Source of the DNA: Elsinoe ampelina
Lineage: Eukaryota
Reading direction: 5' to 3'
Length of the DNA stretch: 64,000 nucleotides
Assembly (NCBI GenBank): GCA_010093995.1
Contig: ML992514.1
Span: forward strand, 336,084-400,083
In this document: positions 1 through 64,000 of the stretch, in pieces
How positions within the stretch are numbered: position 1 is the first letter of the stretch
How the letters are laid out: every line of letters starts with the position of its first letter
Position numbers and translations under genes: made by a program
The notes under the pieces: generated by a model
Told to the model about the DNA's origin: nothing
The model's database searches: none
Seen by the model: the letters and a program-made list of their open reading frames with translations, nothing else

Positions 1-205
1 AGCACTTAGCTTAGAAGCTTATAACTATAGTAAGGTATTATTATTAGGAAGACTACTAGGCTATCTCTAGTAGATAGAGGCTTACTAAGCCTTAGGATTA
101 GCTATGGTACCTACTATAGTACCTGCTATAGCTTTAACTATAGTACCTACTATAGTATCTACTATAGTGTCCACTATAGTATCTACTATAGTATCTACTA
201 TAATA
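1..205 (-). repeat. 3' LTR of Gypsy-1 (partial); contains tandem ~12-bp ACTATAGTATCT-like units
   Basis: Direct repeat of 12861-13065 (offset 12860), ending TAATA (=TAACA). Adjacent 206-217 reads GGCCGAGGGACC on minus (PPT position). Confidence 0.9.
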
Positions 206-789
206 GGTCCCTCGGCCTAAATAAATAAAAGGCCTACCCCTAGGCCTTATTACTATTATTAATTACACACTATTATTACCTAAAGTACTACTATTAGGGT
301 GCTACGAACAGAAATATTACTCTAAATAGTTAAGTTATAAAGGAAAATACTTATAGTTAGAAGCTCTATTTATAGATCTAGGTAAGCTAGTCTATCTACT
401 CCCGTTTTAGTCTATAGTCTATAGCTAGTTAGGTCTAGTGTCGGGGGACACTATTCTATAGTCTAGAAGAGACCTAAAGACTCCTCTAGTAGCTAAGCCT
501 AAAGCTCTATTATTCTATAAAACTCTATTCTATCTAGTGTATAAGGCCGAGGCTACGTAAGTATTATATAAGCTAAACTCTATACTTTAAACTATGCTAT
601 ACTATTATTCTATACTATACCTTACTATTCCGTGCTATACTCTTAATATACTATTCTATTATACTATATTCGAAGGGGAGAGAAGAGTATTATAGTTAAG
701 TATTAAGTCGGAAGTAGTTAGGGGTAGTTATTATAGTTTAGTAACACGTCGAGGTAAGTCTTATTAACGTAGTTAAACGCGTGTTAAAG

Positions 790-3700
790 GACTTAGAAGA
801 GTAAGCTATAGTAGTTAGTAGGTATATAGGTGTTATACCTCTATCTCTTATAAGAACTAAAGCTACTACTATACTTAGCTAGGCTACTCTCTAGTATCTC
901 CTTATCCTATATAGACTTAAGCTTAAACTTTAAGTAGTACTTCTTAAAGCTCTACGCTACTATCTTAGCTACTAGACTAGCTATCTTAATTTTCTTATAT
1001 CTAATATAGTTCTTGTACTTAAGGAGATTATAGGTAGACATTATATTAATCCTAGCTACTCTTTCTTTATTGCTCTTACTAATAGTGCCTAGTATAATAA
1101 ATCTCTTAGAGGTAAAGGTACTTCTTTAGATAGACTAATAGGGAGTCTCCGGGAGCTATATACACTTACGTAGAGGTAGCTAGATACTTAACTTAGACTA
1201 AGTAGCTACGCCTCTTTATTAGAAGGCCTTTTATATAAAGGCTTCTTCGATGTACTAGATTATAGTATATATTTTCTTCTCGACCTTTAGGTCGGCTAGG
1301 TTGCTCTTAAGAAGCTTAGTATAGGTTACTAGAAAGCTCTTAAAGTCGGCTAGGTCTATATCGAACTTGTCGGCGGTATTAGTTAGAAGTTTAATAAGAG
1401 AGTTACTTATTAAGCTAGTATTAAAGTTCTTACCCTTAGCTACGTAGGCTTTTATTGTAATAAAAGTGCTATTAATAAAGTTAATAAAGCTTAGAAGCTA
1501 TAGGTCGAGTAGTACTATTAGGTTGTTATTGTTATTAGAGATAGTTCCTCTAAACTTAACTCTAGTTATATCTATCTTAGAGTTAGATTCTACGCCTAAG
1601 ACTAACGCCTTACTATAGCTCTTCTCTAGTACTACCTCTTTATAACAAGGCGGCCTACGCTAGTTATTTACTAAGTAGAGGTAGGTAAAACCAGCTATAG
1701 GCTTATCCTTAGGTTCTATAGAGAATAGAGTATAGTTGTTAGGCAAAGGGTCCCTAGAGATAGAGGCGCTAGTATAGATCGAGTTACTAGTATACTTCTA
1801 CTTATAACAATTATTATTAAATATGTTAGCCTAGGTGCCGTCCTTATTTAAGGACTTCGGATCGTTAAAATCGTATATAGCCTCTCTAGAGCTTATAAAA
1901 CTCTTAATTTTGTCGTAAATGTATTTAGTAACTAGGTTAACCTAGAGCCTAGTATAGTCTACGATCTATTATAGGAGCTTAACGTATAGCTTATCGATAG
2001 ACCTATAGTTAATAATAGTAGGGATATAGATCTTCTTTAGGTCGATATAGCCTTTATATAGCTCGAAAAGGTCTAATTAATTATTGTAGAAGAGTAGGTA
2101 CTAGTTAGACTTAATTATGTCTCTCCTATTAACTTATAAAATATTATAGTCCCGGACCTATATTCCGCCTAGTATATAGACGCTATAGAGGACCGAAACT
2201 CTCTAAGTATTATCCCTTAGAGAGATATAGAAGTAGAGTAGGTTTATGTTTTTATAGGATAATCTAAGTACTTTATTCTCGAAGATGTCTAGGTAGACCT
2301 TACTATACTAAGTTTCTAAGATTATCTTCTTATATATAAGCTTAATAATTTAGCTAAGGATAAAGTTACTTATGTTATAGATACTAGTAGGGGGCATAGT
2401 ATTAGGCGTAACTAAGCTTTAGAAGGCGTCGTAAATGTATTTAATATAGATAATTTAGGTACTACTATCGATATAAACTATTTCCTCGTGCCCTTCTATT
2501 AGGGCTAGACTAATGTCTAGAGTTTATCTACGTGTAATAGCTATGCTAGTTGCTATAGCTTCGACTATAGTAGTTGTAAAAAGAGTTAGAAAGTTAAATT
2601 CGTAGGGCTAGTAATTAAGCTTAGTTCTTAGGTGTTAGTTAATATTTTTAGTAGATAAGGTAGGTTAGACTATAATTGCCTAGGCAATTCTAGTGTTAAT
2701 GTTAATTCTATATAGCTATATATATAGCTACGAGTTGTGTTAAGTTAATATAGTAAGGTCTTTATTGTTATATTATATAATATAGAAGATCTCTATAGTT
2801 GTTATAGTAATATCGAACTATACTACTCCCCTCTATAGAGTAGAGCCTAGCTATACAAGTATTGTATCTAATCTTATAGAGCTATTCTTAAAGTTGTCTA
2901 TTTTATAAGGGACGTACTCTATAGCTAGGAAGGAGTCGTAGACAGTGTTAGTATTATATAGTGTATCTTTATAAAGTCTAGCTTCTAGTACTACCTTAAA
3001 TACTATATGTTTATTATGTCTACTAATGTTATTATTCTTAACCTATTCTATCTATCCCTTAATTGTCCTTTCCTCTAAGGTATAGCCTTTTAGAGCTAAG
3101 AAGACTAAGTAGGTTTAATAGCCTAACTACTTATTACTAAAGTCGACTCTAAGCTCGGCTAATAGGTCTACTATATATTAGAATATTCCTTCTAAGAAGT
3201 ATATATTCTTACGAGTAACTATAAGCTTCTTCTTTCTTAACTTATCTATAAGTTCCTCTATTAATACTATTATTCTAATATTATTAATATGCCTCTACTT
3301 GCCTAGTCTAATAACTCTTACTACGTTTAGTATACTTACGTTTTAATTCTCTATTACTATTCTTCTTAGGGCTTCCTTCTTGCCTTCTACTTGCTTCTAG
3401 TTATATATCTAGTTAGTAACAAGCTTCGCTGCCGTATGCCTCTACTAATCGAGAAATTCTATAGCCTCTTTTAAGGTTAGAAATATTAGGCTAAACTTAA
3501 TAGTAAGCTAGTATATAAACGTTAATTATTTAGTATCGAGAGGGATAAGTATATTAAAAATAACTAAAGCAAGGATCTTAGGCAATTTAATGTTCTATTT
3601 ATCTAAGGCTACCTAACTAAATAAGGCCTTTATAGTACTAGTTAGCTCTAGTACCTTAAAGACTATAAGGTACTATATTAGTTCCATTTCGGAGATTAGT

Positions 3701-4836
3701 ATTAAGTTAAGGAAAAATAAGATATAGGCTAGTAGCTAGGTAATTAGATATGTTATAGACTTAATAGGCTATTATACTACGATAGTCTCTAAGGTAGAGA
3801 AAGGTGCTTCTAGCTTTATATACTATATTAGAAACTTTAGTAGTCGAATATTAGTCTCTAGAGCGTAGTAGAGAGACCTAAAGTAAGTACGTAAGTCTAT
3901 CTTAAAGAGGTATTAGTCTACTACATCTATAAAGCGTAAGTTAAAGAACTTAATATAGAGTAGAACGTTTCTACCTTTATTAGCAACTATATAGTCTACT
4001 TTACTATAATAGAGGTAGTAGCTAACTTTATAGTCTAAGTAGCTACTAGTGTAGAATAGTAAAGACATGTCTATTAGCCCTTTATAGATCTCTACTAGCT
4101 AGGTTATATAATCTACTAGCTCTTTTATATAGTTCTCTTTTAGATTAGTTATATATAAGACTCTCTATAGCTCTATAAAAGCCTTTTACCTTTCGAAAAT
4201 TGTCTACTAGTTCTCTATTATAGGCCTCGCTTTGCTTGTCTTATCTCTAAGGTACTTCTTAATATTTACTATACCTTCGAGGTTATCTATCCTACTTGCC
4301 TCTATTACTACTATTATATTAAGAACACCCTAGGCCTCTCTAGCTATAACCTAGTCCGCTATTAACACTTTACCTTTTACGCAGTATTTAAGTAATGCTA
4401 AATAGATTAGCGAAGTAGATATAGTAGGCAAGTCTAGTAGGTAAAGAAATTTCTAGGCTTTCTTCTAGGTTAGACCTACGTCTCCTAGTACTATAGTAGC
4501 TATAGTAGCGTTTTTAATTCTATCGTTTAGGACGTAGTATATAAAACCCTTAGGGGATTAGATTAATAATAGTGCTTCTTCCGCAGTTAGGGTATATATA
4601 ACTATAGCATAGAGAGTAGAGTAATATAGTATGTCGTTTTCTATAAGGGTATTATATTTATCTTTAGAGAGTTAAAGAATATTATATATGCTCTTCTTAA
4701 GCTTCTTATATTCGTAGCTAGTTAAGGAAAGGTAGTCTCTTAATTGCTTATTCTTAGAGAGGGTAGATAGCTTAGAAAGTGTTTTCTTCCCCTCGGTATA
4801 GCCTAGGGGATCTAGTAAGCGAATATCCGTCGCTAT
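790..4836 (-). pseudogene. Relic ~1350-codon extra ORF (ORF3) of unknown function between pol and 3' LTR of Gypsy-1
   Basis: One minus-strand frame from ATA(=ATG)GCGACG at 4836 to ~790 reads protein-like. Phase was constant in all lines checked, and the stops seen were TAA/TAG (RIP products of CAA/CAG/TGG). A pyrimidine-rich leader lies upstream. Confidence 0.7.
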
Positions 4837-5099
4837 AGTTAATAGAGAGCTTAGAGAAGGTAATAATTAAGTAGCGTATACTATGTAAAAAGGCGTAAGT
4901 ATAGCTAGTAGTGTTAATATTAGCATATTTACTATATTTTAGCTTTAAGGTTAGAGGGGTAGTACGCTAAGACTATATATTAAGCTAGTATCTAGAGTCC
5001 CTACTATAGTATTTACTATAGTATAAAAATTTTGCTAATAAAAGAGAAATTTAGTAAGGAGATATAATAATATAGTTACGGCAATAAAGAAAAGTAATT

Positions 5100-8000
5100 A
5101 TTAGGCCTATCTTGTCTCTCTTCTTCCTTTTAGTCTGCCTTTAATTCTTAATCTTTGTCCGGGATAATAAGTATCGTATTTCTCTATTAAACCCTTTATA
5201 TCCTTTAAATCCTCCTTGTCGTACTAAGCGTCGTATTATATGCTATAACTCTTCTATTGCACTAGATATTACGTGATAGCCTTACCTTTCTTCTATAGTA
5301 ACCTCTTATTAATAAGCATATCGATTTTATATATGTCCCTCTTATCTATAGCGTTATCTATAGTTTATACCGGTCCTAGTTCTACTACTATCCTACTAAA
5401 GGGGTCCTTATCCTATAGTACTCTCTCTAACTAGACTACCGACACTATAGAGTAAATGTTCTTTAGCTAAACTAAGTCTCCGATGTTCGCTAATTTATAA
5501 GCTAATTCTCTAATATATTTCTCTACCTTAAATAGTCTAGCTCGTCGAGGTCTAAGCTTCTCTAGCGGCACTACTAACTAGTATCTATATCTAAGACAAA
5601 GAAAAACCTTGTCGCCTAGCTTAAAGGTGATTTACTTATACTTAGCGTTATATTATACTTTTATCTAACGTTAGGTAAAGCATAGTAAGTCTTTAGTAGC
5701 TTTTCTTACTTTAGCTCGAAGCTACACCTAATCTTCCTAGTTAAGCTCCGATATAAGCTAGACTAAGTTAGTACGGAGCTAGAATCCGTAAAGGTACTTA
5801 TTAGGTAACACTCTAGTTAAGGAGTTATAGGCGTTATTATAGGAGGCTATAACATAAGGAATAATTTCCTCCTAGTTACTATTAGAGTTTTTAGCTATAA
5901 ATATTCGAAAGGTAAGCTCTATAGTCTAGTTAGTTTATTCTAACTGTCTATTAGTCTATAGATAGTAGGCTATAGATGTTAGTATTTAAGTATATAGCTT
6001 TATAAATACTATAGTCTAGAATTCCGAAAGGAATTTAGGATCTCTATCTAATATAAATCCTATAGGTATATCCTATCTAGTGTAGAAGATTATATCTAAC
6101 TAGGCCCGAGCCTAGTTACCTACTATCTAGTTCTTTCGGCCTACTACTAGAAGTATATATTTAGACGCTTTATTAGTTATAGATATTACCGAATTCTTAT
6201 TTAACCTAGTTATTAGTAGGTCCGTAACGAAGTTCGCTACTATAGTATAGAATAGAATGTTTAGAGTAACTACTAGTCGGAGCTTACTATAGGGCTTATA
6301 GTAGGCCGTCTAGTTAAGGTAGCAGATCTTATAATACTTAATGTATTTCTTAAGTTTCTTACTAAGTCTACGGATATAGACCCCTATTCTAAGCCGCTCT
6401 ATAGTTCGGTAAAATTCTAAATAGAACTTATTATTGTAGGCTATTTTAAACACTTCCTAGACTAAGGCTTAGAAAATATAAAGGCAGTCGGAGCAATTAC
6501 TATTATTATAGAAGTAAAGTAAACTATCCTTAAGGAAGAATAGAGAGTTAAGGGGCATACTATTCTCTATTTCTTCCCTAGCTATAACCTTAGCTCTAAT
6601 CTCCTCTACCTTTCTAGCCTCTTCTAGTATAGGCTTATACTCCCTATCTTTCGCTAGAGCTTTACGAAGTTTATTCTTAAAGGGGTCCCTATAACTATAC
6701 TATAGTATAGTTATACGAAAATAGATCTAGAGTGTTAGGCTTATTCTTCTCTACCTTAGTACAATTCTCTATTAGATAGCTTAAAGCATTATAAACCTTA
6801 TATATATATCTAGGACAATAACAAACATCGAGATTAAACTAGAAAAGGTACTACGAAGCTCTAACTAAGCGTAGGTTAAGTTTGTTAACGCTAGTTATAG
6901 TTATTAGGCTTAACTATTTAGATAGCGCTACTATAGTATAATAGTTAGTAAAGACAATAAGTAGAGTTACGCTTACTTTAGCTATATAATAGATCCGACG
7001 TAATAGCTAGACTACCCTAGCGACTTCTAGCTCTATAGGCTAGTAGTTCTTCTCGGCTAAGTTTAATCCCTTACTAAGGAAGGTAATAACCTCGAGGTTA
7101 GTGTTTAGGAAGTAAGTAGCTTTACTATCTTCTATAACTAGGTCAGGATTGCTCTTAACTATATAGACTACTATACTATACCTCTACTAACGGCTACTAT
7201 TAACGTCGGCGTATAGCCGACACTTAGAATTATAATAATAAAGGAAACTTAAGTCTCTAAATTGCTCGCGGAGCGCGTTATAGGCTATATAGGCCTCGGC
7301 GTAGACCTTGTCTATAAGTGTAGCTATAATTAGAGTCTTTTAGCTATAAGCCTTATAAGCTTCTCTCTTATTACTAGAGGAGGCTTTAAGCAAGGTAGTC
7401 TTTAGAGCCTAGAGAGGCTCTACAATTTAGGTATAGTATAGAATTATTATATATACGTACCTAGTTAATCCTAGATAGTACTCTAGATCCTTTAGAGTCT
7501 CTAGGAAGGTAATATCTAATAGTACTTAGACACGATCCTTGTAGGTAGCTAAACCTAAGCTAGATACCTTATAGCCTAGAATAGTTATAGAAGGGTAGCT
7601 AAGAAAGGTCTTCCTAGAGCTAAGGCTAACGTCTATATTATTAAGTAGCTTAAACAGCTACTCTAAATAATTTAGATAGTTGTCTAAGAATATAGAGTAT
7701 ATAAAAATATTATTAATATAGGCTCGGACCGAATTATAGAGGCTATAGAGTATAGTATCTAAGCGCCTTTAGACGTATTATACGCTATTATAGTAGCCTA
7801 TAGGAGTAACCTTAAGGTGCTTCTATCCGCGAGAGGTATTAATAGTAAGCTTATAGTAGTTCTCTTCTACGACGAGCTATTAGTAAAAGAAGAAAACTAT
7901 ATCTATAACACTAATATATAAAGCTTCGCTTAACTAGGAGATAATATTAAACTAAAGAGGTACGGGGTATAAGTCCTTCTCTAAGATCTTATTAAGACTA

Positions 8001-9570
8001 TAGATATCTATAACTACGCGGCCTTTTCGAATAGGTTCTCTATTACCTCTAGTAATATTCTTCTAGATAACAAAGACTAGAAAACTAAATAGAGTATACT
8101 ATATAGACTAGCCTACCTTACCCTTACTATAGAGCTTATCTATAGTTTTATTAATGATTTTCTAAGCTAGTTTAGAGGCTAGGTATACTTTAGTTAGAAG
8201 TGTCTCCTTCTTCTATTCTAGCTTTAAAGGTATCTTTATATATAGTTCTTTTAGTACCTTAACTACTATTCCCTTATCGACCTAGAGGCGTTTATACTTT
8301 GTTACTAATGCCGAGAGTTCCCTTAGGGCTCGTCCTTCGCTGTAAATAGTTACTCTATTTAATAGTCGAGACTCTAGTCCCTTATAACAGCTAGTATTAA
8401 TAGGTATAAATTGTTCTATAAACTTAAAGTCTGTCTTAGAGATCTAATATATACTGTCGAAGTCTATAGGACTAAGGGTACTAACCTATATGTCTTTAGA
8501 GACTACTATAGTAAAGTTAGTATTATTATATATATAAATAGCCTTAAAATCTTAGTCCGTTAGGACGGCGTAAACTGACGCCTTTACTATTAAGGCTATA
8601 AGGCTAAATTCTACTTCCTTTCTATAGAGAGTAAAAAGGTATATATCGCTTAGTAGGACGTAGTTAATGTAAATGCCGATTATAGCGCTAGTATAGAGTA
8701 GTAGGGTATATATTACTATAGCCCTTACTAATATACTCTTATTAATTCTTTCTCTATTATAACGCTTAATAGAGATTAGAATATAGTAGTTAGAGTAAGC
8801 CTTAAAGTATATATTCTTATTGTTAAAATTAATAACTATGCTGTAGTTGCCTATAACATTAGTTACTAGAAGTATACTAGGTTCGAGCTTATTAGCTATA
8901 TATAGTTCTACGTTAAATAGTAGCTAGATATCTTTCCTATTTCTATAGGCTAACGTATATACTATAGCTTTAGTGTACTTAAAAGTCATAGCTGTTCCCC
9001 TAATACTATTAATATAGATTAGCTACTTTAAGCTATAGTATTAAAGCTTATACTTATTCGCTAGAGCACTATTAATTTATAGAATCCCCGCTCTAGTATT
9101 AGCAACTCTAAGTTAAGGTAGCTCTAAGGTAGATAGGGCTATTACTATTTCTATAAAGCGCTATTTATAGTAGTTATATCTCTAAGTATTAGTCTTCTTA
9201 AGGGCGTAAGGCAATATAGGGATGTCTTAGAGTATAGCTACGAAGGAGGTTAGTATTGTCGCCTACGTAGCCTTCTACTTGTCCGGGAAATAGTTTAGGT
9301 GCTTATACTTAATATAGGTATAGAGCTTATTCCCTAAGCTAGCTACGAAGGTATAGGTTTTATAGGGGTAAAGCGGCTTAACGGGTATTAGCAAGGTCTT
9401 AATAGTCTTAGGTATTACGTTATAATTAACCTTTGTTACTGCTCTAACACCGAGTAGTTCCTTAAAGCTTAGTACCTCGAGCCTTAATAGCTCTCGGTCT
9501 AGAGTACTAATTCTAGCTACTACGAAGAAGCTACTTACTTTGTCTAGTTTCTACTCTTCTAGCTCTATAT
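5100..9570 (-). pseudogene. pol: Gypsy-1 pol relic (PR-RT-RNaseH-IN-chromodomain)
   Basis: RIP-altered YIDD, YHPQTDGQSE and chromodomain (QYLVxWKGY...DAWY) motifs in Gypsy order; ends approximate. Confidence 0.85.
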
Positions 9571-12500
9571 TTTCTTAGTTAGTTCCGGCTATAATCTCTA
9601 GTAGGGCCTTACTCTAGTATTCCCTAGCTATCTCGTTATAGAGGTACTAATTATTCTCTTTCTAGCCGGGACTATAGGACTTACTATAGTAGCCTTAGTA
9701 GACGCTAGAGTTGTCGTATAGGTCGAAGTAAGGGTTAAAGGAATCGTTAGGTAGAATATAAGAGTTAGGCCTACTATAGTACGCTCTAACTCTTAGTAGG
9801 TAGTTAGGGTAGCTAGCGGCTAGTAGGAAATAAGACTAAGAGCTATATAGGATATATCCTAGCCTATACTAACGACTACTATAATTAGGGCTATTATAGT
9901 TCTAGTTGCTATATAATCTGTTATTAGGATAGTAGCTATTCTAGTTCTAGCTCTAGTTCGGGTTTAAAGTGTTTTACTACCTAGGCTTTATTTCGCTTTA
10001 TAGAGGTACTAGGCTTAAGGCGCTTCTATAGTTAGCGTTATTAGAGTTCGGAGCGAACAGTTAGCGTATAGTCTCTATAGTCCTCTAGTACGTTAGACTA
10101 CTTATACTTACGTTTAGTATAAATCCGTAAGGTAGGCATAGGTATAGGTAAGGAGAGTAATAGGCTAACAGAGTTAGTGCCGGTAGAAAGTAATTCTACT
10201 ATAGGTTAGCTCTAGAAGGAGGTTCTCTAGTAGTAGGCCTTCTTTACTCCTATAGCCTATAATTGTTTATAGTACTAGATTGCTCCGAAGATTGCTATCT
10301 ACCTTTAGTGTTTAAGGTGTAGCTTAGCTTACTAAAGTTATAGTAGAGAGTGTCGACCTTAGCCTCTATATACTTAATAAATTAATTAATAGTAGTTGTG
10401 TTGTCGGGCTTATCGATATAGAGCTAGAAGCTATCCTTAAGACGGAACTAGGCTTATATTAGCTAGCTATAGGTGTCTTTAATACCTATGTCTCGATAGT
10501 AGTAGACAATAGTAAGAATGTAGTTTTATAGAGTATAATTCTCCGCTAGACTATACTTGTTAAATTTTTTATTGTTTAACAATCTCTAAGCCTTAGAGTT
10601 ACTAGTCTTAAATTGCTTAATTATAGCATTCGCTAACCTCTTAATACTATAACCTCTATAGAGATATTTATAGTTACTATTAGTAAGCTCTTCTATCTAC
10701 TATAAACTAGTATCTCTCTTAAAGTAGAGATTTAGATTGTAGTAGACATTCTAGGATAAATAGATATAAGCGAAGTTCTTTATAGAATTAAGAAATAGGT
10801 GTATATTCTTAATAGCCTAAAATTGACCTACTACTATAGTTTTCTAGTTCTTAGCGGCATTTATGTTAGGCTAAAAGTAACCGATAGTAGCTAGGCTAGC
10901 GTAGTATTTTTGCTTCTTCTATCTATACTCTATCTTATTATTATTAGTATAGAAGTCTAATACTAAATTTGTATCCTTGTATCTTAAAGGGCACTTATAT
11001 CTACGTTAATGTCTATATTAACGGCTATAGTATTTATCTTTATAGTAGTAGAAGCTATCTAATCTAGCTAAGCTAGAAGGGCTAGAGCTATTATCGCTAG
11101 ATAGGGGTAAGAGTTAGCATGTCTAGTATTACCTTAAGCGTCCTATGTCCTCTCGAGCCTAATTATAGTATTAGAACTTCTAAGGTAATAGCGGAACTTA
11201 TTACTTAGTCTAGCGCTTATAGCCGGTTATAGAGCGATTTAGTTATTCCTAGGCTCTCTAGTTCTAGGCTCTATAGTTCTAAGTACTAAGGTTTACCTAT
11301 GTAAGTTAGTACTTATAATTGTAATTAATAAACTTATTATATTTATCCTTACGGATTTTACTCTCTATAGTTCTTAAATAGTTTAGAAGTTAGTTCTACT
11401 ATACCTATAACATAGTTACTAGTAGTAGTTCGAGGTGCTTAGGAGGTATAACTATTCGGCTAGTATTATTAGAATAGACGTAGTAGTGCCTCTAATAACT
11501 AAGTCTTATATCGCTTAAAGGAGGCTAGTTATAGCCTTATTCTTAATTAAGAGTATTGTCTTTGTTGTTTAGGCTAGCCGAGAGATAGTCGATATAGATT
11601 ATATTACTTATATTAGTAAACTTAATAAGCTTCCTATTTATTATAGAGAGGTTAGGGCCTTTATAATAGCCTTTAAAGGAGCAATAGTAGACCTTTTAAT
11701 AGAAGAAGGTTTCGGGCAATCCTAAAGGATAAAAAATCTATATATCTATAGAAGAAGCTTATAATAACTTAGAACTCTATTCTCTACTAAGATTTGTAGG
11801 TACTAAAGTAGGTAACGGTACTTCTTCTAGTTCTAGTAAGCTAAAGGTCGAGGGGGAAAGAGTTAATAAGATCGATTAGATCCTTGCCTACTATAAGGAC
11901 GTTAGGAGGCTACCTACGCTTAGTAGTGTACCTAGTAAGGCTCTAGTTAGTAGTAACTTTACTAGTGTCGAAGCTCTAGTTAGTTAAGCTCTAACTAGTA
12001 GTAAATTCGCTAGCGATGTAGCTCTAGTTAGTAGTAACTTTACTTGCACCTAATTACTAGGCTCGGCGTAAGTATCTAATAATTATAGAGTAGTACTTAA
12101 CTACTAATCTACCTACTCTTACTAACCTAGAATATTATTTACTCTTATTGCCTCTTTTAACCTTAATAGGGTTTGTTTAATAGCTATGTATAGAGCCTTA
12201 GTAAACTTATAGATTGCTACTAAGAGAGAGTTCGTAGTTAAAAGCTAGTTCTTAGAATAGCTATCTAGTAGCTAGTTATATAGCGCTAGCTTCTTACCCT
12301 CGGCCTTTAATAAAGGCTAGGTTATAGAACTTGCCGCTATTTAATTAACAACTTGTATAATAGCTGAATTCTTCTTAGTAAGGTGCTACTCTAATACCTT
12401 AGAAGCGTATATACTAAGGTAGAATACTGTCTTAATAATATATAGGTTAAATTTGGCTTCTATATCTAGAGCTACTTAGACGCGTTCCGGAGTAATAAGA
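9550..12500 (-). pseudogene. gag: Gypsy-1 gag relic with long repeat-containing N-terminal region
   Basis: Fungal Gypsy gag-like motifs ~10600-10890; short internal repeats GCTCTAGTTAGTAGTAACTTTACT ~11940-12045; ends approximate. Confidence 0.55.
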
Positions 12501-12734
12501 TACTATAAAATTGTACTTGTCGTTTCTACTGTTAATACTAGCTTACTAGTAAGCCGTTCTAAAGGCTCGCGCGTGTTAGTATAGCTTAGGTGGATTCTTA
12601 GTAGACTAATATAAGTTAAGCCTAGGCTCGGTCTATACTATAGTAAGTAATTATAAGGTTATAACTAGTTGCTTAATAAGTGCTCTAGGTTACGGTGTAA
12701 TAGAGTTATCGAGTCTTAATACTTAGCTTAGCTA

Positions 12735-13065
12735 TGTTATAAGCAATTGTTAACTATAGCTAGTATACCGCCTTAGTGTTAGCTTATATAAGGAAATCGT
12801 AGAGTATTACTACCTAGAGGTATTAGAATTAAGGAATTAGAACGATACTACTACTTGTTAAGCACTTAGCTTAGAAGCTTATAACTATAGTAAGGTATTA
12901 TTATCAGGAAGACTACTAGGCTATCTCTAGTAGATAGAGGCTTACTAAGCCTTAGTATTAGCTATAGTACCTACTATAGTACCTGCTATAGCTTTAACTA
13001 TAGTACCTACTATAGTATCTACTATAGTGTCTACTATAGTGTCTACTATAGTATCTACTGTAACA
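12735..13065 (-). repeat. 5' LTR of Gypsy-1 (~331 bp)
   Basis: Begins TGTTATA and ends TGTAACA (TG...CA with short terminal inverted repeat). The right part matches 1-205; the left boundary is inferred from the terminal motif only. Confidence 0.8.
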
Positions 13066-14640
13066 CTTCTATTACTAAGGAAGTATAACATTAGAAGGAG
13101 TTAACTCTACTAGTGTTAATTAACACAGCTATTACTATTAGATTACACTTAGCATTTATCTTAGCTACTACTAACATCTTAAGCTTATAGATACTAGATT
13201 CTAGAGTAACTAATTACATCTATAATTACACTATAAAGGACAGATATAAGGTTACTAGAATTATAAAACCTTATAAGAAGCTATTCTATAGTAATACCTT
13301 ACTTAGTATTAAGAGTTAGAGAACTATTAATATTATAGCTCTTTATAAAGGAAAGTCTATAACTATCTATCTTATAAAAGTAACCTATATACTATTAATT
13401 ATAACTAATCTAGTTAGCCTTAGGAGGTTTATTAATAGTAGAGTCTACTAGAACACTTAAACTATAAAGATTAGCTATAAAGGAAAAGTGCTCTTCTTAG
13501 TTATACTAAAGTATAACTAATATATCCTTAAGAATAACTCTAAAGTTCCTAATGTTACTACTATAGCATTAAGGGATAATAATAATTGTCTACTATTAGT
13601 ATTTACTATAGTTACTAGAAGGACTAATTAATCTTAGTATAAAGTTATAGGCTATCTAAGCCTAGAGTCTATTAATTACCTTCTAACTGCTATAGTTAGT
13701 AGTAAACTAACTCTAACTAAGCCTAGTTTAGCTTAATTAATTTATCTTAGGTCTCTATATTAGACTTATAAGCTATTAAATACTTAGTAGATTATATTAA
13801 GAAGCCCTAATACTAAACTTACTATATTAAAGCTATTTAAGAGAACTACCTTTAATATTATTATTAACAGATTTACTAGCTATAATAAGGCAAGATATAT
13901 AAGCTACTTTGCTTATAGGACTACTAACTATTAACTAGTTACTACCTATACTTATAGATATAAGATTAATAAAATCTGTATTAAGATAATTACTTATATT
14001 AAAAGCAATCTTAGCTTTAAAATTAGATTTCTTAGGAGTAATAATAAGAGGGCCTTTAGCCTTAAATTTACTATCTTTCTAGACAGTAAAGGAATCTATT
14101 ATAAGCTATCTACTCCCTATACTTAAGCTTAGAATAGTTATAATAAAAGGATAGAAGCTATACTATTAAGGAGAGTAAGGGCAATTACTATCTTTGCTAA
14201 TCTACTAAGGGAATTATACTCTAAACTATATAGATTAGTAGCCTATCTAATTAATAGAACACCTCTTAAGAAGCTAGACTAGAAGACTCTTTTTAAGCTA
14301 GTTTATAGATACTCTCTATTAGTTACTTATCTTAGGCTACTTAGATATAAAGCTTATACTTTAGATAAGCTTATTATAAGTAGTAATAAGCTTACACTAA
14401 GGGCTTATATTAGCTATCTAGTTAGCTATAACTTAACTAATATCTTTAGGATCTTTATACTAGCCTCTAAGAAGGTTATTAGAACAAGAGATATTAGATT
14501 TAATAAAACTTAGTTCTATAAGCTAGAGGAATAACCTTAGCTAAACCAAAAACCAATTAGATTACTTAATCTACTAAGGCTCCTATAGGAGGTTAATAAA
14601 TCTAAAGGGGTATATAAAGTAGAGGGAATAACTAAACTAA

Positions 14641-14712
14641 ATCTAGTTTAGTATCTAGTTTAGTATCTAGTTTAGTATCTAGTTTAGAATCTAGTTTAGA
14701 ATCTAGTTTAGT
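14641..14712 (+). repeat. Tandem 12-bp repeat (ATCTAGTTTAGT/A) x ~6 in the Copia-1 IN-RT linker
   Basis: Read directly from sequence. Confidence 0.9.
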
Positions 14713-16262
14713 AGCTAAACTAGATACTATCTTAGACTCTAAGTTAGAGCAATTTAGATTAAGAGCTAAGCCTATCTTAGTAGCTAGATAAGAGTTACCC
14801 TATTATACTAGATTAGTTACTACCTCTATTAGACTAATGAGATAAGGCTATTCTAGATCTAAATCTAGCTTAGATCTAAGAATCTTTACTAAATAAACAG
14901 TTCTTTAATACTCTAGCCTTACTACTATCTATAGTAGTATAGCTATCTCCTCTACTACTAGGAGGAGATAAAGCTAAAGGAGATAAGATAGAAGTTTAGA
15001 CTAAAGAGGTAGTTAAAGCTTAGCCTAAGTAACTCCCTTAAAGAATTGCTATAAGGTTAGCTAACTTTCTTCCTAAATATATCCTTATAATAAGAAGAAT
15101 AAGAAAACTAAGAAGGCAAGTATATATTACTATCCTTATATAACCTAATAAGGCTCCTAGATATTACTAAGCCTTTAATGCTTATCTATTAATAATACTA
15201 ACTTAGCCTAAGCTAGAATTAAGAGATAATCTTTTACTACTACTAGCTAATATTAGAGAACTTAAGGCTTATCCTTATAAGAAGTAATTTTAAGAAGCTA
15301 TAAAGGCTAAATTAATTACTTTATACTTAAAATATATATAGACTATTATACTAGCTGCTTAAGTAATAGGTAAGCCTATCTCTTTAATATAGGTATTTAC
15401 CTATAAAGTTAATAATAAAGGAGAGATTATAAAGTATAAAGTAAGAATCTATATAAGGGATAATCTCTAATTAATAGAATTAGAGACTTATATAGCAACT
15501 TTAGTAGCTAAGATCTTTAGAATACTTATAGCTCTACTTACTTATAAAGATATAAAGGCTGTCTAGATAGATATTATTAATGCCTATATTAATAGCTCTA
15601 TTAATAAAACTACCTACTATACTATCTCTCCTAGATTTAAGTTAGTTATAGAGGAGCTTATAAAGGACTACTCTAGTATTACTCTATTAGATGTAATTCT
15701 CTTACTTAATAAAGCCTTATATAGTCTTAAATAAGCTCTAGCTCTCTAGTATACTAAATTTACTACTACTCTAAAGAGTATTAGTTTTACTTAGGCCCCT
15801 AAGGCTCCTTACCTCTAGCTAACCCCTAATATAATAATCTTCTTCTTTGTAGATAATATTACTATTATATACCTTAAGAAGTACAAAGAGAAAGCTAATA
15901 CTATTATTATAGCCCTCTATACTAAATATAAAATAAAGGTGCTTAAAGATCTAAGCTAGTTTCTAGCTATCTAAGTTATAAGAGATAGACTAATAAAGAG
16001 ACTCTAGCTTAGCTAAGCCTAGTATATATAATAGATATATAGTAAGTTTATTATAGAACTAATAAGGCTAGTGTTAATACTACTACTAATTAAGATACTT
16101 TAACCTTATAAAGGCTAAGTATTACTATAAGAGATCTACCTATACTAGTAGAAGGTTAGATCTATTAACTTTATAGCTGTTATTATAAGGCCTAATATTG
16201 CCTTTGCTACTTCTAGATTGTTAGAGTACTTAACTAATCTATTACTAACTTACTAGGGGCTA

Positions 16263-16403
16263 TGTTATATAAACTATAATAGTTAGTAATAAAAAGTATA
16301 TTAAGATATAGTTGTATAATAATTGCTATAGAAAGCTATCTTAGGTTATATATTCTACGCTAAGCCTTACGCTACGTAAGCTCTAGTTAACTATATAGTA
16401 ACA
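16263..16403. mobile_element. 141-bp solo LTR inserted in Copia-1 near the RT/RNaseH junction
   Basis: TGTTA...GTAACA termini; 5-bp TSD GGCTA at 16258-16262 and 16404-16408; the Copia reading frame resumes after removal. Confidence 0.85.
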
Positions 16404-17011
16404 GGCTAGTAAATAGAGTAATCTAGTATCTCTATAAAACTAGAAATCTAGCTCTTACCTTTAATAGCTTAATGCCACCTCTAATCTTCTAAGCCTTATT
16501 AGATGCTAGCTTTAGTAGTTACCCTTTAAGGAAGAGCCTTTAAGGCTATCTATTTAAGATGTTCTAAGGCTTAATTAACTAGAAGGCTACTAAGTAGCTA
16601 ATAGTTATAATCTTAAGTATAGAAGCTAAATTACTTACTCTTATAGAGACTACTAAGTAAGCTATATAGTAGAGGAGGCTAATAGCCTCTATCTATCCCC
16701 TTAAGCATATTAGCATTTAGTATAACAATTAGTAAATAATTAGCCTTATTACTAGTCTAATTAAGAAGCTAAATATATACCTTTACTATGTTAATATTTA
16801 TTATTATTAGCTAAAACAAGAGATTAATTAAGCTAGAGATCTATCTAGTCCTATCTTAGTTATATAGACACTATTAGTAGATATACTAGCTAATAGATTT
16901 ACTAAATTATTGCTACCTAGGAGGTATAAGGCCTTCTTATAATAGCTATCCCTTAAGTTAGTAGTCTACTAACTAGCTATAACAGCCTTATAGCTATTTA
17001 GTAAAGGAGTG

Positions 17012-17207
17012 TGTTAACCGAGGTATAAGCTAGAGCGCTAAGAAGGACCCTAATTTAGTTTATCCCCTAGTAGAACTAAACACTTATCTACTACTCTACT
17101 AGTTTATAATTAAATTAGATAGTTATTGTCTTAATCTGTTGTTATTTAGGAGTTCTATTGATTTAGTTATCTCTTAGTTTATTAGGTTAAGTATTTATAT
17201 AGTTACA
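17012..17207 (+). repeat. 3' LTR of Copia-1 (~196 bp)
   Basis: TG start after the purine tract; ends TTACA exactly where RIP-type composition switches to GC-balanced DNA. Partner LTR is outside the window. Confidence 0.7.
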
Positions 17208-17876
17208 ATCCACCTCAGTTTGGTGGAGAGGGCAGTAATCAATCCTTTTTCCTCCCCCACACAAGTCAACAGATTTTCAGGTTGTTGGTCACCTTCAAAA
17301 TCTCGGTATACATGTCCGAGAAGGCCGCAAACTGAAGCGCCAAGTCAACGACGATCGTTATCTGCATATTGGCGACGGGTCCATCGTACAGTAATCGGGG
17401 ATCACAACACTCTCCACCACATCATAAGGCCATGTAAGCAGACCACTGCAGGAAAGATCTCGAGCTGATCCAATTTTCAGGCGTCATCTTGTCCATCAGA
17501 TCGAGCTCTTCCTCGGATCAGATCTCCAGCAACGCAGGGAGCTCACGGTCACAAAATTCGACTGTCAACAGGCCAACTGCGTTAAGCCAGAGAACTACCA
17601 CGCCCACATCAACCGACTTCAAGCCCATAGTACCCTCCAACTCTAGGTGATTCCAGCATATAGCGCAATGCGTATTTAAAATCACTTCTAAATAGGGCTG
17701 GCCCTTCTTCGTAGCAGCCGCGACCTAACATACCACAGGTCGCTGGAAAGGAGCGTACAAGGTAGTCTCTAATGGCCTGGTTTCTGTCTCGGGGACTGGT
17801 CATAGGGCGACCTTCAGTCTCCATTCTTTGATGTGAGCTTTGAAGCAATTGCAAATATCGTTATCAACTACCGTAC

Positions 17877-18683
17877 CTACCCTGTCGGTGTCGTCTGCGC
17901 CCACCACTCCTCCAGCCTGACTAATGCCTCTTCGTCATGCTTCTGGTCCGACGTCAAGACTTCCCCGTCACCCTGATACCACTCTGGCAGCTTCCCACCC
18001 CGATCAACCACCTTCCCAAATGGCTTGCACCAACCAAAGCCAACCAACACAGCATTTCCAAAGGCATCAAACATCACATTCCTCGGATGGACATCATTAT
18101 GCGCCAATCCGAACATATGCAGCCTCTCCACCGCCGTCTTCAGATCCCTCATCACCACCTTCCGATCCACAACTTGCCCACGTCTCACCTTCTCTTCCAA
18201 AGACATCTCATACTTTTGCAGCACCAATCCGACAACACAACCCCTCCTCGCTAAGCAGCCCTGAAACTTGACCAGACTCCGATGCGGATAGGAGTACAGC
18301 AATCTCAGAACCTCGACCTGTTCCTGGAACGCTTTCGGGATCCAATCATTGTCCTTCGCCGGATCACAGTCTTTCAGGCGAGGGTACTCCACCCATTTAC
18401 CGTCGACAGGGGTGGAACAGACTGGTAAGTCCGGCGTCAGGGGTGGATAGACTGCGGAGTCAAGTACGGGATGGAGTTCGAGAGCGACATCCCGGTCCGT
18501 GAGACCGGCGGGCGACTTGGAGGATGTCCCGTACCGGAAGACGTGAGTCTCGGATACGTAGGTGAAGACGGAGATCTGCTCACCTGTCGAGGGACTGGTC
18601 TCCGTCGTCAGAGAGTGCAAGGAGGCTTTGGTGATGGCCGGCCAGTTGGTGCCAGGTGCGGCGGAAAAGGGTCGGGGTGGCAT
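17877..18683 (-). CDS. Small protein kinase-like protein, probable pseudokinase (268 aa)
   Basis: HNDVHPRN catalytic-loop-like motif and HRSLVKFQGC. DFG is replaced by GFG, and the beta3 Lys position reads VEYP (paralog: VKRP). Confidence 0.8.
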   Translation of the reverse strand: MPPRPFSAAPGTNWPAITKASLHSLTTETSPSTGEQISVFTYVSETHVFRYGTSSKSPAGLTDRDVALELHPVLDSAVYPPLTPDLPVCSTPVDGKWVEYPRLKDCDPAKDNDWIPKAFQEQVEVLRLLYSYPHRSLVKFQGCLARRGCVVGLVLQKYEMSLEEKVRRGQVVDRKVVMRDLKTAVERLHMFGLAHNDVHPRNVMFDAFGNAVLVGFGWCKPFGKVVDRGGKLPEWYQGDGEVLTSDQKHDEEALVRLEEWWAQTTPTG

Positions 18684-19028
18684 GGTGTTTGTGTGCTGTA
18701 AGCTGGAGAGAAGTTGAAGTAGGAACGACGAGAGGTAGGTTTGAGCCTGGCAGGTGTGCGTATATTCGATGTTTCATTCTTCCCATTTTTGCGAGTTGCA
18801 CCAACGACTGTGCGTGATCACTTTGCCGCCGGCACAGCATATCTTGGTAGTACAATGTGCTACCTGCAGGCACCCAGGATCTGTGGTCTCTCCAACGACT
18901 CATAGGCATGTACATTTGGTACCCATACCAGAATCAGCTGAAAAATATCACGCCGTCGCCTCCATATTGGTCAATTGAAGTGCATGTCTTGATACTCACG
19001 AAACAAAAGTGAAAACGCAAAAGTGAGA

Positions 19029-19350
19029 ACAGATGTCCCTCACATGCCACCTCACTCTCACCTCATCTCACCTGACACGAGGCTCGAACCCACGCCCCTC
19101 CCTCCACCCCTGAATTGCAAAAAGGCACCTACGAATCGCTTCGCAGGGCTCAAACACCTCTCTTCGGCCGCGCATCAGGTGTAAAACTGAGTGTAACAGG
19201 CTTCCGAAAGGGGTTATGATTAAACACCTCAAGACGTCGCGCATCTGGACCAACAGAGTGTAACAGCATATCCCGAGAGAAACGCGCGCATCTGGATTGG
19301 CAGAGTGTAACAGACATCTGTGAGGATGAGGTGAGGGAGGGTGAGAAAGG
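19029..19350. repeat. Intergenic repeat module: three imperfect direct repeats CGCGCATCWGG-Nx-GAGTGTAACAG bracketed by imperfect inverted repeats
   Basis: Units start near 19169, 19238 and 19285. CTCACCTCATCTCAC (~19057-19071) mirrors GTGAGGATGAGGTGAG (~19320-19335); ACAGATGTC (19029) mirrors GACATCTGT (19313). Confidence 0.6.
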
Positions 19351-19418
19351 CTATATATCTTACCTCTTGGTCGCGTGCCGTGTGCTTGAGAGAGAGCCCA
19401 GTATCAAGGCATATTGGT

Positions 19419-19482
19419 GATTTTCCATTGTCACATTGCTAACTTCACATTAACCGATTTTCCATTGTCACATTGCTAACTT
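19419..19482 (+). repeat. Perfect 27-bp direct duplication GATTTTCCATTGTCACATTGCTAACTT
   Basis: Copies at 19419-19445 and 19456-19482. Confidence 0.9.
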
Positions 19483-20374
19483 TGTAGTACAGCGGAGGAG
19501 CATGGTATGCTAGGACATTGTTCGCTTCCAAGCAGGCTTCCCTATGATAGAGTTTTATTGACCCTCTGCAAGGCCTCACTATTGCGCCGTCCTTTACATG
19601 CACACCCAAATTTTTGGTACATGGGTGTCCACTGTTCACCGCTCAAAGTCACGGGCCAGACCATGCTGATGCGGCACAGCTCGGCGGCAAAGGAGACACA
19701 CTTGCAATTCTTGCGAACATGACACCCAACGAGACAAGACAAGGCGGGCGGCAACACCTGGGGCTATGCGAGTACTCAAACACTCGGTCTTTGAAGGTAA
19801 TTATAGCGGCGTGAGATAGGTCTATAAGAATGAGCCCTTTTCTCACCATCGGATTTTTCAAGTACAATCAACCCGTCCCTTCGCCGAACTCCATACAACA
19901 ATCACAGCTCTCCTACGCAATTGCTGCAGCATATCTCAGACTTCCTAAAGTAACATCATAGCCATGTAAGTCGTCTCCCACCGACGTCCATACTTCGACT
20001 GACCTCCCACCAGGTGTACCCAGCTCACCACCATCAAGGTTACCATAGGCCCGGACGGCCGTGCCCGAAGGACTGTCGAGGTCAGGACTGTAGACTGCGA
20101 AAGTACAACCTGTCCCCGTTCCGCTTCGTACGTTCCTCCTCGAAACAACAACGGTGGTGGAAGTGGCGGAAGTGGCAGGCGTTAGCGGCATGTTGTCAAG
20201 ACATTTGACGGAGGAGCTACAGCCTTGAACAGAAAGAGGAGGACCTGGACGATTGATAGTGGTGAATTTGGGTAGAAGCGAAGAGGTCGGAATTGCCGGT
20301 GTGTGAAGTGCAGGTGGGCTTCTAATGGATATGCCTCAGTCGTCTCTCTTTTAGCTCCGCTGGCTCTTTGCACG

Positions 20375-21211
20375 CTACCATGTTCTGCTATGTTCTTCCA
20401 GCCACGAACGAATCTTTGCTATTCCGTAGTCATCGCTTTGTGGCAGTGAAGTACAACACAGCTCATCCTCGACCCAGCCAGGCGTTCCTGCACTGAGCAA
20501 TTCTTCACCAAACGCCTTACAAGACCCAAAGTCGATGATGATCGGACGCTGCTCTTCATCCAGCAGGATGTTCATTGGATTGATGTCGTTATGAGCGAGT
20601 CCTAGTGAATGGAGATGTTGGACACCCGCTTTGATCCCAGCCATGATACTACCGATGTCGATAGGTAGTTTCTTGTCGTTGACATGCTTCTCAAGCGTGG
20701 TGTGGTACTTGTCCAAGACGAGACCTGCGATGAAGCCCCGCCGGAGAAGACATCCATGATATCCGATCAGATTCGGATGTGGATGCTTGGATATGACCTC
20801 GGTGACTTTGATCTCATCCATGAGAAGCTGAGCAATGACTCCAGACCCAGCGAGATCGTCGTACCATGTCATCTTTGGGCGCTTGACGTACAGCTTTTCA
20901 TCCGATTCGCCACGAAAGATTGTCACGTTCTCCGTCGGGAGGGGATAGATGTCCTCATCCGGGACCTTCTTCAGTGCAGTCAGGAAATCCTCGTCCTTCA
21001 TCTTCAGCTTGGGTATCGTGGTAGATCCAAAGTAGAACACGTCCTCGGAGTCAAGATATGCGAACGTCGTGCGCTTGAAGCTGCCGGTATCGACATCTGT
21101 GACTTCGCAAAGCATCTTGCGGTCGGCCTTTGTCAGCTGAGGCATGTTCTGGCAGTGCTCGGTGTTTTCTTGTGCGTCTGAAGTGGCTGAGCCCATGGTA
21201 TCCAGCACCAT
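20375..21211 (-). CDS. Small Ser/Thr protein kinase-like protein (fungal single-domain family)
   Basis: YVKRP, HPHPNLIGYHGC, HNDINPMN, DFG and GTPGW motifs. First ATG is at 21211 (the ORF track uses an upstream TTG at 21268). Confidence 0.85.
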   Translation of the reverse strand: MVLDTMGSATSDAQENTEHCQNMPQLTKADRKMLCEVTDVDTGSFKRTTFAYLDSEDVFYFGSTTIPKLKMKDEDFLTALKKVPDEDIYPLPTENVTIFRGESDEKLYVKRPKMTWYDDLAGSGVIAQLLMDEIKVTEVISKHPHPNLIGYHGCLLRRGFIAGLVLDKYHTTLEKHVNDKKLPIDIGSIMAGIKAGVQHLHSLGLAHNDINPMNILLDEEQRPIIIDFGSCKAFGEELLSAGTPGWVEDELCCTSLPQSDDYGIAKIRSWLEEHSRTW

Positions 21212-21818
21212 AGTCTCCTCTTCTAAGATACTGCTAGCAGCCAACGCTGTGCGCTGTCCTGGAGACAATCTACGAGTCTCCGCTCAGGAAGCTCTATCGA
21301 GTCCGTCAGAGATGCGGCAAGCGAGAGAGATGTGGCGCAGTCAGTCCGTCTCCGAAACGACCACCTTCAGACTCATTGCTAGTGTCTGGCTACGTACGAC
21401 TCACGATTGAAGGCCTGAGAACATCTAGCAACATCCAGTCTGAGGCATAGGTGTGGAGAGAACGGGCTACAATCGTGCTGGACCGCGTACCAAGATTTTT
21501 AGGTTGTCAGTCACACCTCAGAAAGGTGAGAATTGTGTAGAACTGTCAGCATCTAGTAGGAATATTAATGCAAATACTACTAGATGTGAATAGCAAATCT
21601 TCAAGTCCGCTATTTGTACTTGGATACTAGGTTCTGGTAGTTATTATACTATAGGTCCTACCAGCACTGGCTATTCCTATACGCCTAGCGCCATGCACCA
21701 AAATCTGATAAGCAATAAGTCATTACTCATAGGCACCTTATGGTCGTCTCAAAAGGCCGTAGCAAGCTCCATATGCGACCATTCCCTCCACGATACTTCC
21801 CTTCAAATCGCACCCCTC

Positions 21819-24800
21819 CTAGAAAGCCCCTCGAATCTTCGCATACAACTCCGTGTCCAAAAAGTTATAATGCGGATCCGAGAAACAGAACGGCGCCCTC
21901 AGCAACGTCTCAGCAGTCGGCCTATCAGCCGGATCACTGCGTCTTGTCAGTCTGTGCCCCCATGCCACCCCTTCGTTCTCAGGACAATACTCACATTGTA
22001 AAGCAATCATACATGAAACTCAACGCCGCCGGGCCCACCACACTCGACACATCATCCGGGATAGGCGGCGCCTGATTCAGACTCCCCAGCTTAAAAATCG
22101 CTCCGATCGCCTCCTCCTTACTCCACGGCCGATTCCCCGCGAACATCTCCAGCACAACGCACCCGAGGGACCAAATGTCCACTTTGGCCGAATAGCCCTG
22201 GTTGCTCGCGTCCGGGTCGCCTTGGGCTTGGCTCTGCGCACGGATGACCTCGGGAGCCATCCAGAAGACGCTTCCCTGCATGGAGTTTGAGATGTCGTTG
22301 TTGTAAGGGTTGCGAGACTTTTTGGAGATGCCAAAGTCGGAGATTTTGCAGGTGCCGTCGAGGTCGAGGAGGATGTTGTCTGCCTTTAAATCGCGGTGGA
22401 GGATGCCTTCGCGGTGGAGGTAGGCGAGGCCTTCGAGGGTTTGCCGCGTGAGAGAGGAGACGACGGATTCTTCGAATTTGCCGTGTTTGCGTAGGACTGA
22501 GCCGATGGAGCCACCGGAGATGTACTCGAGGAAGATGCTGATGGAGTATTCTTTGCGTTCGCAGCCGAGGTATTGCACGATGTTGACGTGGTCGAGGTGT
22601 TGCATTGTGTCGATTTCAGAATCGAGGGCTTTGACCATTTCGCGGATCTTGGAGGGGTCGGCGTTGGGGGCTTTGGGGTTGACTTCGACTTGTTTGACAG
22701 CGAGTAGCTCACCGGTGGTGGTGTTCATACCGAGGTAGACACGGCCAAAGGTACCTTTGCCAATTAGCTGACCGCGCATCCATTTGAAGGTCTGTTGGCG
22801 GCTGGGCTGGTCGCGAGAGGACAATGGGAGATTGTCTTGCGGTATGGTCTCGAGCTGGAACAGCCGGGAACCTCGAGATGGCTTGATCTGCTCGATCTTG
22901 GCACCAAACATCTTGGTCGACTTGCGGCGGACAATGCTCGATTCTGAAGGCTTGAGGGCGCTGATGCGGTTCGGTAGCGCGCTTGCGAAGTATCCGCTAG
23001 GAGTGCGTTCCGATCCGATGGACGAGTTTGACACCTGACTGTTCTTCGAAGACATGCTGTACGCTCCTTTGACCACCTCACGGATCGACTTGGTCCGTCC
23101 GAGACCGCCTTGCTTCCGGAGTGATCTCGCGGCCATGCTTTGCAGCTGGTCGCGGGACTTGAGAGTCGACTCTTCACTGCCCAAGGTGTCATTTTCGTCA
23201 AGGTCAGCAAGTGATGTCCGGCTGGAATTGGAAACATTGAACCATGATGATCCAGCAGTATCGACCGTGCTTGGGTCGGTGCTCTGTGTGAGACTCTCGC
23301 TTCCACTTGATCCCTCCTGCCCCTCGTCTACCATGGGTTGATCCAAATCGACGTTCGGGAAGAACTCGTCAAGATGCTCAACAAGTGCTTCGGCTGGAGG
23401 ACGATTGGCCCACACATCACTAGCGAAGCTCGCCCTTCTATCGAAACCATTATCCTCAGCTGGTGATTCGCCAGATTGATGGCCAGATCCGGCCGAGCTA
23501 GGATGGAACTCGATGCGTCGTTTACCGTCACCATTACGGCTGACGTTTGGCGAAGCTTGCCGTTCTTCATCACCATCAATGGCAGGCGAACCGCCTTTGA
23601 GAGAGACTTTGCCGGAAGATGCCGCGGACTTTTCATCCTTACGCTTGTTAATGGGCACTGCAAAAAGATCATCGTCAGAATCTTCATCGTCATTATCAGG
23701 CGGCGCTGGAGCAGGAGCTCTGTTGGTAAATGTGACCTCCGAGTATGGCAGGTCGAAACTAGGACCATAACTTTTGCGAGTGCCGCGTCGGTGCAGCTGA
23801 CTTTCCTCTGGCTGAGCCGTGCTGGGACTAACATCTGGGCTCTTCGCTGAAAGATCCCCAATCTCGGTTTCCGAAGGTAGTCGTAATTTCAAAGCTGGTC
23901 GCTCGGTAGCGGCATTGCGGAAATTGTCGTTCTGTGCATCTTCGGTAGCGTAGTCTGGAACAAAAAATGGTAAGCCACCCTTGGACATTGTGATAGGAGA
24001 TCGTGGAGAGCTACCATTGCCAGGGCTGTTTCGGCCGGTTTGCTGCTGTTGCTGCTGATTGTTGAAACCGACACTCGCCAGTGCTGTCTTCCCAGCTGCG
24101 CGGCGTTCCAAGATGGTCTCCTGTCTCTGTTCAGGTCGCTTCAATGTGCGCGCAGCATCTTCACCAAGCTGTTTCCATGGGTCCATCTTATGGTCACTGA
24201 TCCTGCTGCTGGGACGCCGTCGGATAGAGATGGTCCGCAAGGTATCACTTGGTTCTGATGGTGGACGAGGTGCTGTCCGCATCGGACGTGTGTGGTCAGA
24301 CTTCCGATCGTTGAACGATCCTGAGCTGCGGTTGTCATAAGGAGATTCTCGACCTTTGTCAAAGTCGATGACCTTGTCTCGTCGGATACTGGGGTCGTAG
24401 CGGTTTTGACCACCGTCCTTTTGAAGCTGTGCTTTGCGCTCGGCTAGGTAAGCCTGTTGCTTTCGCGCTGTCTCCCTGCGATGCTCATCTGCTTTTTGCT
24501 CCAGTATACGAAGTCGCTCATTCTCAGGTATGCTGATTGATTCACGCGACTTGTCAAAATTCCTGAGGTAGCCGGGAGTTGGACGAGGACGAGCTGGCGG
24601 CGCCAACGACTCCCCTGTCTTCATGCCTTCGGACTCTCCACGATCCTCTTGTGGTGCCGTCATACGCTTGATGATGCTCTCTTGGCCCGACGATGGAAGT
24701 CCATGAACATGATTGAAAGGAGAAGTCGGGAAACCACTGCTCATGGCTGCTGTACTTGCGCCATCTGCTGAGAAGCCAGTTCTGACAAACAATTTGAGGC

Positions 24801-27129
24801 TGGCGATAGGGTCTGCAAGCCGAGAACGGGCTGAAAGCATGAGAGAGTCGGACAATCCATCATCGTGCTCGATCTGACCTGGAGCCGTGATATGAAAAGT
24901 GATAGTATGATCATTCGGTATACCAAGATTGTAGCAGATGATGCTCTTCATGTCCTCAGCCGAGTCAGCACCAGACAGATCCACCAGTCTATAGTTCCAG
25001 CCATCTGGAGTCGCAAAGACAAACTTGCGCTCGACTGGTGTCGGAACCTTGTTGTCCCAAGGTCGGTTACTGGGTAGAGCATTCGCAGAGGCTATAGCTT
25101 GCGTATCGGCGGGACTGTTTGGCGGACTGTCTTCTTTGGTGGCTTTGTGCACATCCTTTCGGCTAATCTTCTGCATCAGCGCAGGTGATTTGTTGTCATT
25201 ATTATGCTTGTCTTTGCGACTCTCATGATGCAGCTTGTCTAGTAGATTCGTTTCACTTGCAGCGCTGTTGAGGGTACTGTGGTTGCGACTCTGTTGGTTG
25301 CCACTTGTCGTGTTCTGAGGGATCAAATTTGCTTCGGAGCTGCTGAAATGGTTTGCATAGTATCCTTTTGGAGGCGCATGAGCAGTCTTCGCAGTATGCG
25401 TTTTCGGACTGTGGTGAGGGCTGGATTCCCGAGGCGGACCACGGTGGCCATTATCTTGAGCAGGGCTGGATCTCCGGGCTGGGCCATTCAGACCTCTCAG
25501 TGCGTCCTGGGAAGAGACACTGCGACCCGTTGTGGTGTCAAGGTCCCGTCCCATCGCAAGGTGAGTCAACTTGTCCATGCCCGACTTGTTGCTGGCTTTT
25601 CTCCGTTCTGCCTCCTTCGCAGCTTGCGCCGAGGTTGGATAGTTTGCTGGCATACGCATTCCAGGGCTTTCTTCACCAGAGTTGGCGGTGTTTGGGGTTG
25701 AGCCTGTGATCTCTTGACGCCCTAGTCGCGGTGAACTCTCGACTCCTCCATCGGTACCAGCACTTGGTACACCGGCGGAGCCGTTTCTCTGGTGCCGAGA
25801 TGGGATGCTCGATGCACTGCTACCATTCGCGCTAGTCACAGCATTCTCGACAAGATGCCTGATAAGCTTCCTGGCTCGTTTCCCCTCCTCAAGCGTGGCA
25901 AGTTTGTCGTATGGAATTCCCTGAGCAGAACATTCTTTTGCGACTTGTGGATAGATGTTGTTGTACAGGATAGGCATGTTTACAACCGCGGATCTACCAA
26001 TGTCCAAGAAATGAGAACCGTGTAGATTCAAATGCCTGAAAGCATCTTGCCATGTTTGTGGAAAGTTGTTCGCTGCCAGCCATGAGATCACACGGTCCAC
26101 TGGCCAAGCAAGATCATGTGGCGATGGCGGTGGTTGCTCGTGGCGATCTTCTCTATGAGGTATCGACTGAGCTTCAGTACCGAGTTGTGAGCTTGTCTGC
26201 TGTGGAGCAGGAGACGAGTACTCTTGCTTCTCTTTCGCGGGCATAACCATCTTGGACTTTTTGCTCGAAGGCGTGGGCGGAGCAATGCTGATGCTAGAGG
26301 AGTGCTGCAGGGGTGCGGGTGACTGTTGTAGATTTGAGCTGTGTGGCAAAACGCTATACTGAGGTGGAGGACCACTTGTAGGAAAGGCTGACTGGGGCGT
26401 CTGCTGTTGTTGCGACTGGTTCTGGCTCTGATGGGACGTAGTGTATGAGTAGAGTGTGCTGGAGTCTGACCATCCATTCTGTCCTACATTCGACGAAGCT
26501 GGGTGATCGTTTGGATATGGTGGATTGTTCTGGTAGTCGTGATTGTACCAGGAATTGGCGGGTTGAGAGAACATGGGCCTCAGATTCTGCTGTGTTGGAG
26601 AGTGCAAAGGTGGTATGCCAACGCCCGGGCCAAATGACTCTCCTCCAGGTATGTAAGTAGCGGAGGTTAAGGGCTGGTTGTCCGGAGGTAGAGGCGGCAT
26701 TGACATGTACGCAGAGTAAGCTGTGGGATCGTAGGCTCGGGGCTCCCTGTTCATGTTGATCGGCGGAGGTGGTGGATAGCTGTTCTGGTGATTGAGTCCG
26801 CCCCAAGGAGAGTTCTGTGAGGGCGGTGGAGGCATCATCATGCCATTGTGCCCTGGATGACCGCTTCTGGGTGGCGGAGGAGGGAGGTACATGCCCTGGT
26901 GCTGCTGGGTTGACAAGGGAGGAGGAGGTGGAGGGACATAGCCTCTGCCCACTGCTTCAACCTGTGCTGCAGAAGCATGTCTTTGTCCAGGCGCGGCAGT
27001 CCCAGGAGTTGACGGTGTGTTCCTCCTGTAGATATCTTGCGCCTGCTGAGCTGCAGCGGCGTTTGGATCGGCGTATGTATGTGCGCGCGGCCGTGGGCTC
27101 GTACTGTATGGTGGCTGTTGTGTAGCCAT
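21819..27129 (-). CDS. BCK1: MAP kinase kinase kinase of the cell-wall-integrity pathway (Bck1/Mkh1/BckA); 2 exons
   Basis: SAM-like WPVDRVISWL; conserved WANRPPAEALVEHLDEFFPNVDLD; C-terminal STE kinase GKGTFGRV, AVKQV, HRDLKADN, DFG, GSVFWMAPE. Intron 21937-21994 (GTGAGT..CTGAC..CAG) joins FTI/DPADRPTAETLL...AF*. ATG at 27129. Confidence 0.95.
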
Positions 27130-28145
27130 GTCTGAGGTGAGACGCAAGGTCTACTGACCTCTTGTGTCAAGATCTCGATGAACGACCTTCATTCGGCTGG
27201 GTTGTGATGACAGGTGTGGTCCTCAATGCCCTGCTCTTTCTCTACTCGCTGAGTTACGAAGTACTGAAGCTACGGCGAGCGAGATGCGATCGAGATGTGT
27301 ATAGCGGAGGCGCCGCTCATGTTGGCACGAATGCGCCCAGAGTCTCAGTGTGCTCGGCTTGTGCTTTGTGTGGCCGACAGTCTTGTACAATGTTTCTGAG
27401 AGTCTCGGTAACTTTCTGGGAGAAGCAAAAGGATTTCGTGCCTGTCTGTAGCAAAAAGTATGGTTCCTGTAGGCTCGACTGGCTCGTGCCTCTGTGCAGT
27501 AATAACGTGCAGGAGTAGGACGTCGCCGTTTCACGCTACCCGATGTAGGGCAGAAGCGCAAGATCCGGGGTCGTATTCGGCCGTTGAGAAGGGCGACACG
27601 AGTCTTTGAGGATGTTGTCTGATGACAGGCAATGTCGCGAGGATACTCCGCTCCCTCTACCAGTACTACCTACCAGAGCAACACGGTCAAGTTCAAGCGA
27701 TGACGGGCCGGGTCAAGGAATGCGCTTGTTTCCTTAAACTCTGCGCTTTACCTCTCTGGGGTATAGCACAGAGTTGCTTTGCTTTGCTTTGCTTCACCAC
27801 CTCAGTACTACCAGGACGGCTTCCACGTCCTTTGACATGTCAAAAAGAAACGGTCTTGTGTAATGGTCAAATCTTGTGGAACTATTCTTAGCCCATCGCT
27901 TACCTGTCTGGTAGTTAATCTGACTTTATGCCCTCGCAACAGTGTTCACCTGGTCAAAGTGAGAAAATGTTTCATTAGAGGGTTTTAGCAGCTGTCGGTC
28001 GAGTGACAGCCAGTGGGTCTGTGGCTTGTTAGCGTCCGCCGCCGTTGTACTCCTTCCTCACCAAAATAGCTAGCGGCCGGCGTACAATTCGAGCACCTTA
28101 GCGTAATCCTTCTACAGTGCTAATATTTGCTACCTCGTCGTCAAT

Positions 28146-29294
28146 ATAGAGCGTAAATTTGTCTAAAAAGGTGTTAGTGCAATTATAGAGGACAAAGAGC
28201 TTAACTTTAATAAGATATTACTTATCTATCTATACCTCCTCTGCTGCTATTGACTTAATTGCCCTTGCCGCTGCTATAGCGCTAAATATAAGAAGAAGCG
28301 CTCTGTCTATTAGTATAGAAAGCCTTATCCTTATTAGTAGTTTGACTAGGATATAGACTAGTAGTATAATAACTCTTTCTATAACAATATAAGGTTCTCT
28401 AAAGGCTAAATCCTCGAGCTAGTATAGCTACTCCGGATCGAAGAACTATAATATAGTAATTGTAATTAGCTATTAGTAGAGATAGCTATCTATATAATAC
28501 TTTACTAATTAACTTATCTAAACTAGTAGAATAAGATTTACTATATTTTTAGCTACTCTTAAGGTTAGCTATCTAGTGTCTTTATTAACGTAATTATATA
28601 CATCGATAGCCTCTTCTATAATAAGGTTACTTAGTATCCTTAGCTAGATAACTATAAGCTTCTAGAGTAATTTACTAAGGCTATTAGTAATACTAGAGAG
28701 TGTAATTAGATCTAGAGTTTTATTAATAGTACCTTTAAAGGCTTCTAAAGACCTACTATTAGTTAGTAGCAAGTCTATAGTAGCTATTATAGCAGCTATA
28801 GCCTTAAATTTCAAGGCATTATTATACTAGATAGATTAATAAGCTTGCTTATTAGACTCTTTAGTAGTAAGAAGAATAACTAGACAATGTAGAATTTATT
28901 AATTATAAAGGATAAACTCTACTATATTAACGCTAGATATATACTAGAGAGAGAGCACTTATACCTCTATAGTAACGCTACCTATTATAATAGTAAATTA
29001 GTAATAGTACTATTTTAGTATAAGACTAGCTAGTAGTTTCTTAGTAATCGAGAGTTAGCTTTTAATACTAAGATGTCGTTAATAAGAATTATAATCGAGA
29101 ACGGCTTTAGTAAAGTATAGTAGAAGTAGATATATATAGGCTTTATAAAAGGCCTATATAGAGGTAAGTAACTAGTTAGCTCCTTCTATTAAATAGTAGT
29201 ATTACTTACTAATATCTATACCTATTTAGAAGGCTCTAATAGTATATCCTTATAGTTTAATTATAATCCGCTATTAGTAGAAGAATATTTATAG
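28146..29294 (+). pseudogene. RIP-killed Harbinger DDE (DDE_Tnp_4-type) transposase, ~383 codons
   Basis: Single frame reads I*SFINSTF (=IWGFIDGTF), YSLKFQG (=HGLKFQG), NN* (=NDW), LYSNATY (=LYGDAAY), FNTKMSLIRIIIENGFS, LLTNI..., PLLVEEYL*. Confidence 0.9.
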
Positions 29295-29632
29295 ATTAAA
29301 GAGATTACTAAGGTAGAGGTATAAAGTTAAAGAGCTTAAAAAAGTACTAAGTCTAAAAAAAGTAACTAAGGTAACAAAGATATAGAGGTAGCTATAAGGG
29401 TAGCGACTAATACTAGTATTTAGTTTTATATAACAATTCTTATATTAATTAATTCTTTAGCGGATTTAGAGTTAATTAATATATATATCGTTATAATATT
29501 TAGTATATAATACTTTTATCTTAAAGCTTAGAGATCTATCTATATTAGCTTTACCTAGTGTAAGATAGACCGAGATAGACACGTAATATAAATTGTACTT
29601 AATAAGGCACGTAGTAGTATCCGTGCCAGTTT

Positions 29633-29834
29633 TAATACGAGATAGATACGAACTAGATTTAGTTAGGATACAGTTTAAATTAGTTATGTAATCTCGGTAT
29701 TATAGCCTAGGCTTCTAGCTACTTTGCCCTCGATATTATATATGCTTTATACACTAGTTTTCTTCTTCTTTTTCTAAGTGTTAATATCTTAATAAATAGA
29801 TATAATTAACCTTTTATCTTACTAGTTGTAATTA
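29633..29834 (+). repeat. 5' LTR of Gypsy-A
   Basis: Colinear 202-bp direct repeat of 50511-50712; differences are almost all transitions. Confidence 0.93.
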
Positions 29835-32800
29835 CTATATCGAGACTTCGAAACGACTATAACTAAGTAATAGAGCTATTAAACTATCTAGTTATTCTAC
29901 TACTTACGTAACTACTAATAACTACTACTTATAAAGAATTAAAGAATTAAAGAAGAAGCTATTACAACTATAGTTCCTGCGCACACTATAATAGATTCTC
30001 GCTACTACTATATAGGTTAATACTATAAACCTTAAAGATATAAGAAGAAGGTAATAAGTCGAGTTATAGATAACTCTTAAAGAAAGTAGGCTACTAGCTA
30101 AAAATTTTAATATTTCCTTTGTTACGTATTAACGTTTTATACTGTTTTATTTACGACTAACTATGCTAAGTATAGCTTAATCTAACTATAGCGATAAAGA
30201 GCGCTACTAAAGTAAGCTACTTTAACTTATCTCTAACAATAATAACGCCTCTATCTACTCTCTCTCTACTATAATCTTTTTGCTCTGTCTAACGCTATAC
30301 TCCTTAAGAAGCTATAGGAAGAGTATAGTATATAGGCACTAAGAGACGTATTTAACTATATTAAGTCCTTCTATAATAAGTAAACCGCGTAGGTAAAAGG
30401 CACTTATACTAATACTCTCTACTATTACTACGAGTTAGATACTACTTAGGCCTAGCTTAGTAACCTCTAATTCGAACTAGATATATCTTAGTCCTATACT
30501 AACGGCGTTACTACCTAAGCTACTCGCTACCTAGATAAAATCTAAAAGCTTAAGGCTAAGGTAAACTAACTAAGAAACGAGATAGAGCGTAGTATACTAG
30601 CTCTTTCTATATATAGCTCTACCTTGTTAGAAAAGATACTAGACTCTACTATCTTTAGTATAGGTACACTAGAGTAGTTCGAGGTCTTTAAGTACTAGAT
30701 AAAGAATAAGATATATACTAATATAGATCGTTTCTCTATAAGGGACACCTAGTTTACCTATCTATACTTATACCTCTCTAGAGAAGTCTATACCCTTATT
30801 ATAGACTTAGCTAGTAATAACGTTATTAGCGTTAAAGAGGTTCTTACTCTCCTAGCCTAGCGCTTTAAGGATCCTAACTATAGAGCTACTATATATACTT
30901 AGTTTACTAACCTCTTCTAGCGTAATAGCATATTTAACTCCTTTATTAGCGAGTTTAATAAGTACGTCCTTTACGCTAAGATCGCTAAAGAGAAGTAGCT
31001 ATACTAGATCTATTAGAAGATATCTAATAAGCTATATAATACTCTAGTTAACTATAACACTAATAACCTTACTGCCTTTATTACTAAGGCCTACGCTACT
31101 AACTATAACATCTAATAGAATAACCTTATTACTAAGCGCACTTAGGCTTTACGTTCTATACTAGCTATAAGCTACGCCGCTACTATACTTACTTATATAT
31201 CTTATTCTACCTCTACGCCTATAGCTCTATTTACCTTTTACTCTATCGCTAGAGGTGCTCTATAGCCTTTTCGTCTAGCTCTAGTACTTACCTATTACGT
31301 ATATAGTAAGCCTAGATATATCTCTACTAAGTGTATAGCTAGTACCTTAGAGAAGGCTACTTACGCTACTATACGCTCTATACGTATTAGCGCCGTAGAG
31401 GAGATATAGTAGCTTTAGAATTGCTTAGCCGAATTAAGTAACTAGATCGACACTAGTTCGGCCTATAAACTAGATCTAGTTTAGCCTTAGTTTAACCCTA
31501 AAATAGACTATAAGTCTACTAGCTACTCTAGCTAGAGAAATAAGTAGCTAAAGAATAAGTTCTATTCTCTAGCGGAATAAGAGCAATTTAAAATAAATTT
31601 AAAGAAGGTATATATTTAATAAACAGCGTTATTAGCTACTACATCCCCGCTATTATAACTCCTATTACTATTTACGACCCTTATAACTACTCTTATACTA
31701 TTACGCTCTAAGCCTTTATCGACACTAGCGCGCTTATCGGCGCTATAGTTAATTATAACGTCCTTAACAAGCTAAAGAGCTTCGGCTACCCCGTAACGTT
31801 AGCTAGCTCTATTTAGCTTTAGGCTTATAATAGTGTTCTAATAGAGTAAGTTACTTATAGTGTTTCTCTTACTACTACTATCTCTAGTAAGCTAAACGCC
31901 CTTACTACCTTTCGTATTATAGATATTAGCCGATTCAACATTATCCTTAGCCTTAGCTAGCTTAAGGCTAACAAGGCTACTATCGATTATAAATACAGCT
32001 AAGTTACGTATAAAGAAGAGTTTTTACTAGTCGTTATTAAGTAGGAGCTACTATAGCTAATTAAAAGACTAGGATCTAGATCTAAGCCTAGCTTAGATCT
32101 AGGAATCTAGCTCGGCAAAGCTACTACTCTAGTTTAGAACTAGTTTAGTTCTAGTTTAACTTATAAACTAGGTTCTAGCTTAGCTACTAAGATAGAACGA
32201 ACTAGACTATATCGACTATTAGCTCTTAGGTCGAACTTTAAGCTAAATTAGAGAGAGTTTAAGCTAATCTCCTATAGTACTTAGTTAATGTATAAGTTCT
32301 TCTACGTACTTGCCTACGTAAGTAATACTAAGTAAGAAGAGCTAACTATTGCTTTTATTAGCGCTACTACCTTTATATTAGTAGCTAAATACTAAAAGAA
32401 TAAGGTATTTATAATCTTAGTAAAGAATATCGAGGACTACTACTAAATAGCCTCCGAACTAGAACTAGACTCTATAGTAGTTCTCCTAGAGGAGCTATAA
32501 GAGTTTACTAATGTCTTCTCTAAAGAGTAATCTAACACGCTTCCTCTATATCGGCCGGATTTTAACAATCGAATTATACTTAAGGATAGAGCTAAACTAC
32601 TACGTACTAAACCCCTATACTACCTATTACTAGAAGAGCTCGATATAGTAGAATAGTTTATCTATAAGTACCTTAATAAAGACTTTATTATACTAAGCTT
32701 AGCTAGCTATTCCTTACCTATTCTTTTTATTTATAAGTCTAGTAGCAAACTTTGCCTTTATATTAATTACTATAGCCTTAACGAGGTAACTAAGTAAGAT

Positions 32801-34878
32801 ATCTATTCTCTCTCTCTTATTAAAGAAACACTTACGCGCGTAAGTAAGACTAAATAGTTTAGTAAGATTAACATTTATTAAGTCTTCTACCGCCTCTATA
32901 ATTCTATTAATAGTAAAGACCTTACTATATTCTCTATATATATAGGTAACTTTAAGTAGCTAGTAATACTATTTAGCCTTACTAATGTCTCTACTATATA
33001 GTAGAGATTTATAAATTATAACTTTATTAATATACTAGAGTGCTTTATATCGATCTATCTAGATAATATTCTTATCTATACTAATAGCTCCTACTAGGAG
33101 TATACTAAGCATATTAAGCTAGTACTCTAGAGGCTCTACGAATTAGGCCTAAATGCTAATATTAAGAAGAGTAAGTTCTACCTAATAGAAGTAAAGTACC
33201 TTAGTATTATCGTTAGCTAAGATAGAGTTAAGATAGATCCTAAGAAGATAGAAGCTATACAAGCGTAGAAATAGCTAGCCTCTAGTAACACTACTTAGGT
33301 AAGGAGCTTTATTAGCTTCTATAGCTACTACTATTGCTTTATTAAGGGATTTAGCACCATCGCTAAACTACTAAACGATCTACTTAAAAAGGACACTATA
33401 CTATAGAACGACAAGTATACTACTATATTTAATTATATAAAGTATACTATTATAAGTATGTCTATCCTTATATACTTTAATTACTTAAAATAAATAGTCC
33501 TTAAGATAGACGCCTCTAATACTACTACCGCTAGAATTCTATTATAATATAATAAGTCTAATATTCTCTAGTCTGTTACCTTTTTTAGTAAATCTATTAA
33601 TAAAGCCGAACGTAATTACGCTATCTACGACAAGGAACTATTAGCTATTATCTAAGCCTTTAAGGAGTAGGCCCCCGAGCTTATAAGTACTTAATCTAAT
33701 AAGGCTATCTATGTTCTTACTAACTACTAATCCTTAATACACTTTATAAAGACTTAGAAGCTATTACGCTACTAAGTGCGCTAGGCTCTCTACCTTATAT
33801 AGTTTAACTTTAAGATTATATATAGGCCTAGCGCTACTAACGGTAAAGCTAACGTACTTATAAGGAGAAATAGAGACGTACTATATTTAAAAGAAGACTC
33901 TAATCTATACTAGACACTACTACTATATAAGGTGCTAGATTAGCGCATTATTAACAAACTAAATCCAGGTTGCATTTAAACTGGATTACTAATCTAAGCC
34001 GAACTAAGATCTAGTTTAGTATCTAGTTCGCGAACTAGTTTAGTATCTAGTTCGTCTCCTATTTCGCCTCCTATTTCGCTACCTATATCGGCGCCTATTT
34101 CGGCTACTAAACTAGGCATCTACGTAGCACCTATCTTAGCTATAGAAGAGTCTTTACCTCTTTTCGATAAAGTAGCTAAAGCTAACCTACGAGACTCTAA
34201 TTTTAAGACAGTTCGTAGCATCTACTATATAATAGAAGCCTTCCTAAAGAGGAAATAGCTACTATCGACCGATGTTATAATTAAAAAGAGAATACTATAG
34301 GCTAATAGCTAACTAATCGTGCCTTTCTCTATAGCTATAAAGGTTATCTAAGGAGTTTATATATCGAAGGATTATACACACGTAGGAGCTACTAAAATAG
34401 CTACTATAATTAAGTCTACTTTCTATATCCCTAGATATAATAGTAACGTTAAGAGGTTCGTCGCTAACTACTATAACTATAAGCGCTTAAAGGCTCGCTA
34501 TAGCTTACTAGCCGGCCTTCTATCGCTATTACCTATTCCGGTAAGACTATAGTAATATATTACTATAGACTTTATTACTAGTCTACTCTTAGTAGACAGC
34601 TATAACGTAGTACTCTATATTGTCGACTACCTATCTAAGGAATGGTATTTAATTCTATACTTCTCTAGAGAAGGCGACACTTTAGCGTTTAAGACTACTA
34701 AGCTATTATTCTTCTACGTATAGAAACTATATAGTCTACTAAATAGTATTACCTTAGATTACGGCTCTTAGTTCGTTAGCAACGTATAGAAAAGGCTCTA
34801 CTAAATTCTAAAGATTACTACTAAACTGTCTACTATAGGGCATCTATAAATAGACAGCTAATTAGAGGTTATAAATTA

Positions 34879-37800
34879 TGTTAAGAATATAGCTCTCTCT
34901 AGATAATTAGGTTATAAAGTTATATAACCTTAAGTTATGTAATGCTAAGGCCTAGGGATTTATAGCTGTTCTTTCTTCTAGTAGATAGACTCCTTTTAAT
35001 TAATTAACTCGTCTATTACCTAATTAGTGTACGATTAGTTCTATATAATATTTCACCTCTAAACGTGCCTTCTACTTAATAGGTTATAAGCCCGGAGCTA
35101 TAGCACAAGTATAGGATTATATATACCGTAGTTAAGTATCTACGTTATTAAAATCAGGCCGGATTCTATTAGTATTCTCCTCTATTTCTCCTTTATTATC
35201 TTAATCTTAGATAGATTAGTAGAGGTAGTATAAAGCGTAAAAGACTAGTTGCTTAGTATATTAAGTAGGATATATTAAGACGTCTACTATAGATTTATTT
35301 CTATAATTGCATAACAGCTGCTATTTATTAGCTATAAACAACTAAATAATATTTGTTTTATTACTGTTTTCTCTCTTAAGATTAAGTACCTATTAATCTT
35401 ATTAACAATTATCTAGTTAAGACTAGTATAGAGATCTTAACACCTAGAAGAATTAACTTAAAGGTTATTAACCTCTAGATTCTAACCTTTATTTATTTAT
35501 TTATAAAGTTCTTTTCTACTCTAGAACTTATCTTTAGCTATAGAAGACAATAATACCTAATTAAGGTAGCTAGTACCTACACTTTCTAAAGATAACTATA
35601 AGAAGTAGTTCTAATAAAAAGAGCTCTAGCTTATATTAAAGAAGGTATTATAGACCCTTACTTCCCTTACTAAACTATTAGTAATAACTCTAGGGTTATT
35701 ATTAACTTCCTTATTTAACTTCTAGTATTTTCCTCTATTAGTAAAGGAGAATAGTGCTATCCTTTACTAGATCTATAGATATATCTTTAAGAGAGATTAA
35801 GAGATAATTTAGAAATAGTAGTAGGCTAAACTAGCTTAGGAGAAGCTAAAGAGCAAGTATATAAAGTAGATAGGTATATAGGTAAGACAACTTTAGAAAG
35901 AGTTTATAATATATACTATAGGTAATAATATAACTATCTTAGATACCTAGTTATACCTAACTATATTAGGAAGAAGAATTAATAAGTCTTTAGAGATTAA
36001 GTAATACTCCTTACTAATAATAAGAATTTAAAGACTACTTAGTACTCTTCTAGCTTTATAGTTAACTACAAGAGATGCTTTAGATACTTAACTCTACCTT
36101 AGTATAGATAAGATCTATAATATTCTTAAAGAAAAGGAAGTATAAAAGGGAAAAGGGAAATCTACTATATTTATAAGAGGTAGGCTATAATAAGGAACTA
36201 GTAGGAGCTTAAATTATATATATATCTTATATAAGGAACCTAGATATTCTATATTAAGGTGTCCTTATCTCTAATAAGCTAAGAAGTATGTCTAGCTATT
36301 CTATAGAGTTACTAAAAGAAGTAGCCCTATAAGGAGGTAGTTACCTAAGCGCTAGAAACTACTTAAACTTATAAGATAGCTTACTAAGAGAATAGACTTC
36401 CTTAAAGTAGCTAAATTAAGAAGGAGAGGTAAAGCCTATCTAGCTACTAAGAGTAGTTTATTATTAATATCTCTATCTCTACTACTAGAAGTTCTATTTA
36501 GGGATAAAGAGCTTAAAACTATAGGTTCTACATTAGAGGTTTAAGGTAAGCTTCTATATTATTAGTAGATACTTAACTCTAGAGTATCTAACTATATAAT
36601 AGACAAGCTAACCCTCTTTAGAGGCCTATTAAGCAAGATTTATACTTAATAGATCTAGGTTAGAGAGGGTTACCTTTAGTTATAGTTAATAGGAACTATA
36701 GTTATTAAGACTAAGAAGGGAGATAAGATAAAGATATAAGCTCTTTATATACCTAATCTTAGTATTAATTTAGTCTCCTATTATAAGCTATACTCGGATT
36801 TAAAGGTTTCTAAAGTTCTTAATTTAAATTCTTTTCTTATTCTTAATTAGTAAAAGTAACTATTACTTAAAGCTAGAATTTAAGGGGGGGTATATATTAT
36901 CTAATCCCTCTTTAAGTAATTAGCTAATTAAAAGCTATATTCTAGATCTAAGCCTAGCTTAATTCTAAATCTAGCTAATTAAGATTTAGTATTCCTTACT
37001 ACCTAGCTTATAATTATATTATAGACTAAGTATATATATCTAACCTAGAATAAGTAATAAGAGAATCTTATTAACTTAGGACCTAATAACTCTAAGATAG
37101 AGTATTAGCTCTAGTATAGGAGATTTACTTACCTTAGGATTAAGAAGCTTAAGGATCTTTATAAAGTTATAACCCTTAAGAAACCTATTAACCTAAACTA
37201 TAATCTATCTATTCTATATAAGGTCTATTCCCTTACTAAGATAAGGAATAGAAGAGGTAAAACCTTATAGAGAAGACTAAAGGTTCTTTAGCTTATCTAT
37301 ACTAACATCTATAGCCTAATTAAAGTAAGTAAAGAAGGATTTAGATACTTCCTAGAGCTTATAGATAGCTACTTAAGGATAATATAGATTAGTCTACTTA
37401 AGATAAGAGATAAAGCTCTATAAAGGCTTATTAAGTAAAAGCTAAGAGTTAAGAAGGAAAGTAATACTAAGGTTAAGGTTACTAGATTAGATAATACTAG
37501 TAAACTTAATAAGATCCTAAAGTAGTAAAAGCGCTAAGAAGGTATCTATTATATAACTACTAAGCTATATAATTTAATTTAGAATAGACTAGTAGAGAAA
37601 GACATCTAAACCTTAGAGAATAGCATAAGAGCAATACTTAAGGACTTAAAAATACTAAATAAGTTCTAGCCTAAAGTAGTTTAGGTAGATATATATCTAA
37701 GAAACAGAATAGTAACTAGACCTATAATTAATAATAAGCAAGTTATACCTATTAAGGCCTATATAGGTATTAAGCTATTAGTTAATTATATTAGAGTCTA

Positions 37801-40222
37801 GAGCTATAAGGTATATACCTATATAAACCTAAAGTCCCTTTCTATATATAGAAGAAAAGATAAGCTTATAGATAGAGGAAGAATAGGAATATTTCTTAGC
37901 TATATAGATAAATCTAATAGGATATATAAGATATAGGCACCTAATAGAAAGGCAGTAATTATATTACTAAATGTTAAATTCTCTAAGTTTAAGAAAGGTA
38001 GTAATATTAATCTTAGTATTAGAATTAATACTATAAGTAATTAAGTACTAGTTAGAAGACTAGTTAGTAGACTAACTTAGATTTAGACTAAGGTTAGATC
38101 TAGGATAGACTAACTAAATTAGCCTATTTAGAATAAAGTACCTATAGGGAAAATCTTCTTATATATTAAGATCCTAAGGGTTAACTCTATTAACCTTATA
38201 GATTTCTAACGTAGAGAAGAGCTAATAGTTTAATCTTTACTAACTAACTATATAAGTTAATTACTTAAGAGATTAAGAGATAATAACTCTAATAATAAAG
38301 GCTCTAAAGCTAAGTACTATAAAGCTTTTATTACTAAGTATATTAATTAGCAAGATAAGATTAATAAGATTACTATAATAGCCTCTATTAAGTAATATGT
38401 CCTAATCCTAAGGGACTACTATAAGGCTATTACTAATCTAGTATAGGGAAGTAAATAGCAGAAAGTAATTAATATAGAGCTTAATACTCTATACTTAAAT
38501 AATATATAGAAAGAGGTTATTTCTCTAAAGGGATCTAACTTAGTAATATCTAAATAGGTCTTTAATATTAAGTATAACATAGATAGCTCTATTAAAAAGT
38601 TTAAGGCTAGACTAGTTACTAGAGGCTTCTTATAGAAGTATAGTATTAACTATAAAGACACATTTATACTAACAGTTAGAGTAGATATACTTAGGCTATT
38701 CTTCGCTATTATTTATATATATAACCTTAAGTGTTACTAGATAGATATTAATAACACCTTTATAAAGTCCTTTCTTTATAAAAGGATTTATATAAAGCTA
38801 CTACCTAGACTAAAGGTTAGTCCTAGATTTACCTTCTAGATTCTAAGGAGCTTATATAGACTTAAGTAAGCTACTAGAGACTAGAACTAGTACTATATCT
38901 CTAAGCTCCTAAAGCTAGACTTTACTTAGAGCAAAGTAGACCTCTATCTTCTTATATACTATAATAAGAAGATTATTCTTTTAGTTTATATTAATAATAT
39001 ACTATTTATAGTATAAAGTAAGGAGAATATCTAGTAGTTTAAGTAAGAACTTAGTAAGATCTTTAAGATTAAAGATCTTAGTAAGGTTAATAAAGTTCTT
39101 AGGGTTAAGGTTATAAGGGATAGACAATAAGGCACCTTAAGACTTAATTAAACCTACTATATAGATAATATACTATAGAGGCTTAATATAACCTCTAATA
39201 AGGTTACTCTAATAAAGTAGCTAATAGATAATAAGCTCCCTTAAAGAGCTTAGAAAGATAATATAAGGTTTAGTAGAACTAAGTACTTATATACTATTAG
39301 AAGCTAGATATACCTTAGTACCCTAATAAGGCTAGATACTGCCTTTACCTTAGGAAGGCTAAGTTAGTTTATAGTAGATCTAATAGATAGTTATACTATT
39401 AAGATAAAGAAGATATTAAGATATATTAGATTAACTAAAGATCTTAGTATTATATTTAGAAGGAATAGAAATAAGACCCTTAAGAGATACTCTAATTTAG
39501 ACTATACCTTAGATAAGTTAGATAGGGTCTCTATTCTTAGATATGTCTTTATACTTATAGGTAGTTCTATTAGCTAGATAAGTAGGAAGTAGAAGTCTAT
39601 TTTAACCTCTACTATAGAGGCTAAATATATAGTAATATACTCTTATATAAAGAGATTATAGTTCCTGTCTTAGTTACTAAGAGATATAGGCTATTATAAA
39701 ATAGTTAGGTAATTACTATAGAGGCTAACTATAAAGGAATCTTAGAAAGTAATAATAAGATTACCCTTTACTACTAGAATTAATAGTAATAACTAAGTAG
39801 CTCTTTTACTTATAAAAGAGCTATATACTTATAAAAGGGTAAAGTATATTAATATCGCTTACTACTACGTTAGGAGGCTATAGAGGGACTAGAGGATTTA
39901 AGTAGAGTTTATAAGGATAGTAGATATAGTAGCTAATAGGTTAACTAAGCTATTATAAGGTTTATAAAGCAACTTAGCTTATTATTAACCTAATAGCTTA
40001 TCTATAGAAGCTAAGTAGGAGTATTAAGAATATAGCTCTCTCTAGATAATTAGGCTATAAAGTTATATAACCTTAAGTTATATAATGCTAAGGCTTAGAG
40101 ATTTATAGCTGTTCTTTCTTCTAGTAGATAGACTCCTTAATTAATTAACTCGTCTATTACCTAATTAGTGTACGATTAGTTCTATATAATATTCTACCCC
40201 TAAACGTGCCTTCTACTTAATA
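34879..40222 (+). mobile_element. Full-length Ty1/Copia element (Copia-B), RIP-inactivated, inside the Gypsy-A integrase
   Basis: LTRs 34879-35081 and 40022-40222; PBS-like GGTTATAAGCCC at 35082; zinc knuckle ~36217-36265; PR *ILNSRVS (=WILDSGAS) ~36566; RT LVYINNI (=YVDD) ~38981; RNaseH STIEAKY ~39608. Flanks AATTA/TAAAG do not match. Confidence 0.92.
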
Positions 40223-40730
40223 TAAAGTTATATAAGTACTTAGACTACTAGTGCTTCCTTATAGACTAGTCTTGTTACTTTCCTATAAAAATTTAACTCT
40301 CTATATTTGCTTATTACATTAGTACTATTCTTTTCTAGTATAGAGTAGGTAAGAGCATTACTATACTATAGGTAGTAAACGTATAGATAGCTATCTAATA
40401 CCTATATAGCTTCTCCGAAATATCCCTATACTTGTCTAGTTCTTAGTTTTAAGTTCTAGTATAGTATATAGAACTCCTTAGAGTAACTATAGCGAGATAC
40501 CTAAAGTGTTAAGTTCTACTACGTTAAGAAGCTTTAGAGATCTATTTATTCGTTAGAACGTACTAAGGGATTAAGCGTTAGACACTTTAGAAGATGCTAT
40601 TATATAGGCTAACTACTCTTGTCGTATTATTATATAGTAAAACGATAGTTAAGCAAATCTTAAGGGATAGAGATTACTATAACTAATAGAGTTAATAGAA
40701 GATATAGTTATAGATCGATTAGATCGTTAG
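40223..40730 (+). pseudogene. 3' part of a RIP-killed intron-containing gene of unknown function
   Basis: Intron-like GTAAGA..CTAAT..TAG 40349-40409 followed by a protein-like frame; weak support. Confidence 0.3.
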
Positions 40731-41626
40731 AGTCTACTATAGTAGAGTAGAGGTTATATAGTATTATAGATAGTATAGGTGTTTATAATGTTATACTTAT
40801 TTAGCTATATAATTTTAAATAATAGATTTGTTTTTAGACTATTAGAAAGTCTTCTCTACTATTACTTTATATAAGACATTTTAAAACGTACTAGTAGCCC
40901 CTATATAATTATAAATATTAATTATAACTAATATTTTTAATTCTAACCTTTAAAGTATATAATAAACAGAAAGGATTAAAGTATTATTATATTATATTAT
41001 TATAGTAAAGAAATTTATTACTCTCTCTATACTATTCCCCTAGTATAAAGTACTACCTAAAGCTTTAACTCTTAACGTATTACCGACCTAGAACTTCTTA
41101 TAGTAGCGCTTAGCGAGGCTAGAGTCCTTAGCCTAGATAGTAATACACTTAGTATAGATAGTATTAAGGTTTATATCTATATATAGTATTAATAGAGAAT
41201 TTAACATATATTAGATAAGTATATACCTTCTATATATCTAACAATAAATGCCTCTACTAATTCCTAGAGAGCTCTAATTACACTAGTCTAGAAGTAGAGG
41301 TTAGACTTAAAGTCCTAAGTAATCTTATAGATAAGGCAAGAAAAGAGAAGCTTACGGAATAATAAGATAATCTCTTTCTAGTAGCGACAAATCTCTCGGA
41401 GAGTAACAGCTAGCTTCTATTAGTTCTATACTATAATTAAAAACTATAATAATTACTACCGGGCTTATATCTATACTTCTTTCTAGGCTTAGCTCCGAAT
41501 TATAGTGCCTTCTTTATAGTAGGTTACTTCCCTTTATAACCTCTTTCTTTAGGACTAGTAGTAGCTTAAGAATAATTCTTAGTATATACTATAGTAAAAT
41601 AAGAGGTTATTTATATATAGCTAAGA

Positions 41627-41850
41627 AGTTAAAGTTCGTATATAAAATTTTAATATATATAAAATAGTAAAAAGAGAAGACTAGAGTAAGAAATATAAAA
41701 TCTATTATTAGATGCGCTATTTACTATTAATAATAAGAACAATAAAAGAATAATAAATAACTTATATAATAATAGCTTTCTTATTTCTTACTCTAGCTTC
41801 TCCTTTTATTATTTTACATATTTATAAATTGTAATTTCTAACTCTAACTT
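41627..41850. repeat. Imperfect long inverted repeat (hairpin)
   Basis: AAAATAGTAAAAAGAGAAGACTAGAGTAAGAAATA (~41660-41695) mirrors TATTTCTTACTCTAGCTTCTCCTTTTATTATTTT (~41782-41815); outer AAGTTAAAGTT mirrors AACTCTAACTT. Confidence 0.75.
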
Positions 41851-41943
41851 TACCTTTATACCTTTACTTCTTTTACTTACCTTATATATAATTTATATAC
41901 TATAAATACTCTTTTTATTATATTTAATTAAATATCTATACCT

Positions 41944-43188
41944 ATAGAAGACGTTAAGATAGAGTAGAAAGAGTAGGTAGTAATTAAGTAAGAAGAAGAC
42001 TCTAGAGAGAATATTCTAAGGGAATTATTAGGGGTATTAATTATAGTTTCTTATTATATATAGTTACTAACAATACTAGAGGTTTAATTCTAAGTAGTAG
42101 AAAATTAAATACTAGATCTCTTAGCGTAGCGCTAGTTAAACTAGAAAGAGCTATAAGACTAGATTTGTCGCTAAACACTCTAGACCTCTAAGTTAAAGCG
42201 CTTATACTATTAAGTAGAGAGATTATACTTCTTAGCATATATATAAGAAGTAAGCCCTAGCTACTACTTATATAGTAGATCGTAAAGTAGTTAGTACTTT
42301 ACGTAATAAGATTAAGATAGAGAATAGATAGGACTAGCTCTCTACTAATAAGTAGAATGTTAAAATTAATAATACTATTAATAATATAGAGGAGAAACAC
42401 TTTAATAAGTAGAGGAGTAGTAAGTCTATTATTATAGTATACTATTATAGTAGTACTAATTGTTATAGGCGAGTAGCTCGAATCTATATTTATATAGACC
42501 TATAAGAAATAAGCTAGTATTAGAAAGACTCTACAAAAGTAAAAGTATAATAAGATTATTAAGCGTATCTAAGATAATATAGTAGTAAATTAGTAAGGCG
42601 AATAATAGCTAATATAAGCCTATATGTATATCTATAGTACTAGCGGTATTATTAAGAAGCTATAGTACTAGATTTACTAGAATAGCTATATAAGCCTTAT
42701 TACTAATAATACTAATAATAAATAGGCGTATAAGATTTTTTTTAAGTAGCTTAAAGAGCTCTCTCCTATAGAATTAGTAGTCTTATAGGATCCTAACTAG
42801 TAGTAAGTTTATTATAGTCTTTAATTATAGTATATTCTAACAATTATATAAGTAAGTTGTTTCTCTACCTCCTAAGTATAAATATATCTCTAAGCTTAAA
42901 CTCCGTAGTACTAGGCTATACTATAAAGGAGACAATAATAATAAGTATAAGGAGAAGGTTAAGAAGAATAAGAATAAGATCGAAAGGATATTAGATAAAG
43001 AAGCTAGTAGTAAGGAGAATAATTATTTAGGTATTAAAGTTAAAAATAAGTCGAATAGTAAGGATAAGAATAATAAGATTATAGAGCACTCTAAGCTTAA
43101 GACTAACACTAATAACAATAATAAGAATAAGAATATAAAGGATAAGAATACTACTAAGGTTAAGGATAAGGAGATGTCTAATACCTAG
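41944..43188 (+). pseudogene. RIP-killed gene with E/Q-rich N-terminus and (de-RIPped) D/E-rich acidic C-terminus
   Basis: Frame starts ATA(=ATG)GAAGACGTT; runs of AAT/AAG/GAT/GAG codons 42930-43185 end at TAG; intron-like GTAAGT..TAG ~42852-42907. Confidence 0.45.
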
Positions 43189-43346
43189 GTATAATAGAGA
43201 TTAAAAGTGTAAAATCTATAAGTAGTAGCATTAAAGAATATAGTTTATAATTAGAATCTATAATTAGTAATTCTCTCTTGTTAACTTTTAAGATTACTAC
43301 TTAAACTTTTTAGATTACTAATACTCTACTAGGTATAAAATTAATT

Positions 43347-43445
43347 ACTCTACTCTACTTTACCTACCTCTCGGTATACCTTACCCTTACCTACCTTAGC
43401 GTAGGTATACTAAGAGGTAGGTAGAGTATAGATAGAGTAGAGTAT
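43347..43445. repeat. Inverted repeat with TACTC/GAGTA microrepeats
   Basis: ACTTTACCTACCTCTCGGTATACCT pairs with AGGTATACTAAGAGGTAGGTAGAGT; mismatches are transitions. Confidence 0.75.
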
Positions 43446-43862
43446 AGGTATCTAAATTGTATACTCTACTCTATCTACTAACTACCCTATTTAGAGGTAA
43501 CGTAGATATAAGGTAGTTAAGGCATTTTTATAAAAGCCTCGTATATGTCTTATATAATGTCTAGTAGTAGTAGTCCTAGGAATCTAGTTCCTAGGGAAGC
43601 GTTTATCTAGTCGCTATAGCGCTAAAGCTAATCGGTAGTAATAATATTACTTTTCTTAGAATTTCTAGTAGTATTATAGGAGATATACGCCTTACGCTAG
43701 TAGCTATAATAAAGATATAGTATACTAGAGGTTAGTCTATATAATTTTATTATTCCCTCTTATATTTTTCTTTTCTATCTAAAACATATTTATATTTTAT
43801 TAACCTTTTACTATATAAGTATACTACCTATAACTATTATATTATTTAACTCTAGCTCTCCT

Positions 43863-44642
43863 ATAGCTAATACTTGTAGCGTAAGGTCTACTAGCGCCTA
43901 GGGAGCTATTACTACTAGCGCTAACTCTATAACTCTTTTACTTCCTAAAGAGGAGGCTAATACCTATACTAGGTACGCTAATAGCGTTACTAAGAGTAAG
44001 CTAATAGAGCTTTTATAAGGGATATAACTAATTCGTAGCAGGTTGTGTCTATACTAGAGGTAACTTTAGTATCTTCTTCTATTATAAGTGTAAATACTAC
44101 GCCTATAGTAAGTATATATACGAGCTACTTCTATCTATTCTACGTAATATATATATTAATACCTTTAATATAGTTACTAAGCTTAAGGCCTCTAACTAGG
44201 CCGGTATTACCGCAGCTAAGAAGTATATATATATTATAGCCTATAAGAACATCTCTAAGGTTAAGAAGTTTAAGACTATACTTAAAGTATACTATACTAA
44301 TAAGAACAAGATTGTTAGTAAGGTCTCGACTCCTTATATAGAGCCTATAGGTAGCTCGCTTAGTAGTATTACGCTCGAGCGTAAGAAGGTTAAGAAGCTA
44401 TAGAAGATTAGGTATAGCCTTTATAGCTTAATTACTATTAGTAAGGAGGTAAGGAGGTAAGTTAGACTATGCTCCTTATACGTTATAAACATAGCTAACA
44501 GGTTTAGATAGTGTATAACTCTAGTAGTTCTACTACTAAAATCGACTATATTATAGCTAGTAGATAGCTTATAGCCTCTATAGCACTTATAGGGAAGAAT
44601 CTTAGTATAGAGATAGACAAGGATAGTAATAAGAATAAGTAG
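43863..44642 (+). pseudogene. RIP-killed two-intron gene encoding a Zn(II)2Cys6-like protein with acidic tail
   Basis: Introns 43996-44038 (GTAAGC..CTAAT..TAG) and ~44449-44507 (GTAAGG..GCTAAC..TAG). The spliced frame gives C-x2-C-x8-C-x14-C-x2-C-x6-C if four TAT/TAC codons are restored to TGT/TGC (two Cys survive as TGT). Confidence 0.55.
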
Positions 44643-44849
44643 GCGTATATAAGCTAGGTGTATATCTCTAGCGCTATACCTTTAATAAGGCCTTATATAG
44701 AGCATAATAGAGTATAGAGTTTAGGTTAATACCTGTAATAGTAGTATAAGTATAGCGCTTTATTAAAATATATTTCCCTAGATAAGGAGTTTACTCTTTA
44801 CTCTATTTATATATTTATATAATCTATCTACTTATATACTCTATAATCT

Positions 44850-47800
44850 ATATCTTTAGCGACCTTTCTTAGCTACTCTTAGCTATAACTTGTATATAGT
44901 AATTAGCTCTTCTATATTTATGTAATTCTCTTTAGGTTCCTAGCTATTAAACTTAATAGGCTAGTCCTTCTACTTTACTAAGTAGAATACCTTACCCTTT
45001 ATAGTTCTCCTACCTAGGATCTTCTTTACTATCTACTTATTTACTTCGTTAGTAAGAGGTATACTCTCTTTTAGCTCCTTACTAGCTCTATCTATCTATA
45101 GTTCGAGAAGAGATATATAAAAGACATTATAGATGTAATACTAACTTAGTAAAGCTAGGCGATACACCTATAATCTAATTATATTAAGTATGTAAAATAG
45201 GCTAAGAAATTATAGTTCTATCTTCTTCTTTAGTATAGATAGCTATAAGTTCTTAGCTAAGAGTAGTACTAAGTTACCTACGCTATATACCCTTAGTATA
45301 TACTTCCTATTATAGTACTTAGCCTAGTAGGCGAAAGTCTCTTTCTATTACTCTACTAGCTTCGTATATATATCTTATAAGTGTTATACTAACTCTACTA
45401 CTACTAGTACTCTTCTCTCTAAAGTCTTGTCCTAAGACTTAATAGCTATTACCTCTAACTCTAGATAGTAGCTATATATTATTTAGAAGGGGCTTATACG
45501 TAGTGTAGTATAAATGCTATTATTACTTACAAATTCTACTTATAATAGACATTCGGCCTAGTTGTTCTATAGCTCTATATAGTAGTACCTTAGGTACTAT
45601 TCTAATATCTAGTTTTATTACTTAGTTTAACTGTCTATCTATAGGTAAAAGGCTATACTAAGCCTATGCTTTACATGCGTTTCGTAATAGAATTTACTCT
45701 AGAACTAGCTAGTAAAGACCGATCCTTAATTACTTACTATTCCCCTTAGGACACTATAATAGCAAATAACGTAGTTATATAGAATCTCTACTAGCTCTAT
45801 AGACGTACACTTCTTAGTAGTAGAGATATATAGTAATATCTTAGTATAATAGTCTATAATTACTAGTACTATATTATAGATACTACTACTTTACTTACTT
45901 AGTAGTAGGTTAGTAATAAAATCTATTATAATTTCTTACTATAGGCAGTCTAGTATTAGTAGCGCACGTAGCTTACTATAGAGGCGATAGTAGCGCGCCT
46001 TATATTTCTAGTATACTTAGTATAACTATATATAGTTATTAATATCTTTCCTTATAGTTACCTAGAAGTACTTCTATAAGAGAAGTTTAAGTATCTTATT
46101 CTTACTAAAGTAACTAGCCTATTCGCTATTATAGTGTATATATAGCATCTACGCCTTAAGTACACTATTATTTAGAATAACTAGTAACTCTTTATAGAAG
46201 AGAAGATTATCTTATATGTTCTATAGTACTCTACTCTTATCTTTACTACTCCCCGCTTATAAATATAGCTTTAAAATCTTAGAGTCTTATCCTTATAGTA
46301 GCTCTACTACTAACATTAGATTAGTAAATAGATCTTTAAAGGGATCCTCCCTTATAGTTACTATAACTATAACTCGCTAGGTTATTATAAGCCTCTAGGA
46401 GTTCTTAGAAGAGAAGTTGCTACTATACGGCGTATAGGCGGCCTAGGCCTATCCTAGGGTAGCCTTATATATAGCGTAGATATGTCTAATAAGCGAAGTA
46501 GCTTCCTTAACGTTAGTAGTCTAGTTCTATATACGAAGCTTATTCTAAAGAGTAGAAAGAAGATATAATACCTCTTACTCTTCCGCTACGTAGTTAAAGC
46601 GCCTTAAGGGTATATTAGCTAGGTTTCTTATACCTAGCTAATACTCTATTATAAAGTTAAAAGTAGTAAGGAAGGTAGCCTAGTAAGCTTATTAGCCGTT
46701 TAGCTATTTTAGCTTTATAAATCCTCGGAGATTATTATAGTTAGTAAGTACTTAAATTATATATAAGGCACCTTTAAGGTAGTATTACTATTACTTAAAT
46801 ACATATACGATCGCTAATAGCTCTTAGTTATACATCTCGTAATTATACTTAGCTAGAATAAACTTCCTTAACTAAAAGGCAATTAGGTGCTAAGTACTAT
46901 TAAATAGCTAAGATAGAATCGCTACTACTACAAACTTTAATATATTACTTTTAATATATAGAAGTAGTATAGGATTGTAGTAATAGAGAATAGAGACATA
47001 TATAAAGGCGTCCCTAATGTTCTTAAATACCTACTACTTACTTACGCTCTATATAAAAGAGCTATACTTCCGACTCTTAACTAAGTCTTTTAGGAGACTA
47101 GAGAGAGAAGTAATAATCTTAGAGTAATACTACACGAAGTAGTAGTAGAAATTCGTAAAGCTAGTAAACTACTAGACTTTATAATAACTCTTCGGCCTTA
47201 GCTAATTCTTAATTATAGTTACTCTACTTAGATCTATTAAGACACCTATAGTAGAGATAATATAGCTTAGGAATTCTACCTCCTTAGTAAAGAATTTACA
47301 TTTCTTAAGGTTAATATATAAAGTAAACTTCTATAGCCTCGCTAGAATCTTATATATATAATATATATAGTTCTCTCTTAAGTTACTATAGATAAGAATA
47401 TTATTAAGGTAGACGATATAGATAGTATTAACTAGCCTACCTAGCGCTCTATTAATATATACTTAGAAGGTAGCTAGTGTATTAGTTAACCTAAAGAGTA
47501 TAACTAAATACTTAAAATAGCTATAGTATATATAAAATATAGTTTTCTACTTGTCGCTATACTTAATAGAGATTCTATAGTAAGTATCCTTAAGATCTAA
47601 CTTCGAGAACTACTAGGCTTACTCGAGCTAATTAAGCATCTTACTAATAAGTAGAAGCAGGTAGCGATTTTTAATAGTTATCTCGTTTAAGCCTCGATAA
47701 TCTATATATAAGTATAGGCTACTATCCTTCTTAGGCATAAATAAGATAGAAGTACTTACCTCGCTTATAGAGTGCCTAATTTACCTATTTAATTAAGTAG

Positions 47801-49923
47801 TCTCGAGATAGTCCTTAAGCACTTTAAGCTTCTTAACTAAGAGGTTATATAAGGGCTAGAATAGAGGCCTCTTACCTAGCTCTAGCTTAATTATATACTT
47901 AGCGCCTAGAGGGTATAGTAGGTTAGTAATATCCTTATAGATAAAGACGTTAGAGAACTCTATAAACTCTAGCGGTAGAGCTAGGTTATCTATAGCGTAA
48001 GTACTCTTCTTAAGTAGAGTCTATACTATAGTATATACTCTTAGCTCGTTCTTAAGGTCTTTTATAAAGTCTTTTAGTTTACGTAAGTAAACTATATATA
48101 AGAAGTAGCTATATAACTAGTTGTCTATAGTGCTATTTATAATTATATATTATCTTCTCTACTATAGGCGCTCTAAAATAACTAGAGGGCCTAGTTCTAA
48201 GTCTACGGCGTAGAAGAGGCTAATTGTCTCCCTAAGGTCGCTATAGAAGTCTACTAGACATACGCGAAGATAGTATATACTATAGTAGAATCTAGCTTGC
48301 TCTATAAAGGAAGATATACTTAGATACTAAGTATACTTAATTCTTAGTAGATCGTAGCGAAGAGTAAATACCTAAGATATAAGATTAACTTCTATATAAT
48401 TGTCTATAAGGAACATATAGTCTTTATAGTCTATAGGCGCTATAATAGCGCTATAATAGAGTAGCGATAGGTAAGTGTCGATTAAAAGGGAAGTAGAGCT
48501 TAGTTACACTTATTAGCTAAGCCCTTAGAGTTTACTAGCTTAGAGTTATTAGTCTTATCTATAGTAGTAACCTTATATATCGCCTATAACTTCTTATCTT
48601 TCTATAAGTGCTTCGATCTATACTTCGGCTTAATATAACTAGTTTTGCTATAGCTATAGTACTTAGTATTCTTCTTCTACTTGTCGGAGGAACCTCTCTA
48701 TTTACTAAACTATTTAGTAGGTAAGTTAGTAGCTTTACGCTTATAGCGAGCTTAAGAGCTACTACTAGACTAGTAGTAGTATTCTTTTTAGAGGCTACTA
48801 TAACTACTATACTTATACGGGTAGTTACTTTTATCTTCTCGTATAGTACGCTTACTACTAGTATAGTCTATAGACTTAATATATAAGCCTAAAGAGACTA
48901 ACTTCTAGTATATAGCTAGAATAGTATAGTGTTTAATAATAGTAGTACGTAGCGTAGGCTATAGCTTAGTAAGGAGGTAGCGTACTCTCTACTCCTTAGA
49001 GTAGAGAGCTAGTTACTCCTTAAGAGTAGTAAGCTCTAAGGCGAAGGCCTAGATAGATTAGCTCTTATATTATTAGGTACCCTCGTATACGAGAGTTACG
49101 TACACTCTATAGTTAATAGAGTTATTAACTATATTCTATATAAACTAGCGGAATTACTTCTATATATAGTCTTCTAAGCTATCTACGTAATAGCGGTAGT
49201 ACTATATCTTATCTAGCTTGCCTATAAGAAATATAACTCTATATAGTACCTTCTACTAGTTAGTAGAGTAAGCCTTAGAGGCTAGAGCAAAGATAATCTT
49301 AAGATTCTTTAGGAAGGATCTTACCTCTTTTAGAGTCTTACTCTAATAGAGATAAGATTCTCTTAGTTAAGGTTATCTAGAGAATAGTCTTATAAATGGT
49401 CTATCGCTACTATATATACTCTACGTGCTAGCGTTACTTACTATAGGCTTAGTAGAAGCACGCGAGCTGTAATCGAAGCCTCCTTAGTAGTATTCTATAT
49501 TATATATATAGTATATTTACTTAATCTCTTCCTCGAGGCTCTAAGCCTTAAGCTTTAGCTCTAAACGCTTATGCTCGGCGTATAGGTATAGTAGCTACTC
49601 CGTAAGAGTCTCTTTTTCCTCTAGAGAAGTCTACTTAATAGAGTCTATTTCTATAACATTAATAACGTAAGGCGCTAGCGCCTTACTAATAGAGTTCTAG
49701 TTATCTATAGAGTCTAATAGATTATAACTATAGGTAGAGCAATTAGAACTATTAATACTTTATATTAAAGCTATATATATTATAATATAGAGAACGCCTA
49801 TCTAACTAAATAGTTCGTTAGTAGTAGAACTAATTACTATTAAGCCTCGGGCGTAAGTGCTATATAGGATATTTAAGTATATTACGTAAGCGGAACTAGC
49901 CGCTACTAAGTGCCGCTCTAATA
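44850..49923 (-). mobile_element. Second Ty3/Gypsy chromovirus (Gypsy-C), inverted, inserted in the Gypsy-A integrase; 3' LTR missing
   Basis: Minus strand: zinc knuckle ~48615-48662; RT IVYLNNILIY ~47390-47415; IN AFYL*IDS*TK (=AFHPQTDGQTE) ~45620-45655; chromodomain ~44890-45045. Putative 5' LTR ~49765-49923, where the Gypsy-A integrase frame resumes. Confidence 0.85.
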
Positions 49924-50510
49924 CTAAGCCCTTATAATTGCTAAGGCTAACCTCGCTATTACCTAGTTACGGATAGTAGAATAAGCTAATAAGCACTACT
50001 AGCCGATAGAGTTTAAGGTAGATAATTTAGTTTAGCTATTAATAAAGAACCTCCGGCTATAAAGTAATCTAAAGCTACTACTAAAGCATGTCGGTCTCTA
50101 TAAGATTCTTAAGAAACAATCGCTATTAGTGTATAAGCTCGATTTACTAGCTACGCTACGAAGGATACACTTAGTTTTTATACTAACCTCCTTACTAAAT
50201 ATCTAAATAACTCTCTACTAGGCTAAGCCTTTAAGGAACTACTACTAATAGAAGTTAATAGTAAAGAGAAGTACGAAGTAGACGACATTATTAACATACG
50301 TATACTACGTAGAAAGCTAGTTACTTATATAAGCTAGAAGAGCTATCTAGAGGATCTTACTTAGTAGCTAATTAACAATCTTAAAGGAGTAGCTAACGTA
50401 CTACGTAACTATCTAGATTCTTATATAGATAAGCCTTGTCTAAGCTAGATTAATAAGGAACGAACTATATAATAGTATTTAAGAGTAAACATATTTAAGA
50501 GAGGAGGTAG

Positions 50511-50712
50511 TAATACGAGATAGATACGAACTAGATTTAGTTAGGATATAGTTCGGATTAGTTACGTAATCTCGGCATTATAGCCTAGGCTTCCGGCCGC
50601 TTTGCTCTTAATATTATATGTGCTTTTTATACTAGTTTTCTTCTTCTTTTTCTAAGTCTCGATATCTTAATAAATAGACGTAATTAACCTCTTATCTTGC
50701 TAGTCGTAATTA
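50511..50712 (+). repeat. 3' LTR of Gypsy-A
   Basis: Direct repeat of 29633-29834, preceded by PPT and followed by TSD AGTTT. Confidence 0.93.
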
Positions 50713-50879
50713 AGTTTAGCTACTTATAAGCTTATAATTTCTTTAGCTATCTCTTCTATTACTACTTAATTCTTTACCTCTACTAATACGCTTAATAAAA
50801 GCATAAAAAAGAGTAGTATTCTTACGCTACTAGCGCTCTATTTACTTCTCTAGCTAGTTAATCGACAAGCGTAGGTTAC

Positions 50880-52026
50880 TAAGTTAAGATATGCTACTAG
50901 CGTTAAGTAAAGTAGTCTACTTATCGAGATAGATAGTAAGACTATATTCTATATTAATAGCGTCTTTATATTGTCCTCTATAGCGGCGAATATTATAACT
51001 CTAGCTTCTATCTCTCGCCTTACTCGCCGAGCTATTATTTACTTAGTAGGTACTACTAGCTATAGCGACAGTAGTAGTAGTAGTAGTAGAGGAAGGCCTA
51101 GCCTTACTACTAGCCTATAGCGCCTTACTATTCTTCTCCTTATTCTTCTCCGCTAATAACTAACTATTGCTCTTATCTAGATAAGGGCCTTAGTGACTTA
51201 TAAGCGAGATAGACTAGCAATTTATCTATATAGCCTTAGCCTTAGTATCCTCCTTGTCGCTAACTACTAGCTTACGCTCGTATAGCTCCTATACTTACTT
51301 AATAAAGAAGTTAAGCTATAGCTTTAAGTTAGTAATATTCTTTAAACTACTAGGATTCTTAGTGTAATAGTTAGCCTTCTCCTTATAGTAGTTAATAATC
51401 TACTTCTTTAATATATACGTAAGTGTCTTATAGTTCTTACTAGTCTTTAACCTCTAATTCTTCTATAGCCTTATAATCTACTTACTAAGTAGCTTATTCT
51501 TTAAGAGTGCTAGACTAATCTCTTAAGCTATTACTAAGATTGCTTTTTTATAAGTATCTAGCTAGTAAGTTAGTGTTAGCTTTATAGTAGATAAGGATTA
51601 CTACTTCTTAGAAGCTAGCGTAGACTTAGCTAGCTACTTACTAGCCTTTCTCTTTTAACTTAATACTACCTCTATCTCTAGCTCTATCTCTTTCTCTTTC
51701 TTAGTATCTACTATCTACCTCTTTACCTCCCTCTTCCTCTCTAATACTACTATACTAGTCTACTACGCCGGCGCTAATAACAAGGCTAGTGTAGCTAGTA
51801 GTTCTATTACCTTTACTAGCAACTATAGTAGTATCTATACTACTAAGTTTAAAGGTGCTAGTAAGAGTATTAATTAAGATTAAATAGAAGGAAGGTAGTA
51901 CTCTAGATAGAAGTGCTACTATAGCGGAGAGTAGTATCCTTATAAAGGATATAGTAACTATAATAGCAAATAACCTCCCTATAGTAATTAATAGCTAGAT
52001 TAGTTATATTACTACAAATTCTCTAT
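50880..52026 (-). pseudogene. RIP-killed Harbinger second ORF (P/Q-rich N-terminus, putative Myb/SANT-like DNA-binding protein)
   Basis: Continuous minus frame from ATA(=ATG)GAG at 52026, convergent with the transposase as typical of PIF/Harbinger. The Myb assignment comes from context and Trp spacing only. Confidence 0.6.
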
Positions 52027-52793
52027 CTTATAATAAGGTAGTAATATTAATCTATTACACCTTAAAGAACAACGCGTTAGAAGAGATATTAGAGTAAATT
52101 CGCTACCTCGGTAATCTAACTACTCTTAGCTAGCACTATACCTCTTTAAGCACTCTAAGCTAGCTATTAAGAGTCGATAGGTAGCTATTGACCTTTAATA
52201 GCTAGCTATTACAGTTTACGCCGTCTACTACGCCGTCACCAATTGTCAAACGACCGCTCTACGCTATTTGATCAGAAGGAGTAAGATCAACGCTGGCTGT
52301 CACTCGACCGACAGCTGCTAAAACCCTCTATTCAGGCATCCCAAATGTCAAGCCGTAGGGCTGACTCGGGAATCGGGATAAGGACGGGAAGATCCGGATC
52401 CGCGCCCATGACTTGCGGCTCTTCACTATTCGAGCATCCTGCTGCCAGCTGGACAGAAAAGCCTCCGACTTGCCCTCTCTCCGAACGAAAAGTGGACTTG
52501 TCGAATGATCGCGTGTTGACCACGATCATGAGAAGCAAGCAAGATGCACGAGTATCACAGAACTACCAGGAACACGTTCATCGCATGACCATTCCCGGAG
52601 CTCGGATGCTTATGGATGAGCTTACCAGATCGGATCGTTTCCAGTCCCTGAACCTTCCTTGAGAGCTTCTGCACATGTCCGTTGAGCTTCACAGATATGA
52701 CGTGTGACGATTGAATCTTCCATTGTCGTCTCGAGTCTGCTCCAGTATTGTCACCAATTGCGGTTCTCCATTTCTCACCACATTATCGCTGTC

Positions 52794-54704
52794 ATGGTCC
52801 AAGACTACAGATCCGGTTCCCTAAAAGAGCCGATAGATGTCGCCGAGTACGTCTCTGCTGAAACCCTTTACTTTGCACCATCTAAGAGGTGATACAGATA
52901 TCTATTCCGAAGATTGCACGAGGTAGGCATCAGGGGTGTCCACGGTGTACCCGGAGACTACAATCTCGTTGCACTGGACTATATTCCAAAAGCCGGTCTC
53001 AAGTGGGTGGGAAGTGTAAATGAGCTCAAGTAAATACATCCGCCTGGCCATCTTGTATCATACTGATGGTGTTAGTGCCGCGTACGCCGCCGATGGATAT
53101 GCACGTGTCAAGGGCATCGGCGCAATCATTACCACTTTCGGCGTTGGTGAACTATCAGCAGTAAACGGAATCGCTGGTAGCTATTCTGAATATGTGCCTG
53201 TTGTCCATATTGTCGGCACGCCCTCTACGGTATCACAGAAGAACGGCATGCTACTTCATCACACCCTCGGCAATGGCGACTTCAATGTATTCAAGAACAT
53301 GTCAAAAGAGGTGTCTTGCTACGTTGCGCCCCTCAACGACCCATCCACGATTGCAAGCGAAATCGACCAAGCCATTAGAGAGTGCTGGATCAACTCCCGA
53401 CCAGTGTATCTGACGCTTCCCACGGATATGGTGCAAAGGAAAATCGAAGGAGCCCGCCTGTCAACGCCCATCGACTTATCCTACCAGCCAAATGACACGG
53501 ATAAGGAAGACTACGTCGTCTCCGTGATCCTGAAATACCTCTCACAAGCCAAGTCGCCAGTCATCCTGATCGATGCTTGTGCCATCCGCCATCGAGCACT
53601 CGACGAGACCCGTGCCCTCGTGAAGCAATCTGGCATCCCGACCTTTGTCACGCCCATGGGCAAGGGCGCCGTTGATGAGACTCTCTCGAACTATGGCGGT
53701 GTGTACGCCGGAGATGGCTCCAACGCAGGCGTCAAAGACCGCGTTGAGTCATCCGACCTCATCCTCAGTATCGGCGCCATCAAGTCCGACTTCAACACCG
53801 CTGGCTTCACTATGCGTACCTCGCAGCTCAACACTATCGACTTCCATAGCAATTTCATGCGGGTGCGATACAGCGAGTACCCAGGCGTGCGCATGAATGG
53901 AGTGCTCACCAAGGTAGTGGAACGACTACCAAAATTGTCGATACAGCCTGGCCCTGAACCCTCGAATGATCTGCCGGAAGAGGACACAGACAGTGTCATC
54001 AGCCAGAAGTGGTTCTGGCCACGCATGGGACAGTGGCTCAGAGAAAAGGATATTGTCATCACCGAGACCGGAACCAGCAACTTTGGCATCTGGGAGACCA
54101 GATTTCCGAAGGGCGTCACAGCTATAAGCCAGGTCCTCTGGGGCAGCATTGGCTACGCCACGGGTGCTTGCGCCGGTGCAGCTCTAGCAGCAAAAGAGTT
54201 GGATCATCCTGGTCGAACCATCCTGTTCACCGGCGACGGAAGTTTCCAGCTCACTGCCCAAGAGCTGAGCACCATGATCAGGAGAGGATTAAAGCCGATT
54301 GTTTTTGTGATCGTGAACGACGGTTTTGAGATCGAGAGACAGGTATGTACCCATGATTTCTCCTCTCTCCACAACTGCTACTAACAACTCCAGATCCATG
54401 ATGATCCAAACCAAGACTACAACGACATCCAGCCCTGGAAGTACACCCAGCTCGTCGATACTTTCGGTGGCAAGAAGGGCGAGTACGACACTTTCCAGGT
54501 CAAGACAAAAGAGGAAGTCGAGAAGCTGTTCGCGAATGAGAAGTTCTCATCAGCTCCGTATCTGCAGGTGAGTTAGCATGACACTCTATTCTGCGCGAAA
54601 CTGACATACCATAGTTCGTCGAAATCCACATGAAGCGCGGCGATGCCCCTGCCGCGCTGCAACTGACCGCCAAAGCAAGCGCGGACAATAACGCGAAGGA
54701 GTAG
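52794..54704 (+). CDS. PDC1: Pyruvate decarboxylase (ThDP-dependent), 5 exons
   Basis: [51 protein letters not shown]. Introns 52847-52897, 53030-53075, 54343-54393 and 54568-54614 are all GT-AG and restore frame. Confidence 0.95.
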
Positions 54705-54798
54705 CTCGCTCTACCCTCTTCCCGTTTCCCCTCCGCTGTAGCCAGATCCATAGCGCCGTATCTCCATGCACCATTATGTAAATACACCGACACCACCA

Positions 54799-55383
54799 TC
54801 ATCCCCGTGCCTGTGCCCCAGCCCGCGCCCTCTCCACCTCCCCCAACACCCTCCCCGCCTCGTCTCCCAAAGCCGCCAAAACCTCCCTCTGCCCCCTCAC
54901 CCTCTCCTCCAACTCCGCAATCTCTCTCTCCTGCTCTTCAACTGTGCGGTCCATATCCTCTAACCCCGCCAGCTCCTGCATCAACTTCCTGATCCGACTC
55001 TTCAGAAACCCCGCCGCTAGGGCAGCGTCTTTGTAGCTCAGTCCTGCTTGCCCTCCCGCTCCCTGGCTTCCCTGACCCTGGCTGATACCTTCTGCGCCGA
55101 CACCGAGAGAGCCGGCGTTGTTCCCATCCGGAAGGCCAGAGCCGGGGAGGGAGGACCCGCCGGGGGGTTGGGTGGGGGAGGTCGAGGCTGATTGGGCGAG
55201 GGCTGGGGTGGTGGCGATAGCCGTGGGGTCGGGGGTGTAGGTGTTGAGGGTGGGGTCGAGGCGGGAGAGGAGAGCGTGGAGGGGAGGGAGGATGTCGAAG
55301 TGGGACGGGGAGGGGAGGGGTGGGTAGGAGGGGTCCAATGGGATGGTGGGTGGGGCGGGGGTTTGGGTGCGGGATTTGGCCAT
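54799..55383 (-). CDS. MED9: Mediator complex subunit 9 (Med9/Cse2)-like
   Basis: FDILPPLHALLSRL N-terminal motif and C-terminal LKSRIRK..DMDRTVEEQEREIAELEERV coiled coil typical of fungal Med9. Confidence 0.75.
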   Translation of the reverse strand: MAKSRTQTPAPPTIPLDPSYPPLPSPSHFDILPPLHALLSRLDPTLNTYTPDPTAIATTPALAQSASTSPTQPPGGSSLPGSGLPDGNNAGSLGVGAEGISQGQGSQGAGGQAGLSYKDAALAAGFLKSRIRKLMQELAGLEDMDRTVEEQEREIAELEERVRGQREVLAALGDEAGRVLGEVERARAGAQARG

Positions 55384-55788
55384 TGGGTGTTATTGATGTT
55401 TTTGTCGCAGTCAAGAGGTCCGATCGGGGGTGAATGAAGAGCGAGGAGGGTTTTACAAGGTGTGAATGGTGTGGGAAAAGGTGATGAAGCGTCTAAGGTG
55501 CAACAGGTGTGAGGGAGATCTTATCTAATCTGGTATAGATCGAGTTGAGCTTCATCTGAATTATCAACCTCTCGGGTGAATGCGGGACCGACGTGACGAC
55601 ACAATATTGCAGGGCAAAATCAGTTCAGCGGTTCTGAATTGGCTAGGTAGAATGGATGATCAATATTGATGATGACTATCAATGAAGATTGGAAATGAAC
55701 CAATTTGTGCTATGCAAAACCACAATGCAAGCGACCTTCGCTATGCCAAAACGCCTGCAACAGATCTGTGCCGATAATCTCCGACTTG

Positions 55789-58264
55789 CTATGCAGAAAT
55801 AGATGACCTCGCAGCAGTCCCAGCATTCAACACCATCTCCAGTACATCGACACCATCCGGGATAGCTTCCGGCTGAGGAAGAGCATTCTTCTTCTTCTGA
55901 CTTGCCGGCGTGAAGCTAAGTTTGGTCTGCTTCATCGTCTTGGAGCTCCTCTTCGTCTCGGTGCTGGCTCTGCTCTCACCGCTACCGAGCAGAGGCTTGC
56001 TGACATCGAAGCTAGTCTTGCTTTCTTCGACAGTCGTGGTTTCGATCCTTTCCTCAACAGTGATGTTGCTTGCGCCCTTGATGGCATCACCGATGCTGCT
56101 CAGCAGGCTCTTCCTTTTCTCCTTCTTCTGCTTGATCTCGCCGTCTTCGGCCTTCTCTTGCTTGGTCTTCGAGATCCTGCTCCTCACGCTGCTGGCGCGG
56201 TGGAGCATCTCTTTGGCTCGGACACTGGCTGTCCTACTCCCCCTTCCAACAACAATCTCATCCTTGACCTCATCTTTCTCCGCGACTCTCTGCAGGTTTT
56301 CCAGAGCTCTCTGATCAATGACACCGCCATTCTCGATGGCGTCTTCCTTCAACCGCAATGCCTCCATTTCAGTGTCAACATACGCCCAGCCCTTCTGCCG
56401 CCATCTGGCAGTCTTTCTCTTCTTCAATACTTGCTTCTCCACGACCTCCTTTGGCGCAGCGACTGCCTCTTCAGCCTTTCGCTTGATGTCCTTGAGCATA
56501 GTCATCTCCTTCTTTGCATCTCTTCTTTCAAGCTTGCCGCGGCATAGCGGAGCACCGCAACGACACTCCATGACATGCAGCGTGGAGAAATTGTCAAAGT
56601 TGTAGTCGTAGGTCAGCTCCTCGCCTGTCATGACGCCGTTTTTGCCAGCAAAAAGGGCCATTTTGGGTTCGCCGTGAATGACACGCTTTTGCATCATGCA
56701 ATTTGGAGCGCAGGAGTGGTTGACAAAGCGAGCGATGTTGCCCTTGGTGGCGTCAATGATCATGCCTTGGTCAAAGATCATGAGATAGTAGGCCTGAGAA
56801 GTGTTAGTAGGAATACATGTGCAGTGTGTGGGAGCAGCATACATCTTTGTCCTTGTATACCTCTTTCATGCGACGATCGCTCTCCTGTGCGGAGATGACC
56901 TCGCCGCAATACTCAATGATGATTTGACCAGGAGCGAAGGGGCGATTGGCGCGCAGACCATGTCCACAGTCCTTGGTCTTGATGATCTCGACTCCTATGT
57001 CGAATGGATTGCCCTTCTTGACTCGCTTGGCTAGATCTGCGAATGCACGGTTTGTGCACTGCTCAGCTGAGAGAGCGCAGTTGTTGTCGTCGCACTCGTA
57101 CAGCATGAGCCGGTTTAGACAATTCTCATCGCAGCCCTTCTCATCTGAGCCAGGAGCTGGAGGTTGACAAAGGCAGACGGAACGCTCGAGCTTCTCGATC
57201 CTCCAGACCTCCTTAGCCGATTGTGTAAAAACGTTGCGGTTGAGCTTCTTCCAGTCCTTGGGATTCTGCTTCTTCTTCAGCGGGGCGAAGATATCGTATG
57301 GCAACTTGAAATCTGCTTCACGGGTTCCTGCCGAGTACATGGGGTAGGGCATGAGCTCGCTACGTGATCCGACTGCTGCAGCTGCTGCTTTTGCGCGTTT
57401 CTTCGTGTCTGTGAGCGTACCCTTGAAGTCGGTGGGTTGACCGGCATAGAGACCTTGACTGAGCCACTTTTTGTTCTGCTTCTTCACAGAACCTCCACGG
57501 TTTATGGACGAGGTAATCTCTGCGATGGTCGACAGCAGACGCGCCTTCTTCGCTGGAGGGGCGCTCTCATCGGTCTCGATCTGCTTGACCATCTTGTCCG
57601 CTTGTTCCGCCTCGGTAGACGCGAAAGCCTTGCTCTGTCTCTTGTTGGCCATGCCAAGCGCTTCTTTTCCAGAGTCCAGAGCATCACGGCCTCGCTTGCC
57701 CAGCGCCGACGAGACCTTGCCTGCTGTCCTTGAGATCTTATCCAGTGTGGCACTACTCCTTCTCTTGCGCTTGTTACCGGTGCTTGACTCGGGTCTTGCG
57801 TTCTCCAGATCGCCCACCTCCCAACCAAGGTCCAGAGCCTTCTCTACTTCTCCCTCCAGCCGTCTCCTTCTCGTCCTCGGCGTGTCACCCTCCACCACAG
57901 GCTCGACGTCATTCACAAGCGTGTCGCCTGAGAAGGTACGCGTGTCTTTGACCTTTGCAACCTGCTTGCCGAATTGCAGATCCGAGATGGCTGCTAAATT
58001 GTAGCTGTCTACACTTGAACGCGCTCTTACACTTCGACGAGACGCGTTGGGCTCGACGCTGACACTCGCATCTCTACTAACTGCTGTCTCTTGCTTTACT
58101 GACGCGTCGTCACCAGCGCTTCCGTCCGCTACACTCGTGGGAGGAGTTGGAGATGGGGACGCGGCTATGGCAGAAGACGAGACTGAAGGGGCGACGAAGA
58201 TGTTGGACATGGTCGAGTCAGACGAGGCAGAGGCTGACCGAGTGAGACTGCTTCTGTTCGCCAT
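55789..58264 (-). CDS. ash1: Ash1-type histone H3K36 methyltransferase (AWS-SET-postSET), 2 exons
   Basis: KWLSQGLYAGQ; AWS CLC..GCDENCLNR..ECDDNNC; SET GHGLRA..IEYCGEV, ARFVNHSCAPN, GEELTYDYNF; postSET CRCGAPLCRG. Intron 56794-56842. Confidence 0.88.
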
Positions 58265-59110
58265 GGTGGAGGAGAAGAATGTTGTTGTGAGGAGTGAGGG
58301 ACGAGAAAGTCCGCAAGGGATCTGGAGCCAATTTACGCGTACACAGACAGACCGCGTTCTATGATGTTGCCATATGAACGTGGAATCTGGCGGGCAAATC
58401 GAAGAGTGTTGATGTCCCGAGTGAAGCAAAGACGGCGAGATGCTGGCACAGCACGAGTCTGCTCTCCTTGCAGACTGACGTTTGTGTGTTTATTGGAGTG
58501 CAAAGAGGGAGTGATAGATGTGAACGTCGGTACCGATGTGCATCAAGCTTTCGGAAACCCACTTCAACCAACAGCCCAATCACCGAACATCCATTTCTAC
58601 GCGTTCTGGACACGACCTTTCCTCTTCTCCTTCAAACGACAGTATTCGTCCTGCGCGGCTGTGAGTTTCACATTGATCTCGCACATCTCACAGCGACCAT
58701 CAAAGCACGCCAAGTCCGCAGGACGATTCCAAAATGGTTGCCACTGTGGCTGCCCATCTGATTCGCTCTCGAGAGTTGCCCCTCTTTTGCCTTGCATGGA
58801 GCCACTCACGAAGCGCCGTGGATGTTCGAGACTGCGGCTGAGTCCACGAGGTATGGTGCGGCTTGTCTTTCAGCTGAGGTTCGTCGTGCTATCTTTCCTG
58901 TTTCTGCATCTTTCCTGTATCTTTCAAAGATCAAGCCCATCGCCAGTTCTCTTGGTTTTCATCTGACTGAGGACTAATGCCATGCGTCTCCGTAGCGTCG
59001 GCCGCAGCATCTCTCGTGTGCGTACGGCGGATGTCCACTTCTGATCAGCACTGGGTTCACCTTGGCCGGACTTACGAGAAGAAGACCTCGCAGTCGCAAA
59101 AACAGAGAAG

Positions 59111-62100
59111 ATGAGCACGTCTAACTCTCACGACCAAGGCCATGGCGATACGATTCATGTGAGCGAGATCGCGGTCGGGATCATCTGTGCACTTGAATTT
59201 GAGCTCGGCGCCATGACCCTCATGCTCGATCACCGTTTCAAGTATCTCCAAGGCAAGCCAGACTCGGACAAGAACAGCTATACACCGGGAACGATAGGAC
59301 ACCTCAACGTAGTCATCGCAGGTCTTCCCACCGGACGGTATGGACAGAATCCCGCTGCAGCCGTAGCTACTCACATGGCTCGCACCTTCGTCCCGAATAT
59401 GAAAGTCGCCCTCATGGTCGGAATCGGTGGCGGTATTCCTTCTCCAGACCACGACATCCGTCTCGGAGACATTGTGGTAGGGGTTCCGACCGACACTTGC
59501 AGTGGCGTGATTCAAATCGATCTCGGTAAAAGACTGGCTGGTGGCAAATTCAAAAGGACGGGTTCTCTGGACAAGCCACCTGCTTCACTACTCACAGCCT
59601 TGACTACTCTGCGATCAGCTCATGGCATGTCTGACGTACGGTTCCCATCTTATGTTCGTAACGCGTTACAACGCTTGGATGGGGATGCATCTTGCTGGGA
59701 TAAGCCGGCTACGGATCGCCTTCTCGATACCGGATCTCAACATCCACAGGACAAAATCGATTGTGATACCTGTGTCAAGCATGAGGTCAAGAGGCTACCA
59801 CGTGATGACCACAACCCTCGTGTACACTATGGTATAATCGCCACAGGGAATCTCGTCGTCAAGGATGCCGCTGTTAGAGAGGAGCTTCGCGAACAGTATG
59901 ACGCCATATGCATCGAGATGGAAGCGGCTGGAATTTCGGAGTCAATACCTTGCATGGTCATACGTGGCATCTGTGACTATGCTGACTCTCATAAGAACAA
60001 AGAATGGCAACAATTTGCTGCCCTTGCAGCTGCTGCCTACTCGAAAGAGCTCCTGCAGCTTCTTCGTTCTACTGAGCTTGTACGGGACACGCGCAGAGGC
60101 AGTCATACCTCCGAAAGTGCCCGCGCACTCCGTGGAATTGAAGAGCAAAGTAGAACTGCTCTCATGCAAGCTTGGTTTCAGGAACAGGCACAACGCAGAG
60201 CCCAAGCTATAGCACGATTCAAGACGACGCCTTATGAAGAGTTTAAAGACGTCGTACACAACCGAGCTCCTGGAACGTGCGGATGGGTGCTTAAGCACCC
60301 GACTTTCTTGCAGTGGAAACAGTCTACCCAAAATACCTTGCTGTGGATATCAGCCGATCCTGGCTGCGGAAAATCGGTCTTGACAAGAGCACTTGTCGAT
60401 GAGCAACTGCTTAGCAATGATAGTGACACACTGGTCTGTCACTTCTTCTTCCGAGAGAGCGATGGCCAGAATCACGTCCACGAATCGCTGTGCGCGCTCC
60501 TACATCAGACTCTTCAAGGCCTTCCGGACGAAGCTGACGAGGTCCTGTCCACCTTGACGGCACACGGTGATGCTGCCACAAGAGAAACTACTAAGCTGTT
60601 GGAAGCGATTTTGCGTCTGGTGAATTCAAGTCGCCGCAACATCATCTTCGTAGTTGATGCCCTAGATGAGTGCCACTACGGAGATTGTGACAGGCTCGTC
60701 GAAGCGCTCTCAAGACTCGTAAGCGTATCGCATGGTAGTAAACGTAGCCGTGGTCAATGGTGCAAAGTACTGGCTACTGGCCGACCATATGACAACATCG
60801 AGACCTGCTTTGCTCAAAACGACAACCATCACAAGATTCGATTGAAGGGCGAAGAAGAAAACGAAGCCATTGAAAACGAGATCAACATGGTAATACGGGC
60901 ACGCATCCGAGCGATTGAGTTGGAGATGTGTCTGACAGACAATGAGCTCGACGTTGTACTCCAGTCCCTTCTAGCGATGCACCACCGGACGTATTTATGG
61001 CTTCAGCTTGTGATCACGGATATCGAGACGCAGCTTAGACTATCTCGGAGTATCGACAAGCTCGAGCTGATACCAAAGTCGGTTGACGAGGCGTATGCGA
61101 AACTTCTGTCACGCATTCCCGTGGAAGAGAGATCAAGGGTGGCGACAATCTTCTCGGTGATGCTCGCGGCGGAGCGGCCCTTCTCCGTGTGGGAGATGCA
61201 TGCTGCTATCGAGATCCTAGAAAACCGCATCGAACATGTCCGAGATTTGGATATCACACAAGGACGACTTGCTGCATTCCAGGCAAACATCAGACGCTGG
61301 TGCAAGCTGTTTGTTTTTGTGCAAGACGAAAAGCTACATTTCTTTCATCAGACTGTGCGTTCGTTCCTGCTGATCGAACAGGTGCTGCAGGCAAACGAAG
61401 GAAATGACGCGCCTTTCAGTAGCAAAAGTCCATCGCGCGAGAGGGACTCCGTGCATGTATCATCCCACCACCCTCAATGGCCGGATGCGATCTCAAAGTG
61501 CAAGCGGGATGCCACTGGAGCTCTAGTATGGCAACATGAAATCTCAAGCACAGGTACGCACGAGACCATGGCTAGTATGTGTGCGCTTGTGCTCACTTTA
61601 CCTGGCTTCGAGGAGCAATTAAAATGCGAGATGCCACAACTTCATTCAACGTTCCTCCGGAAAGGAGACGTGAGATTGCTTTGGTCCAAGGCTAAAAAAT
61701 CAGGATCATTCACTCTTGCAGAGTACGCAAGTCGTAGCTGGATGAGCCATCTTGCATCCTGTCAGGATGTATGTTCTGATCGCACCATCGACGTGATCAT
61801 GCGCATTTTTCGAGTGAAGGATCTTGTCTTATATCTATGGTGGAGGATTGGATGGTGGGTCACGTTTCCACCAAGCGATGACCTGGTCATGGAAGTAGCG
61901 TTCTCGCACGGCCTGCACCGACTGCTCGAATATCAGGCCCTTCACAAACAATTTCCGCAGCAATTCATTCGCCTCACGTTCGAGCAGTACGCTGGGAGGA
62001 TGATGCAAAGGTTTGCCAACGATCGGTGCTTCACTGGTCTCCTGTCGTTCTATCTTGATGCGGGCGGGGATGTTAATTTCATTGTCGACTTTGACCATCA

Positions 62101-64000
62101 AGAAACATTGCTGCACAGAGCCTCCGAACTCGGACACAAGAAAGAAGTTCGTCTACTGTTGGAACGTTCAGCGGACGCGTCCGTCCAAAATTTGAACGCT
62201 GAGACGGCGCTGCGGTGTCAGTATTATGAACCAAGAAATCAAGACAGGGACCCCCAAAAGCTAGATTGTGTGTCGATTCTCCATGATTTTGGAGCTGATG
62301 TCAATGCGACGGATCGATGGGGAACCACACTTCTGCATAAATTAGCATCGTATTCACGACGTGCAGCATCGCTCCTCCTTTCTTTAGGGGCCGACATGTT
62401 CATCCGCGGCAATGCCCCCAGATCAATTGGAAATGCATCAGCTTGGGAGGTAGCATGTGCAGGGCATTCGGAATGCGCATCCTTGTTCTTCCATTTCGCG
62501 GAGTCTCATGGACTATTCTATGATGCTCGTTTAAGCTGCCTAGAGAAGTATAGCAGTCTTGAGCAGGCTGCCAGATTTGGCAATGTAGAGTTGGTTGCCA
62601 TCCTGATCGCATACAGTCCTCGAGACCTGAACCACGTCAAGCGCGTCCATAGAGCCTTGCATCAAGCTCTGCTGCGTGGACACGCAGGCCTCACGGACAT
62701 CTTGCTTGAAGCGATTCTGTCCATGGAAATTCTGGACCAAACAGAGACCTTGACTATTATCCTACAAGCGATTCGCAGTAGATCTGTCAGCATTTGTCAA
62801 GCCGTTTTGCGGCAATTGAACGAAGAGATGTTGGACGACTCCTGCGGGTCGTCTTCAATGATGGTTTCTGCAGCAATGGGTGAATCGATAGCTTACAACG
62901 AGAATCTTAGGCGCAGGGAATTCGTTTGGGCTAAAGAGCCGGAAGACGAGACGATTACGCCGACGACGACAGCAGCGCCGATTCTGGGATTTCTGCTTGT
63001 GAACGGCTGTTCCCTAACGGCATACCTTGATCCCCATGAGAGTGCGCTGCACGTTGCTGCCAATCAAGGTGACCTCTCTGCGATCGAATTCCTTTTGGCC
63101 CACGATTGCAATGTCAACGCGGTCTGCGCTCGCCATGGCACGCCTCTTCACGCGGCAGCTGCCCAAGGACAGCTGGAAACCTGCGAGCTTCTATTGCAAC
63201 ATGGTGCTGACGCGAATGCGTCTGTGACGCCATGGGGTAGCGTTCTGGCCGCTGCTGCGACGGCAGGTGAAGCCGCTCTCGCCGTGATTCAAGTTCTTGT
63301 TCGATATGGGACAGTCACGACGAAACCTAGTCGGGGCCAGGAATGCGCTGTCTATCGCGCAGCAGAGGTAGGCGACTTGACGACAACGCGTTACCTTGTG
63401 GCCTTGGGTGCGGACTATCAAAAGCCCGTGGGCTATTTCGGCAGTCCTCTGCAGGCTGCTTGCGCTAGGGCCCATACTGACGTGGTTGCTTATCTTGTTG
63501 GCATTGGAGCAGATCCTTGTTTGACACAACCCAGAGGAAGTCCGCTAGAGCTTGCATTGAAGCGAGCCCATTTTGGCCCCCGACAAGCAGACACAGTGAT
63601 GCTCCTGCTCAACACGGTAGATTCCAACACGAGCTCCTGTAATGGTTCCCCATTGAACATCGCTACCCGCATAGACCGCCTTACGAGGTTATGCGCAATG
63701 TTGCTGAGTGCGGGTGCTGATCCGGATCACGTCGGACCTAATGGAACCCCACTCTATGTTGCTATCGCTCGCGGGCATCAAGAAATGGTCAAGCTCCTCC
63801 TGGAATATGGTGCAGACATCGGTGTTGGTGCCATGTCGGGTTCGAGTCAGCGCCCTGATCGTTCCGGGCGCTCTGGTAGTATTGCTAGTCCAGACCGTCT
63901 CCTGGACGCAAATACACTCTCGGGTGAGGCATCAGGATCAGCTACTCCATTACAGCTCGCATTAACTATATCATTCGATTTCACGCCGCGTGGTCATTTC
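59111..64000 (+). CDS. Fungal NLR-like protein: PNP_UDP phosphorylase - NACHT - ankyrin repeats (>=1630 aa, runs off window)
   Basis: ATG 59111. PNP_UDP motifs GIICALEFE, LMVGIGGGIP, DIRLGDIVV, IEMEAAG, IRGICDYADSHKNKEWQ; Walker A ADPGCGKS ~60353; Walker B IIFVVDALDEC ~60640; ankyrin motifs (GTPLHAAA, GSPLQAAC) 62050-63820. Same frame at the window end with no stop seen. Confidence 0.92.
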   Translation, partial: MSTSNSHDQGHGDTIHVSEIAVGIICALEFELGAMTLMLDHRFKYLQGKPDSDKNSYTPGTIGHLNVVIAGLPTGRYGQNPAAAVATHMARTFVPNMKVALMVGIGGGIPSPDHDIRLGDIVVGVPTDTCSGVIQIDLGKRLAGGKFKRTGSLDKPPASLLTALTTLRSAHGMSDVRFPSYVRNALQRLDGDASCWDKPATDRLLDTGSQHPQDKIDCDTCVKHEVKRLPRDDHNPRVHYGIIATGNLVVKDAAVREELREQYDAICIEMEAAGISESIPCMVIRGICDYADSHKNKEWQQFAALAAAAYSKELLQLLRSTELVRDTRRGSHTSESARALRGIEEQSRTALMQAWFQEQAQRRAQAIARFKTTPYEEFKDVVHNRAPGTCGWVLKHPTFLQWKQSTQNTLLWISADPGCGKSVLTRALVDEQLLSNDSDTLVCHFFFRESDGQNHVHESLCALLHQTLQGLPDEADEVLSTLTAHGDAATRETTKLLEAILRLVNSSRRNIIFVVDALDECHYGDCDRLVEALSRLVSVSHGSKRSRGQWCKVLATGRPYDNIETCFAQNDNHHKIRLKGEEENEAIENEINMVIRARIRAIELEMCLTDNELDVVLQSLLAMHHRTYLWLQLVITDIETQLRLSRSIDKLELIPKSVDEAYAKLLSRIPVEERSRVATIFSVMLAAERPFSVWEMHAAIEILENRIEHVRDLDITQGRLAAFQANIRRWCKLFVFVQDEKLHFFHQTVRSFLLIEQVLQANEGNDAPFSSKSPSRERDSVHVSSHHPQWPDAISKCKRDATGALVWQHEISSTGTHETMASMCALVLTLPGFEEQLKCEMPQLHSTFLRKGDVRLLWSKAKKSGSFTLAEYASRSWMSHLASCQDVCSDRTIDVIMRIFRVKDLVLYLWWRIGWWVTFPPSDDLVMEVAFSHGLHRLLEYQALHKQFPQQFIRLTFEQYAGRMMQRFANDRCFTGLLSFYLDAGGDVNFIVDFDHQETLLHRASELGHKKEVRLLLERSADASVQNLNAETALRCQYYEPRNQDRDPQKLDCVSILHDFGADVNATDRWGTTLLHKLASYSRRAASLLLSLGADMFIRGNAPRSIGNASAWEVACAGHSECASLFFHFAESHGLFYDARLSCLEKYSSLEQAARFGNVELVAILIAYSPRDLNHVKRVHRALHQALLRGHAGLTDILLEAILSMEILDQTETLTIILQAIRSRSVSICQAVLRQLNEEMLDDSCGSSSMMVSAAMGESIAYNENLRRREFVWAKEPEDETITPTTTAAPILGFLLVNGCSLTAYLDPHESALHVAANQGDLSAIEFLLAHDCNVNAVCARHGTPLHAAAAQGQLETCELLLQHGADANASVTPWGSVLAAAATAGEAALAVIQVLVRYGTVTTKPSRGQECAVYRAAEVGDLTTTRYLVALGADYQKPVGYFGSPLQAACARAHTDVVAYLVGIGADPCLTQPRGSPLELALKRAHFGPRQADTVMLLLNTVDSNTSSCNGSPLNIATRIDRLTRLCAMLLSAGADPDHVGPNGTPLYVAIARGHQEMVKLLLEYGADIGVGAMSGSSQRPDRSGRSGSIASPDRLLDANTLSGEASGSATPLQLALTISFDFTPRGHF

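Follow-up and report, generated by a model that had tools for sequence, protein, structure and literature searches.

A RIP-mutated third open reading frame between pol and the 3' LTR of a 13-kb Ty3/Gypsy-type element of Elsinoe ampelina

Results

Organization of the element

The window, the whole stretch of 64,000 nucleotides of Elsinoe ampelina DNA that was analyzed, carries on its minus strand an LTR retrotransposon of 13,070 bp. No second copy of the element was found within the window. The element is laid out as follows, from its 5' to its 3' end.

13065-12856, minus strand: 5' LTR, 210 bp, with TGTTA...TAACA ends and 8.9 copies of a 12-nt tandem repeat
8021-12855, minus strand: presumed to hold gag, protease and a 5' leader of unusual length (Pfam blank)
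6980-8020, minus strand: RT (8020-7409) and RNase H (7102-6980)
5398-6465, minus strand: integrase, from a Ty3 integrase match and weak H2C2 and SH3_Tf2-1 matches
5176-5346, minus strand: chromodomain-like integrase C-terminus, from weak PDB matches and a motif read by eye
4927-5105, minus strand: pyrimidine-rich spacer from the end of pol to ORF3, codon periodicity absent
790-4926, minus strand: ORF3, a RIP-killed former ORF in a single frame, in the phase of the integrase
219-789, minus strand: presumed 3' untranslated region between ORF3 and the polypurine tract, frame signal absent
206-218, minus strand: polypurine-tract-like AGGCCGAGGGACC, purine-rich and directly upstream of the 3' LTR, the putative polypurine tract (PPT)
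205 to beyond base 1, minus strand: 3' LTR, opening with TATTA, its final ~5 nt outside the window

Repeat detection placed the LTR pair at 1-203 and 12861-13063 with 97% identity, and reading by eye gave an LTR length of 210 bp with the terminal TGTTA...TAACA read in the 5' LTR. The TATTA at 205 that opens the 3' LTR is a RIP-mutated TGTTA, and ~8.4 copies of the 12-nt tandem repeat lie within this LTR at 102-202. Reading by eye also gave the PBS-like TAGTAGTATCGT, a putative tRNA primer binding site 1 nt within the LTR at the 5' end. AGAAG at 13070-13066, next to the 5' LTR, is a candidate 5-bp target-site duplication, the 3' flank of the element lying outside the window. Stop counts by window showed a weaker frame signal above ~11,000.

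The RT (8020-7409) matched Ty3 RT in a phmmer search of the PDB (E 2.6e-15, 59 bits) and the integrase (6381-5398) matched Ty3 integrase in the same kind of search (E 2.9e-5). RNase H at ~7102-6980 gave weak Pfam matches (E 0.002-0.003, under the curated cut-off), as did the integrase region with the H2C2 zinc domain (6465-6313) and SH3_Tf2-1, giving the domain order RT - RNase H - IN. The chromodomain-like stretch at ~5346-5176 gave weak CDY-type matches in the PDB (E 0.56 and 1, query residues 452-508) and contains a YLV.WKGY...D.W pattern read by eye; the Pfam Chromo model had no match at the integrase C-terminus. The RT/RNase H frame is one base off the frame shared by integrase and ORF3, with the shift near 6860-6700. 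Pol ends near 5106, past the chromodomain-like stretch, where TAG, TAA and TAA stand in frame at ~5106-5097. As judged from its sequence, the element is a Ty3/Gypsy (Metaviridae) LTR retrotransposon that was killed by RIP and appears to be of the chromovirus type.

RIP state and stop codons

The element is saturated with RIP mutations. The TpA/ApT ratio is 2.01 in both ORF3 and pol versus 0.59 in a GC-rich block, and (CpA+TpG)/(ApC+GpT) is 0.206 in ORF3, 0.194 in pol and 1.28 in the GC-rich block. Across the window AT-rich RIP-degraded blocks alternate with GC-rich gene blocks. Within the element TpG has been nearly eliminated (observed/expected 0.26) and hence TGA is nearly absent from every frame, with only three such triplets when the three sense frames are taken together across 13.1 kb. 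The first-pass annotation of this DNA had counted the finding of only RIP-type stops as evidence for ORF3. That argument is uninformative, since TGA is almost missing from whichever frame is read. Stops that are real and stops made by RIP are indistinguishable. About half of the ORF3 codons are ambiguous after RIP and thus the biochemical function of ORF3 is unreadable from this copy.

Coding signal and limits of ORF3

The existence of one ~4-kb sense frame between the chromodomain and the 3' LTR, as first proposed, was confirmed by stop counts. Over the 1,349 codons from 4836 to 790 the ORF3 frame contains 73 stops, and the other two sense frames contain 180 and 194. When the sequence was shuffled 1,000 times with dinucleotide content preserved, the best frame carried 138.9 +/- 6.9 stops and no shuffle got down to 73 (z = -9.6). 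ORF3 had the fewest or tied-fewest stops in most 240-nt windows over ~4940-740, with seven exceptions, and these counts showed no lasting switch to another frame, in agreement with the earlier report that ORF3 lacks frameshifts.

As RIP makes only transitions, the purine signature of coding sequence outlasts it. The purine fractions at codon positions 1/2/3 are 0.62/0.48/0.46 in ORF3 and 0.61/0.48/0.43 in RT-RNase H, and the position-1 value is 0.58-0.66 in each third of ORF3. This periodicity is lacking in the non-coding stretches 5100-4801 and 750-300. The density of in-frame stops is 5.41% in ORF3 and 4.51% and 6.29% in pol; host ORFs that were RIP-mutated in silico had 4.55%. Given that ORF3 and pol have the same stop density, the two were equally intact at the time of RIP. 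ORF3 thus once coded for a protein, in a frame without introns or frameshifts.

The segment could be read as never having been a gene, with the frame bias a compositional artefact of RIP acting on a long untranslated region. Such a reading accommodates both the failure of any ORF of >=60 aa to survive in the segment and the lack of homologues among proteins, the PDB and Pfam. It is very improbable in view of the departure from the dinucleotide shuffles, the constancy of phase over 4.1 kb, an RNY-type purine periodicity identical to that of RT and the loss of this periodicity in the adjoining non-coding stretches.

An in-frame ATG survives at 4926-4924 and is a candidate start codon, better than 4836. 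The frame is ~1,349 codons long from 4836 and ~1,379 codons long from the ATG at 4926. The end near 790 is approximate, the frame signal dwindling at 860-740. No internal repeats were found, and no protein-level similarity of ORF3 to the remainder of the window was detected.

Upstream, the pyrimidine-rich leader described in the first-pass annotation is indeed present: the stretch 5100-4801 is 59% pyrimidine and lacks codon periodicity, with a position-1 purine fraction of 0.48 (0.62 in ORF3). This stretch bears on whether ORF3 might have been a C-terminal extension of Pol, made as a Pol-ORF3 fusion from which the protease perhaps freed it. The common reading phase of ORF3 and the integrase/chromodomain is what a fusion would require, and the TAG, TAA and TAA that follow the chromodomain-like stretch could all be RIP products of Q or W codons. 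However, a shared phase has a prior chance of 1 in 3, the pyrimidine richness and low position-1 purine of 5100-4801 are not those of ORF3, and stops are denser there (8 in ~90 codons of the ORF3/integrase frame). We therefore consider a fusion quite unlikely.

Other copies of the family

Two DNA runs (X1 and X2) from the same organism, derived from one sample that is possibly the source of the window, were searched for related copies. Two runs guessed to be RNA gave no contig on the element, a blank that says nothing about expression. Contig pieces from the two DNA runs covered 30 of 30 bins of the element, and pieces less than 99% alike to it made up 344 of 496 in X1 and 504 of 800 in X2. 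Among the matches listed, a 466-nt piece with 58 differences lies within ORF3 (3149-3614) and a 332-nt piece with 35 differences (5055-5386) spans the end of pol and the spacer. Transitions accounted for 1,114 of the 1,203 differing places in X1. ORF3 belongs to a repeat family and is not private to this copy. Over the whole element other copies retain G or C at at least 703 places that are mutated here, and thus a de-RIPped ORF3 should be recoverable from existing data.

Family copies that lack the segment had been named in the first-pass annotation as an observation that would speak against an extra gene. None was seen in the listed data (16 contig pieces from a total of 1,309, and 40 variant places from 1,275), where zero of the four joints skipped ORF3; copies without ORF3 may nevertheless exist.

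Homology and motif searches

ORF3 queries were read through stops, with an X at each stop. In a word-indexed search of 5.8e9 proteins 7,999 candidates were scored and none reached E<=0.01, and exhaustive phmmer comparison of 1,200 ORF3 residues with 1.84e9 representative proteins gave no match at E<=0.001. The PDB (phmmer) had no match at E<=10, and hence no RT, helicase or transposase, and Pfam had none at E<=5 for five overlapping ORF3 pieces of 400-500 aa, whole frames also being blank. Scanning metagenome and viral contigs with back-translated patterns produced 582 and 24 pattern matches, respectively, none of which was confirmed, and a 48-letter R/Y-degenerate, RIP-tolerant DNA pattern (2149-2196) had no match in metagenome contigs. 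Single-sequence AlphaFold2 modeling of 1,200 ORF3 residues was unusable (mean pLDDT 32.1, pTM 0.26, 0 residues >=70).

As controls, the RIP-mutated RT of the element gave two matches in the word-indexed search (best E 1.9e-9) and eight in the PDB, of which the Ty3 RT given above was the best cited. Pfam missed RVT_1, rve and Chromo in the element's own RIP-mutated pol. A Copia-like pol recognized by eye lies beside the element at 13068-16064; when used as a further control this RIP-mutated neighbor gave no PDB match at E<=1. The controls show that RIP blunts such searches and therefore the ORF3 blanks are weak evidence of novelty. The searches agree with the first-pass annotation, which had recognized no domain in ORF3, with the sensitivity lowered by RIP.

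A RIP-tolerant motif scan of the ORF3 frame gave no YxDD, no DEAD/DExH and no HUH site, and one Walker-A-like site ~100 residues before the C-terminus. An RNase-H-like 'VYIDGS' site (one match versus none in five control frames) was discarded because the expected downstream acidic residue was missing.

These results can be set against the proposal that ORF3 was the main ORF of another mobile element (a DNA transposase, Helitron RepHel or LINE ORF2) that inserted downstream of pol in a master copy and was passively propagated. A protein of ~1,350 aa suits large transposases or RepHel, the latter given as >1,500 aa in the part of a review consulted (PMC6431247), and a composite could go on transposing as a single LTR unit, consistent with the presence of many copies. 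The homology blanks count little against such an origin, as the RIP-mutated Copia-like pol was also blank in the PDB. However, ORF3 found nothing in the PDB even at E<=10, yet the RIP-mutated RT and integrase of the same element match Ty3. The motif scan also tells against the proposal, the only site retained being Walker-A-like and near the C-terminus, as does a codon-position composition identical to that of pol. For a LINE, neither a second ORF nor an A-rich tail was evident. An independent nested insertion with its own TIR, a further observation that the first-pass annotation had held against an extra gene, would predict terminal repeats. No TIR or LTR flanks the ORF3 segment, only short repeats of 70-85% identity at the chance level, a test that is blind to Helitron- or LINE-type insertions without repeats. 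On balance, we regard an origin from another mobile element as unlikely.

Base composition and host capture

Overall GC is 0.317 in ORF3 and 0.334 in pol, and GC3 is 0.367 and 0.368, respectively. Host ORFs subjected to simulated RIP at 85% of CpA/TpG retained a GC of 0.405 and a GC3 of 0.418. The composition of ORF3 is thus that of pol rather than of RIP-simulated host genes, which argues against recent capture from the host. A retro-captured host gene (processed and intronless), recently transduced by the element, would explain the lack of introns over 4 kb and the location just upstream of the PPT and 3' LTR, where template switching could add sequence, and the size is comparable to that of large host genes in the window (stop-free over 1,719 and 1,652 codons). 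Besides its composition, the zero matches in 1.84e9 proteins weigh against this origin, as a conserved fungal gene would probably have been found given the 59 bits retained by RT. Host capture is, in our estimation, likewise unlikely, slightly more so than another mobile element.

Is ORF3 an env gene?

ORF3 occupies the position of env, standing as an ORF of its own after pol and ahead of the 3' LTR. In a hydropathy scan an Env-type C-terminal membrane anchor was not evident; the strongest hydrophobic windows are residues 398-412 and 451-465 from the ATG, not near the C-terminus. The N-terminus following the ATG at 4926 is hydrophobic as read, with P = 0.42 for a mean hydropathy >1.6 in RIP-reversal sampling, and the soluble RT control had a near-equal hydropathy (1.77 vs 1.98). 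On the basis of the hydrophobic stretches and the N-terminus, ORF3 may possibly encode a membrane protein. A RIP-tolerant reading of the frame contained no furin-type RxK/RR site, and the protein, PDB, Pfam and viral-contig searches, with their RIP-lowered sensitivity, gave no match to known Env or fusion proteins.

Discussion

Classical fungal chromoviruses (MAGGY, Tcn1-like) are ~5-8 kb long and encode only gag and pol. The present element resembles them in its TG..CA LTR ends, its RT-RNase H-IN order, its Ty3-like RT and integrase and the chromodomain-like integrase C-terminus, and differs in its length of 13,070 bp, its long 5' leader and the ~4.1-kb sense ORF that follows the chromodomain. 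The env genes of errantiviruses and Athila-type elements are shorter than ORF3 by a factor of two to three. Compared with Ty3/Gypsy elements that carry Env, ORF3 is without a clear C-terminal anchor, furin-type site or sequence match. In Ogre the extra ORF lies upstream of gag. Ogre, Retand and Burro are plant or animal elements and thus belong to other kingdoms and lineages.

These three elements, as portrayed in the sections seen of two papers, share with ours an oversized internal region, extra ORFs of unknown function and many copies (PMC6431247, PMC11963269); in Burro, according to the excerpt, the extra domains are fused in the polyprotein (PMC6431247). The env-like ORFs of Drosophila errantiviruses and plant Athila-type elements have, in the extracts at hand, the same arrangement of a spacer and then a third sense ORF between pol and the 3' LTR (PMC13524379, PMC4408406). 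The first-pass annotation had taken fungal Gypsy elements to be much shorter than 13 kb. This does not hold generally: RLG_Rolly of Leptosphaeria maculans is a published exception of 11,875 bp, with an LTR of 235 bp and 594 copies (PMC3105345, Table 4, in partial text). Like our element, it is described in that text as a giant Ty3/Gypsy whose AT-rich surroundings, degraded by RIP, form blocks in alternation with GC-rich, gene-bearing ones; the comparison, by description only, sets its dimensions against 13,070 bp and an LTR of 210 bp here (PMC3105345). Boty/BcGypsy1 of Botrytis cinerea is also a fungal Gypsy element with a gene beyond gag-pol, namely brtn, which the available portion of the report places in antisense, whereas ORF3 is on the sense strand and has ~1,350 codons (PMC8365987). 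A large sense-strand third ORF in a fungal LTR element was not found described in our literature search, which returned only the antisense brtn.

The reading that we favor, to which we give a probability of about 60%, is that ORF3 is a RIP-destroyed intronless gene of ~1,350-1,380 codons in the internal region of a chromovirus-type Ty3/Gypsy family, and encoded an accessory protein other than Env. From the interpretation first put forward, an extra gene in the env position, the intronless coding and the carriage by the family have survived. The functions that it suggested, an anti-silencing factor among them, are conjectural; a captured host gene is disfavored by composition insofar as recent capture is meant, and for a fusion protein no Env-type anchor is evident. 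If ORF3 is such an accessory gene, it would have been copied along with gag-pol at each round of retrotransposition. It would form a separate third cistron that probably started at the surviving ATG at 4926 and was set off from pol by the seemingly non-coding pyrimidine-rich spacer of ~180-270 nt, and it may have been expressed from the full-length transcript or from a sub-genomic or spliced one. The product would be a lineage-specific accessory protein, not a fusion glycoprotein of the Env type, and might have acted intracellularly in the cycle of the element, for example in targeting, RNA handling or counter-silencing. Only tentatively do we suggest the further step that a lineage of fungal chromoviruses gained, by acquisition or by evolution de novo, a third gene of very large size whose relatives are undetectable, and that this lineage was still amplified as a 13-kb unit.

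To our knowledge, fungal LTR retrotransposons are regarded as carrying gag and pol alone, and the usual annotation of AT-rich blocks mutated by RIP is simply 'degenerate Gypsy'. If a third gene of ~1,350 codons stayed with the element over an entire burst of amplification, fungal retroelements would be shown to be able to carry large cargo or accessory functions, and ORF3 would offer a candidate for interplay of the element with host defenses or chromatin. If a third gene was indeed acquired or arose de novo, retrotransposition would have tolerated its protein or profited from it, with counter-defense against fungal genome defenses or transfer between hyphal compartments or nuclei as possible roles, and among the genes described in fungal LTR retrotransposons ORF3 would be the first large accessory gene on the sense strand.

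Structure of the element

A direct repeat (1-203 and 12861-13063, 97% identity) marks the LTRs of the RIP (repeat-induced point mutation)-degraded element, which by our reading of the sequence are 210 bp long with inverted ends TGTTA...TAACA. Given these LTR positions, the element is about 13,070 bp long and lies on the minus strand. Its reverse transcriptase (RT) and integrase were identified by protein searches in which the translations carried X in place of stops, and these Ty3-type matches place the element in Ty3/Gypsy.

Features of the element
13065-12856, minus strand, 5' LTR
From 205, minus strand, 3' LTR, beginning with RIP-mutated TATTA; about 5 nt missing at the window start
8020-7409, minus strand, RT (Ty3 RT match, E = 2.6e-15)
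6381-5398, minus strand, integrase (Ty3 match, E = 2.9e-5)
5346-5176, minus strand, chromodomain-like stretch 3' of integrase (weak CDY-type alignments, E = 0.56 and 1)

Pfam gave matches to RNase H, H2C2 and SH3_Tf2-1 on the element, all sub-threshold, and missed RVT_1, rve and Chromo. The expected chromodomain motif pattern was recognised by eye at 5346-5176, and from this weak match the element is likely a chromovirus. Pol ends near 5106, 3' of the chromodomain.

Between RNase H and integrase (~6860-6700, minus strand) the pol reading frame shifts from frame 1 to frame 2, either as a family feature (programmed frameshift) or through an indel of this copy; no indel at this place is among the contig variants listed. 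The 5' region (12855-~11000, minus strand) is unusually long, with ~1.8 kb separating the PBS from the first gag-like sequence. Stops are weakly depleted there in a single frame (3-8 per 80 codons versus 8-16), the purine bias is weaker (0.55) and Pfam gave no matches; the region may be either a long leader or another degraded ORF. A 12-nt tandem repeat (plus-strand consensus CTATAGTATCTA), present in 8-9 copies per LTR (102-202 and 12953-13059), occupies about half of each 210-bp LTR.

A former gene downstream of pol

ORF3, the dead frame between pol and the 3' LTR, is heavily marked by RIP. In 790-5100 CpA, TpG and TpA stand at 0.12, 0.26 and 1.68 of expectation, TpA/ApT is 2.01 versus 0.59 in a GC-rich block, and (CpA+TpG)/(ApC+GpT) is 0.21 versus 1.28. 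No ORF of at least 60 aa is left within 1-15,000.

The first-pass annotation had proposed a long sense-strand frame after pol, and this was confirmed. In the frame it shares with integrase, the segment from 4836 to 790 is interrupted by 73 stops over 1,349 codons; the remaining two sense frames contain 180 and 194. In 1,000 dinucleotide-preserving shuffles, stops in the best frame averaged 138.9 +/- 6.9 and never fell to 73 (z = -9.6). From ~4940 to 740 most 240-nt windows had no frame with fewer stops than that of ORF3; seven windows departed from this, and as no rival frame led for more than two neighbouring windows, no indel is apparent. The annotation likewise saw no frameshift in the lines checked. 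The annotated pyrimidine-rich leader was also found: the spacer (5100-4801; ~270 nt) is 59% pyrimidine and lacks codon periodicity. A surviving in-frame ATG at 4926-4924 is a better candidate for the ORF3 start than 4836. The observation that only RIP-type stops interrupt the frame carries no weight, because the sense frames of the 13.1 kb together hold only three TGA triplets and stops in every frame therefore look RIP-type.

RIP causes only transitions, and purine/pyrimidine patterns outlast it. The purine fractions at codon positions 1, 2 and 3 were 0.62, 0.48 and 0.46 in ORF3 versus 0.61, 0.48 and 0.43 in RT-RNase H, and the position 1 bias was seen in every third of ORF3 (0.58, 0.66 and 0.63). 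In-frame stop density (5.41%) fell between those of RT-RNase H (4.51%) and integrase (6.29%). The window's host ORFs reached 4.55% after simulated 85% CpA/TpG RIP. An intact gene whose Gln and Trp codons were converted should show such a density. Hence, ORF3 was about as intact as pol at the time of RIP.

Composition by codon position is likewise close to that of pol (GC3 0.367 versus 0.368; overall GC 0.317 and 0.334), with host ORFs after simulated RIP at GC 0.405 and GC3 0.418. Because RIP exposure did not differ between the two genes, ORF3 composition was pol-like before RIP. This is modest evidence that ORF3 was a long-resident element gene rather than a recent host capture.

ORF3 in other copies of the element

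The window contains no second copy of the element, and we compared 1-13400 with contigs, at least 80% alike, from two DNA runs of one sample of the same organism. The fraction of the segment's words present was 0.79 in one run and 0.76 in the other; these runs may be the window's own source. They gave 496 and 800 contig pieces, 344 and 504 of them less than 99% alike, which covered all 30 bins; contig depth does not equal copy number. The pieces listed (16 of 1,309) include one internal to ORF3 (3149-3614; 466 nt, 58 differences) and one that runs from the end of pol into the spacer (5055-5386; 332 nt, 35 differences). Of 40 variant places listed (of 1,275), 17 lie within 790-5100 and 16 of the 17 are transitions. 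Over the full stretch one run, X1, had transitions at 1,114 of 1,203 differing places, 703 of which keep G or C in another copy. Diverged pieces that differ mostly by transitions argue that several copies, differing mainly by RIP, carry the ORF3 segment.

A copy without the segment, or terminal inverted repeats of its own as in a nested insertion, had been named as telling against an element gene. Among the pieces and joints listed no copy lacked ORF3; the four joints skip 70-113 nt, all inside 7638-10031, and none removes it. Inverted or direct repeats flanking the segment were only chance-level AT-rich matches. ORF3 has no internal repeats and no similarity to the remainder of the window.

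What ORF3 encoded

No ORF3 homologues were found among 5.8e9 word-indexed proteins, by phmmer against 1.84e9 representatives, in the PDB or in Pfam, and pattern scans of metagenome and viral contigs gave no confirmed match. The AlphaFold model was unusable (mean pLDDT 32.1). The sensitivity controls cut both ways. As the RIP-mutated RT and integrase still match in the PDB, an ORF3 domain as conserved as RT should have been seen; we estimate that a 59-bit match would have E ~1e-11 in the library of 1.84e9 representatives. In the opposite direction, Pfam misses the element's RT, the word-indexed search finds only two RT relatives, and a neighbouring RIP-mutated Copia-like pol has no PDB match.

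Enumeration of RIP reversals left 752 of 1,445 codons ambiguous. In a RIP-tolerant scan, YxDD, GDD, DEAD/DExH, HUH, CCHC, kinase and furin motifs were all absent from the ORF3 frame. One Walker-A-like and one 'DGS' site were present (none in five control frames), both in an unconvincing context. Averaged over sampled reversals and numbered from the ATG at 4926, hydropathy peaks lie at residues 451-465 (1.98), 398-412 (1.78) and the N-terminus (1.5). As soluble RT-RNase H reaches 1.77, membrane segments are only possible; hydropathy showed no Env-like anchor near the C-terminus.

Surrounding sequence

GC-rich gene blocks (~50-56% GC) alternate in the window with AT-rich blocks (~25-35% GC) that bear RIP marks, a makeup that fits a filamentous ascomycete.

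Features of the surrounding sequence
1-17,000 and 28,000-52,000, AT-rich blocks by base composition
21994-27150, minus strand, host gene in a GC-rich block; 1,719-codon stop-free stretch with a protein kinase domain at its end (E = 2.8e-58)
59045-64000, plus strand, host gene in a GC-rich block; 1,652-codon stretch with PNP_UDP phosphorylase, NACHT/NPHP3_N and ankyrin repeats
37300-39999, plus strand, RIP-mutated coding remnant in one frame
46801-48300, minus strand, RIP-mutated coding remnant

The gene at 59045-64000, which continues past the window end, has a fungal NLR-type architecture (PNP_UDP-NACHT-ankyrin). The AT-rich block at 28000-52200 holds several further RIP-mutated coding remnants on both strands, none resembling ORF3. 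Adjoining the 5' LTR, a second remnant of ~3 kb (13066-16065, plus strand) occupies a single frame, with 6-15 stops per 200 codons versus 20-31 in other frames. It looks Copia-like, judged by eye from an RT motif (FVDNITIIY) downstream of an integrase-like part; phmmer against the PDB gave no matches at E<=1. Contig depth in bin 12964-13400 was ~41,000-45,000 versus ~400-1,100 across the element, and thus part of this remnant appears very highly repeated.

Relation to known elements

The core proposal, of a large extra gene without introns in this family, is supported. RLG_Rolly of Leptosphaeria maculans, as given in Table 4 of PMC3105345 and in PMC4210507, is likewise a giant RIP-mutated Gypsy family (11,875 bp, LTR 235 bp, 594 copies). 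The extra gene brtn of Boty-like elements is described as antisense (PMC8365987), and plant Ogre and planarian Burro elements are described as having accessory ORFs of unknown function (PMC6431247). For fungal LTR retrotransposons, our literature searches yielded no description of a third ORF that is both large and sense-strand. LTR retrotransposons with an accessory ORF are a kind already known, and the ORF3 element falls among them.

Follow-up and report, generated by a model that had tools for sequence, protein, structure and literature searches.

A CCAAT-box and dyad module of about 50 bases in the pol linkers of three unrelated Copia and Gypsy families of Elsinoe ampelina, most likely copied from family to family and possibly retained as a common control signal

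The window analysed here, 64,000 nucleotides of Elsinoe ampelina DNA (contig ML992514.1, positions 336,084 to 400,083, forward strand), is heavily RIPped, with a composite RIP index of about 2. Among its occupants are three unrelated retrotransposons, designated Copia-1, Gypsy-A and Copia-B, whose relevant features are given below in window coordinates.

13064..17271, + strand: Copia-1 element, 5' part interrupted by a 13-kb element at 1-13063
14641..14712, + strand: 12-nt tandem array in the Copia-1 integrase-RT linker, built of short units as in the core and varying in copy number among copies
14832..14840, + strand: RIPped CCAAT-type box of Copia-1, 19 nt upstream of the core, with one extra change in the window copy
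14853..14879, + strand: Copia-1 dyad core in the integrase-RT linker, pol frame ..LDLNLA*I*E.., a frame shared by the integrase and RT matches
29633..29834, + strand: Gypsy-A 5' LTR (3' copy 50511-50712), whose start holds the short units and half-site words of the core
32055..32063, + strand: RIPped CCAAT-type box of Gypsy-A, 19 nt upstream of the core in 34/34 copies
32076..32102, + strand: Gypsy-A dyad core in the protease-RT linker, pol frame ..GSRSKPSLDLG..
33960..34060, no strand assigned: linker between RNase H and integrase in Gypsy-A, holding half-sites in the core vocabulary
34881..40222, + strand: Copia-B element, nested in Gypsy-A
35082..35095, + strand: Copia-B primer-binding site, last 9 nt shared with the core centre (RIP-degenerate)
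36922..36930, + strand: CCAAT box of Copia-B site 1, 18 nt upstream of the core in 41/41 copies
36942..36968, + strand: core of Copia-B site 1, in the linker from protease to GAG-pre-integrase; its right arm is degenerate here and complete in sister copy L046
36973..36981, + strand: second CCAAT box, 6 nt past Copia-B site 1 in 41/41 copies, CCAAT kept in L115
38077..38103, + strand: Copia-B site 2 in the integrase-RT linker, whose dyad has diverged in the subfamily of the window (13 copies)

A preliminary description of this DNA reported a hairpin motif common to the three elements, and its letters and coordinates were confirmed on re-checking: 14853-14885 in Copia-1 and 32076-32108 in Gypsy-A agree at 30/33 positions, all three differences being transitions, and 36942-36961 in Copia-B is identical to the first 20 nt of the Gypsy-A copy. 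The reported location in pol linkers is also correct, each copy lying on the sense strand. The Gypsy-A copy does form a hairpin, its loop being 3 nt (RNA z -3.5, against weak values of -0.9 for Copia-1 and -1.0 for Copia-B in the window), but the core is better defined as a 13+1+13 dyad than as the 12-bp stem originally described. The shared stretch reaches about 20 nt upstream of the core, to a CCAAT-type box, and a fourth, diverged site lies at 38077-38103. The whole is a module of about 50 bp, composed of a CCAAT box, a short spacer and the dyad core YYRGATYYRARCC-C-GGCTYRGATYYR.

A genome-wide scan, as suggested earlier, returned 110 matches against 0 for the control, which makes the three sites traits of their families. 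Of 68 loci sampled through core and arm searches, 65 belong to these families; the other three are two chance matches in gene regions and one weak half-site in another Gypsy. Eight solitary half-sites were retrieved, seven being variants of the three families and one the weak match in another Gypsy. The core is absent from five other RT-bearing segments, and an Rfam search with 4 loci matched no family, with a single chance-level match elsewhere (E 0.79). These data bear on the earlier idea of a tiny mobile palindromic element inserting into linkers, which we now consider very improbable. Both Copia-B sites do have direct repeats of 10-11 bp on either side, formed by CCAAT boxes and spaced 51 and 50 nt (10 bp and 51 nt at site 1). 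However, such a repeat occurs in 0/34 Gypsy-A and 0/23 Copia-1 copies, no full copy was found outside the three families in the sampled loci, and the sole presence/absence polymorphism found is an 11-12 bp deletion in copy L076. A miniature inverted-repeat element was rejected on the same two observations, the restriction of the flanking repeats to Copia-B and the lack of a full copy beyond the three families in the 68 loci.

Across its sites the core is translated in all three sense codon frames, the third being used at Copia-B site 2, where 25 copies from other subfamilies carry the typical core. When Copia-1 is set against two sister subfamilies, the 27-mer shows 0-1 transversions or indels, as against 10-12 in the upstream tile and 5-6 in the downstream one; linker windows as conserved as the core make up 12-17% in the comparison with one sister and 58% with the other. 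The use of three frames, together with this conserved island, indicates a feature of the DNA and not of the peptide. At Copia-B site 2, the core diverges more between subfamilies than its flanks do (15-16/27 identical). In the main Copia-1 form, the core has lost its symmetry through a G-to-A change fixed in 23/23 copies.

The CCAAT-type box stands 19, 19, 18 and 17 nt upstream of the core in four site classes, and the spacer itself is also similar, a sign of copying. CCAAT letters survive in Copia-B copies; in the upstream box of site 1, 2 of 41 copies keep CCAAT and 7 keep AATCA. The Copia-1 box has its family form in 21/23 copies; we infer its CCAAT state, which no copy in the family retains. 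The box is missing in 17/38 copies of Copia-B site 2 and was found in 0/9 Copia-1 sisters. In Gypsy-A as well as at Copia-B site 2, Pro-Ile codons of conserved peptides can account for the box.

Heavy RIP raises the question of how much of this likeness would arise by chance. Whole-window shuffles (0/100) were dropped as too lenient a null, and Markov nulls on RIPped DNA were used instead, built on a non-redundant library of 100,145 bp. Here the 21-nt exact match falls inside the null (longest null match 19-26 nt), and the Copia-1/Gypsy-A pair, with a score of 25, is tied second among non-self pairs, below a pair of terminal inverted repeats. Enrichment over RIPped DNA, which the preliminary description had raised, is thus borne out in part: one pair is near chance (8/180 simulations), whereas the three-way match at 25/21 appeared in 0/180. 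Weaker triples (20/20) arose in 16/180 simulations and at two other places of the real library. Gypsy-A and Copia-1 copies typical of their families give pair scores as high as 31, a value seen in 0/180 simulations, and the degenerate 27-mer, allowed at most 2 mismatches, matches only the four sites in 100 kb (null mean 0.05 over 60 simulations, for a pattern chosen post hoc).

One hypothesis is therefore convergence through RIP, in which low-complexity linkers of similar hexamers collapse to identical letters. RIP erased CpA and TpG after C or T almost wholly (in 348 kb, CCAG 35, CTGA 43 and CCAA 70 against CTAG 10,120), so that 10/27 core letters are ambiguous; the linkers are rich in core-like short units, and the arms differ among families where CpG survives. 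We nevertheless judge convergence quite improbable in view of the three-way match, the scores of family-typical copies, the fixed CCAAT spacing and the three codon frames, which exclude convergence of peptides. The case shows that RIP strongly inflates short matches and palindromes; therefore, claims of this kind need family-level allele counts and RIP-matched nulls.

The ancestral form proposed earlier fails at its outer positions. Gypsy-A copies that have the usual centre number 66; of these, 19 keep a central CpG and 14 keep one in the right arm, whereas the left arm and outer left position hold it in 0/66, against about 14 expected (hand counts). Among copies with less RIP, L058 and L045 have CpA at the outer left position, and L175 has TpG in its left arm. 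Since CpG is never seen in the left arm and these copies show CpA or TpG, the perfect stem is partly a product of RIP.

As to origin, intact relatives have the linker peptides I-L-K/R-R and L-D-P, to which the flanks of the Gypsy-A core correspond, and the Gypsy-A box also encodes part of a clade-conserved linker peptide. This coincidence of the core ends with clade-conserved peptides suggests Gypsy-A as donor of the module. At the start of the Gypsy-A LTR, a reverse CCAAT box is joined to an E-box, a combination that another copy retains intact.

Copying may have been neutral. A hairpin that stalls reverse transcriptase or replication could make this the segment exchanged most often between elements that occur together, and homogenised among subfamilies, with no selected function. 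The centre base is flipped in 4/70 Gypsy-A copies, a footprint expected of inversion between the arms; these flips represent 3 separate tree events, compared with 12/1000 columns that show 3 or more, and the flip occurs once in Copia-1 (L082) and once in Copia-B site 2 (L048). The abrupt change of subfamily divergence at the core and the nesting of elements inside one another fit as well. On the other hand, a flip is equivalent to one transversion between C and G, the column test was made post hoc, each Copia-B site is no more than a half dyad, and in-frame capture would have to be repeated at three places across superfamilies. We regard purely neutral capture as rather unlikely.

Another hypothesis is that the core is an RNA box for initiator tRNA-Met, its centre pairing with the 5' strand of the anticodon stem of the tRNA that primes these Copia elements, as an extra, non-priming contact in packaging, dimerisation or primer loading. 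The primer-binding site type of Copia-B occurs also in Copia-1 and a third Copia family; unRIPped in L180, it complements a sequence resembling tRNA-Met(CAT), at G000:C11, which is a putative initiator. Nine core nt, intact at Copia-B site 2, are complementary to the tRNA stretch that matches the primer site, a length that would rise to 10 nt with TpG in the left arm, the state of L175, and all six site classes have a sense-strand C as the centre base. Extended contacts between tRNA and genome are known for Ty1 and Ty3 (PMC5371799). Against this, the match is short and post hoc, with a hand-estimated chance of roughly 1 in 1000 that leaves the many looks out of account; in RIP-degenerate form it turns up 26 times in 100 kb, and the pairing is broken in the main Copia-1 form. 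Moreover, the box lies in the hairpin apex, the G000:C11 tRNA was not called by ARAGORN, and no Copia-type tRNA primer site was seen after the LTR of Gypsy-A. We judge a tRNA box unlikely.

Searches beyond the families returned no intact close relative. A pattern scan of metagenomes gave 2 matches, both within bacterial genes; IMG/VR gave 0 pattern matches and none for two protein queries, and a plasmid search gave no match. By protein search, the best full-length matches are 31-47% identical, with one RT-only fragment at 57%, and strict peptides expected from the core were found in 0/159 and 0/147 proteins; all these proteins are too distant to be fit for testing the module. Host DNA is not enriched in the module (centre 11-mer 11 against 8 in the control). 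The arm 13-mer occurs 410 times against 38, and 19 of the first 100 matches listed look unRIPped, about the expectation from composition (hand count and estimate). CCAAT combined with the left arm occurs 9 times against 0, in matches that mostly overlap ORFs and have no dyad. A link with host promoters was rejected on the unenriched host matches and this missing dyad. In the literature covered, mainly open-access main texts, no motif common to fungal Copia and Gypsy pol linkers was reported.

Taken together, the same module of about 50 bases occurs in three unrelated families, most likely copied from family to family, and it is possibly retained as a common control signal. What the copies display directly is the shared sequence, its three frames, its local conservation and a vocabulary in common with the Gypsy-A LTR. 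In our leading explanation, to which we give a probability of roughly 0.38, a single module of one origin was copied into Copia linkers and kept as an internal, enhancer-like cis signal. It would have begun a single time, probably as linker-coding DNA native to the Gypsy-A lineage, and would have reached Copia pol linkers at three places through template switching or cDNA capture between nested elements; insertion-tolerant linkers would keep pol open in any frame. The module may then have been kept as an enhancer-like site for the host CCAAT-binding complex and a putative factor for the dyad or half-sites. Counting against this reading are the copies that have no CCAAT box, the Pro-Ile codons that can account for the box at two sites, the divergent core of Copia-B site 2, the share of linker windows as conserved as the core, the five RT-bearing segments lacking it, the host DNA that is not enriched and the broken symmetry of the main Copia-1 form. 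We infer the donor, the transfer route, the protein binding and the effect on transcription. Of the preliminary description as a whole, a shared non-peptide DNA feature stands, with a cis-signal as the leading candidate idea; the ancestral form and the tiny mobile element are not supported.

Copia and Gypsy are usually treated as evolving separately. In its broadest form, a tentative proposal that we hold somewhat doubtful, the Copia and Gypsy elements of one fungus would trade a control module across superfamilies, hidden in pol linkers in any frame, for a common host regulator, either the CCAAT complex with a dyad-binding factor or the initiator tRNA. If true, this would mean cross-superfamily exchange of a control sequence kept inside coding linkers, and would supply a switch of transposon activity that can be put to the test in a fungus pathogenic to plants.

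Several known systems resemble the module in part. Sirevirus RM boxes are palindromic CGG/CCG motifs of LTRs and internal regions, near-identical in distant members and proposed to be regulatory (PMC2829016), and the likeness lies in a palindromic motif inside LTR retrotransposons that is near-identical between distant members. They are described from plant Copia only, non-coding and with 8-32 copies per element (PMC2829016), unlike the present module with its 1-2 cores in coding pol linkers of both Copia and Gypsy and its CCAAT box. The centre here is CCCGG, compared with the CGG-CCG core of an RM-type dyad, and the outer arms are not CpG-based. Assignment to RM boxes, which calls for at least 8 copies clustered in the LTR and upstream of env in plant Sireviruses, was rejected for 1-2 copies, none in LTRs, in a fungal host.

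The CHS (Conserved Hairpin Site) in GalEa Copia elements comes after the 5' LTR, taking the place of the primer-binding site, within one clade (PMC5445492). It too is a fungal Copia hairpin, with an 'extended CHS' of 33-62 bp common to families of one species (PMC5445492), but our module lies in pol linkers, not directly after the 5' LTR, and Copia-1 and Copia-B carry a tRNA-type site there. It was rejected by place and also by CHSeq1 (CTGATCAGT, or RIPped CTAATTAGT, 9 bp, with a complementary CHSeq2): the look-alike upstream box keeps CCAAT, not CTGAT, in less-RIPped copies. VANC target motifs of VANDAL transposons are short, family-specific, non-coding and bound by an element-encoded protein (PMC5735166); like the Copia-1 12-mer array, they are multiplied in tandem. 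Gypsy-A differs in having no room for an extra gene, its pol homology stopping only about 75 bp short of the 3' LTR, and a VANC-type anti-silencing target served by a protein of its own family was rejected on this ground. The idea of a self-encoded zinc-cluster protein was dropped as well.

Ty1 and Ty3 make extended tRNA-iMet contacts, and Ty5 and copia prime from the anticodon loop (PMC5371799). Secondary tRNA-complementary boxes apart from the main primer site are the point of likeness; those of Ty1 and Ty3 are in untranslated regions and experimentally shown (PMC5371799), whereas ours is a sequence match of 9-10 nt in pol, found also in a Gypsy lacking that primer site. Finally, Ty1 has an internal regulatory region to which Rap1, Mcm1 and Tea1, a zinc-cluster protein, bind (PMC10968565). 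There binding is demonstrated and the sites are not common to different superfamilies, whereas our module, known from its sequence, is likened to it by position: as in Ty1, candidate transcription-factor sites would lie within the element and not only in the LTR (PMC10968565), and the module sits inside the element, in coding DNA, as for a Ty1-type internal enhancer.

Three unrelated retrotransposon families of Elsinoe ampelina, Copia-1, Gypsy-A and Copia-B, carry a common feature in the linkers of pol, which is real and which we consider probably homologous (probability about 0.85). The window (C14:336084-400083 of host genome G000, 28.27 Mb) is heavily RIPped in blocks 1-17 kb and 28-52 kb, which hold further elements besides these three. 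One of the proteins encoded in the window groups with a protein of Elsinoe batatas. The relevant features are:

13064-17271: Copia-1, in a RIPped block; core at 14853
29633-34880 plus about 49926-50712: Gypsy-A, in a RIPped block; core at 32076
34881-40222: Copia-B, nested inside Gypsy-A; cores at 36942 (site 1) and 38077 (site 2)
21991-27150: MAP kinase kinase kinase-like gene

Between the end of Copia-1 and this gene lie two small kinase-like ORFs (17877-21283). Positions 1-13063 form a 13-kb LTR element with 203-bp repeats 97% alike, a 12-nt internal array and a very divergent RT on the minus strand (6734-8041); it had zero copies in the 400 kb of tiles sampled. A 47-nt inverted repeat (91%; 27967-28013 and 52293-52339) encloses the entire 24-kb RIPped block, and probably represents the ends of a DNA transposon hosting the nested retroelements. 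CpG is nearly gone from the two Copia copies (CG/GC 0-0.1 in 13001-17000 and 36001-40000), whereas adjoining Gypsy DNA retains 0.4-0.8; mutation history therefore differs between neighbouring elements. One Copia-1 copy (L004) has an internal inversion, and runs of N are present in many G000 loci.

Re-reading the sequence confirmed the letters, coordinates and matches of the preliminary description (30/33 between Copia-1 and Gypsy-A, 20/20 between Copia-B and Gypsy-A). A transition-tolerant genome-wide scan yielded 110 exact matches to a 26-mer, against 0 for the control, and 30 sampled loci comprised 21 Gypsy-A and 9 Copia-1 or sister copies. Copia-B site 1 was present in 30/30 aligned copies, while a left-18-nt pattern preceded by non-T (36 matches) exposed site 2, which lies in the integrase-RT linker and is diverged in the subfamily represented in the window. 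The shared sequence does not stem from an assembly join, because in contigs of one public DNA run, possibly from the window's own sample, the Copia-1 flank runs into the Gypsy-A core position. DNA homology between Copia-1 and Copia-B is absent around the sites, and the two match different protein relatives.

Convergence through RIP has to be weighed here, since RIP shrinks the alphabet: 348 kb of RIPped DNA contained CCAG 35, CTGA 43, CCAA 70, CCGG 388, CCGA 727 and CTAG 10,120 times. Against Markov simulations of a non-redundant 100,145-bp library, the 21-nt exact match falls within the null. The Copia-1/Gypsy-A pair (score 25) was reached in 8/180 simulations, the three-way match (25 and 21) in 0/180. 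Weaker triples arose in 16/180, and at two further positions of the actual library. Scores of copy pairs had a median of 25 (maximum 31) for Gypsy-A/Copia-1, against 11-18 for the remaining family pairs. When up to 2 mismatches were allowed, a degenerate 27-mer, itself derived from the four window sites, matched only these in the library (null mean 0.05), and the module was absent from five other RT-bearing segments examined. We regard RIP convergence as improbable.

The shared module consists of a 13+1+13 dyad core with C at its centre and an upstream RIPped CCAAT-type box. The box begins 19 nt upstream in Gypsy-A (34/34 copies) and Copia-1 (21/23), 18 nt at Copia-B site 1 (41/41) and 17 nt at site 2 (21/38), and is absent in Copia-1 sisters (0/9). 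A second box lies 6 nt 3' of the core at the Copia-B sites (41/41 and 25/38), and unRIPped CCAAT letters are retained in four loci (L058, L103, L115 and L045). Gypsy-A and Copia-B site 1 read the core in a common frame, Copia-1 in another and Copia-B site 2 in a third; the box frame differs even between the first two, because their spacers differ by 1 nt. Peptide selection therefore cannot explain the sharing. The Copia-1 linker also contains an in-frame 12-nt array (14641-14712), whose unit number varies widely among copies.

The state before RIP was deduced from allele counts alone. In a hand count of 66 Gypsy-A copies, 19 retained CpG at the centre and 14 in the right arm, and no copy had it in the left arm or at the outer left position. 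Left-arm CpG is retained in 21/38 copies of Copia-B site 2, the sole frame where TpG would create a stop; a Copia-1 sister retains TpG in the left arm, and two Copia-B copies retain CpA at the outer position. The all-CCGG ancestor suggested previously is thus wrong at the outer positions, and the perfect stem is in part a product of RIP, with 9/13 of its arm pairs unambiguous.

Compared with two sister subfamilies, the Copia-1 core shows 0-1 transversions or indels, against 10-12 and 5-6 in adjacent tiles; yet an equal degree of conservation is seen in 12-17% of linker windows for one of the two and in 58% for the other. At Copia-B site 2, no neighbouring tile is as diverged as the core. The centre base is flipped in 4/70 Gypsy-A copies (three events; 12/1000 columns show as many), once in Copia-1 and once in Copia-B. 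Such flips fit inversion between the arms, although each also equals one transversion; we consider neutral hairpin-driven capture rather unlikely, and a mobile mini-element very improbable.

The RIPped Gypsy-A linker translates as LIKRL...LDLE/G..LGKA. Intact relatives have I-L-K/R-R in 8/11 inspected and L-D-P-x in 7 linker instances within the top 40, both in the Gypsy-A order in proteins P0026 and P0029; no core-derived peptide was found in the intact Copia relatives compared. These proteins, 39-47% identical, therefore suggest that the core may be native to the coding sequence of Gypsy-A and that the Copia elements may have received it as a graft. Since Pro-Ile codons of the conserved peptides yield the same letters, the CCAAT evidence is weaker at Gypsy-A and Copia-B site 2.

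As to function, we tentatively favour a putative enhancer-like role at the DNA level, because clusters of the short units that make up the core also occur in the Copia-1 12-mer array, in three linkers of Gypsy-A and at the beginning of its LTR, where a reverse CCAAT box is fused to an E-box (29677-29694; intact in L141:5446-5462). The Copia-B LTR also has an E-box-like RIPped word, and GCCAAG-like words in the Copia-1 and Copia-B LTRs resemble a PacC site. In the enhancer-like reading a second factor would act beside the host CCAAT-binding complex; module pieces are not enriched in host DNA. A binder encoded by the element, as an antisense zinc-cluster gene, was rejected, Gypsy-A having no room for it.

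Alternatively, the core centre could be a box pairing with the primer tRNA-Met. Three Copia families (35082-35095; L159:2991; L180:1497) have a common primer site with complementarity to a tRNA-Met(CAT)-like gene in its anticodon arm, an arrangement like that of half-tRNA priming, and the core centre matches 9-10 nt of this stretch. However, the gene is not called by ARAGORN and the main Copia-1 form of the core breaks the match, and we hold this reading to be unlikely. In that gene (L184, G000:C11:1007700-1008050), the 5' part is seemingly displaced, perhaps by a non-canonical intron.

Rfam returned no match to the module at the 4 loci searched, and our literature search found nothing on such Copia/Gypsy sharing in fungal pol linkers. 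Identity with GalEa CHS (PMC5445492) or the Sirevirus RM box (PMC2829016) was rejected, and a VANC-type target (PMC5735166) was not supported. For the enhancer-like role, Ty1 provides a precedent, with enhancer-type sites internal to the element (PMC10968565).
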